Below are positions 1-64,000 of a stretch of DNA of 64,000 nt, piece after piece. The translations under genes were made by a program, and so were the position numbers. The DNA is taken from assembly GCA_032718475.1 (NCBI GenBank), contig JAUCBJ010006245.1, forward strand, positions 3,759 through 67,758, read 5' to 3'. The notes beneath the pieces were generated by a model. That model made no database searches. It was not told the DNA's origin and saw only the letters and a list, made by a program, of their open reading frames with translations. Numbering within the stretch: the first letter of the stretch is position 1; each line of letters begins with the position of its first letter. The stretch comes from Nemertoderma westbladi. Its lineage: Eukaryota; Animalia; Xenacoelomorpha.

Positions 1-3
1 ATT

Positions 4-173
4 TGTGAGTCCGTAACGCTATTCTTAAACAGTTCAGCTGCAATACAGACCATAGAGACCTAATGGATGGTTTTGATTGGTTGTAAACCCAAAGGAAAAT
101 GATTGTCAGTGCAATACACATGCGGGGTGTACTCCAAATTAAAACTTTAAGTACTTTTCGTTACGGACTCACA
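4..173. mobile_element. Small MITE-like element
   Basis: Perfect 15-bp inverted repeat TGTGAGTCCGTAACG (4-18) / CGTTACGGACTCACA (159-173); lies at the window edge, so the TSD is not checkable. Confidence 0.55.
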
Positions 174-1712
174 TAATTCTGTAGGCCAAATCTAAAATTT
201 TTGAAACATTGAATACACAATGCTATTCTGTCAATATTCAAATTTTTATCATCAATAAGCTTCTAATAAATGTTGAATTTTCGGTTGGTGTAATTACCTG
301 TCTTAATCAGACAATTTCAATGATAGTAAGATTATGTCAAAAATGACATGTAATAATTTCTGCAAATTTGAAAATATGTAAAAAAATTTTCTCATATTCA
401 ATAATGAAAAACCAGTTGTTACCCTCAAAAAAATTAAGAATCCGTCACTTTTATTAAAAATTTCATTCTTTCTCGTCATTTTGATACCAAAATTATGCTG
501 ATTAGATGACTTTTTATTTTCGACATAAGTGTTACATCAATGGTGGAATTGCCCTGTGGGGTCAATAAGAAGTTGACCCCTAATTATCACCTAAACACAG
601 TTTGTCTTTCTTGTGCAGTGATTTTACGTTCAACCCATGTAAAATATAATTAATACTATTAAAAATAATAAATAATATAAAAAAAATATAAATAAATAAA
701 AAATAATATTAATAGGTGAGTTATATAGAAAAGTGGAAAAAAGGTAAAAAAAAACAGTAAGTTACCTTCGGCCGTTAATCCTTGGATTACTACTCAGATG
801 AGATTTCTACTCGTTTAGCTGCTATTTAGGGATTAAGTGGTCCAAGTCCCTGAATCTCGAAAAACAACCAACAGTCAAACAATATCAAAAGGATGTTGAA
901 TAAATTTAATGTATTCAATCATGGCCTTCTATATTATATTAAATTCGTAAAAGATTGAACAAAAATAACATTTACATAAAATTAAACCGCTCCGGAATAG
1001 TGACATGCCCCACACCCCACCCTAATTTTATTTGACTAGTTTGATGGATATAAATAGTTTCACCTCCAGACCACTAAGTGGGTTAGCCAGAATGTTTATT
1101 TGCGTTTTCAATCTTTAGCAAATTCATGAACATTCGAATGCCCAAACTCAGCTTTTTCCCAACCAAATTACTGTAAGATGTTTTTACATATTTGGAATCC
1201 TTGCATGCTAGCTTTCTATATCAGATTTCAAATCCGGTGTAATATTAACAGCGGTGTAACGGGTGCAATATCGACGGAGACACTTTTCTCAGACGTTTGT
1301 AGCTAAAGATTGACAGTGAAAATTACATTCATAGCTCACACAGGAAGCGAGGTGAAACTATCTTTGTTCAAATACCATCATGCAATATCATTAAGATTTG
1401 TAGAAATAGTTGGGGATGGGGGGTGGAGGATACCTGAATAAAGCACAATATTCCGTAGCATGGTATAAATTGCAAAATTGTTAAGTAAATAATAGAAATA
1501 GATTATCATATATTTACAAAGTGACATACTGTAAACAATAAAGACATGCACGCAATAAACTGTGTTTCAGTTAAAGTGAAAATATTTTCACGCTAAATTG
1601 AAAAAATAAAATAAAATATAAAAAAGGCTGAAAGAATTCAGCAATAATTTAAATTGAATGAAAATGAAATCAATGTATATGAATTCATTGATAATAAATA
1701 TGAACGAACAGC

Positions 1713-1874
1713 TTAGAAGTCATCGTCCGAATCGCCAATAGGTAACGATTGTCTACGACGGACAGTGGGATTAAATCTATCGAGTTTAGCGTTAACTTCT
1801 TCTTCATCGTCGTCGTCTGTGGTAAATGATTCATTACCATCATCGGCGATCTCGAAGTCACTTCCCGATTCCTC
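1713..1874 (-). CDS. CLUAP1: CLUAP1 alternative terminal exon 9b (EESGSDFEIADD...PIGDSDDDF*)
   Basis: tttatctgtcttacag acceptor, phase 0, 53 open codons with an acidic run, basic patch and DSDDDF* end. Confidence 0.82.
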   Translation of the reverse strand, partial: EESGSDFEIADDGNESFTTDDDDEEEVNAKLDRFNPTVRRRQSLPIGDSDDDF

Positions 1875-1927
1875 CTGTAAGACAGATAAAACATTCTAAC
1901 GAAATTTGGTATGCTGATCCTAGTGAC

Positions 1928-1933
1928 TTTATT
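1928..1933 (-). terminator. Putative poly(A) signal for the exon 9a isoform
   Basis: AATAAA ~145 nt after the 9a stop and just before the 9b acceptor. Confidence 0.55.
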
Positions 1934-2076
1934 AGCTATCCCTCGCTACGCTCGTCTGTAAAATAATCCATTCGGAACAGCAAACTGTATATGAGTATAT
2001 CGCTACTTTACACAAAAAGTATGTTTAAAATTACGATATTAAGCTTGTATACCACGTTGTATGTACTGCTAACTAC

Positions 2077-2214
2077 CTAAAAGTCGTCATCTGAGTCGTT
2101 TGTGATTGGTTGGCGTTGTTTGAAAGTAGTTCTACTAGCAGCGGCTACCGGGTCCATCATTGATCCATCTATGTCGAGGTCTCCATCGTCACTGGAGTTG
2201 GTTAACGATAAATC
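2077..2214 (-). CDS. CLUAP1: CLUAP1 terminal exon 9a (DLSLTNSSDDGDLDIDG...TNDSDDDF*)
   Basis: ttag acceptor, phase 0; ends DSDDDF* like the human ...ESDNDF* C-terminus; AATAAA follows at 1933-1928. Confidence 0.85.
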   Translation of the reverse strand, partial: DLSLTNSSDDGDLDIDGSMMDPVAAASRTTFKQRQPITNDSDDDF

Positions 2215-2355
2215 CTAACGATAGAGTGTTAGTATGATAGAAAGTTAGTAATATTATTAAATGTAACATATTATTTGCAGTGAGTTAGTTAGTACATCTG
2301 TGTGACATTCTTGGCAACAAATGAACCCATACTGAATGTGGTACTGTTTACTTAC

Positions 2356-2447
2356 ATCGTCGTCATCGGAACCACCCATCATGGACCCATACATCTGTCG
2401 TCCTTGTGGAATGGAACCACGGAGTTTCTTTACTAGAGCGGCTCGTC
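2356..2447 (-). CDS. CLUAP1: CLUAP1 exon 8 (GRAALVKKLRGSIPQGRQMYGSMMGGSDDDD)
   Basis: tttgtttag acceptor in phase with exon 7, gtaagt donor; GSMMGG resembles the GxMxGG motif of the CLUAP1 tail. Confidence 0.88.
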
Positions 2448-2521
2448 CTAAACAAATTAACGAGATAGATTTTAATGGGATATACGAGGGGAGACTTCAT
2501 ATGAAAGTTATTGTTCCTGTT

Positions 2522-5500
2522 GCTCCCCACTCCCACAACCAACTCCCACCCAACCTACCTTTAGCATCAGCTCCCCACTCCCACAACCAACTCCCACCCA
2601 ACCTACCTTTAGCATCAGCTCCCCACTCCCACAACCAACTCCCACCCAACCTACCTTTAGCATCAGGTCCCCACTCCCACAACCAACTCCCACCCAACCT
2701 ACCTTTAGCATCAGCTCCCCACTCCCACAACCAACTCCCACCCAACCTACCTTTAGCATCAGCTCCCCACTCCCACAACCAACTCCCACCCAACCTACCT
2801 TTAGCATCAGCTCCCCACTCCCACAACCAACTCCCACCCAACCTACCTTTAGCATCAGCTCCCCACTCCCACAACCAACTCCCACCCAACCTACCTTTAG
2901 CATCAGCTCCCCACTCCCACAACCAACTCCCACCCAACCTACCTTTAGCATCAGCTCCCCACTCCCACAACCAACTCCCACCCAACCTACCTTTAGCATC
3001 AGCTCCCCACTCCCACAACCAACTCCCACCCAACCTACCTTTAGCATCAGCTCCCCACTCCCACAACCAACTCCCACCCAACCTACCTTTAGCATCAGCT
3101 CCCCACTCCCACAACCAACTCCCACCCAACCTACCTTTAGCATCAGCTCCCCACTCCCACAACCAACTCCCACCCAACCTACCTTTAGCATCAGCTCCCC
3201 ACTCCCACAACCAACTCCCACCCAACCTACCTTTAGCATCAGCTCCCCACTCCCACAACCAACTCCCACCCAACCTACCTTTAGCATCAGCTCCCCACTC
3301 CCACAACCAACTCCCACCCAACCTACCTTTAGCATCAGCTCCCCACTCCCACAACCAACTCCCACCCAACCTACCTTTAGCATCAGCTCCCCACTCCCAC
3401 AACCAACTCCCACCCAACCTACCTTTAGCATCAGCTCCCCACTCCCACAACCAACTCCCACCCAACCTACCTTTAGCATCAGCTCCCCACTCCCACAACC
3501 AACTCCCACCCAACCTACCTTTAGCATCAGCTCCCCACTCCCACAACCAACTCCCACCCAACCTACCTTTAGCATCAGCTCCCCACTCCCACAACCAACT
3601 CCCACCCAACCTACCTTTAGCATCAGCTCCCCACTCCCACAACCAACTCCCACCCAACCTACCTTTAGCATCAGCTCCCCACTCCCACAACCAACTCCCA
3701 CCCAACCTACCTTTAGCATCAGCTCCCCACTCCCACAACCAACTCCCACCCAACCTACCTTTAGCATCAGCTCCCCACTCCCACAACCAACTCCCACCCA
3801 ACCTACCTTTAGCATCAGCTCCCCACTCCCACAACCAACTCCCACCCAACCTACCTTTAGCATCAGCTCCCCACTCCCACAACCAACTCCCACCCAACCT
3901 ACCTTTAGCATCAGCTCCCCACTCCCACAACCAACTCCCACCCAACCTACCTTTAGCATCAGCTCCCCACTCCCACAACCAACTCCCACCCAACCTACCT
4001 TTAGCATCAGCTCCCCACTCCCACAACCAACTCCCACCCAACCTACCTTTAGCATCAGCTCCCCACTCCCACAACCAACTCCCACCCAACCTACCTTTAG
4101 CATCAGCTCCCCCCTCCCACAACCAACTCCCACCCAACCTACCTTTAGCATCAGCTCCCCACTCCCACAACCAACTCCCACCCAACCTACCTTTAGCATC
4201 AGCTCCCCACTCCCACAACCAACTCCCACCCAACCTACCTTTAGCATCAGCTCCCCACTCCCACAACCAACTCCCACCCAACCTACCTTTAGCATCAGCT
4301 CCCCCCTCCCACAACCAACTCCCACCCAACCTACCTTTAGCATCAGCTCCCCCCTCCCACAACCAACTCCCACCCAACCTACCTTTAGCATCAGCTCCCC
4401 ACTCCCACAACCAACTCCCACCCAACCTACCTTTAGCATCAGCTCCCCCTTCCCACAACCAACTCCCACCCAACCTACCTTTAGCATCAGCTCCCCCCTC
4501 CCACAACCAACTCCCACCCAACCTACCTTTAGCATCAGCTCCCCACTCCAACAACCAACTCCCACCCAACCTACCTTTAGCATCAGCTCCCCACTCCCAC
4601 AACCAACTCCCACCCAACCTACCTTTAGCATCAGCTCCCCCCTCCCACAACCAACTCCCACCCAACCTACCTTTAGCATCAGCTCCCCACTCCAACAACC
4701 AACTCCCACCCAACCTACCTTTAGCATCAGCTCCCCACTCCCACAACCAACTCCCACCCAACCTACCTTTAGCATCAGCTCCCCCCTCCCACAACCAACT
4801 CCCACCCAACCTACCTTTAGCATCAGCTCCCCACTCCAACAACCAACTCCCACCCAACCTACCTTTAGCATCAGCTCCCCACTCCAACAACCAACTCCCA
4901 CCCAACCTACCTTTAGCATCAGCTCCCCACTCCCACAACCAACTCCCACCCAACCTACCTTTAGCATCAGCTCCCCACTCCAACAACCAACTCCCACCCA
5001 ACCTACCTTTAGCATCAGCTCCCCACTCCCACAACCAACTCCCACCCAACCTACCTTTAGCATCAGCTCCCCACTCCCACAACCAACTCCCACCCAACCT
5101 ACCTTTAGCATCAGCTCCCCACTCCAACAACCAACTCCCACCCAACCTACCTTTAGCATCAGCTCCCCACTCCAACAACCAACTCCCACCCAACCTACCT
5201 TTAGCATCAGCTCCCCACTCCAACAACCAACTCCCACCCAACCTACCTTTAGCATCAGCTCCCCACTCCCACAACCAACTCCCACCCAACCTACCTTTAG
5301 CATCAGCTCCCCACTCCCACAACCAACTCCCACCCAACCTACCTTTAGCATCAGCTCCCCACTCCCACAACCAACTCCCACCCAACCTACCTTTAGCATC
5401 AGCTCCCCACTCCCACAACCAACTCCCACCCAACCTACCTTTAGCATCAGCTCCCCACTCCCACAACCAACTCCCACCCAACCTACCTTTAGCATCAGCT

Positions 5501-8500
5501 CCCCACTCCCACAACCAACTCCCACCCAACCTACCTTTAGCATCAGCTCCCCACTCCCACAACCAACTCCCACCCAACCTACCTTTAGCATCAGCTCCCC
5601 ACTCCCACAACCAACTCCCACCCAACCTACCTTTAGCATCAGCTCCCCACTCCCACAACCAACTCCCACCCAACCTACCTTTAGCATCAGCTCCCCACTC
5701 CCACAACCAACTCCCACCCAACCTACCTTTAGCATCAGCTCCCCACTCCCACAACCAACTCCCACCCAACCTACCTTTAGCATCAGCTCCCCACTCCCAC
5801 AACCAACTCCCACCCAACCTACCTTTAGCATCAGCTCCCCACTCCCACAACCAACTCCCACCCAACCTACCTTTAGCATCAGCTCCCCACTCCCACAACC
5901 AACTCCCACCCAACCTACCTTTAGCATCAGCTCCCCACTCCCACAACCAACTCCCACCCAACCTACCTTTAGCATCAGCTCCCCACTCCAACCTCCCTTT
6001 AGCATCAGCTCCCCACTCCCACAACCAACTCCCACCCAACCTACCTTTAGCATCAGCTCCCCACTCCCACAACCAACTCCCACCCAACCTACCTTTAGCA
6101 TCAGCTCCCCACTCCCACAACCAACTCCCACCCAACCTACCTTTAGCATCAGCTCCCCACTCCCACAACCAACTCCCACCCAACCTACCTTTAGCATCAG
6201 CTCCCCACTCCCACAACCAACTCCCACCCAACCTACCTTTAGCATCAGCTCCCCACTCCCACAACCAACTCCCACCCAACCTACCTTTAGCATCAGCTCC
6301 CCACTCCCACAACCAACTCCCACCCAACCTACCTTTAGCATCAGCTCCCCACTCCAACAACCAACTCCCACCCAACCTACCTTTAGCATCAGCTCCCCAC
6401 TCCAACAACCAACTCCCACCCAACCTACCTTTAGCATCAGCTCCCCACTCCAACAACCAACTCCCACCCAACCTACCTTTAGCATCAGCTCCCCACTCCA
6501 ACAACCAACTCCCACCCAACCTACCTTTAGCATCAGCTCCCCACTCCACAACCAACTCCCACCCAACCTACCTTTAGCATCAGCTCCCCACTCCAACAAC
6601 CAACTCCCACCCAACCTACCTTTAGCATCAGCTCCCCACTCCAACAACCAACTCCCACCCAACCTACCTTTAGCATCAGCTCCCCACTCCAACAACCAAC
6701 TCCCACCCAACCTACCTTTAGCATCAGCTCCCCACTCCAACAACCAACTCCCACCCAACCTACCTTTAGCATCAGCTCCCCACTCCCACAACCAACTCCC
6801 ACCCAACCTACCTTTAGCATCAGCTCCCCACTCCCACAACCAACTCCCACCCAACCTACCTTTAGCATCAGCTCCCCACTCCCACAACCAACTCCCACCC
6901 AACCTACCTTTAGCATCAGCTCCCCACTCCCACAACCAACTCCCACCCAACCTACCTTTAGCATCAGCTCCCCACTCCCACAACCAACTCCCACCCAACC
7001 TACCTTTAGCATCAGCTCCCCACTCCCACAACCAACTCCCACCCAACCTACCTTTAGCATCAGCTCCCCACTCCCACAACCAACTCCCACCCAACCTACC
7101 TTTAGCATCAGCTCCCCACTCCCACAACCAACTCCCACCCAACCTACCTTTAGCATCAGCTCCCCACTCCCACAACCAACTCCCACCCAACCTACCTTTA
7201 GCATCAGCTCCCCACTCCCACAACCAACTCCCACCCAACCTACCTTTAGCATCAGCTCCCCACTCCCACAACCAACTCCCACCCAACCTACCTTTAGCAT
7301 CAGCTCCCCACTCCCACAACCAACTCCCACCCAACCTACCTTTAGCATCAGCTCCCCACTCCCACAACCAACTCCCACCCAACCTACCTTTAGCATCAGC
7401 TCCCCACTCCAACCTCCCTTTAGCATCAGCTCCCCACTCCCACAACCAACTCCCACCCAACCTACCTTTAGCATCAGCTCCCCACTCCCACAACCAACTC
7501 CCACCCAACCTACCTTTAGCATCAGCTCTCCACTCCCACAACCAACTCCCACCCAACCTACCTTTAGCATCAGCTCTCCACTCCCACAACCAACTCCAAC
7601 CCAACCTACCTTTAGCATCAGCTCTCCACTCCCACAACCAACTCCCACCCAACCTACCTTTAGCATCAGCTCCCCACTCCAACCTCCCTTTAGCATCAGC
7701 TCCCCACTCCCACAACCAACTCCCACCCAACCTACCTTTAGCATCAGCTCCCCACTCCCACAACCAACTCCCACCCAACCTACCTTTAGCATCAGCTCCC
7801 CACTCCCACAACCAACTCCCACCCAACCTACCTTTAGCATCAGCTCCCCACTCCCACAACCAACTCCCACCCAACCTACCTTTAGCATCAGCTCTCCCAC
7901 CCAACCTACCTTTAGCATCAGCTCCCCCACCTTTAGCATCAGCTCTCCCACCCAACCTACCTTTAGCATCAGCTCCCCACTCCCACAACCAACTCCCACC
8001 CAACCTACCTTTAGCATCAGCTCCCCACTCCAACCTCCCTTTAGCATCAGCTCCCCACTCCCACAACCAACTCCCACCCAACCTACCTTTAGCATCAGCT
8101 CCCCACTCCCACAACCAACTCCCACCCAACCTACCTTTAGCATCAGCTCTCCACTCCCACAACCAACTCCCACCCAACCTACCTTTAGCATCAGCTCTCC
8201 ACTCCCACAACCAACTCCCACCCAACCTACCTTTAGCATCAGCTCCCCACTCCAACCTCCCTTTAGCATCAGCTCCCCACTCCCACAACCAACTCCCACC
8301 CAACCTACCTTTAGCATCAGCTCTCCACTCCCACAACCAACTCCCATCCAACCTACCTTTAGCATCAGCTCCCCACTCCCACAACCAACTCCCACCCAAC
8401 CTACCTTTAGCATCAGCTCTCCACTCCCACAACCAACTCCCACCCAACCTACCTTTAGCATCAGCTCCCCACTCCAACCTCCCTTTAGCATCAGCTCCCC

Positions 8501-11500
8501 ACTCCCACAACCAACTCCCACCCAACCTACCTTTAGCATCAGCTCTCCACTCCCACAACCAACTCCCACCCAACCTACCTTTAGCATCAGCTCTCCCACC
8601 ATCATCATCGCTCGCTGATGAACCATCATCATCACGAACCCCCAAATCAGCCAACTCCCACCCAACTTACCTTTAGCATCAGCTCTCCCACCCAACCTAC
8701 CTTTAGCATCAGCTCCCCACTCTAACAACCAACTCCCATCCAACCTACCTTTAGCATCAGCTCTCCCACCATCATCATCGCTCGCTGATGAACCATCATC
8801 ATCACGAACCCCCAAATCAGCCAACTCCCACCCAACCTACCTTTAGCATCAGCTCTCCCACCCAACCTACCTTTAGCATCAGCTCCCCACTCCAACAACA
8901 ACTCCCACCCAACCTACCTTTAGCATCAGCTCTCCACTCCCACAACCAACTCCCATCCAACCTACCTTTAGCATCAGCTCTCCCACCCAACCTACCTTTA
9001 GCATCAGCTCTCCCACCATCATCATCGCTCGCTGATGAACCATCATCATCACGAACCCCCAAATCAGCCAACTCCCACCCAACCTACCTTTAGCATCAGC
9101 TCTCCCACCCAACCTACCTTTAGCATCAGCTCTCCCACCCAACCTACCTTTAGCATCAGCACTCCCACCCAACCTACCTTTAGCATCAGCTCCCCACTCC
9201 CACAACCAACTCCCACCCAACCTACCTTTAGCATCAGCTCCCCACTCCAACAACCAACTCCCACCCCACCTACCTTTAGCATCAGCTCCCCACTCCAACA
9301 ACAACTCCCACCCAACCTACCTTTAGCATCAGCTCCCCACTCCCACAACCAACTCCCACCCAACCTACCTTTAGCATCAGCTCCCCACTCCAACAACCAA
9401 CTCCCACCCCACCTACCTTTAGCATCAGCTCCCCACTCCAACAACAACTCCCACCCAACCTACCTTTAGCATCAGCTCCCCACTCCCACAACCAACTCCC
9501 ACCCAACCTACCTTTAGCATCAGCTCCCCACTCCAACAACCAACTCCCACCCCACCTACCTTTAGCATCAGCTCCCCACTCCAACAACAACTCCCACCCA
9601 ACCTACCTTTATCATCAGCTCCCCACTCCCACAACCAACTCCCACCCCACCTACCTTTAGCATCAGCTCCCCACTCCCACAACCAACTCCCACCCAACCT
9701 ACCTTTAGCATCAACTCCCCACTCCAACAACCAACTCCCACCCAACCTACATTTAGCATCAGCTCTCCCACCTTTAGCATCAGCTCTCCCACCCAACCTA
9801 CCTTTAGCATCAGCTCCCCCCTCCCACAACCAACTCCCATCCAACCTACCTTTAGCATCAGCTCCCCACTCCAACAACCAACTCCCACCCCACCTACCTT
9901 TAGCATCAGCTCCCCACTCCAACAACCAACTCCCACCCAACCTACCTTTAGCATCAGCTCCCCACTCCAACAACAACTCCCAACCAACCTACCTTTAGCA
10001 TCAGCTCCCCACTCCAACAACAACAACTCCCAACCAACCTACCTTTAGCATCAGCTCTCCCACCCAACCTACCTTTAGCACCAGCTCTCCCACCCAACCT
10101 ACCTTTAGCATCAGCTCCCCACTCCCACAACCAACTCCCACCCAACCTACCTTTAGCATCAGATCCCCACTCCCACAACCAACTCCCACCCAACCTACCT
10201 TTAGCATCAGCTCCCCACTCCAACAACAACTCCCAACCAACCTACCTTTAGCATCAGCTCTCCCACCCAACCTACCTTTAGCATCAGCTCTCCTACCCAA
10301 AGTACCTTTAGCATCAGCTCTCCCACCCAACCTACCTTTAGCATCAGCTCTCCCACCCAACCTACCTTTAGCATCAGCTCCCCACTCCCACAACCAACTC
10401 CCACCCAACCTACATTTAGCATCAGCTCTCCCCCCTTTAGCATCAGCTCTCCCACCCAACCTACCTTTAGCATCAGCTCTCCCACACAACCTACCTTTAG
10501 CAACAGCTCCCCACTCCAACAACCAACTCCCACCCAACCTACCTTTAGCATCAGCTCCCCACTCCAACAACAACTCCCAACCAACCTACCTTTAGCATCA
10601 GCTCTCCCACCCAACCTACCTTTAGCATCAGCTCGACCACCCAACCTACCTTTAGCATCAGCTCTCCTACCCAACCTACCTTTAGCATCAGCTCTCCCAC
10701 CCAACCTACCTTTAGCATCAGCTCTCCCACCCAACCTACCTTTAGCATCAGCTCCCCACTCCCACAACCAACTCCCACCCAACCTACCTTTAGCATCAGC
10801 TCCCCACTCCAAAAAAAACTCCCAACCAACCTACCTTTAGCATCAGCTCTCCCACCCAACCTACCTTTAGCATCAGCTCCCCACTCCCACAACCAACTCC
10901 CACCCAACCTACCTTTAGAATCAACTCCCCACTCCAACAACAACTCCCACCCAACCTACCTTTAGCATCAGCTCCCCACTCCAACAACCAACTCCCACCC
11001 CACCTACCTTTAGAATCAACTCCCCACTCCAACAACAACTCCCACCCAACCTACCTTTAGCATCAGCTCCCCACTCCAACAACCAACTCCCACCCCACCT
11101 ACCTTTAGCATCAGCTTCCCACTCCAACAACCAACTCCCACCCAACCTACCTTTAGCATCAGCTTCCCACTCCAACAACCAACTCCCACCCAACCTACCT
11201 TTAGCATCAGCTCTCCCACCCAACCTACCTTTAGCATCAGCTCTCCCACCCAACCTACCTTTAGCATCAGCTCCCCACTCCCACAACCAACTCCCACCCA
11301 ACCTACCTTTAGCATCAGCTCCCCACTCCAACAACAACTCCCAACCAACCTACCTTTAGCATCAGCTCTCCCACCCAACCTACCTTTAGCATCAGCTCTC
11401 CCACCCAACCTACCTTTAGCATCAGCTCCCCACTCCCACAACCAACTCCCACCCAACCTACCTTTAGAATCAACTCCCCACTCCAACAACAACTCCCACC

Positions 11501-14500
11501 CAACCTACCTTTAGCATCAGCTCCCCACTCCAACAACCAACTCCCACCCCACCTACCTTTAGCATCAGCTCCCCACTCCAACAACCAACTCCCACCCAAC
11601 CTACCTTTAGAATCAACTCCCCACTCCAACAACAACTCCCACCCAACCTACCTTTAGCATCAGCTCCCCACTCCAACAACCAACTCCCACCCAACCTACC
11701 TTTAGAATCAACTCCCCACTCCAACAACAACTCCCACCCAACCTACCTTTAGCATCAGCTCCCCACTCCAACAACCAACTCCCACCCAACCTACCTTTAG
11801 AATCAACTCCCCACTCCAACAACAACTCCCACCCAACCTACCTTTAGCATCAGCTCCCCACTCCCACAACCAACTCCCACCCAACCTACCTTTAGAATCA
11901 ACTCCCCACTCCAACAACAACTCCCACCCAACCTACCTTTAGCATCAGCTCCCCACTCCAACAACCAACTCCCACCCCACCTACCTTTAGCATCAGCTCC
12001 CCACTCCAACAACCAACTCCCACCCAACCTACCTTTAGCATCAGCTCCCCACTCCAACAACCAACTCCCACCCAACCTACCTTTAGCATCAGCTCCCCAC
12101 TCCCACAACCAACTCCCACCCAACCTACCTTTAGCATCAGCTCCCCACTCCAACAACCAACTCCCACCCAACCTACCTTTAGCATCAGCTCCCCACACCA
12201 ACAACCAACTCCCACCCAACCTACATTTAGCATCAGCTCTCCCACCCAACCTACCTTTAGCATCAGCTCCCCCACCTTTAGCATCAGCTCTCCCACCCAA
12301 CCTACCTTTAGCATCAGCTCCCCCCTCCCACAACCAACTCCCATCCAACCTACCTTTAGCATCAGCTCCCCACTCCAACAACCAACTCCCACCCCACCTA
12401 CCTTTAGCATCAGCTCCCCACTCCAACAACCAACTCCCACCCAACCTACCTTTAGCATCAGCTCCCCACTCCAACAACCAACTCCCACCCAACCTACATT
12501 TAGCATCAGCTCTCCCACCCAACCCACCTTTAGCATCAGCTCTCCCACCTTTAGCATCAGCTCTCCCACCCAACCTACCTTTAGCATCAGCTCCCCCCTC
12601 CTACAACCAACTCCCATCCAACCTACCTTTAGCATCAGCTCCCCACTCCAACAACCAACTCCCACCCAACCTACCTTTAGCATCAGCTCCCCACTCCAAC
12701 AACCAACTCCCACCCAACCTACATTTAGCATCAGCTCTCCCACCTTTAGCATCAGCTCTCCCACCCAACCTACCTTTAGCATCAGCTCCCCCCTCCCACA
12801 ACCAACCCCCATCCAACCTACCTTTAGCATCAGCTCCCCACTCCAACAACCACTCCAACCCAACCTACCTTTAGCATCAGCTCTCCCACCTTTAGCATCA
12901 GCTCTCCCACCCAACCTACCTTTAGCATCAGCTCCCCCCTCCCACAACCAACTCCCATCCAACCTACCTTTAGCATCAGCTCCCCACTCCCACAACCAAC
13001 TCCCACCCAACCTACCTTTAGCATCAGCTCCCCACTCCAACAACAACTCCCAACCAACCTACCTTTAGCATCAGCTCTCCCACCCAACCTACCTTTAGCA
13101 TCAGCTCTCCCACACAACCTACCCTTAGCATCAGCTCCCCACTCCCACAACCACCTCCCACCCAACCTACCTTTAGCATCAGCGCCCCACTCCCACAACC
13201 AACTCCCACCCAACCTACCTTTAGCATCAGCTCCCCACTCCAACAACCAACTCCCACCCAACCTACCTTTAGCATCAGCTCTCCCACCCAAACTACCTTT
13301 AGCATCAGCGCCCCACTCCCACAACCAACTCCCACCCAACCTACCTTTAGCATCAGCTCCCCACTCCCACAACCAACTCCCACCCAACCTACCTTTAGCA
13401 TCAGCGCCCCACTCCCACAACCAACTCCCACCCAACCTACCTTTAGCATCAGCTTCCCACTCCAACAACCAACTCCCACCCAACCTACCTTTAGCATCAG
13501 CTCTCCCACCCAACCCACCTTTAGCATCAGCTCTCCCACACAACCTACCTTTAGCATCAGCGCCCCACTCCCACAACCAACTCCCACCCAACCTACCTTT
13601 AGCATCAGCTTCCCACTCCCACAACCAACTCCCACCCAACCTACCTTTAGCATCAGCGCCCCACTCCCACAACCAACTCCCACCCAACCTACCTTTAGCA
13701 TCAGCTTCCCACTCCAACAACAACTCCCAACCAACCTACCTTTAGCATCAGCTCTCCCACCCAACCTACCTTTAGCATCAGCTCTCCCACCCAACCTACC
13801 TTTAGCATCAGCGCCCCACTCCCACAACCAACTCCCACCCAACCTACCTTTAGCATCAGCTTCCCACTCCCACAACCAACTCCCACCCAACCTACCTTTA
13901 GCATCAGCTCCCCACTCCCACAACCAACTCCCACCCAACCTACCTTTAGCATCAGCGCCCCACTCCCACAACCAACTCCCACCCAACCTACCTTTAGCAT
14001 CAGCTTCCCACTCCAACAACCAACTCCCACCTAACCTACCTTTAGCATCAGCTCCCCACTCCAACAACAACTCCCAACCAACCTACCTTTAGCATCAGCT
14101 CTCCCACCCAACCTACCTTTAGCATCAGCTCTCCCACACAACCTACCTTTAGCATCAGCTCCCCACTCCCACAACCAACTCCCACCCAACCTACCTTTAG
14201 CATCAGCGCCCCACTCCCACAACCAACTCCCACCCAACCTACCTTTAGCATCAGCTCCCCACTCCAACAACCAACTCCCACCCAACCTACCTTTAGCATC
14301 AGCTCTCCCACCCAAACTACCTTTAGCATCAGCGCCCCACTCCCACAACCAACTCCCACCCCACCTACCTTTAGCATCAGCTCCCCACTCCCACAACCAA
14401 CTCCCACCCAACCTACCTTTAGCATCAGCGGATGTAGGAAAATTCGGTCCCGGACAATTCGGTCCCGGACAATTCGGTCCGGACAATTCGGTCCCGGACA

Positions 14501-15120
14501 ATTCGGTCCCGGACAATTCGGTCCCAAAACACTAAATAAATGGGACCGAATTGTCCGAGTCAGTATCCGGACAATTCGGTCCCGGACAATTCGGTCCCGG
14601 ACAATTCGGTCCCAAAACACAAAATTAATGGGACCGAATTGTCCGGGACCGAATTGTCCGGACCGAATTGTCCGGGACCGAATTGTCCTGCTTCCAGCAT
14701 CAGCTCCCCACTCCAACAACCAACTCCCACCCAACCTACCTTTAGCATCAGCTCTCCCACCCAACCTACCTTTAGCATCAGCTCCCCACTCCAACAACCA
14801 ACTCCCACCCAACCTACCTTTAGCATCAGCTCCCCACTCCCACAACCAACTCCCACCCAACCTACATTTAGCATCAGCTCTCCACTCCCACAACCAACTC
14901 CCACCCAACCTACCTTTAGCATCAGCTCTCCCACCCAACCTACCTTTAGCATCAGCTCTCCCACCCAACCTACCTTTAGCATCAGCTCCCCACTCCCACA
15001 ACCAACTCCCACCCCACCTACCTTTAGCATCAGCCCCCACTCCAACAACCAACTCCCACCCAACCTACCTTTAGCATCAGCTCTCCCACCCAACCTACCT
15101 TTAGCATCAGCTCTCCCACC
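2522..15120 (-). repeat. Intron 7 satellite: 48-bp (plus 30/47/18-bp variant) tandem array built from the exon 7 end and its donor
   Basis: Unit GAGCTGATGCTAAAG|gtaggttgggtgggagttggttgtgggagtggg; 30-mer GGTGGGAGAGCTGATGCTAAAG|gtaggttg; ~270-290 units by length. Confidence 0.97.
14430..14695. mobile_element. Foldback/MULE-like MITE inserted in the intron 7 satellite
   Basis: Inverted termini GGATGTAGGA.../...TCCTGCTTCC; arms built of 15-bp GGACAATTCGGTCCC repeats; 9-bp TSD AGCATCAGC (14421-14429, 14696-14704). Confidence 0.85.
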
Positions 15121-15288
15121 ATCATCATCGCTCGCTGATGAACCATCATCATCACGAACCCCCAAATCAGCCAACTCATCATCGTCGTAACGACCACCCA
15201 TCCCTCCCCCCATGATTCCCCGTAGCTGATCCCGCTTCTGTTCCTCTTGCAGACTTTCCTGCATTCGTTTCATTGAATCATCGCTCGC
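15099..15288 (-). CDS. CLUAP1: CLUAP1 exon 7 (ASDDSMKRMQESLQEEQKR...GGRADAK + 1 nt)
   Basis: tgcag acceptor, AAG|gtaggt donor, 190 nt ending in phase 1; end of coiled coil into the acidic tail. Confidence 0.9.
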
Positions 15289-15638
15289 CTGCAATCAGGT
15301 ATTATATCCGTTAGGAACTTATTAACACACAATGACATGACTGCAAATGTTAAATGGCAGACATTAATTGTGATTTTGACAGAATGCAGAAAAACCTAAA
15401 TGCCATTCTGATAAATGACATAATGTTAAATATCTTGATCGGTGAGTTTGTTACCTATACAACAGAAACAAACACACCGGCACCAAAATCAGCCATCACC
15501 CATTAATACGAATACTACTAGTAATAATATAAATTTAATATAATAGGGTTTCCAAAAACATTTTTAATTTAGTCAAACAATCTCAAACACTCTTAGTCAA
15601 CATCGAACCCTGGCAGAGTGGCAGACATGGAGTTCCTG

Positions 15639-16403
15639 TTACTGCTCACTGCACTGTGCATTACTGCTCACTGCATTGTGCATTACTGCTCACTGCACTA
15701 TGCATTACTGCTCACAGCACTATGCATTACTGCACAATGCACTATGCATTACTGCTCAATGCACTATGCATTTTAGTGCTCAGTGCACTGTGCATTACTG
15801 CTCATTGCTCACTGCACTGTGCATTACTGCTCAGTGCTCAGTGCACTGTGCATTACTGCTCACTGCACTGTGCATTACTGCTCACTGCACTATGCATCAC
15901 TGCTCAGTGCACTGTGCATTACTGCTCAGAGCCCACTGCACTGTGCATAACTGCTCACTGCACTGTGCATTACTGCTCACTGCACTGTGCATTACTGCTC
16001 AGTGCTCACTGCACTGTGCATTACTGTTCATTGCACTGTGCGTGTGCACTACTGCTCACTGCACCATGCATTACTGCACACTGCACTGTGCATTACCGCT
16101 CACTGCACTATGCATTACTGCACACTGCACTGTGCATTTACTGGTCACTGCAGCGCGCATTACTGCACACTACACTGTGCATTTACTGGTCAATGCACTA
16201 TGCATTACTGCTCACTGCACTGTGCATTACCGCTCACTGCACTATGCATTACTGCACACTGCACTGTGCATTACCGCTCACTGCACTATGCATTACTGCA
16301 CAGTGCATTTAATGGTCACTGCAGCGCGCATTACTGCTCAGTGCACTGTGTATTTAATGGTCACTGCACTATGCATCACTGCTCATTTCACTATGCATTA
16401 CTG
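15639..16403. repeat. Degenerate ~22-bp minisatellite (TGCATTACTGCTCACTGCACTG)n in intron 6
   Basis: ~35 imperfect units starting ~16 nt past the exon 6 donor. Confidence 0.92.
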
Positions 16404-16419
16404 TCCAACACAATCCCAC

Positions 16420-16561
16420 CTCTTGTTGACTCTGTTCTGTCCGGTTTAATTCTTCCAGTAGACTTTCCAAATAGCTCAAATTGCGAAACTTTGTTATGTA
16501 AACTTGATAAATTTTCTGAAGTTCTTCTTCGAACTTTTCGTAATCGTCCATGTAGGCAGGT
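16420..16561 (-). CDS. CLUAP1: CLUAP1 exon 6 ([18 protein letters not shown]...EQSQQE)
   Basis: ttttattag acceptor completes the AGA codon; GAG|gtggga donor; RPxxMDxYEK motif. Confidence 0.95.
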
Positions 16562-16984
16562 CTAATAAAAATAAAATATTGTTACTTAGCAACGACTTTA
16601 TATCGTTGATATTAATGGTTACTGGTTCCATTTAAATTACCTACTAAGACACGCGCTCCACTGCACTGGTATATAAGTCGTATGTCATAGGTCGAAATAA
16701 ATTATGGAACACATTGGTTTCAATGGGAGCGTCTCCACTGGTATGTCATAGTTACGACAAATGAGTCGAAAGTGCATCTTTTGACATACGACGCATGAGT
16801 TATATCCGGCTAGAGGCCTGTGATTGGTTACTTTGTGTAGCTGCAAGCCAATATTGTACAGCAATTTATTACCAATGCTTACAGCATTCCTTATTTTAGT
16901 CTATACTTACCACTTTCGCATAACAGATAATAAAGAATATAATCATATATAATGAATGGGAGAATCTTTTAGGCTCGTTAAGCC

Positions 16985-18416
16985 AAGGAATGTCTGTTCA
17001 CCACCATGGGTGATCGTAAACAGTAAACCCTTTCACTCTGTTTCCTAAAGGAATGCCTGTTCACTACCATTAGGGATCTTCCACAGTAAACCCTTCCACT
17101 CTGTTTCCTAACCACTCTGTTTCCCCCACAGTAAACCCTTCCACTATGTTTCCTAAAGGAATGTCTGTTCACCACCATGGGTGATCGTCCACAGTAAACC
17201 ATTAAACTCTGTTTCCTAAAGGAATGCCTGTTCACCACCATGGGTTATCTTGCACAGTAAAACCTTCCACTACGTTTCCTAAAGGAATGCCTGTTCACCA
17301 CCATGGGTGATCTTCTGATCTTCCACAGTAAACACTTCCACTCTGTTTCCTAAAGGAATGCCTGTTCACCACCAAGGGTGATCTTCCACTGTAAACCCTT
17401 CCACTTTGTTTCCTAAAGAAATGCCTGTTCACAACCATGGGTGATCTTCCACAGTAACCCCTTCTACTCTGCTTCCAAAAGGAATGCCTGTTCACCACCA
17501 TGGGTGATCTTCTGATCTTCCACAGTAAACCCTTCCACTCTGTTTCATAAAGGAATGCCTGTTCACCACCATGGGTGATCTTCCACAGTAAACCCTTCAA
17601 CTCTGTTTCCTAAAGGAATGCCTATTCACCACCATGGGTGACCTTCCACAGTAAATCCTTCCACTCCGTTCCCTAAAGGAATGCCTGTTCACCACCATGG
17701 GTGATCTTCCACAGTAAACCCTTCCACTCTATTACCTAAAGTAATGCCTGTTCACCACTGTTATCTTCCATAGTAAACCCTTCCACTCTATGTCCTAAAG
17801 GAATGCCTGTTCATCACCATGGGTGATCTTCCATAGTAAACCCTTCCACTCTGTTTCCCCAACAGTAACCCCTTCCACTCTGTTTCCTAAAGGAATGTCT
17901 GTTCACCACCATGGGTGATCTTACACAGTAAACCCTTTCACTCTGTTTCCTAAAAGGAATGCCTGTTCACCACCTTGGGTGATCTTCCACAGTAAACCCT
18001 TCCACTCTGTTTCCTAAAGGAATGCCTGTTCACCAAAATGGGTGATCTTCCATAGTAAACCCTTCCACTCTGTTTCCCCCACAGTAAACCCATCCACTCT
18101 GTTTCCTAAAGGAATGTCTGTTCACCACCATGGGTGATCGTCCACAGTAAACCCTTCCACTCTGTTTCCTAAAGGAATGCCTGTTCATCACCATGGGTGA
18201 TCTTCCACAGTAAACCCTTCCATTACGTTTCCTAAAGGAATGCCTGTTCACCACCATGGGTGATCTTCTGATCTTCCACAGTAAGCACATCCACTCTGTT
18301 TCTTAAAGGAATGCCTGTTCACCACCATGGGTGATCTTCTGATCTTCCACAGTAAACACTTCCACTCTGTTTCTTAAAGGAATGCCTGTTCACCACCATG
18401 GGTGATCTTCCACAGT
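16985..18416. repeat. ~63-bp minisatellite (AAGGAATGCCTGTTCACCACCATGGGTGATCTTCCACAGTAAACCCTTCCACTCTGTTTCCTA)n
   Basis: ~22 imperfect units with internal sub-duplications; directly abuts the truncated BEL integrase. Confidence 0.93.
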
Positions 18417-20886
18417 TCATCGGACAAAGGGGTCTCGAGTTTATTAACATTTCTACTTCCACTAACATAGTTCGGTAGGTCTCTTCAGCGATCACTTGAT
18501 GGTGTAAGTTTCGGTCTGTAGATATACTCCGTAGAGTTTCTCGAGTTGTTCTAATTAGGCGTTCAGTTATTCCATTTTGGTGACTCCCTTTGGGTGCTGA
18601 CCATTCCCAGGCTACTTCCGGTCGGAATTCTTCCGGGATGCCCATTTGCTTCGCCCTGGTCACCATATTTTGTAATTGGTTTTGTGCACCCGTAAAATGA
18701 GTTCCCTGATCCGAATATAATATCGAAACATTTCCATATCGGCAGATAAATCTCCTTAGTACTAGACTCAGAGCATCTGCTGAATAATCCGCCGCTAAAT
18801 CCAGCGCCACAGCGCGACATAAGAAACACGTGAATACTTGCACGTGAATAATTGTTTGACTTCCACCCTGCCGCACATTCAGGTTATGGGTCCAAACAGA
18901 TATACTCCACAGTAGGTGAACGGTGAGTCGTACATATGAGTCCTGTTCCATGATATCAGGGCCATTAATTGTGAGCCCACTTTACCCCATTTCCTTTGGC
19001 ATTTAATGCAGGTGCGTATCACATGTTTAACTTTAGATCTTAATTTGAAAATCCAGAAACGTCTTCGCACCTTATACATGGTGTAGTCGAATCCCTGGTG
19101 GGTGATATCCTGATGTGCCCCTCTGACTACTGTTGTAATCGGTGACTCATTTGGTGACAGTATGGGAAACTTCTCATTGTAATCCAGTTCCGTGTATAGG
19201 AAACGTGTATGGCATCTTATGACCCCAAGGGGGCCAAGAAACAGACAAAGCTTCTGTAACAGATTATTCTTAACCAGCTGGATGTTCCTTTCTAGATCAA
19301 TTATAGTCGACAAGTGTTTAGCTTGTAGATGTTTCATAATGGTGGTGAACACCATTTCTTTATAATCTGCTTAGATCAGTTGAAAGCTTATAAACTTGTT
19401 CTTTTTGCACTGGGCATTGTAAAGTATCTTGTCCCATAGGATCATCAGGTTTGCCAGTCTATTCATATTGATGTTGAAGGAACCATTTCCAGCCAAGATT
19501 TTGTTTATGGGATGTTCGTCATCTGTTGCTGTTGTTGCATATGCCGCCGTGACTTACTTCTCTTTGTCGGGTTTATAATCATCCACCTACTCTGGTTTCT
19601 TTCCTTTATGAGGGCCATTGACAATTTCTGAAGGCCACTCCTTGTCTGGGAGTCTGAGGAATTCTGGTCCATAGAACCAAAAGTCGTTGAACCTTGTTAT
19701 AAACTCTTCCGGGAAAAATCCGCTCCTTGCACAGTCTGCTGGGTTCATTTCTGTGGGAACATATCTCCAATGTCTTATCTCGGTGAACCTTCTCACTTCC
19801 TCTATCCGGTTTGCTACAAAAGGCTACGAAGCGTCTTGACACGTTTGATAGTTGACATAGCACCACCTCTGAGTCCGAATATAAATAGTTTCGTTCGATT
19901 TTGAGTTCCAACGCACTCATAATTTCCGCGTGCGCTTTAACTGTGAGTACTGCCGCTGATAACTCCATCCTGGGTACCATTTGTGTAGATATGGGTGCTG
20001 GTCATGTTCTTGAATATACGAGCCTAGTATGAATAGGCTCACCCTCCCCACCCACACAACGAAGGTACGAAACGGTGCCGTAACCGGTTTCGCTGGCATC
20101 ACAGAATTTATGTAACTCGTATATTGGAGTATCCGGAATTATCAGGAAATACAGATGGGGTATCCGCAGTTCTGAAAGGATTTCTAGTTGGGAAGTTTAC
20201 TTTATCCAGTCAGTTAGCAATGCTGGTGGTAGTTGTTTATCCCTATCCAGTTTGTCTATCCAACATTTCTGGAACATGATTTTTCCTTGTAACGCGATTG
20301 GTGCAACGAGTCCTAGTGGATCGTATATGGACATAATGATGGAGAGAATTGTCCATTTCGTTGCCATTCCTGGTTTATCACCATCTGCAGTTTAACTGCA
20401 ATGGTGAACGTGTCTTCTTCAGGCCACCATTTTACTCCTAATGCCCTTGTCAACGGCATTTCGTCCAAATCCAGATCTAGAATTCCTTTCGCAACTTTGT
20501 CTGCTGGTATGTTGTTGAGAAATTGTCGCGAGTTCGATAGGAATTTGGTTGCATTGAATCCTCCTCTCTTTAGACAGTCTATTAGATTATACGCCAACAG
20601 TACCACTTTGTTTACGGTTGATTCACCTGTGAATCCATCCTCCACGTAGAAACGTTTCTGGATCGTCTCATTTACATTGGCGTGATATCTGTGGGAGTTT
20701 TCGCTTGCGGTCCTTTTCAGTGGGAAGGCCATTATAGATGGGGCATCAGTGGTGCCAAACATCTTTGCATTCATTTGAATGTGTTTAGTCTGTTATGGAT
20801 TCAGGTTCCTCAATTCCATCATACCATAATATGGTTTGGGATACAGCATCCTCGGGGTATACCTTGACTTGATGGAACATCGCTTC

Positions 20887-21059
20887 TGCTGTGATCTTAA
20901 TAATATAGTTAGATCATGCAAAATGTAAATTAAGTTTATCCTGTATATAGGTAATCCCGTAGTATATTAGTCGTACTTATCCTAAGCTAGAATACATTTT
21001 GAATTTCCCGCCACCTGCATTTAAATGTTATATAAACATAATAAGGGTAGAACCCACCA
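20887..21059 (-). repeat. Gypsy 3' LTR
   Basis: Preceded by polypurine tract AAAGGGGGGAGT (21071-21060). Confidence 0.95.
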
Positions 21060-21100
21060 ACTCCCCCCTTTAAGATTGAGTTTGTCTAACGAGATCGGAG

Positions 21101-23781
21101 TCAGTATTTTGTAGAGTCATAACGGATGGGCTGGTGTCGAATTCTACTACTCCTACGTAACATGGCAGTAGGAGGCTCATCTTTCTGGAATACCACAACA
21201 TCCATTGCTGGGTTAAGAGTGCATTTATTTTTCTGATTGTTGTTCGGTGGAATTCTATTTTTATGATATTCTTTTAGTATACCCTTTGGGAGTAATCGTG
21301 CTGAATACTTCATTTGCGGTTCCTGGTCCAGAATATTACGTCGAATATGGCGACGGTTGCGCCACAGAACATGGCCACTTGGTAAACGTATATGGTAATT
21401 GCGGCCACTGGCTCCTATAATAGAACCAGTACGATCCCACAGTTTAGTTTTTGCATTCTGAATGTGAACAGGTGTATGTACAGTTAGGGCCTTTAGTGGA
21501 CGGTTCTGGATTTGGGGAGGGGGTGTCACCATAGTGTCAAGAGTGTCGAGATGTTTGGTCCACTGAGATGAAAAATTTGTATGGTGAGACGGTACACGTG
21601 CCCTAGTTTGGCGTCCGAATACAAGCTCAGCGGGAGAAAATCCATTTACCCGTGGCGTATTTCGCAGTTCGAGTAAACGTTTATGGAAACTATCAGTTTG
21701 TATATCCCCATGATGTGATGATGTGGCGACCAGGTGTTTGAGTGTTTTAACAGCCGACTCCGTGAGTCCGGTACTTTGAGGGAAATGAGGGGCAGAGAAC
21801 AACTGATTGACTCCCCAATCCTGAAGGAATGATCGGAATTCCGCCGAATGGAATTGTGGACCTCCATCAGTCCGCAGTTTAATGGGAATTCCCAGGTTAC
21901 TGAAAAGATGGCGAAGTACTGTAGCAACTTTTGCAGAATTAGGGTCATGCCGTCCGAATGCATGGATTTCAGGCCATCCTGAAAAGCGGTCAATGTATGC
22001 TAAATAATGTTGACCTGCATAGCTGAAAAGATCCAAACCAACCTCTTCGAATGGACGTGTAGGTTGAAGGTCAGAAAGTAAAGGCTCTGGTGGTAAAGAT
22101 GGTTTATGTTGTTGAAATGGCATACATTTCCCAACTTTGTTTATTATGTCCACGGTTAAACCGGGCCAGAATACAGTTTGACGGGCTCGTCGTTTGGAAC
22201 GTTCAATGCCCTGATGAGATTGATGTAAAAGTTCTAGAACGTGGCAACGTTGAGATTGTGGAATAACAATACGGGATAAATACAGGACAAGCCCATCATC
22301 AACTGACAAATCATTTCGTAATTTCCAATATGGTTGTAGATTGTGAACTAAGTTCGTCGGCTTTGCTGGGAATCCATTCTGGATTAGATAGATCAGTTTC
22401 TGGTATTCTGGATCCAAAATGGCCGCTTGTTTTATACTTTCTATATTTGGGTCATTGAGGGAAGAATTTGAGTTGTTGTCAGCTAACGCAATGACAGTGG
22501 CATTAATATGTGCACACATGTAAGTGTTGATCTCCTGTTTGGTAGTGACATCATCTGGGGTTGGGTTACCAACTGGTGCGCGAGAAAGCGCATCTGGTAT
22601 GTAATGGGTTTTACCTTTCTTCCATTCGATATAGAAGGAATAAGATATAAGAGTTTTTCCTTGAGACGCCTCAGCCTCGGATTATCAATGTTATCAAGAG
22701 TTTTTTCGTTTAGAATTGCTAGAAGCAGTTTGTGATCACTCACAATAATGAAATGTGGAATGCTGAGTAGATATATATGACATTTCTTAATGGCCCAAGC
22801 AATGGCAAGTGTTTCAAGTTCGATGACTGTGTATCGTAACTCAGTGTCTGTGAGGAATCGTGATCCACACTGGATGAGATTAAGGTGCCCTGAGGATGTC
22901 GGTTGTAGTAAAACAAAACCGAGTCCTTTCAACCTAGAAGCGTCAGTATGAAGTTCTACTGGGAGATTTGGATCGAATGGAGTAAGAATCGGTGGGGAAA
23001 CTAGAGCCAGTTTAACATCATTGAAGGCATTGGTGTGGTTGGGCGTCCACTGGAAGACGTTAGCTTTCTTAAGTAGTGGGCGTAGTGGTGTTGCAGCAGC
23101 ACTTACCTTACTCGAAAATGAACCAAGCTGGTTCACAATTCCAAAAAATGATCGCAGTTCTGATATGTTTATTGGAATTGGAAAATTAGATAGAGCAGAA
23201 ATTTTAGTTGGATCTGCCTCTATTCCATAAATACCGACTCTGTAACCAACATAGTCAACAGTGTCTTTGGCAAATATGAATTTCTTTGGATTCAATGTGA
23301 TTTGATGAGTGCGGCACCACTGTAGAACCTCAATAATTCGTTCTACATGGTTGGGAAAAGAACCAGTGTGGACCAACATGTCGTCCACAACTTTCTCGAG
23401 GTTGTCAATCCCCTGAATAGCAAGATCTCCACGACGACTATATTCATCCCCTGTTGATATCAACCCCATAGGAGCCCGCAGGAATTTAAAACATCCTTGG
23501 GGACAGATAAAAGTTGTGAGGAACTGACTGGCAGTGTCGAGGGGAATCTGCCAATAGCCCTTAAGTGCAACGAGTGTTGAAAAGTAACGATCATCTCGAT
23601 GGATAGAATCAACAGCGTCCTTTGGAGTCCGTAGAGGATGATATGGACGCACGCAGAAAGAATTGAGTTTAGTAAGATCTACACATATCCGCACTTCCTC
23701 AGGTGAGTGTGATTTTTTGGTGACAACCATCGGATGGCACCACTCGGTAGGGACGTCACTAACACGTTCAATTATACCTTT
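21101..23781 (-). pseudogene. Gypsy pol, RT-RNaseH-integrase part (frameshifted)
   Basis: VRICVDLTKLN, KGYWQI, VVDD, LHTDAS, ELETLA, HQSHQG, TDGGPQF; first RT Asp appears replaced (LVALKG); frameshift near 22500-22630. Confidence 0.92.
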
Positions 23782-24359
23782 TTTTTTTTCTCTAGCGGTA
23801 GGACTGTATATTGAATTAAGCTTAACAGGGTCACATTATGACAATTGACAATAACAATAACAATTCGGACAGATAAGGCCCTATATCCAGCTTAGTTACT
23901 ATATCAGATTAGAGTTGCTAGGAGTGACAGTTGTAAATATATGGTAAACAATAAACTTTATAAAATAAAAATATACTAGACCGACAGGCGCGCTGACTCA
24001 CAACCAAGCCACAAAATAGAAGGCACATCAATAAACATAAAAAATAAGAATAATATAATGTAGCAACATACAGTGAAATTTAATTTACATTACCAAATGA
24101 ATCTATTTAATTAGCTAACAAAGACAGTTGAAGGGAAAAGGTATATATGCAAGCAAGTAAGTAAATATTTTGGGCTAATGGTTTTGTTTTATTGTGAAAG
24201 TAGCCGAAAACGCTGAGTAGAGACAATAAAGGTGTTTAGAAGGGAGAAATATTTGTTGTAATCGGTCGCAGATATACCTTGTCCCTCTAAAACAGAGTTT
24301 AATGACAGTGAAGCCCCCAGGGCTTCCAACCCAACCTTCAGTGTACGGCGGGCACCAGA

Positions 24360-27300
24360 TTAACTCGGACAAGTTATAAAAAAGTGAAAGGCGTTTTCTG
24401 TGGCAGCACCGCATGAGGTGCACTCAGGTGAGTCCTGAAGGTGCCTGGATACCATGTCTGCAGATAATTCACTACACCGCAGTCGCAACTGGCAGACAAT
24501 GATTTGAAATTTGCGGGTTCCAACACAGTAAAATGGTTTGATAACATTATTTGAAATGAGTTGGGATTTAAACGTCGGGAGAGGGAGTGAACGTTTTAAA
24601 AAGGGAGATCGTTCCATTTTTTTATAGTGTTTGGAAAGAAAGATTTGCCATAAAGGTCTTTACGGTACGATATTTGGGAAATGTTGGCGCTGTTTCTGAG
24701 AGGGTAACTATGTGATGGGTTTTGCCCCACTGTAATTGGGATTCTGGAAAATAAGTACTCCGGAGTTAACTTGTTAATAATTTTATAAAAAGTTATTAAG
24801 CAGATGGCTGAGCGCCTGGAAGAGAGACTCTGTATGTTGCATTCGGTATATAACTTGCTATGTGAAGTGCGAGATGGAGCACCAGTGGCAATTCTTAGAA
24901 TTTCAAGTTCAAAATTGTCAAGTAGTTCAGACATTTCTTGAGATATGTTGTTCCAGACCGCACAGCCGTATTCCAGTTTAGGACGTATAAATGTTTTGTA
25001 TATTTTTAGTATTGCATCTTTGGATAGGACGTATTTAGTTTTCCGCAGAACCAATAGATTTCTCGAAACTGAGTTAATTAGTTCTAGGACATGGTCATTG
25101 AACTTGAAATTGGAAGAAAATACCAGTCCCAGGTGTTTGTGAGTCTCACCACACGGAAGGGCCTCACCATTTAGATATAGTGGCACTGTCTGGTAGGGGA
25201 TGGAACCACACATAGTCATTACAATGGTTTTCTCTGGGTTAAAAGTTACGAGCCATTTAGTAGCCCAAGTGTGTAGTTCATGAAGTTCGTGGTTAAGAAA
25301 GTGAGCGCGCACAACAGGATGACTGATTCTAGATGAAAGAGATGTATTGTCAGCAAACAGTGAACAGTTTGCCGACAATACATCAACAAGGTCATTTATG
25401 TAAATAATAAATAAGATGGGACCGAGCACACTTCCCTGTGGTACGCCTGCGAGCACCGCCAGAAACAGTGAGCATGTCCCATCTAGTACTACACGCTGCC
25501 AACACCCTGATAAATAACATTGGAACCATGCCAATAAACGACCGCGGATTCCCATTCTATATATTTTTTCAAGGAGACCTGCGTGCCATACCCTGTCAAA
25601 GGCTTTTGTGACATCACAGAATATTACTTGTGTGACGTCGCCTTCATCCCATGCCTGGCACCAGGAGTCGTATAGGAAGAGAAGTTGGTTTTGGCAACTA
25701 TCGCCGGGAATAAATCCTGATTGTCGTTTCGATATTTTATGCCATAGGAAATTCCAGATATGCTTTCTGACAACAGTTTCAAAAAGCTTAGAAAGGTTAT
25801 TTAATAAAGAAATTGGGCGATAGTTGCCGGAATTATAAAATTCTCCCTTTTTAAAAATTGGAGTAATATTAGAATACTTCCAGGATTGTGGAAAAATAGA
25901 AATGTTAAGTAACGCGTTAAATAAAATAGTTAGACCGACTATTAAAGAGCCGGATAATGATTTAATAACTCTGTTACTTATTCCATCGATACCAGGAGAT
26001 CCATTCGTTTTTAAGGACGAAATACCTGCACCTATGTCCTCTTCTGAAATCTGTATGTGCTCTAGGACTGCTTCTTCAGGGACGCCCTGAACAGTACAGG
26101 GGTCAGGGTGTAGTGAAGTCGGGGGTAAAGATTGTGGTATGGGATGTACCGCTGCAGGCTCCACGGGATATACCACTGATGGTAGGGTAGTCTGGGGTAT
26201 GGGGTGCACTGCTGGAGGTACAATCGGAGGTGTGGGATGTACTACCGGTGGTACAGTCAGGGGTATAGGGTGCACTGCTAGAGGTACAATCGGAGGTGTG
26301 GGATGTACCACCGGTGGTACAGTCTGGGGTGCACAGCTGGAGGTACAATCGGAGGTGTGGGATGTACTACCGGTGGTACAGTCTGGGGTATGGGGTGCAC
26401 TGCTGGAGGTACAATCGGAGGTGTGGGATGTACTACCGGTGGTACAGTCTGGGGTATGGGGTGCACTGCTGGAGGTACAATCGGAGGTGTGGGATGTACT
26501 ACCGGTGGTACAGTCTGGGGTATGGAGTGCACTGCTGGAGGTACAATCGGAGGTGTGGGATGTACTACCGGTGGTACAGTCAGGGGTATGGGGTGCACTG
26601 CTAGAGGTACAATCGGAGGTGTGGGATGTACCACCGGTGGTACAGTCTGGGGTATAGGGTGCACTGCTGGAGGTACAATCGAAGGTGTGGGATGTACTAC
26701 CGGTGGTACAGTCTGGGGTATGGGGTGCACTGCTGGAGGTACAATCGGAGGTGTGGGATGTACTACCGGTGGTACAGTCTGGGGTATGGGGTGCACTGCT
26801 GGAGGTACAATCGGAGGTGTGGGATGTACTACCGGTGGTACAGTCTGGGGTATGGGGTGCACTGCTGGAGGTACAATCGGAGGTGTGGGATGTACTACCG
26901 GTGGTACAGTCCGGGGTATGGGGTGCACTGCTGGAGGTACAATCGGAGGTGTGGGATGTACAACCGGTGGTACAGTCTGGGGTATGGGGTGCACTGCTGG
27001 AGGTACAATCGGAGGTGTGGGATGTACTACCAGTGGTACAGTCGGGGGTATGTGGTGAAGCACTGGAGGTACTACAGAAAGTACCACCGGTGGTACAGGC
27101 TGGTGTGTGCGATGTACTAGTGGTGGTGCTGTCTGAGGTGTGGATTGTACTGGGGTCGTCGGTAATAAACCTGGTAAAGTGGAATTAATGACAAATCTGT
27201 TATTTAGAACTTGGGCTTTGTCAAAGGCTTCATACACCGCTGTATCACCATCAAATAAGAACAGGATGGATGATAATTTGTTTTTCCCCAGTACCGACTT

Positions 27301-28548
27301 TACTATTGAAAACCATTTCTTAGAGTCTAAGTTGCTGGAACTTTTGGTTGATAAATACAATTCACTAGAATATGAAGCCTTAGCTAAGCGAACTTTTTGA
27401 GTGACAAAATTTCGATATTTTCTGAAATTGACCCATTGATTTGAGTTGTTGGGTGTCCCTTTGGCTCATTTGTGTAGCCTTTCCCTGCGCCTGAACAGTG
27501 AGCGCAACTCATTATTTATCCACTTAGGGTCGCTGGATCTGGTTTTTATTTTGTGGCTGGGAATAAATCTATTCGTACCTTCAAGTAAAGTCTCTGTGAG
27601 AAAATTAACACCTTCAACAGGGTCATCGGCATGTGCACCAAAGTAGCTACTAAGACATTTGCTATTTAGGAATTGTCTGAATTCTCCCCAGTTCGCTTTG
27701 TCATAATCCCATACGGTACGAATGAAAAGGGGTGGCGGTTTGATATCAACGTTTAAGTCGATAAAAATTGGCGAGTGGTCAGAAATAGGAAGGTTGTTGT
27801 CAAAACAAATATCAGCATGTGCGTCCGCCTTAATTTTCAGGGGAAGTAAATTAGTGAATAATAAGTCAATGCAAGATTGGGATTGGGATCGAGTTATAGA
27901 GTTTATCACTTGGGTAAAACCAGTTAAAGAGCAGAATTTGTTTACTAGAAAAGGAGTTTGGTGAAAACAGTTGGTATTAAAGTCACCTAAAAGAAGAATT
28001 CCATCATATTTATACGCTGTCGTGATGTTACAAATAACATCGTACAAGGTATCCCAGTACTGTGCAGTAGGTTCGGTGGGTGTGTAAAGACCAATCACGA
28101 GAACTTTTAATTTTACGATGAAAATATCAATAAATATTAATTCTAGACCTTGCGAGTTAAAGGCCCTGCCAGTGCGTCTGAGATGGGGTAATGACTCCCT
28201 GATAAATAACCCGACACCACCGTACCCCGAGTTGTCAGCGCGGGGTTTGTCATAGTATTTATAAGAGTGTTTGTTCAGCTCACTTTCATGGTCAGCTGCC
28301 GTACATTTTAAAAACTATGTTTCCGTTACAATAAAAATATCAATATTTAAATCTAAGATAGTGTCGTAAATTATTTTTAACTTGTCAGTGCAGATTTTGT
28401 TATTTAATTTTGGTAAAAGGCTGCGGACATTATGGTGCCATACAGAGAGCGGGCCAGGGTTACTCTCTATATCACCGCAAAGAAGGATCGATATGGAAGA
28501 TGGTTGGAAGGTAATTGAATATACTACTGTGGCTAATAAAACATACAC
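24360..28548 (-). pseudogene. LINE ORF2 (2A-like peptide, APE endonuclease, Pro-rich repeat, RT, zinc knuckle), disrupted
   Basis: GDIESNPGP, NVRSL, VTET, GDFN, SDH, YRPISLL, DVTKAFD, GVPQGSVLGP, FADNT (catalytic DD changed to DN); several stops and frameshifts. Confidence 0.92.
26185..27060. repeat. 66-bp (2x33) tandem repeat inside LINE ORF2 encoding VHPIPQTVPPVVHPTPPIVPPA
   Basis: ~13 units, in frame with ORF2 except for one 7-nt deletion near 26325. Confidence 0.93.
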
Positions 28549-29535
28549 TGGATGCCACTGGGTACTGTTTGCAAACCAATAAGAACCATAATAAAACGTG
28601 AAAATTTTGAATATGGTTTGTTGTGGCTATCCGCCACATTTTGTCGGATAATGTAGAAACATTTGGTTGTTACTGGCTTGCAAACAATATAATGCATTAT
28701 TAGTAAGTTTAAAGTTTGAACAAACAAGAAAAAGTGGCCAGTGGAATGGGGCTGTGAGTAATAAAACAACGCGCAATGTCAGTCGAGTCGGGCTATGTAC
28801 GAAAACTGTACTTCTACATAAACAAACCAAAATACAACTTACATAAACGGACAACAAATATAAAACAACCATCACCCAATATAATTCTAGTTCACTATAC
28901 AACAAGAAACTGGCTGTAGCACAGTACGCCAACGCTTAAGCAACAGTGAGGCAGGTATCAGACCGCACATGACTTCCCACGGGAGAGTCAACAGTGCATT
29001 TTTACGTGTGGCAGGTCAAATATTTTGTGCCGGAATACTGGTACAAAGTACCGGTATAAAAGGCATTATTAGACAAAAATAACATTTATATATTAATACC
29101 GGTAAGTGTGTATATACGATATAGAAAACGGTACTGCCTGACTGGTGGTATATACGATGTAGAAAAACGGTACTTGGAGTAATTTAAACTTAACTGGGGG
29201 TAATTAATTGTATACCAATACCGGTAGGCCTACAGTAAAAAGAAAGGAAAGGGAAGTAAATCTGAAATCTCCAATATAGGACAAAACTACAAAAATATAT
29301 TATAGTTTCCATTAACTGATCAAGGCTAGATAAGCAAAACATAGTATATGTATGTGTATGTACAGATATATATATTGTATGTTAAGTATGAACCTGTTTA
29401 TTCAAAGCAACATCTTGGCGGCGGTAGTAGTACTAGTACATAGTACACTGCTGCATGATGCAACAGCGGTACGAAGAACGTAAAAGATACTAGGAACCAG
29501 TACTGCAGTATAGAATAGGCCAATTTGCCAAACGT

Positions 29536-30285
29536 CTACTCGCCTTTACTTAGACCTGAACCACGAATTAGAGTGCCGATGTCCACATCGCTGTGGATTG
29601 GCACAGGTTTGACACCCTCCTGGGCCTTAGCCATGATGGTTCCATTGAATGTATATGCCGAGTGAAGCAGACCATTCCGTTTGTGCTCCTTTAAAGTACT
29701 GAGTAGAGTGGCACGTCTTTTTGTCAGATGTTCGGTAATAAAGAGGCTGTTTGATGCAACCGAACCCTTGTTTTTCATAACATGGATTTTCTTTGCCTGG
29801 GACAGAAGACAGACTAGAACGGGTCGCGATTTACCATGGTCATTCTTCTTTACCCCGAAACGATGAGAGATATCTATGTCCGAAGGCTGCAACCCGAGAT
29901 CGTGAAGAACTGGATGGTGATCTTTATTCTCTGGCAGAGCGTGAATCAGGAAATTGGACCTTCGAGATAACTGATCGAGGTCATCGAACTTTGTATCAAA
30001 TGTGGCTAATCTAGACTTAAGCGAAGCCGCTTCTATCTCAAGTTGATCGACGCGAAGTAGTAAGGCGGACAGTTCCGACGTGTCTTTTTTGATGGACGAT
30101 ACTTCCTTCTTAAGGCTGGTGATATCGTTAATTACTTTCTTCAGGGGCGCAACCTCGGACTTGAGGAAGGAGATATCGTCAGAAAGCTTGCTTATAGCAG
30201 AAAGGATTTCGGAATTGCTGCCGTCTAACTCCTTGTTGGTAGCAGGTGTATTAGAGGAAGAACGTGACTGAGTTGAACGAGACAT
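29536..30285 (-). CDS. LINE ORF1 (coiled coil + RRM-like), intact 249 aa
   Basis: Heptad-rich N half; RRSNFLIHALPE, DIDISHRFG, RPVLV, FITEHLT motifs typical of LINE ORF1 proteins. Confidence 0.85.
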   Translation of the reverse strand: MSRSTQSRSSSNTPATNKELDGSNSEILSAISKLSDDISFLKSEVAPLKKVINDITSLKKEVSSIKKDTSELSALLLRVDQLEIEAASLKSRLATFDTKFDDLDQLSRRSNFLIHALPENKDHHPVLHDLGLQPSDIDISHRFGVKKNDHGKSRPVLVCLLSQAKKIHVMKNKGSVASNSLFITEHLTKRRATLLSTLKEHKRNGLLHSAYTFNGTIMAKAQEGVKPVPIHSDVDIGTLIRGSGLSKGE

Positions 30286-30519
30286 CGCATACAGTTATAT
30301 GTAGAGCTGTTTTGAGGATGAGTTATATTTGCCGAGTACCGATATTGTGTAAATACTTAGAAATGTGCTACCGGTTGCCGGTAATAATAAGCAGGTATGT
30401 ATCCCACAGGCAGGTTGTTAGGGTCTGACAGCAGAGCCTACCACATCATAATAACGGTAAGTACAGCAGTACAGCAGTGATTCAGCAGCAGTGATTGCAT
30501 TCCTTTTTATCGCTTATTA

Positions 30520-32340
30520 TCAATTATACCTTTCTCCACCATGGATTCAATTTCGAGCTTGGCCTTCTCTCTAAGAGCAAATGGAACTTGACGAGAAGTG
30601 GTTAAAGAGAAAGGAATGTTGTTTGGTTGAAGATGAATCTTCATTGGTTTGCCTTGCATAGGCTTGTGATGTTCCACTGTGGAGAAAACATCTGGGAATA
30701 GTTCTAAAATTTGGTTACATATTGAATCAATGTCTGACTCAGAGGGATTTTCTGGAATTGTGTGTAGCTGATCACAATATTGTATGGAGTGTTCTGATTG
30801 GACATTGCAGATTTGTGTGGGAAAGTCAGTTGGAATGATTTTGAGATCTCGACAAGTTATCCAACCAAGAAGAAATCCATCAGACTTTCCAATCACGTGT
30901 ATAGTTGTCACAGAGGTAAAATTTCCAAGTGTAATAGAGCAGGGAAGTTGTCCAAGAACCTTAAGCGAATTATGTCTGAAACTGTTAAGTGGAAGATTGC
31001 TGTGTTCCAAGTCAGACAGTTGGAGTCCAAATTTGTTAAATACAGAATCGGACATTATGTTTGTTGGAGATCCAGTGTCTGGTAGAGCCTTGATATTATC
31101 TAGCTGGATACCTACTGAGAAATTAAAAGGGTCGAGGGAAACTATAACTTCTGGTGTAGGCTTTTCATCAAGAGTTATAAACATGATTTACTGAGGATTC
31201 AATGTAACCAACATTGGAAGATGGGGTTTTCAAATACGTTTCATCCCATTTCAAACTACAAACTCTGATCCAATGTCCAGTATTTTTGCATAGGGACAGG
31301 TTGATTCGTTTGCAGGGCAAGTGGACATGTCCTTATGTAGGTCATTACCACACCATAGACATTTCTTCCTTAAATGTTGTGGAATCCGGTCACGGGACTT
31401 ACTGCGATATCGAGGCCGTGACCTGTCTGGCGAGTTCCTCCGACACTCTTTCTGTGTTTTGTAAGTATTACCTTTTATACAGTTTACTGTAGCTCCTGGG
31501 TTGGCGAATTTATGGCCGGCCTCCTCCCGGCGGCAGAATGCGATGACGTCGTCAAGGTGTGGGTATGGACGAATCGCCATGAGGCATCGGCGGATCTCCT
31601 CGTCTCGTAGCCCAACACGTATTCTATCTGCCAGACGTTAGTCGAAGCAATGGTTGCAAAGTTCGGCATCCTGCCCTAGGTTCCTTAAGGCTAAGATAAA
31701 TTGGTCAAAAATTTCTCCGGGCATTTGGAATTGGCGTTCGAAAGCTTGGCGTTCACGTCCTAAATCACGTTTTTCTTGGAAATAAGTTGCAATTGCATCG
31801 AGTCTGTCATTGATTGATATCGCATTTCCCGGTTCGGCGGGTTGGACGTCGATGTGCGACAGAACGTCCTGTACATCTTGGTGTAAAGCGCGACGGAATG
31901 CCGCTAGTTGCTCCGGTTCAGGGAATTCTACAAGATGTACGAGAGTTGCGTAGTCGTCCCAAGTTGTACGCCAATGGCGAAATGCTCCAACCGAGGTATT
32001 CAGGTTTAAAATCGACGGAGGGTGAGGGGCAGCTGATCTGGCGAGATCATGACGAGGTAGATGCAGTTGAGTCGGCCTAATGTCAGCAGGAACAGTGGGA
32101 GGAACACGATGTTATGCCCCATTATTTGTAGCATCTCTGCATGTTCAGTGCGACGTCGCTGTTCGTCCTCTGCGCGTCGTTGTTCCTCGCGTTGTTCCCG
32201 GCGTTCTTCCATCTGCATAAGGAATTTTGCCAGGTCGGTTTGTTGAGGAGGATCCCCGGCTTCGAACTCGAGGATTCTGTACAGCTGTTTGCGTAAATTA
32301 GCTGTCGATGTGTGAGGATTAAACTGTAAACCGGCATTTG
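30520..32340 (-). pseudogene. Gypsy gag-protease (disrupted)
   Basis: CLWCGNDLH...CPA knuckle; ALPDTGS protease; ...VEKGII joins ERVSDVPTEWCHPMV across the LINE insertion. Confidence 0.85.
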
Positions 32341-32501
32341 TAGTGGATTTTTAATGCGGCTCGGTCGAGTTCATCTATTTTGTCCACAGTGAGGTCCAAG
32401 TAATCCTCTGGGTTAATAGCTTCAGCCCTTTATTGTATTCGTAATTGAATTAGAAAATAAAATAATTCATAAACAAATAATACATCCTACTCGCAGCGCC
32501 A

Positions 32502-32674
32502 TGCTGTGATCTTAATAATATAGTTAGATCATGCAAAATGTAAATTAAGTTTATCCTGTATATAGGTAATCCCATAGTATATTAGTCGTACTTATCCTAA
32601 GCTAGAATAAATTTTGAATTTCCCGCCACGTGCATTTAAATGTTATATAAACATAATAAGGGTAGAACCCACCA
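32502..32674 (-). repeat. Gypsy 5' LTR
   Basis: 3 mismatches in 173 bp versus the 3' LTR; followed by PBS TGGCGCTGCGAGTAGG (32501-32486), which resembles the complement of a tRNA-Ser 3' end. Confidence 0.95.
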
Positions 32675-35116
32675 GCTTCTAGATCTAAACAGAAGGCGAC
32701 GGGGTAGACTCGGAATTGCATTAAAATTGCCACTATCATGTTGAACAGATTAGGTCCAGCCATTAGTTCAGAGTTGAGACTATGGCCTTTCCACGTTGCT
32801 GCAGTGTCCATTACCACACGTAATTTGTTATTTTTGTTGGTTTCTAGAACATAGTGGGTAGGAATATAGTATTGTCAGGGGTCAGGATTCAATATTTCTT
32901 CCTTCGTCAGATATTGTCCTATTCCTTTGGAGATGAACTCTTCCATTTTTGTTTGGAATTGTTCGATTCAGTGGTGTTTTTACGCAATCTAGTTTTTGTC
33001 CATCGTAACCTTTTGATTGCTAAGGCAAGGTTGGGTATAAGAGGTTTTTGTTTATCTCTCCATAACATAGGGACATAATAGTACCCATTTTCAAAGGTAG
33101 TATCTCATTCCATCATCTTTAGTGATTTTGTGTCTTCCACTGAGCGAAATTTCTCCTTTGTTGGTACCTCGAAGTGTTCCAAAACCCAATATTGAATTAG
33201 TTGTTTCTTCAGAATGTTCATTGGGATTATCTCGTCATAACACGGGCATGTTGCTGTGCGTTCATCTTCTTTTGGACCTTCCTGTATGACGTTGATGTAG
33301 TGGCTTGACGTTACAGGTATATATTGTGGTTCAAATGGTCCTACCACGACCCATCCGAGGGGTGTTAACTCTGCGTGAGGAAGATGTTCCTGATCAACCT
33401 TGGAATCACCCCATAATCCATCGAGTACTGTATGTAGAAGTGGGAAATTGATACCAATAAGTATTGAAACCTGATCAATTTCCATGCCATCGTCTGGTAT
33501 CTTGATGTCTCTAAGATGTTGGATCCTCTCGAGAGGCCATTCTGACGCTCGATTATAGTCGATTTTTAGGTTTTCAAACATCATATAATATCAGATATTC
33601 TGTAAGATGTATGGTTCAACATCTTTTGTATCAACCAAAGGTTGTACCCCACATGTTGTTCGATGGGTGTTGAATGTTTTCTTATCAGCCATGGTGTTGA
33701 TACAGATAGTAGCCTCGCGCAGGGGTAAACCCAGCTGGTTGGCTAAACATCTGTCTATAAAGGTGCCCATTGAACCATTGTCAAGGAATGCATACGTTGT
33801 TACGATTGCGTTTGTGTTGGAGTTTTTGACTTGTATAGGAATGATCTTTAGGAATACCACTGCTCCTTTTTTAGAGGCCCACTGCAAAGAGGCTCCCATC
33901 GCCGTAATCTCGTCGTCGTTAGTTGGAGGCATTGTGTGGAGTGTTGCATCCTCATAATAATTTAATTTGAATGACGAGGTAGTTGTTTTCGGCGGTGGCG
34001 GAAGAAGTTTAGTGGTATTCTTTTTATCCTTACTCTCTGGATGAAGTTTCAACCATGCTTCATATGGTGTTGGGGGTCCACTCGCTACTCTTTTGTATTC
34101 ATGTGTTAACCATCGGAATTTATCATTTATGTCGAGTTCTGGATGTAAATCCGGGCTATGTGCTTCCCGGCGCATGCCATCTTTGGTTGTTCTAGAACAC
34201 TGATATTTTTCCAAGGATTTACAATGTTTCCAGAAATGTCCGAAACCTTGACAGACTAAACAGGGTCATAGATGGAAGCATGTTTCGTACTTCACTTTAT
34301 GTGAGAGACTTTGGAATTTTGGACACTGATACATACAATGTTTTCCACTGCATACATAACATTGTTGGACTAGTCCGTTTGGATAGATCCTTATAGGTTC
34401 GGCGGACCATGTTGTTGCAAACGCGTCAATATGTGGATTAGTTGTCCAGAACTCATCATCACTTGAGTAGTAGATATCCCCCTTATCATCTTTGTCATCA
34501 ATATGTTCGCTCTCGCAAACATTCTCTTCTCCTTCCTGGGACTGGATGGCTACACTGTGACCGTTGGGATGGTTTTAGGTTTTGTAGCAGATTTTTGGTT
34601 TAATTTCTCCGCTTTTCCTTTTCGCAACGCGAGAATGATCTTTGTCTGCGCCATAGATGGACGTATTCCAGTATAGGATTCTCCCATCTGGACGGATGCC
34701 GCAAGGTTGCCATATAGAGGATCCTTAACTCTGTCGGCGTATTTCTCCATCCAGTCTGCGAACTCGTAAATGCCGGGTTCAGTCCCATGTCGTATCCGGA
34801 ATTTTTGCGCTTTGTTCAGCCATTTTTGTTGATCTGAAAAGTCGAAATTCATAACAATTCTACTCATATTGTCGGTGCTGTTTAGTGCATGCAGACACTT
34901 CAAAGTTTGGAGTATTTCCAGACCTTGTCCGATATCGTCCGAATATTCTTCGACGTCTGAGTCTGTTGTAATCAGGAATCTGCAATTGGTGACATTGTGT
35001 ATCACCAATTTCATGATGATGGGCTACCAAAGTTATTTTCCAACACGTCCCACGCACTTTGATATCCATCATCCACTCCTTCATAATGTTTGACCTTCTG
35101 TAACGCTTTCCCAGAT

Positions 35117-35623
35117 CTAGTACTAGGATCGGCATCATGCCGGATCATGGATTTTTAAGAATGCTGTGCCGGCTTATTGACAAAATTGCACCGCCACAAC
35201 TCCCTATCACCCATGACATTTGCTAGAGCATCCGCATCTTCACGGCCAGTGTCCTTTAAGATGCGTCTCAAGAAAGTCATGGGCTGTCTACCATGCTTAT
35301 TCACTCCATGAGGCTGCCAAAGTACAAGATTATGCACTGGCTGGTCCTCACGGGCGAAAGCAATGTCCTGCAAAGCGGAGGCAATTTTGTTCTAGTGTCA
35401 AGCTTGGGGGAACCAATGAGACACCTCCAATGTTATATAGTATCTGGTTGGAGATGTGTGCATTGTACTTGACACAATGAACCTGGTGTAGCATTCTTGT
35501 GAATGTGCCATCCAGAGATTTGGTGTCCTCAGCAGTTAAAGCCCAGCTTGAACTTCCATAGGGGAGTACTGGAACTACTGCTGCTCTAAATAATTGGACC
35601 TTAAGTTTCCGATTAATTAATTA
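35117..35623 (-). mobile_element. 5'-truncated RTE-clade LINE fragment inserted in BEL gag
   Basis: Near-identical to 57130-57628; 6-bp TSD CCAGAT (35111-35116, 35624-35629); removal restores BEL ...TYLSGKALQKVKH. Confidence 0.9.
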
Positions 35624-36092
35624 CCAGATAGGTAGGTTAACAGACGTCGCAATTTTTGTTGTTATGGGGACGTTTTTACAATCCACTTGTGCGATAAAAC
35701 GCGCTTTAAACGAGATGAATTCTGCTGGGTTTCCACTGAATTTAGTTGGCTTCTGACGTGGTTTTGGGGGTGCCTTCTTTGGTTTGTCATCTTTTCTCTG
35801 TTTCTTCTTAGGGATTTTGTCCTTCCATTTCCTCGGGGGTTTATCATTGTCATCATCATGGTACGGGTCATCTGGATCGTTTGGCGGCACCTCAGGACAC
35901 GCTCTACCGGGTGTATAGCGGTCTGTTGTTAATGCGTGTCTGGCATAGAATCGGACGTCTTGGGGATGAGATGACAATGGGACTGTTGTATGAGGACGGT
36001 TCATTGGCGATTTGTTTCCACCATTATAATATGCTTTGTAATGTGAATTGTCTTTGACTTTATACATTGATGAGACACACGGCAATTCTTAG

Positions 36093-39000
36093 CTAACCTA
36101 ACTAACGCTAACCTAACTGTCTGCAACGTGCTCAACCATTTCTATCCTCTCTCCAACCCCACTAACCTAACCGTCTGCAACATGCTCAACCGTTTCTATC
36201 CTCTCTCCAACTCCACTAACCTAACTGTCTGCAACGTGCTCAACCGTTTCTATCCTCTCTCCAACTCCACTAACCTAACTGTCTGCAACGTGCTCAACCG
36301 TTCCTGTCCTCTCTCCAACTCCACTAACCTAACTGTCTGCGACGTGCTCAACCGTTTCTGTCCTCTCTCCAACTCCACTAACCTAACTGTCTGCGATGTG
36401 CTCAACCGTTTCTATCCTCTCTCCAACTCCACTAACATAACTGTCTGCAACATGCTCAACCGTTCCTGTCCTCTCTCCAACTCCACTAACCTAACTGTCT
36501 GCAACGTGCTCAACCGTTTCTATCCTCTCTCCAACTCCACTAACCTAACTGTCTGCGACATGCTCAACCGCTTCTGTCCTCTCTCCAACTCCACTAACCT
36601 AACTGTCTGCAACGTGCTCAACCGGTTCTATCCTCTCTCCAACTCCACTAACGTAACTGTCTGCAACGTGCTCAACCGTTTCTGTCCTCTCTCCAACTCC
36701 ACTAACCTAACTGTCTGCGACGTGCTCAACCGTTTCTGTCCTCTCTCCAACCCCACTAACCTAACTGTCTGCAACATGCTCAACCGTTCCTGTCCTCTCT
36801 CCAACTCCACTAACCTAACTGTCTGCAATGTGCTCAACCGTTTCTATCCTCTCTCCAACTCCACTAACCTAACTGTCTGCAACGTGCTCAACCGTTTCTA
36901 TCCTCTCTCCAACTCCACTAACATAACTGTCTGCAATGTGCTCAACCGTTCCTGTCCTCTCTCCAACTCCACTAACCTAACTGTCTGCGACATGCTCAAC
37001 CGTTTCTGTCCTCTCTCCAACCCCACTAACCTAACTGTCTGCAACATGCTCAACCGTTTCTATCCTCTCTCCAACTCCACTAACCTAACTGTCTGCAACG
37101 TGCTCAACCGTTTCTGTCCTCTCTCCAACCCCACTAACCTAACTGTCTGCAACGTGCTCAACCGTTTCTGTCCTCTCTCCAACTCCACTAACCTAACTGT
37201 CTGCGATGTGCTCAACCGTTTCTATCCTCTCTCCAACTCCACTAACCTAACTGTCTGCGACGTGCTCAACCGTTTCTGTCCTCTCTCCAACTCCACTAAC
37301 CTAACTGTCTGCGATGTGCTCAACCGTTTCTATCCTCTCTCCAACTCCACTAACCTAACTGTCTGTGACGTGCTCAACAGTTTCTGTCCTCTCTCCAACT
37401 CCACTAACCTAACTGTCTGCGACGTGCTCAACCGTTTCTGTCCTCTCTCCAACTCCACTAACCTAACTGTCTGCGATGTGCTCAACCGTTTCTATCCTCT
37501 CTCCAACTCCACTAACCTAACTGTCTGTGACGTGCTCAACCGTTTCTGTCCTCTCTCCAACCCCACTAACCTAACTGTCTGCGATGTGCTCAACCGTTTC
37601 TATCCTCTCTCCAACCCCACTAACCGAACTGTCTGCGATGTGCTCAACCGTTTCTGTCCTCTCTCCAACCCCACTAACCTAACTGTCTGCAACATGCTCA
37701 ACCGTTTCTATTCTCTCTCCAACTCCACTAACCTAACTGTCTGCAACGTGCTCAACCGTTTCTATCCTCTCTCCAACTCCACTAACCTAACTGTCTGCAA
37801 CGTGCTCAACCGTTTCTATCCTCTCTCCAACTCCACTAACCTAACTATCTGCAATGTGCTCAACCGTTTCTGTCCTCTCTCCAACTCCACTAACCTAACT
37901 GTCTGTAAGGTGCCCAACCATTTCTGTCCTCTCTCCAACTCCACTAACCTATTTGTCTGCAACGTGCTCAACTGTTTCTATCCTCTCTCTAACTCCACTA
38001 ACCTAACTGTCTGCGATGTGCTCAACCATTTCTGTCCTCTCTCCAACCCCACTAACCTAACCGTCTGCAACATGCTCAACCGCTTCTGTCCTCTCTCCAA
38101 CTCCACTAACCTAACTGTCTGCAACGTGCTCAACCGTTTCTATCCTCTCTCCAACTCCACTAACCTAACTGTCTGCAATGTGCTCAACCGTTTCTGTCCT
38201 CTCTCCAACTCCACTAACCTAACTGTCTGTAAGGTGCCTAACCATTTCTGTCCTCTCTCCAACTCCACTAACCTATTTGTCTGCAACGTGCTCAACCGTT
38301 TCTGTCCTCTCTCCAACTCCACTAACCTAACCGTCTGCAACATGCTCAACTGTTTCTATCCTCTCTCCAACTCCACTAACCTAACTGTCTGCGACGTGCT
38401 CAACCGTTTCTGTCCTCTCTCCAACCCCACTAACCTAACCGTCTGCAACATGCTCAACTGTTTCTATCCTCTCTCCAACTCCACTAACCTAACTGTCTGC
38501 AACGTGCTCAACCATTTCTATCCTCTCTCCAACCCCACTAACCTAACCGTCTGCAACATGCTCAACCGCTTCTGTCCTCTCTCCAACTCCACTAACCTAA
38601 CTGTCTGCAACGTGCTCAACCGTTTCTATCCTCTCTCCAACTCCACTAACCTAACTGTCTGCAACGTCCGCAACCGTTTCTGTCCTCTCTCCAACTCCAA
38701 CTCCACTAACCTAACTGTCTGCAACGTGCTCAACCGTTTCTATTCTCTCTCCAACTCCACTAACCAAACCATCTGCAATGTGCTCAACCGTTTCTGTCCT
38801 CTCTCCAACTCCACTAACCTAGCCGTCTGCAACGTGCTCAACCATTTCTGTCCTCTCTCCAACTCCAACTCCACTAACCTAACTTTCTTCAACGTGCTCA
38901 ACCGTTTCTGTCCTCTCTCCAACTCCACTAACCTAACTGTTTGCAACGTGCTCAACCGTTTCTGTCCTCTCTCCAACTCCACTAACCTAACTATCTGCAA

Positions 39001-39321
39001 TGTGCTCAACCGTTTCTGTCCTCTCTCCAACTCCACTAACCTAACTGTTTGCAACGTGTTCAACCGTTTCTGTCCTCTCTCCAACTCCACTAACCTAACT
39101 GTCTGCAACGTGCTCAACCGTTTCTGTCCTCTCTCCAACTCCAACTCCACTAACCTAACTGTCTGCAACGTGCTCAACCATTTCTGTCCTCTCTCCAACT
39201 CCAACTCCACTAACCTAACTGTCTGCAACGTGCTCAACCGTTTCTGTCCTCTCTCCAATTCCAACTCCACTAACCTAACTGTCTGCAACGTGCTCAACCG
39301 TTTCTGTCCTCTCTCCAACTC
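36093..39321 (-). repeat. Intron 5 satellite: 54-bp tandem array built from the exon 5 end and its donor
   Basis: Unit GAGTTGGAGAGAGGACAGAAACGGTTGAGCACGTTGCAGACAGTTAG|gttagtg; ~58 units, some 60-bp variants near the exon. Confidence 0.97.
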
Positions 39322-39408
39322 GGTCTTCTTTTTCTCTATTTTATTCTCCAGATTTGCCTCATCCTCGGCGACATTATCAATAGAGGCATTGATCTTTTTA
39401 ATTTCAGC
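39275..39408 (-). CDS. CLUAP1: CLUAP1 exon 5 (AEIKKINASIDNVAEDEANLENKIEKKKTELERGQKRLSTLQTVR)
   Basis: aattag acceptor, AG|gttagt donor, 134 nt ending in phase 2; DEANLExKIEK..ELER..KRL coiled-coil motif. Confidence 0.95.
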
Positions 39409-39433
39409 CTAATTCAGAAAATAGATAATTAAA

Positions 39434-42400
39434 ATCCCGTCCAACTAACCTCCACCACCCTAATGCTAAACTAACCCCCCTGCCCTAATGCTGGCCTTTA
39501 AACCCCGCTCTATCCCATCCAACTAACCTCCACCACCCTAACGATGGGCTTTAAACCCGGCTCTATCCCGTCCAACTAACCTCCACCGCCCTAACGCTGG
39601 CCTTTAAACCCCGCTCTATCCCGTCCAACTAACCTCCAACGCCCTAACGCTGGCCTCTAAACCCCGCTCTATCCCGTCCAACTAACCTCCACCACCATAA
39701 CGCTGGCCTTTAAACCCCGTTCTATCCCGTCCAACTAACCTCCACCACCCTAACGATGGGCTTTAAACCCGGCTCTATCCCGTCCAACTAACCTCCACCA
39801 CCCTAACGCTGGCATTTAAACCCGGCTCTATCCCGTCCAACTAACCTCCCTGCCCTAACGCTGGCCTTTAAACCCCCCTCTATCCCGTCCAACTAACCTC
39901 CACCGCCCTAACGCTGGCCTTTAAACCCCGCTCTATCCCGTCCAACTAACCTCCAACGCCCTAACGCTGGCCTCTAAACCCCGCTCTATCCCGTCCAACT
40001 AACCTCCACCACCATAACGCTGGCCTTTAAACCCCGTTCTATCCCGTCCAACTAACCTCCACCACCCTAACGATGGGCTTTAAACCCGGCTCTATCCCGT
40101 CCAACTAACCTCCCTGCCCTAACGCTGGCCTTTAAACCCCGCTCTATCCCGTCCAACTAACCTCCAACGCCCTAACGCTGGCCTCTAAACCCCGCTCTAT
40201 CCCGTCCAACTAACCTCCACCACCATAACGCTGGCCTTTAAACCCCGTTCTATCCCGTCCAACTAACCTCCACCACCCTAACGCTGGCCTTTAAACCCCC
40301 CTCTATCTCATCCAACTAACCTCCACCACGCTAACGCTGGCCTTTAAAACCCGCTCTATCCCATCCAACTAACCTCCACTGCCCTAACGCTGGCCTTTAA
40401 ACCCCGCTCTATCCCATCCATCTAACCTCCACCGCCCTAACGCTGGCCTTTAAACCCCCCTCTATCTCATCCAACTAACCTCCACCACGCTAACGCTGGC
40501 CTTTAAACCCCGCTCTATCCCATCCAACTAAGCTCCAGCGCCCTAAAGCTGACCTTTAAACCCTGCTCTATCCCATCCAAATAACCTCCACCACCCTAAC
40601 GCTTGCGTTTAAACCCTCCTCTATCCCATCCAACTAACCTCCACCATACTCTATCGCTGGCCTTTAAACTCCCTTCCATCCTGTCCAACTAACCTTCCTG
40701 TCCTAACACTGGCCTTTAAACCCCGCTCTATCCCATCCAACTAACCTCCACCACCCTAACGCTGACCTTTAAACCCCCCTCTATCTCATCCAACTAACCT
40801 CCACCGCCCTAACGCTGGCCTTTAAACCCCACTCTATCCCATCCAACTAACCTCCACCACCCTAACACTGGCCTTTAAACCCCACTCTATCCCGTCCAAC
40901 TAACCTCCACCACCATAACGCTGGCCTTTAAACCCCACTCTATCCCATCCAACTAACCTCCACCGCCCTAACGCTGGCCTTTCAACCCCACTCTATCCCG
41001 TCCAACTAACCTCCCTGCCCTAACGCTGGCCTTTAAACCCCGCTCTATCGCATCCAACTAACCTCCCTGCCCTAACACTGGCCTTTAAACCCCGCTCTAT
41101 CCCGTCCAACTAACCTCCCTGCCCTAACGCTGGCCTTTAAACCCCGCTCTATCCCATCCAACTAACCTCCACCACTCTATCGCTGGCCTTTAAACTCCCT
41201 TCCATCCTGTCCAACTAACCTTCCTGGCCTAACACTGGCCTTTAAACCCCTCTCTATCCCGCCCAACTAACCTCCACCGCCCTAACGCTGGCCTTAAAAC
41301 CCCGCTCTATCCCATCCAACTAACCTCCACCACCCTAACGCTGGCCTTTAAACCCCCTTCCATCCTGTCCAACTAACCTCCCTGCCCTAACACTGGCCTT
41401 TAAACCCCGCTCTATCCCGTCCAACTAAACTCCACCACCCTAACGCTGGCCTTTAAACCCCGCTCTATCCCGTCCAACTAAACTCCACCACCCTAACGCT
41501 GGCCTTTAAACCCCGCTCTATCCCGTCCAACTAAACTCCACCACCCTAACGCTGGCCTTTAAACCCCGCTCTATCCCATCCAACTAACCTCCAACGCCCT
41601 AACGCTGGCCTTTAAACCCCGCTCTATCCCATCCAACTAACCTCCACCACCCTAACGCTGGCCTTTAAACCCCGCTCTATCCCATCCAACTAACCTCCAC
41701 CACCCTAACACTGGCCTTTAAACCCCCTTCCATCCTGTCCAACTAACCTCCCTGCCCTAACACTGGCCTTTAAACCCCGCTCTATCCCGTCCAACTAACC
41801 TCCACCACCCTAACGCTGGCCTTTAAACCCCGCTCTATCCCGTCCAACTAAACTCCACCACCCTAACGCTGGCCTTTAAACCCCGCTCTATCCCATCCAA
41901 CTAACCTCCACCGCCCTAACGCTGGCCTTTAAACCCAGCTCTATCCCATCCAACTAACCTCCACCGCCCTAACACTGGCCTTTAAACCCCGCTCTATCCC
42001 GTCCAACTAACCTCCACCACTAACGCTGGCCTTTAAACCCCGCTCTATCCCATCCAACTAACCTCCACCGCCCTAACGCTGGCCTTTAAACCCCGCTCTA
42101 TCCCATCCAACTAACCTCCACCGCCCTAACGCTGGCCTTTAAACCCTGCTCTATCCCATCCAACTAACCTCCACCGCCCTAACGCTGGCCTTTAAACCCC
42201 GCTCTATCCCATCCAACTAACCTCCACCGCCCTAAAGCTGGCCTTTAAACCCCGTTCTATCCCGTCCAAATAACCTCCACCGCCCTAACGCTGGCCTTTA
42301 AACCCCACTCTATCCCATCCAACTAACCTCCCTGCCCTAACACTGGCCTTTAAACCCCGCTCTATCCCATCCATCTAACCTCCACCACCCTAACCCTGGC

Positions 42401-45400
42401 CTTTAAACCCTGCTCTATCCCATCCAACTAACCTCCACTGCCCTAACGCTGGCCTTTAAACCCCGCTCTATCCCATCCATCTAACCTCCACCACCCTAAC
42501 CCTGGCCTTTAAACCCTGCTCTATCCCATCCAACTAACCTCCACTGCCCTAACGCTGGCCTTTAAACCCCGCTCTATCCCATCCAACTAACCTCCACCGC
42601 CCTAACGCTGGCCTTTAAACCCCACTCTATCCCATCCAACTAACCTCCACCGCCCTAACGCTGGCCTTTAAACCCCGTTCTATCCCATCCAACTAACCTC
42701 CACCGCCCTAACACTGGCCTTTAAACCCCGTTCTATCCCGTCCAACTAACCTCCACCACCCTAACCCTGGCCTTTAAACCCCGCTCTATCTCATCCAACT
42801 AACCTCCACCGCCCTAACGCTGGCCTTTAAACCCCACTCTATCCCATCCAACTAACCTCCACCGCCCTAACGCTGGCCTTTAAACCCCGTTCTATCCCAT
42901 CCAACTAACCTCCACCGCCCTAACACTGGCCTTTAAACCCCGTTCTATCCCGTCCAACTAACCTCCACCACCCTAACGCTGGCCTTTAAACCCCGCTCTA
43001 TCCCATCCAACTAACCTCCACCGCCCTAACGCTGGCCTTTAAACCCCGTTCTATCCCGTCCAACTAACCTCCACCACCCTAACCCTGGCCTTTAAACCCT
43101 GCTCTATCCCATCCAACTAACCTCCACCGCCCTAACGCTGGCCTTTAAACCCCGTTCTATCCCGTCCAACTAACCTCCACCACCCTAACCCTGGCCTTTA
43201 AACCCCGCTCTATCCCATCCAACTAACCTCCACCGCCCTAACGCTGGCCTTTAAACCCCGTTCTATCCCGTCCATCTAACCTCCACCACCCTAACCCTGG
43301 CCTTTAAACCCCGCTCTATCCCATCCATCTAACCTCCACCACCCTAACGCTGGCCTTTAAACCCCGCTCTATCTCATCCAACTAACCTACACCGCCCTAA
43401 CGCTGGCCTTTAAACCCCGCTCTATCTCATCCAACTAACCTCCACCGCCCTAACGCTGGCCTTTAAACCCCGTTCTATCCCGTCCATCTAACCTCCACCA
43501 CCCTAACCCTGGCCTTTAAACCCCGCTCTATCCCATCCATCTAACCTCCACCACCCTAACGCTGGCCTTTAAACCCCGCTCTATCCCATCCATCTAACCT
43601 CCACCACCCTAACGCTGGCCTTTAAACCCCGCTCTATCTCATCCAACTAACCTACACCGCCCTAACGCTGGCCTTTAAACCCCGCTCTATCTCATCCAAC
43701 TAACCTCCACCGCCCTAACGCTGGCCTTTAAACCCCCCTCTATCTCATCCAACTAACCTCCACCGCCCTAACGCTGGCCTTTAAACCCCGCTCTATCTCA
43801 TCCAACTAACCTACACCGCCCTAACGCTGGCCTTTAAACCCCGCTCTATCTCATCCAACTAACCTACACCGCCCTAACGCTGGCCTTTAAACCCCGCTCT
43901 ATCTCATCCAACTAACCTCCACCGCCCTAACGCTGGCCTTTAAACCCCCCTCTATCCCATCCAACTAACCTCCACCGCCCTAACGCTGGCCTTTAAACCC
44001 CGTTCTATCCCATCCAACTAACCTCCACCGCCCTAACACTGGCCTTTAAACCCCGTTCTATCCCGTCCAACTAACCTCCCCACCCTAACGCTGGCCTTTA
44101 AACCCCACTCTATCCCATCCAACTAACCTCCACCGCCCTAACACTGGCCTTTAAACCCCGTTCTATCCCGTCCAACTAACCTCCACCGCCCTAACGCTGG
44201 CCTTTAAACCCCGCTCTATCTCATCCAACTAACCTCCACCGCCCTAACGCTGGCCTTTAAACCCCACTCTATCCCATCCAACTAACCTCCACCGCCCTAA
44301 CGCTGGCCTTTAAACCCCGCTCTATCTCATCCAACTAACCTCCACCGCCCTAACGCTGGCCTTTAAACCCTGCTCTATCTCATCCAACTAACCTCCACCG
44401 CCCTAACGCTGGCCTTTAAACCCCGCTCTATCTCATCCAACTAACCTCCACCGCCCTAATGCTGGCCTTTAAACCCCACTCTATCCCATCCAACTAACCT
44501 CCACCGCCCTAACGCTGGCCTTTAAACCCCGCTCTATCTCATCCAACTAACCTCCACCGCCCTAACGCTGGCCTTTAAACCCCGCTCTATCTCATCCAAC
44601 TAACCTCCACCGCCCTAACGCTGGCCTTTAAACCCCGTTCTATCCCGTCCAACTAACCTCCACCGCCCTAACGCTGGCCTTTAAACCCCGTTCTATCCCA
44701 TCCAACTAACCTCCACCGCCCTAACACTGGCCTTTAAACCCCGTTCTATCCCGTCCAACTAACCTCCACCACCCTAACGCTGGCCTTTAAACCCCGCTCT
44801 ATCCCATCCAACTAACCTCCACCGCCCTAACGCTGGCCTTTAAACCCCGTTCTATCCCGTCCAACTAACCTCCACCACCCTAACCCTGGCCTTTAAACCC
44901 TGCTCTATCCCATCCAACTAACCTCCACTGCCCTAACGCTGGCCTTTAAACCCCGCTCTATCCCATCCAACTAACCTCCACCGCCCTAACGCTGGCCTTT
45001 AAACCCCGCTCTATCCCATCCAACTAACCTCCACCACCCTAACGCTGGCCTCTAAACCCCGCTCTATCCCATCCAACTAACCTCCACCGCCCTAACGCTG
45101 GCCTTTAAACCCCGCTCTATCCCATCCAACTAACCTCCACCACCCTAACGCTGGCCTCTAAACCCCGCTCTATCCCATCCAACTAACCTCCACCACCCTA
45201 ACCCTGGCCTTTAAACCCCGCTCTATCCCGTCCAACTAACCTCCACCGCCCTAACGCTGGCCTTTAAACCCCGCTCTATCCCGTCCAACTAACCTCCACC
45301 ACCCTAACGCTGGCCTCTAAACCCTGCTCTATCCCATCCAACTAACCTCCACCACCCTAACCCTGGCCTTTAAACCCCGCTCTATCCCGTCCAACTAACC

Positions 45401-48400
45401 TCCACCACCCTAACGCTGGCCTCTAAACCCCGCTCTATCCCATCCAACTAACCTCCACCACCCTAACCCTGGCCTTTAAACCCCGCTCTATCCCGTCCAA
45501 CTAACCTCCACTGCCCTAACGCTGGCCTTTAAACCCCGCTCTATCCCGTCCAACTAACCTCCAACGCCCTAACGCTGGCCTCTAAACCCCGCTCTATCCC
45601 ATCCAACTAACCTCCACCACCCTAACCCTGGCCTTTAAACCCCGCTCTATCCCATCCATCTAACCTCCACCGCCCTAATGCTGGCCTTTAAACCCCGCTC
45701 TATCTCATCCAACTAACCTCCACCGCCCTAACGCTGGCCTTTAAACCCCGCTCTATCCCGTCCAACTAACCTCCACCACCCTATCGCTGGCCTTTAAACC
45801 CCGCTCTATCCCGTCCAACTAACCTCCACCACCCTAACGCTGGCCTTTAAACCCCGCTCTATCCCATCCATCTAACCTCCACCACCCTAACCCTGGCCTT
45901 TAAACCCTGCTCTATCCCATCCAACTAACCTCCACCGCCCTAATGCTGGCCTTTAAACCCCGCTCTATCTCATCCAACTAACCTACACCGCCCTAACGCT
46001 GGCCTTTAAACCCCGCTCTATCCCATCCATCTAACCTCCACCGCCCTAACGCTGGCCTTTAAACCCCGCTCTATCCCATCCAACTAACCTCCACCACGCT
46101 AACGCTGGCCTTTAAACCCCGCTCTATCCCATCCAACTAACCTCCACCACCCTAACGCTGGCCTTTAAACCCCGCTCTATCTCATCCAACTAACCTACAC
46201 CGCCCTAACGCTGGCCTTTAAACCCCGCTCTATCCCATCCATCTAACCTCCACCGCCCTAACGCTGGCCTTTAAACCCCGCTCTATCCCATCCAACTAAC
46301 CTCCACCACCCTAACGCTGGCCTTTAAACCCCCCTCTATCTCATCCAACTAACCTCCACCACCCTAACGATGGGCTTTAAACCCCGCTCTATCCCGTCCA
46401 ACTAACCTCCACCGCCCTAATGCTGGCCTTTAAACCCCGCTCTATCCCGTCCAACTAACCTCCCTGCCCTAACGCTGGCCTTTAAACCCCTCTCTATCCC
46501 GCCCAACTAACCTCCACCGCCCTAACGCTGGCCTTTAAACCCCGCTCTATCCCGTCCAACTAACCTCCACCACCCTAACGCTGGCCTCTAAACCCCGCTC
46601 TATCCCATCCAACTAACCTCCACCACCCTAACCCTGGCCTTTAAACCCCGTTCTATCCCGTCCAACTAACCTCCACCACCCTAACCCTGGCCTTTAAACC
46701 CCGCTCTATCTCATCCAACTAACCTCCACCGCCCTAACGCTGGCCTTTAAACCCCACTCTATCCCATCCAACTAACCTCCACCGCCCTAACGCTGGCCTT
46801 TAAACCCCGTTCTATCCCATCCAACTAACCTCCACCGCCCTAACACTGGCCTTTAAACCCCGTTCTATCCCTTCCAACTAACCTCCACCACCCTAACGCT
46901 GGCCTTTAAACCCCGCTCTATCCCATCCAACTAACCTCCACCGCCCTAACGCTGGCCTTTAAACCCCGTTCTATCCCGTCCAACTAACCTCCACCACCCT
47001 AACCCTGGCCTTTAAACCCTGCTCTATCCCATCCAACTAACCTCCACCGCCCTAACACTGGCCTTTAAACCCCCCTCTATCTCATCCAACTAACCTCCAC
47101 CACCCTAACGATGGGCTTTAAACCCCGCTCTATCCCGTCCAACTAACCTCCACCGCCCTAATGCTGGCCTTTAAACCCCGCTCTATCCCATCCAACTAAC
47201 CTCCACCACCCTAACCCTGGCCTTTAAACCCCGCTCTATCCCATCCATCTAACCTCCACCACCCTAACGCTGGCCTTTAAACCCCGCTCTATCTCATCCA
47301 ACTAACCTACACCGCCCTAACGCTGGCCTTTAAACCCCGCTCTATCTCATCCAACTAACCTCCACCGCCCTAACGCTGGCCTTTAAACCCCGTTCTATCC
47401 CGTCCATCTAACCTCCACCACCCTAACCCTGGCCTTTAAACCCCGCTCTATCCCATCCATCTAACCTCCACCACCCTAACGCTGGCCTTTAAACCCCGCT
47501 CTATCCCATCCATCTAACCTCCACCACCCTAACGCTGGCCTTTAAACCCCGCTCTATCTCATCCAACTAACCTACACCGCCCTAACGCTGGCCTTTAAAC
47601 CCCGCTCTATCCCATCCAACTAACCTCCACCACCCTAACGCTGGCCTCTAAACCCCGCTCTATCCCATCCAACTAACCTCCACCACCCTAACCCTGGCCT
47701 TTAAACCCCGCTCTATCCCGTCCAACTAACCTCCACCGCCCTAACGCTGGCCTTTAAACCCCGCTCTATCCCGTCCAACTAACCTCCACCACCCTAACGC
47801 TGGCCTCTAAACCCTGCTCTATCCCATCCAACTAACCTCCACCACCCTAACCCTGGCCTTTAAACCCCGCTCTATCCCGTCCAACTAACCTCCACCACCC
47901 TAACGCTGGCCTCTAAACCCCGCTCTATCCCATCCAACTAACCTCCACCACCCTAACCCTGGCCTTTAAACCCCGCTCTATCCCGTCCAACTAACCTCCA
48001 CTGCCCTAACGCTGGCCTTTAAACCCCGCTCTATCCCGTCCAACTAACCTCCAACGCCCTAACGCTGGCCTCTAAACCCCGCTCTATCCCATCCAACTAA
48101 CCTCCACCACCCTAACCCTGGCCTTTAAACCCCGCTCTATCCCATCCATCTAACCTCCACCGCCCTAATGCTGGCCTTTAAACCCCGCTCTATCTCATCC
48201 AACTAACCTCCACCGCCCTAACGCTGGCCTTTAAACCCCGCTCTATCCCGTCCAACTAACCTCCACCACCCTATCGCTGGCCTTTAAACCCCGCTCTATC
48301 CCGTCCAACTAACCTCCACCACCCTAACGCTGGCCTTTAAACCCCGCTCTATCCCATCCATCTAACCTCCACCACCCTAACCCTGGCCTTTAAACCCTGC

Positions 48401-51400
48401 TCTATCCCATCCAACTAACCTCCACCGCCCTAATGCTGGCCTTTAAACCCCGCTCTATCTCATCCAACTAACCTACACCGCCCTAACGCTGGCCTTTAAA
48501 CCCCGCTCTATCCCATCCATCTAACCTCCACCGCCCTAACGCTGGCCTTTAAACCCCGCTCTATCCCATCCAACTAACCTCCACCACGCTAACGCTGGCC
48601 TTTAAACCCCGCTCTATCCCATCCAACTAACCTCCACCACCCTAACGCTGGCCTTTAAACCCCGCTCTATCTCATCCAACTAACCTACACCGCCCTAACG
48701 CTGGCCTTTAAACCCCGCTCTATCCCATCCATCTAACCTCCACCGCCCTAACGCTGGCCTTTAAACCCCGCTCTATCCCATCCAACTAACCTCCACCACC
48801 CTAACGCTGGCCTTTAAACCCCCCTCTATCTCATCCAACTAACCTCCACCACCCTAACGATGGGCTTTAAACCCCGCTCTATCCCGTCCAACTAACCTCC
48901 ACCGCCCTAATGCTGGCCTTTAAACCCCGCTCTATCCCGTCCAACTAACCTCCCTGCCCTAACGCTGGCCTTTAAACCCCTCTCTATCCCGCCCAACTAA
49001 CCTCCACCGCCCTAACGCTGGCCTTTAAACCCCGCTCTATCCCGTCCAACTAACCTCCACCACCCTAACGCTGGCCTCTAAACCCCGCTCTATCCCATCC
49101 AACTAACCTCCACCACCCTAACCCTGGCCTTTAAACCCCGTTCTATCCCGTCCAACTAACCTCCACCACCCTAACCCTGGCCTTTAAACCCCGCTCTATC
49201 TCATCCAACTAACCTCCACCGCCCTAACGCTGGCCTTTAAACCCCACTCTATCCCATCCAACTAACCTCCACCGCCCTAACGCTGGCCTTTAAACCCCGT
49301 TCTATCCCATCCAACTAACCTCCACCGCCCTAACACTGGCCTTTAAACCCCGTTCTATCCCTTCCAACTAACCTCCACCACCCTAACGCTGGCCTTTAAA
49401 CCCCGCTCTATCCCATCCAACTAACCTCCACCGCCCTAACGCTGGCCTTTAAACCCCGTTCTATCCCGTCCAACTAACCTCCACCACCCTAACCCTGGCC
49501 TTTAAACCCTGCTCTATCCCATCCAACTAACCTCCACCGCCCTAACACTGGCCTTTAAACCCCCCTCTATCTCATCCAACTAACCTCCACCACCCTAACG
49601 ATGGGCTTTAAACCCCGCTCTATCCCGTCCAACTAACCTCCACCGCCCTAATGCTGGCCTTTAAACCCCGCTCTATCCCATCCAACTAACCTCCACCACC
49701 CTAACCCTGGCCTTTAAACCCCGCTCTATCCCATCCATCTAACCTCCACCACCCTAACGCTGGCCTTTAAACCCCGCTCTATCTCATCCAACTAACCTAC
49801 ACCGCCCTAACGCTGGCCTTTAAACCCCGCTCTATCTCATCCAACTAACCTCCACCGCCCTAACGCTGGCCTTTAAACCCCGTTCTATCCCGTCCATCTA
49901 ACCTCCACCACCCTAACCCTGGCCTTTAAACCCCGCTCTATCCCATCCATCTAACCTCCACCACCCTAACGCTGGCCTTTAAACCCCGCTCTATCCCATC
50001 CATCTAACCTCCACCACCCTAACGCTGGCCTTTAAACCCCGCTCTATCTCATCCAACTAACCTACACCGCCCTAACGCTGGCCTTTAAACCCCGCTCTAT
50101 CTCATCCAACTAACCTCCACCGCCCTAACGCTGGCCTTTAAACCCCCCTCTATCTCATCCAACTAACCTCCACCGCCCTAACGCTGGCCTTTAAACCCCG
50201 CTCTATCTCATCCAACTAACCTACACCGCCCTAACGCTGGCCTTTAAACCCCGCTCTATCTCATCCAACTAACCTACACCGCCCTAACGCTGGCCTTTAA
50301 ACCCCGCTCTATCTCATCCAACTAACCTCCACCGCCCTAACGCTGGCCTTTAAACCCCCCTCTATCCCATCCAACTAACCTCCACCGCCCTAACGCTGGC
50401 CTTTAAACCCCGTTCTATCCCATCCAACTAACCTCCACCGCCCTAACACTGGCCTTTAAACCCCGTTCTATCCCGTCCAACTAACCTCCACCACCCTAAC
50501 GCTGGCCTTTAAACCCCACTCTATCCCATCCAACTAACCTCCACCGCCCTAACACTGGCCTTTAAACCCCGTTCTATCCCGTCCAACTAACCTCCACCGC
50601 CCTAACGCTGGCCTTTAAACCCCGCTCAATCTCATCCAACTAACCTCCACCGCCCTAACGCTGGCCTTTAAACCCCACTCTATCCCATCCAACTAACCTC
50701 CACCGCCCTAACGCTGGCCTTTAAACCCCGCTCTATCTCATCCAACTAACCTCCACCGCCCTAACGCTGGCCTTTAAACCCTGCTCTATCTCATCCAACT
50801 AACCTCCACCGCCCTAACGCTGGCCTTTAAACCCCGCTCTATCTCATCCAACTAACCTCCACCGCCCTAATGCTGGCCTTTAAACCCCACTCTATCCCAT
50901 CCAACTAACCTCCACCGCCCTAACGCTGGCCTTTAAACCCCGCTCTATCTCATCCAACTAACCTCCACCGCCCTAACGCTGGCCTTTAAACCCCGCTCTA
51001 TCTCATCCAACTAACCTCCACCGCCCTAACGCTGGCCTTTAAACCCCGTTCTATCCCGTCCAACTAACCTCCACCGCCCTAACGCTGGCCTTTAAACCCC
51101 GTTCTATCCCATCCAACTAACCTCCACCGCCCTAACACTGGCCTTTAAACCCCGTTCTATCCCGTCCAACTAACCTCCACCACCCTAACGCTGGCCTTTA
51201 AACCCCGCTCTATCCCATCCAACTAACCTCCACCGCCCTAACGCTGGCCTTTAAACCCCGTTCTATCCCGTCCAACTAACCTCCACCACCCTAACCCTGG
51301 CCTTTAAACCCTGCTCTATCCCATCCAACTAACCTCCACTGCCCTAACGCTGGCCTTTAAACCCCGCTCTATCCCATCCAACTAACCTCCACCGCCCTAA

Positions 51401-54400
51401 CGCTGGCCTTTAAACCCCGCTCTATCCCATCCAACTAACCTCCACCACCCTAACGCTGGCCTCTAAACCCCGCTCTATCCCATCCAACTAACCTCCACCG
51501 CCCTAACGCTGGCCTTTAAACCCCGCTCTATCCCATCCAACTAACCTCCACCACCCTAACGCTGGCCTCTAAACCCCGCTCTATCCCATCCAACTAACCT
51601 CCACCACCCTAACCCTGGCCTTTAAACCCCGCTCTATCCCGTCCAACTAACCTCCACCGCCCTAACGCTGGCCTTTAAACCCCGCTCTATCCCGTCCAAC
51701 TAACCTCCACCACCCTAACGCTGGCCTCTAAACCCCGCTCTATCCCATCCAACTAACCTCCACCACCCTAACCCTGGCCTTTAAACCCCGCTCTATCCCG
51801 TCCAACTAACCTCCACCACCCTAACGCTGGCCTCTAAACCCCGCTCTATCCCATCCAACTAACCTCCACCACCCTAACCCTGGCCTTTAAACCCCGCTCT
51901 ATCCCGTCCAACTAACCTCCACTGCCCTAACGCTGGCCTTTAAACCCCGCTCTATCCCGTCCAACTAACCTCCAACGCCCTAACGCTGGCCTCTAAACCC
52001 CGCTCTATCCCATCCAACTAACCTCCACCACCCTAACCCTGGCCTTTAAACCCCGCTCTATCCCATCCATCTAACCTCCACCGCCCTAATGCTGGCCTTT
52101 AAACCCCGCTCTATCTCATCCAACTAACCTCCACCGCCCTAACGCTGGCCTTTAAACCCCGCTCTATCCCGTCCAACTAACCTCCACCACCCTATCGCTG
52201 GCCTTTAAACCCCGCTCTATCCCGTCCAACTAACCTCCACCACCCTAACGCTGGCCTTTAAACCCCGCTCTATCCCATCCATCTAACCTCCACCACCCTA
52301 ACCCTGGCCTTTAAACCCTGCTCTATCCCATCCAACTAACCTCCACCGCCCTAATGCTGGCCTTTAAACCCCGCTCTATCTCATCCAACTAACCTACACC
52401 GCCCTAACGCTGGCCTTTAAACCCCGCTCTATCCCATCCATCTAACCTCCACCGCCCTAACGCTGGCCTTTAAACCCCGCTCTATCCCATCCAACTAACC
52501 TCCACCACGCTAACGCTGGCCTTTAAACCCCGCTCTATCCCATCCAACTAACCTCCACCACCCTAACGCTGGCCTTTAAACCCCGCTCTATCTCATCCAA
52601 CTAACCTACACCGCCCTAACGCTGGCCTTTAAACCCCGCTCTATCCCATCCATCTAACCTCCACCGCCCTAACGCTGGCCTTTAAACCCCGCTCTATCCC
52701 ATCCAACTAACCTCCACCACCCTAACGCTGGCCTTTAAACCCCCCTCTATCTCATCCAACTAACCTCCACCACCCTAACGATGGGCTTTAAACCCCGCTC
52801 TATCCCGTCCAACTAACCTCCACCGCCCTAATGCTGGCCTTTAAACCCCGCTCTATCCCGTCCAACTAACCTCCCTGCCCTAACGCTGGCCTTTAAACCC
52901 CTCTCTATCCCGCCCAACTAACCTCCACCGCCCTAACACTGGCCTTTAAACCCCCCTCTATCTCATCCAACTAACCTCCACCACCCTAACGATGGGCTTT
53001 AAACCCCGCTCTATCCCGTCCAACTAACCTCCACCGCCCTAATGCTGGCCTTTAAACCCCGCTCTATCCCATCCAACTAACCTCCACCGCCCTAACGCTG
53101 GCCTTTAAACCCCCCTCTATCTCATCCAACTAACCTCCACCGCCCTAACGCTGGGCTTTAAACCCCGCTCTATCCCGTCCAACTAACCTCCACCGCCCTA
53201 ATGCTGGCCTTTAAACCCCGCTCTATCCCATCCAACTAACCTCCACCGCCCTAATGCTGGCCTTTAAACCCCGCTCTATCCCATCCAACTAACCTCCACC
53301 GCCCTAACGCTGGCCTTTAAACCCCCCTCTATCTCATCCAACTAACCTCCACCACCCTAACGCTGGGCTTTAAACCCCGCTCTATCCCGTCCAACTAACC
53401 TCCACCGCCCTAACGCTGGCCTTTAAACCCCCCTCTATCCCGTCCAACTAACCTCCACCGCCCTAACGCTGGGCTTTAAACCCCGCTCTATCCCGTCCAA
53501 CTAACCTCCCTGCCCTAACACTGGCCTTTCAACCCCACTCTATCCCATCCAACTAACCTCCACCGCCCTAACGCTGGCCTTTAAACCCCCCTCTATCCCA
53601 TCCAACTAACCTCCACCGCCCTAACGCTGGCCTTTAAACCCCCCTCTATCTCATCCAACTAACCTCCACCACCCTAACGCTGGCCTTTAAACCCCGTTCT
53701 ATCCCGTCCAACTAACCTCCCTGCCCTAACACTGGCCTTTAAACCCCGCTCTATCCCGTCCAACTAACCTCCACCGCCCTAATGCTGGCCTTTAAACCCC
53801 GTTCTATCCCATCCAACTAACCTCCACCGCCCTAACGCTGGCCTTTAAACCCCCCTCTATCTCATCCAACTAACCTCCACCGCCCTAACGCTGGCCTTTA
53901 AACCCCCCTCTATCTCATCCAACTAACCTCCACCACCCTAACGATGGGCTTTAAACCCCGCTCTATCCCGTCCAACTAACCTCCCTGCCCTAACGCTGGC
54001 CTTTAAACCCCGTTCTATCCCATCCAACTAACCTCCACCGCCCTAACGCTGGCCTTTAAACCCCCCTCTATCTCATCCAACTAACCTCCACCACCCTAAC
54101 GCTGGCCTTTAAACCCCGTTCTATCCCGTCCAACTAACCTCCCTGCCCTAACGCTGGCCTTTAAACCCCGCTCTATCCCGTCCAACTAACCTCCACCGCC
54201 CTAATGCTGGCCTTTAAACCCCGTTCTATCCCATCCAACTAACCTCCACCGCCCTAACGCTGGCCTTTAAACCCCCCTCTATCTCATCCAACTAACCTCC
54301 ACCGCCCTAACGCTGGCCTTTAAACCCCCCTCTATCTCATCCAACTAACCTCCACCACCCTAACGATGGGCTTTAAACCCCGCTCTATCCCGTCCAACTA

Positions 54401-57400
54401 ACCTCCCTGCCCTAATGCTGGCCTTTAAACCCTGCTCTATCCCATCCAACTAACCTCCACCGCCCTAACGCTGGCCTTTAAACCCCCCTCTATCTCATCC
54501 AACTAACCTCCACCGCCCTAACGCTGGCCTTTAAACCCCCCTCTATCTCATCCAACTAACCTCCACCACCCTAACGATGGGCTTTAAACCCCGCTCTATC
54601 CCGTCCAACTAACCTCCACCGCCCTAACGCTGGCCTTTAAACCCCCCTCTATCTCATCCAACTAACCTCCACCACCCTAACGCTGGCCTTTAAACCCCGT
54701 TCTATCCCGTCCAACTAACCTCCCTGCCCTAACGCTGGCCTTTAAACCCCGCTCTATCCCGTCCAACTAACCTTCACCGCCCTAACGCTGGCCTTTAAAC
54801 CCCGCTCTATCCCGTCCAACTAACCTCCACCGCCCTAACGCTGGCCTTTAAACCCCCCTCTATCTCATCCAACTAACCTCCACCGCCCTAACGCTGGCCT
54901 TTAAACCCCCCTCTATCTCATCCAACTAACCTCCACCACCCTAACGATGGGCTTTAAACCCCCCTCTATCTCATCCAACTAACCTCCACCACCCTAACGC
55001 TGGCCTTTAAACCCCCCTCTATCTCATCCAACTAACCTCCACCACCCTAACGATGGGCTTTAAACCCCCCTCTATCTCATCCAACTAACCTCCACCGCCC
55101 TAACGCTGGCCTTTAAACCCCCCTCTATCTCATCCAACTAACCTCCACCACCCTAACGCTGGCCTTTAAACCCCCCTCTATCTCATCCAACTAACCTCCA
55201 CCACCCTAACGCTGGCCTTTAAACCCCCCTCTATCTCATCCAACTAACCTCCACCACCCTAACGATGGGCTTTAAACCCCCCTCTATCTCATCCAACTAA
55301 CCTCCACCGCCCTAACGCTGGCCTTTAAACCCCCCTCTATCTCATCCAACTAACCTCCACCACCCTAACGATGGGCTTTAAACCCCCCTCTATCTCATCC
55401 AACTAACCTCCACCGCCCTAACGCTGGCCTTTAAACCCCCCTCTATCTCATCCAACTAACCTCCACCACCCTAACGCTGGCCTTTAAACCCCCCTCTATC
55501 TCATCCAACTAACCTCCACCACCCTAACGCTGGCCTTTAAACCCCCCTCTATCTCATCCAACTAACCTCCACCACCCTAACGATGGGCTTTAAACCCCCC
55601 TCTATCTCATCCAACTAACCTCCACCACCCTAACGATGGGCTTTAAACCCCGCTCTATCCCGTCCAACTAACCTCCACCGCCCTAACGCTGGCCTTTAAA
55701 CCCCCCTCTATCTCATCCAACTAACCTCCACCACCCTAACGCTGGCCTTTAAACCCCTCTCTATCTCATCCAACTAACCTCCACCACCCTAACGCTGGCC
55801 TTTAAACCCCCCTCTATCTCATCCAACTAACCTCCACCACCCTAACGATGGGCTTTAAACCCCCCTCTATCTCATCCAACTAACCTCCACCGCCCTAACG
55901 CTGGCCTTTAAACCCCCCTCTATCTCATCCAACTAACCTCCACCACCCTAACGCTGGCCTTTAAACCCCTCTCTATCTCATCCAACTAACCTCCACCACC
56001 CTAACGCTGGCCTTTAAACCCCGCTCTATCTCATCCAACTAACCTCCACCGCCCTAACGATGGGCTTTAAACCCCGCTCTATCCCGTCCAACTAACCTCC
56101 CTGCCCTAACGCTGGCCTTTAAACCCCCCTCTATCTCATCCAACTAACCTCCACCACCCTAACGATGGGCTTTAAACCCCGCTCTATCTCATCCAACTAA
56201 CCTACACCGCCCTAACGCTGGCCTTTAAACCCCGTTCTATCCCGTCCAACTAACCTCCACCGCCCTAACGCTGGCCTTTAAACCCCCCTCTATCTCATCC
56301 ATCTAACCTCCACCGCCCTAACGCTGGCCTTTAAACCCCCCTCTATCTCATCCAACTAACCTCCACCACCCTAACGATGGGCTTTAAACCCCGCTCTATC
56401 CCGTCCAACTAACCTCCACCGCCCTAACGCTGGCCTTTAAACCCCCCTCTATCTCATCCAACTAACCTCCACCACCCTAACGCTGGCCTTTAAACCCCGT
56501 TCTATCCCGTCCAACTAACCTCCACCGCCCTAATGCTGGCCTTTAAACCCCCCTCTATCTCATCCAACTAACCTACACCGCCCTAACGCTGGCCTTTAAA
56601 CCCCGCTCTATCTCATCCAACTAACTTCCACCGCCCTAACGCTGGCCTTTAAACCCCACTCTATCCTGTCCAACTAACCTCCACCACCCTAACGCTGGCC
56701 TTTAAACCCTGCTCTATCCCATCCAACTAACCTCCACCGCCCTAACGCTGGCCTTTAAACCCCGCTCTATCTCATCCAACTAACCTCCACCGCCCTAATG
56801 CTGGCCTTTAAACCCCGTTCAATCCCGTCCAACTAACCTCCACCGCCCTAACGCTGGCCTTTAAACCCCGCTCTATCTCATCCAACTAACCTACACCGCC
56901 CTAATGCTGGCCTTTAAACCCCGTTCTATCCCGTCCAACTAACCTCCACCGCCCTAACGCTGGCCTTTAAACCCCGTTCTATCCCGTCCAACTAACCTAC
57001 ACTGCCCTAACACTGGCCTTTAAACCCCGTTCTATCCCGTCCAACTAACCTCCACCACCCTAACGCTGGCCTTTAAACCCCGCTCTATCCCATCCAACTA
57101 ACCTCCACCGCCCTAACTACTACTACTACTACTAGGATCGGCATGCTGCATTGCAGCTGCATTTTTAAGAATGCTGTGCCGGCTTGTCAACAAAATTGCA
57201 CCGCCACAACTACCTATCACCCATGACATTTGCTAGATCATCCGCATCTTTAAGGCCAGTGTCCTTTAAGATGCGTCTCAAGAAAGTCATGGGCTGTCCA
57301 CCATGCTTATTCACTCCATGAGGCTGCCAAAGTACAAGATTATGCACTGGCTGGTCCTCACGGCGAAAGCAATGTCATGCAAAGCGGAGGCGATTTTGTT

Positions 57401-58870
57401 CTAGTGTCAAGCTTGGGGGAACCAATGAGACACCTCCAATGTTATATAGTGTCTGGTTGGAGATGAGTGCATTGTACTTGACACAATGAACCCGGCGTAG
57501 CATTCTTGTGAATGTGCCATCCAGAGATTTGGTGTCCTCAGCAGTTAGAGCCCAGCATGGACTCCCGTAGAGGAGTACTGGAACTACTGCTGCTCTAAAT
57601 AATCGGACCTTAAGTTTCCGATTAATTCTCGGTGACTTCCAAATCCTGGAAAGCCTATTCAAGGCTGCCCATGCCTTTCCCTTACGTATTCGAAGGTCCT
57701 CATCTGACTTCCGGATCCATGATCCCAGGTAACAGAAGTCGTCCACCACATGCTCAAGCATACCATCCTTTGAGCTTATGCTCATCCGATCAGAGACTTG
57801 CTGAGGACTTTCAAAGTTAACTGTCAGAATTTTGGTCTTTCTGGAGTTAATAAAAAGACCAACACTAGAAGCAGCATGTTCTAATGAGCTGAGGAGCCGT
57901 TGGGCTCCCTCTAATGATTCTGAGAGTACTCCTAAGTCATCAGCAAAATCTAGATCAGTTAGGTACTTGGCAGGATTTCCTCGACTTCTGGAGCCAGTAG
58001 GTGGAGTTATCATCACCCCATCATCATTATAATGATCTAAGGACATGCGTAGAACATAGTCAACCACAATAATGAACAAGAATGGTGCAAGTGTGTCTCC
58101 TTGGAGGACGCCCCATAACACTTCAAATGGTTCTGTGTCACCGTCAACAGTAGACACAAATGTTGTCGAACCATCGAATACTGATCTGATTGCTGCAATA
58201 ATTTCATCAGGAATTCCATATAATGAAAGTATGCTGAACATACGTGAGCGAGAGACTGGATCAAAGGCCTTGAAGAAGTCAACAAAGATAACAGCCAGAT
58301 GCCTGTCTTTCTTTTTTGATAACTCTTCAATTATCCTTCTAAGTGCCAAAATGGGCTCCATGGTCCCACGACCTTTACGGAACCCATTCTGATTTCCACG
58401 GAGCAGTCTCTCAATGGGATCCCTGATGCGATTTAATAGAATCCTATTGTATAGCTTTGCAGCAATCGAGATCAATGAGATTCCCCGAAAAGAACCATAG
58501 AGTGTTAGGTTGCCCTTCTTGGGAACTGCCACCAATTTATTTGTTTTCATTTCTTGTGGGACTCTTGTTGTTCGGCCTTTCAACCCCACTCTATCCCATC
58601 CAACTAACCTCCACCGCCCTAACGCTGGCCTTTAAACCCCGTTCTATCCCGTCCAACTAACCTCCACCGCCCTAACGCTGGCCTTTAAACCCCGCTCTAT
58701 CCCATCCAACTAACCTCCACCACCCTAACGCTGGCCTTTAAACCCCGTTCTATCCCGTCCAACTAACCTCCACCGCCCTAACGCTGGCCTTTAAACCCCG
58801 TTCTATCCCATCCAACTAACCTCCACCGCCCTAACGCTGGCCTTTAAACCCCGCTCTATCCCATCCAACT
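39434..58870 (-). repeat. Intron 4 satellite: 53-bp tandem array built from the exon 4 end and its donor
   Basis: Unit GTTGGATGGGATAGAGCGGGGTTTAAAGGCCAGCGTTAGGGCGGTGGAG|gtta; ~340 units, interrupted by RTE at 57118-58573. Confidence 0.97.
57118..58573 (-). mobile_element. 5'-truncated RTE-clade LINE (RT domain + 3' end) with (TAG)n tail
   Basis: PKKG..FRGISL, QNGFRKGRGT, VDFFKAFD, GVLQGDTLAPFLF, DFADD, RLRFA*H; tail TAGTAGTAGTAGTAG; no clear TSD. Confidence 0.93.
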
Positions 58871-59000
58871 CCATCTGTTTAGACAGCGCGACGGTTCTCT
58901 GGTCCCGAAGTTCCACCTCCCGACCCAACAGGTCGTAGAGACTCGCGCCCTGCGAGGTGATATCCGAAGCGAGTTGTCGGCAGAGTTTCAATTCGTTCGC
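58821..59000 (-). CDS. CLUAP1: CLUAP1 exon 4 (ANELKLCRQLASDITSQGASLYDLLG...KASVRAVE)
   Basis: cag acceptor, GAG|gttagt donor, 180 nt; RQLASxITxxGASLYDLLG motif. Confidence 0.96.
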
Positions 59001-59305
59001 CTGAATGATGAAACATTAATTAAAGCCCTTAACGGTGATCTATTAATCATACAAACTCTTTTCTAGTCCTGTTACAAAAATATGGTCAACAGTGAAGATG
59101 ATGTCAGTTTCATAATTGAATATTTATGACAACAAAATTAACGCAAAATTTTGTCAACTTAAAAGCCCAAATATTAAAAAGTATCACAAATTTATACTCT
59201 AAAAAAATGAATAAATTCAATAAAACAGGTAAAGGAATATGATATAAGTACAGGTAAAGTATAAGTTCATTTATAAGTATAAATGAATTAGTACGACTGA
59301 CTTAC

Positions 59306-59485
59306 TCTACTGTTCATATCGTAACTCCGACTGGATGGTGCAGACGAACTGTCTGCATTGTCTAACTGTTTGTTCGATTTAATCGCATTGTAGAGAATAC
59401 CTGTGACTTTTAGCAATTCTTTAACTGCGTACCCATCAGCTTGGTACAACTTCTTCGTGTTGAGTTTTATGTGCGCTTTAGTCGC
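59306..59485 (-). CDS. CLUAP1: CLUAP1 exon 3 ([26 protein letters not shown]...YDMNSR)
   Basis: tatag acceptor, gtaagt donor, 180 nt, phase 0; contains the hallmark [16 protein letters not shown] motif; absent from the ORF track. Confidence 0.97.
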
Positions 59486-60004
59486 CTATATAACATAATT
59501 AATTGTCTTATTAGATATTCAAGATAAAATATATTTGCAATAATTTCAAGTTTAGTAACACTTTAACACTTTTTTAGTAACACAGTAAAATTTATAAACA
59601 CTCTACAGTTACTATAATATGTAATTGAATTAGGGTAATAGTAAATACCTTTTAACTTGGAGTTTTCTAAGTTAAACCTAAATCCGTCGAGGTTTGCGAA
59701 CTTTATTAAACGATGATTGACAATTTATTTAAATAAAAATTAATGTAGCTTTTTATTATTATCTATTTTTATTTCTACAAAGTGAATAATAAACTGCACC
59801 AGAATATAAGTAATTAATTTATGGGTAATTGAATATTTGATTAATCCACTGTAAACATTTGTGGCGAGTTATCTGAATCGGGGCTGTCAAAAAAAAGTAA
59901 CGGAACTCAGTAAACGATTATTACCTTCAAAATTTAATATAATCCAGTTGTAAAGGAAAATTTTATGTTCTAGATAATCTCAGAAAAAAACAGATTTGAG
60001 GTCT

Positions 60005-60560
60005 GGCCATGTCCCAGAATATGTTGTCGTATTTCAGTGACATGCCCCCCCCCCCCCCCCCCAAAAAAAAAAAAAATTTCTACAAATCTTAATGAGATTG
60101 CATGAAATATGAAACAGAGATAGTTTCATCTCCCTCCTCCTTGCTGGGTGAGCCAGAATTTTTATTTATGTTTTCATTCTTTAGTTACAAGCGTTGGAAA
60201 AAGTGTCTCCTACAGCGATATATATTGTACCAGTCGTACTGCAGTTATTCTTCTATCTTATGGCTGTTTGTTGGTACCAATGGAAAGCTGGCCTGGCCAT
60301 GCAACGATTCCAAATTTAACATAATCTGAATTGCGTTGAAAAATAGCTGAGATATGAGCGTTCAAATGTTGCATGGTTTTGCACCTTCTGGAACATTTTG
60401 TTGATGTATGAATGAATAGCTACGTAATAGTATGATTAAAGATGTAATGCATTGTTGCTCAGTCTCGTATTAGGATAAACAAAATGTTCCAGAATATGGT
60501 GTATTTATTAAATATAATAAAATAGACTCGCGCAGATGCAAAACAATGCTTGAACGCTAA
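60005..60560. mobile_element. Interspersed repeat (probable non-autonomous DNA element), copy A, in intron 2
   Basis: 60005-60360 is similar to 63530-63882 (poly-C, TTTCTACAAATCTTAATGAGATTGCATGAAAT, CTCCTTGCTGGGTGA); followed by an imperfect palindrome at ~60356-60558. Confidence 0.6.
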
Positions 60561-61052
60561 TGCTAAGTGCTATAAATAAGGATCAGGTTACAAAGGCGGG
60601 CTTTTCTAACCAAAACAAAAAACGATCACTTTACCAATTGAGGGAAACCATTTGAGGTCAGACAGTATGTAGTCACTCTATAACCAAACAAAATCAGACA
60701 GTCAAGCAATAGGTACCGGTACGCAGCTGTAGAATGACAATTATAAACGGTTGAAAAGGTCGGTCCTAAAAGTAATATGACCCATCCCTCATTCACACAT
60801 AAAGTATTGTAAAGAAATAGATTTTGTGCAAGATAAGTAAAGTAACTCGTGGCCCGGACAGGCGGACAACTTACTCAAAATGACGAATTTGAAGCTAACT
60901 AGCCTACCATGTACTCGTACTGTACACAAAACACAAACAGCTCAGCACTCTTACTAGCAGACCATGAAGAGCCAACCAACACGCAACACAGTATAAGCAC
61001 AACTAACTTCCATAGCCTAACCAAAAGTGAAAACAAATAGCTGTAAACTAAC

Positions 61053-61249
61053 CATAAACTGGGCTGCTGACTTAATGAATATAACTCGATCCTGCTCGGT
61101 GTCGATATCGGTAGGGATATCCGTGTTGGGATCGTATCGTTTAACCAACCAGATAAGAACCTCGGCGACCAACGGGAAGTTTGGAGTCCGGAAGTTCTCC
61201 ATCGAAATTAGACGGCTGTAGCCCAAGGATCGCATCATTTCCGTAAAGT
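61053..61249 (-). CDS. CLUAP1: CLUAP1 exon 2 ([24 protein letters not shown]...IKSAAQFM)
   Basis: ttttcag acceptor, gttagt donor; translation closely matches the CLUAP1 N-terminal region as I recall it. Confidence 0.97.
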
Positions 61250-61460
61250 CTGAAAAGTTAAAAAAAATTTAAATTATACAAAATAAAAATTGAGGTAAAA
61301 GAGTAGAATAATATGTTAATCGAAAAAAGCTAGGGAAAATAAGGACTTAAAATGAATGAAACCATTCGGTTATTTTCTATGTATAATCAATAAATAAAAA
61401 TAAATCAATAAATATACCGGTAAATATAAAAGTCTAAATAATAAATTAATATTCACTTAC

Positions 61461-61482
61461 TTCTCAAGTCTCTAAATGACAT
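61461..61482 (-). CDS. CLUAP1: CLUAP1/IFT38 coding exon 1 (MSFRDLR + 1 nt)
   Basis: ATGTCATTTAGAGACTTGAGAA|gtaagt; MSFRDLRN is the known N-terminus of metazoan CLUAP1; phase 1 matches exon 2. Confidence 0.93.
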
Positions 61483-61486
61483 ATTG

Positions 61487-61528
61487 TTGATCTTCAAATA
61501 TTATAGTTTGATCTTCAAATATTATAGT
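61487..61528. repeat. 21-bp direct duplication immediately 5' of the start codon
   Basis: (TTGATCTTCAAATATTATAGT)x2. Confidence 0.85.
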
Positions 61529-62842
61529 TTACGAGTTATCTAATGCTATACTGCTATAGACGCTATACTGCTATATACTGCAGTCGGCAAACATTTAAAG
61601 AAGACCGTACCGAAGTGTTGTAATATTGTACCGTATCAACTTTAATCAGCAATAATAAATAATATGCAAGTCAGTGGCTAAAGAAGCTATGAGGAGAATG
61701 TCTCTAACTAGAACCGGACTATATTTCATTCTTTAATTCCATTTCCTAGCTGTTCCGTTCCATCCCCTTATTGTAGTAATTGTGCGTGCATATACCGGTA
61801 CGTAATTAAACTATTATTATTTAATAAAGTTCAGTTAATTTCACGCTCTAATTCAGTGATTAGCCTACCGGTATAAACTTTACTTTAAAAAATGGATTTT
61901 TCTATAATATATAAACATATTCCTAGCCTTAAAATGAATGGTGTAGAATGTAAATATGGTAGACGAAAGGGGAAACATATCCGGCGGAATTAAGACGACT
62001 AGCAGACTAGTTTAAACATATTATAGTAGAGAGCCAACTTGAAAAGTACCGATAGTGCTGAAACAAAACTGATGGTTAGAAAGTGTATTTATATACAATA
62101 TAGACTGATAGATGTGCCGCGCCCGCGATACCATTATTATCGGCCTTGGCAGCTTGGTCTTATACCGCTATACCGGTAACCTCTACGCCTACCGGTATCA
62201 GCTGCCTGCTTACACCTACACGCTACACCGATGATGGTAGGCCTATGTAAATCAGTAAATACATCGGACTGTTGATTGGACCAATGAAATTGTTTTTGCT
62301 ACAATATCTTGTTTGTTGTTTGGGTACCTTCCACGTGATCAGTGTTCACTAGCTTCTGTACCCAGGTACCATGCTTCCTTACTAACAAACCTGCCTACTG
62401 CCACGCGGTCGGAGTGGGTGTAGGCTTCGGGTTGAACACACTGAATTATAAATTATCTGTACAATCCAATCTAAGTTTACCAATCGCATAGCAATAAATA
62501 AATACCGGTTGGTACTCTGGTAATACTGCATATGGCAATGTATGGTTTATCGTGGTAACCGCTCAGTGGGCCGCGTCAATGAATAGAACTGAGATGTCTT
62601 CACTCTTAAAGGTTATCGGTCAGTAAAGATAAGGAGCAATACATGAGGTTAGCATACAGTAGTCAAGAGTCAGTCAGCCAGGTGAATTTTACATTTAACA
62701 TGCCTACCTTACCGTACCGGTATGCATGTATGCGAGGGTGCGAGTACAGGAGTATTGTACTGATGTGTGATTTAGGCCTATGCTCTACTAATGTCCAATC
62801 AGACAAAACAGAGCAATCGTTACTTTACTCTTGGTTTACTTT

Positions 62843-62855
62843 GTAACCTGGCAAC
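62843..62855. promoter_or_regulatory. Putative RFX X-box
   Basis: GTAACC-T-GGCAAC fits GTNRCC(N0-3)RGYAAC; ~1.36 kb upstream of the ATG of an IFT gene; ATTGG/CCAAT motifs near 62275-62285. Confidence 0.55.
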
Positions 62856-63529
62856 GCGGTGGAAATATAATTTTTCTGCTCTGTAACCATGTGTGTCAAT
62901 TAAGTGTAACCGTAACATTTAAATAAATCTTTCTTATTATTATTATAAACATTTTCCGTTCCGCACAAAGACAAGCAATTTGAAATTGATAATACATTAA
63001 TTATGAAATCACATAAATCAATTCTGATTCAATGTATAATTCTCCATAGGAATCAATTGAATTGAATTATTAAATATTATCATTCCTTACATTCGCACAT
63101 ACGCGTATGTGCATACAGATGTATGTTCATACGATGAAAGTTATTCCCAAAAAATAGGAGTTGACATTTTTTGAAACAATGTGTGAAGGAGCTCCAATTG
63201 TAAATATAGGCAGTTAGTCAAAACTACCCCGAAAAAGCTTGTCTAAAAGTGAAATCTTTCCACCGGTCAAAACATTTAGTTTGGTATTTATTGGGTCAAT
63301 ATGCCATTTTTCCAGGTGTGTCAGGATGTTTATTCCAAGCCTACTTGCTGGTATATCCAAATTAGATTTTATATCTAATTTTATGGAATATTGAGTATAT
63401 TTTATTATTCGTTATTAAGGTTTTAATTTAATCATAAAGATTTACACAATAAAGAGAGTAAAAGAGTGTCTGATATTAATCCCAGATAAAATTTTGTTTG
63501 TATATTATCTACATATATAACACCCACTT

Positions 63530-63882
63530 ACACCATGCATGCCCTGGAATATAGTGTCGTTATTCTGGTACATGCTCCCCCCACCCCCCCCCCCCCCCCC
63601 CCCCTCCAAATTTTTCTACAAATCTTAATGAGATTGCATGAAATTTGAAACAGAGATAGTTTCGCCTCCTCCGTCCTCCTTGCTGGGTGAACCAGAATTT
63701 TCATTTTCGCTTTCATTCTTTGACTACAAGCGTTTGAAAAAGGTGTCTCCGTTGGTATTGCGCCAGTTACACCGCAGTTATTCTTCAACATTATAGCGAT
63801 TTGTTGATAATGGCGGAAAACTGGCCGTGCAAGATATGTTCCAAATATGTAACACACAATCTGAATTTTTTGAGATATGAGC
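63530..63882. mobile_element. Interspersed repeat copy B, upstream of CLUAP1
   Basis: Diverged direct copy of 60005-60360. Confidence 0.6.
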
Positions 63883-64000
63883 AGGCCTCATTATTATTGA
63901 AAAATCGCAAATTTATCAAAAATAATTAATTTTTGCGATATTTTTCATTTTAATTTTGCTATATTAGCGATGTTATCTAAATCATCATGTCGTGACCAAA

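Follow-up and report, generated by a model that had tools for sequence, protein, structure and literature searches.

Introduction

In 2002, Canestro et al. reportedly found that most minisatellites of the Adh3 gene are mirages. This name was given in lancelets to tandem repeats that span an exon-intron boundary, and such repeats have been described in Adh3, in the globin genes BflGb6 and BflGb9, in troponin C and in PGBD5 (PMC3087553, PMC3902484). They reiterate the splice site while normal splicing is kept, and their origin was termed unclear (PMC3087553). In humans, donor-spanning minisatellites are known from five genes, namely F7 IVS7 (37 bp), 6-16, CBS IVS13, LMNB2 and PDGF intron 4, and studies with F7 minigenes demonstrated that the most upstream donor is chosen (PMC1557585).

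Here we analysed a 64-kb window, by which we mean the whole stretch of DNA under study. In this window, introns 4, 5 and 7 of the gene CLUAP1 carry tandem arrays whose unit is the end of the preceding exon together with its donor, the exon itself being copy one. The arrays belong to a repeat type already known, the mirage minisatellites, of which they are an unusually large instance. They share with the lancelet repeats the boundary-spanning unit, the reiterated splice site, the normal splicing and, with Adh3 (10-72 bp), the occurrence of several unit lengths in one gene. However, the arrays of CLUAP1 each extend over 3-18 kb and range from 59 to about 335 copies, compared with three to six copies in BflGb6, and all of them lie on the donor side, whereas lancelet mirages are found on both sides (PMC3087553, PMC3902484). 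As in CLUAP1, the true donor of the human repeats sits in the first unit and is followed by identical pseudo-donors, and splicing makes use of the most upstream site; the human genes have one array of 5-26 copies each, while CLUAP1 has three, with ten times the copy number (PMC1557585).

Three further systems are related in part. Tandem duplication mediated by microhomology was characterised as a general and mostly neutral process, in which a segment present once and flanked by short repeats is duplicated and then expands, as we propose for CLUAP1. Overlapping duplications with different arms, reported in the same work, correspond to the four classes of unit in array 7, although that work refers neither to introns nor to splice sites and microhomology is visible for some units of CLUAP1 only (PMC13167724). 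The chicken repeat LL2R is likewise a transcribed tandem repeat with an excess of donors and few polyadenylation signals, but it is a non-coding transcription unit with cytological evidence, whereas the arrays of CLUAP1 are intronic, exon-derived, about eight times denser in donors and known here from sequence (bioRxiv 10.64898/2026.03.19.712899).

With regard to intron size, the array-bearing introns of CLUAP1 measure 12-23 kb. The giant introns of Drosophila Y genes hold simple satellites that are not known to derive from exon ends. As in CLUAP1, tandem DNA inflates these introns, but to megabase size (PMC6508621).

Results

CLUAP1 lies on the minus strand of the window, as do the exons, arrays and inserts given below, and consists of eight exons and two alternative terminal exons. 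The gene model places exon 1 at 61482-61461, exon 2 at 61249-61053, exon 3 at 59485-59306, exon 4 at 59000-58821, exon 5 at 39408-39275, exon 6 at 16561-16420, exon 7 at 15288-15099 and exon 8 at 2447-2356, with the alternative terminal exons downstream at 2214-2077 and 1874-1713. Introns 1 to 7 measure 211, 1567, 305, 19,412, 22,713, 1131 and 12,651 nt; all are of the GT-AG type and the reading frame is open. A query with exon 2 matched 770 proteins of Pfam PF10234 out of 782 candidates, which identifies the gene as CLUAP1. Its product is also known as IFT38, a protein of intraflagellar transport. Identity of the spliced protein to the best 25 of 120 listed homologs is 55-68%; these come from lancelets, corals, an echinoderm, an amphibian and cartilaginous fish and include no close relative; at this identity the host animal is not a close match to lancelets either. 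A query for close relatives with exon 4 matched one of 362 candidates, at 56% identity.

The net length of the arrays is 17.9 kb in intron 4, 3.2 kb in intron 5 and 12.3 kb in intron 7, which adds up to 33.4 kb of the 59.8-kb gene. Array 4 (39443..58820) is built of a 53-nt unit, made of the last 49-50 nt of exon 4 and the first 3-4 nt of the donor, and stops about 25 nt short of the acceptor of exon 5. It comprises about 335 copies (318 anchor matches plus 17 spacings of 105 nt, each hiding one copy); for all arrays the copy counts include the true donor. Array 5 (36108..39274) has 59 copies of a 54-nt unit, composed of the last 47 nt of exon 5 and 7 nt of intron, and five of its unit variants are 60 nt long. 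The 278 copies of array 7 (2522..15098) form a mosaic of 48/47-, 30-, 21- and 92-nt units, in which the last 15, 22 or 79 nt of exon 7 are copied. The classes are mixed near exon 7 and give way to almost pure 48-mers at the far end, where 5 kb are near-perfectly uniform. The 92-nt units, three in number, carry the last 79 nt of the exon, joined at the word GAGTTGG, and sit about 6 kb from exon 7 (approximately 8560..9090).

The original prediction, that the units in introns 4, 5 and 7 are an exon end plus its donor, is borne out by this anatomy, with the difference that array 7 is a mosaic whose largest unit reaches 79 nt into the exon. GT is kept in nearly all copies (313 of 318 in array 4, 59 of 59 in array 5 and 271 of 278 in array 7), and the donor 9-mer is identical to that of the true donor in 260, 53 and 252 copies, respectively. 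The true exon had been taken to be the first copy of each array and, in agreement, the unit consensus equals the exon copy at all positions scored. The predicted extent of about 33 kb, with some 650-700 donors, was likewise found; good donor motifs amount to about 630 (330, 52 and 251), or one per about 50 nt. An identity gradient away from the exon was looked for in arrays 4 and 5 and was absent.

Within the window, tails copied elsewhere were found only for exons 4, 5 and 7 and for none of the five other exons, including exon 6, and CLUAP1 has no acceptor-spanning array. The chance that three arrays start across a donor is about 2e-4 when six arrays and all non-array DNA are considered and about 3e-3 with the four arrays outside transposons, both values being rough, post hoc and from one gene. 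The sense strand is rich in G in each of the three arrays (skew 0.58-0.81). On read-through, array 4 meets a stop 15 nt past the true donor, while the frame stays open for 532 nt in array 5 and for 536 nt in array 7.

Beyond what had been predicted, arrays 4 and 7 are each split by an insert, and intron 5 consists mostly of transposon DNA; without their arrays, introns 4 and 7 would measure about 0.1 kb or less. Array 4 is interrupted, 247 nt in, by a 5'-truncated LINE (57118..58573) with a 418-codon open frame and a (TAG)n tail. Motifs resembling those of a reverse transcriptase were read by eye in the open frame, no target-site duplication of this LINE was seen, and a 3' piece 94% identical to it lies at 35117-35618. 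Array 7 is split by a MITE-like insert (about 14432..14695) with internal inverted repeats of 15 nt and a target-site duplication of 9 bp. We counted the presence of these two elements inside the arrays in favour of the explanation preferred in the Discussion.

The part of intron 5 outside its array (16562..36107) makes up 19.5 of the 22.7 kb and is mostly retrotransposon, with LTR-retrotransposon and LINE sequence as well as arrays of 63 and 66 nt that are not derived from exons; Pfam matches to reverse transcriptase, RNase H, integrase and endonuclease were obtained in five of nine frames scanned. Intron growth in CLUAP1 is thus not due to the exon-derived arrays alone. A degenerate 22-nt array (15639..16403), also not exon-derived, begins about 16 nt past the donor of exon 6.

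We compared four public sequencing runs (X1-X4) with 200 bases around exon 5; X1 represents one sample, possibly the one from which the window derives, and X2 and X3 a second sample and study. Units 4 and 5, including their unit-to-unit junctions, occur in many short contigs in three of the four runs (two samples, two studies), and one 172-nt contig of X2 leads from the last, partial copy of unit 4 to exon 5. Since the units are present in the reads of two samples, arrays 4 and 5 are real and common to both, their lengths being those of the assembly. With regard to copy-number instability between alleles or cells, the summed contig depths of units 4 and 5 were 2668 and 1521 in one sample against 359 and 795 in the other, a reversed order, whereby depth is not copy number and the query comprised 34 nt of a degenerate unit 4. 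That the arrays are an artefact of assembly appears hardly credible with these junctions, the bridging contig and 76 and 37 distinct unit variants. What speaks for an artefact is confined to array 7: the read support covers arrays 4 and 5, and the near-uniform far 5 kb of array 7 could be mis-sized.

In run X4, one contig of 1363 nt (contig 24) matches exon 5 exactly, joins exon 6 directly and has the end of exon 4 on its other side, so that the first donor of intron 5 was used in this contig of one run. It extends 803 nt upstream of exon 5, a 5' UTR of unspecified extent included, and 426 nt past it, which equals exons 6, 7 and 8 (424 nt) plus 2 nt common to both terminal exons. Because 426 nt leave no room for a unit of 21-48 nt, the length of the contig indicates that the first donor of intron 7 was used as well. 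This result on donor use comes from one assembled contig of one run, and assembled contigs drop rare isoforms. It is possible that the contig reflects a processed gene copy in DNA; against this, the word share of X4 (0.21) is the same as the share of exon in the query, and X4 gave no contig with an array unit.

Discussion

The three arrays show the features of mirages: the unit spans the exon-intron boundary, most copies reiterate the splice site, each array has the authentic exon as its terminal copy, and use of the authentic splice site was seen in one contig of one run (intron 5 directly, intron 7 by length). The original prediction had regarded such a recurrent system as undescribed, but lancelet mirages (PMC3087553, PMC3902484) and the five human genes (PMC1557585) precede it. 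What is new is a matter of degree, namely the size of the arrays and the heptamer common to their breakpoints. In the literature searched, which covered few subscription journals, we found neither a genome-wide survey of donors versus acceptors nor a mirage of this size. A known repeat type has here been stretched from tens of copies to the scale of satellites, and more than half of a conserved ciliary gene consists of copied donors. The gene offers a natural stress test of the rule that the first donor wins, with a single true site facing about 330 near-identical copies. Taken as one gene, CLUAP1 is a large and clean example rather than a new system.

In alignments with the homologs, the copied tails of exons 4 and 5 fall on conserved residues. 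As conserved coding sequence they point to an origin of arrays 4 and 5 from the exons, and on this sequence evidence the direction from exon to array can be considered shown for these two; for the poorly conserved, acidic tail of exon 7 it is not provable. When the three whole units were aligned, 165-345 of 1000 shuffles scored as high. A common origin of the units was thereby ruled out and, as whole units are unrelated, the arrays arose separately, as had been predicted, even though their exonic starts share the heptamer GAGTTGG. Each array would likely have begun with a microhomology-mediated duplication across the exon end and the donor, possibly triggered by short words common to the G-rich exon tail and the G/T-rich head of the intron. 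The tail of exon 7 was copied several times with different ends, giving units of 21, 30, 48 and 92 nt. Among 86 lags, self-matches between exon 7 and intron 7 are longest at lag 30 (8 nt) and tied second-longest at lag 92 (7 nt), but the main 48-nt unit shows a match of 4 nt only, and a 7-nt match at lag 43 corresponds to no unit. A match on both sides was seen only for the 92-nt unit (7 nt). This comparison, which among the array-bearing introns was feasible for intron 7 only, is partly circular, as the sequence past the last copy was taken as the ancestral head of the intron; in intron 4 the old head seems to be lost, since the array ends about 25 nt before the acceptor. Array-free donors also show matches of 6-8 nt, and therefore microhomology does not explain which exons were hit.

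After the initial duplication, the arrays probably grew by ordinary slippage and unequal exchange without effect on fitness, and they were likely tolerated since, of all the donors, splicing selects the most upstream one. Duplications on the donor side may survive selection since they leave the protein unchanged. We consider it probable that this explanation holds as a whole, that is, donor-spanning mirage arrays that originated by microhomology, expanded neutrally and were tolerated. Counted against it is that three arrays in one gene with a common GAGTTGG start are more than expected from a process blind to the site.

Exons 4, 5 and 7 each contain GAGTTGG a single time (at -51, -47 and -79), where it opens a copied piece, and the five other exons lack it. 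Of 200,000 draws of random breakpoints, 315 gave a heptamer common to exons 4 and 5 and 8 gave one common to all three exons, the motif having been picked post hoc in one gene. A mutational process that is guided by this motif and targets donors throughout the lineage is conceivable, if rather unlikely, and would add to the explanation preferred above, not replace it. Slippage or template switching, perhaps at R-loops, would re-enter at the G-rich sense word upstream of the donor, and arrays already present would seed neighbouring ones. The G skew of the sense strand in all three arrays, the start of a fourth array so close to the donor of exon 6 and the lack of acceptor-spanning arrays in CLUAP1 are in line with such a process. 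However, in exon 7 the word is tied to the rare 92-nt unit alone, which accounts for 3 of 278 copies, GAGTTGG is simply the codon pair Glu-Leu, mirages of lancelets lie at both 5' and 3' boundaries (PMC3087553), and selection alone would also give an excess at donors. If the breakpoint word holds genome-wide, it would provide a sequence rule for where mirages arise. Going further, GAGTTGG upstream of GT-rich donors might predict satellites of 3-18 kb genome-wide and, with about 40 donors per 2 kb, the nascent RNA might serve as a U1 sponge and so slow down the host gene's transcription; we regard this extended proposal as improbable, but if true, donor amplification would be a rule-governed route to intron expansion.

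Two other candidate causes were rejected. TTAGGG is restricted to unit 4, where it is part of coding sequence, which speaks against a telomere-like origin, and G-quadruplexes as a common cause were ruled out, because classic motifs (loops of at most 12 nt) number 129 in array 7 and 31 in array 4 but 0 in array 5.

The copies could also have a function, for which two possibilities were considered. The array introns could offer a ladder of alternative donors, by which CLUAP1 would gain peptide repeats or its transcripts would be routed to decay. In arrays 5 and 7 the unit lengths are divisible by three, the frame past these donors is open as given above, and human 6-16 and CBS use two extra copies (PMC1557585). 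Nevertheless, the sole spliced contig takes the first donors, read-through into the 53-nt unit of array 4 soon meets a stop and the copies lack a codon-position pattern, which makes such a ladder very unlikely. The original prediction had offered, as an alternative to mere tolerance, that the arrays were selected as landing pads for U1, which suppress premature polyadenylation (telescripting); they might also slow transcription by concentrating splicing factors. The dense series of good donor motifs fits this idea. Moreover, the chicken tandem repeat, in which the donors exceed 5 per 2 kb, accumulates spliceosomal snRNAs on its nascent RNA (bioRxiv 10.64898/2026.03.19.712899), and in large introns of Drosophila cryptic donors co-occur with AATAAA (PMC4889658). 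Yet the 33 kb of arrays contain no AATAAA or ATTAAA from which to protect the transcript; two such signals lie in the LINE insert and one just past array 7. All 22 sense signals of intron 5 are in its non-array part, at least 1.5 kb beyond array 5, whereas the range of U1 reported for Drosophila has a median of about 500 nt (PMC4889658), and introns 4 and 7, which would be tiny without their arrays, need no protection.

Selection for U1 binding would also be expected to spare the donors. Compared with the other positions of the unit, they showed no excess conservation (Mann-Whitney p = 0.475, 0.080, 0.271 and 0.756 for 295, 52, 189 and 53 units), and distinct changes in the donor 9-mer (7 of 38 with 6.5 expected; 4 of 29 with 4.8 expected) were not depleted either, in a test that is weak since the copies are related rather than independent and the anchor used to find them includes the donor. 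A role as selected landing pads thus seems highly improbable, while binding of U1 to the arrays as a by-product is plausible by analogy. The copied donors are likely tolerated rather than functional, and this part of the original prediction agrees with the use of the first donors in the contig of X4. Against this, the six intronic donor positions of array 5 (+1 to +6) were invariant in 52 of 52 units (p = 0.08). The most variable positions were CpG sites (0.163 versus 0.03-0.04), as in drifting DNA.

Arrays and terminal exons of CLUAP1

A fourth tandem array of the gene was found in intron 6, where a degenerate 22-nt repeat (15639-16403) starts about 16 nt past the exon 6 donor. The 22-nt unit is not derived from an exon, but the array contains 15 GTRAG motifs, and an array is thus present at the start of four consecutive introns. 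Its end is immediately followed by the 9-mer AACAGGAAC (15632-15640, minus strand), which occurs only once more in the whole window, at 2513-2521 on the same strand, immediately past the end of array 7, the tandem repeat of intron 7. The occurrence at both array ends may be coincidental or may reflect a templated patch.

Intron 4 retains no more than about 25 nt outside its array at the 3' end (39409-39443). Hence, some repeat copies may now be required by this intron for a spliceable length. The two alternative terminal exons of CLUAP1 (1713-2214) both end in DSDDDF-stop. We found that the spliced contig from public run X4 stops where these exons diverge, suggesting that both are in use.

Transposable elements and other repeats

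Two direct repeats of 176 bp (20887-21062 and 32502-32677), which are 97.7% identical, are candidate LTRs. They may delimit a Ty3/gypsy-like element spanning 20887-32677, with reverse transcriptase, RNase H and integrase at 21101-23835. The frame of a LINE at 24596-28314, which may be nested within this element, includes a proline-rich 66-nt array that is itself in frame.

Another LINE, (TAG)n-tailed, is present in two copies, in intron 4 (57118-58573) and intron 5 (35117-35618), with 94% identity over 504 nt. The former is joined to array 4, the repeat of intron 4, via tail microhomology, and no target-site duplication was seen. Array 7 contains a MITE-like insert (14432-14695) composed of inverted blocks of 15-nt repeats. 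This insert has a target-site duplication of 9 bp, and we take it to be Mutator- or Foldback-like.

Moreover, a dispersed repeat occurs in three diverged copies (1246-1429, 60008-60332 and 63538-63867), sharing 73-75% identity.
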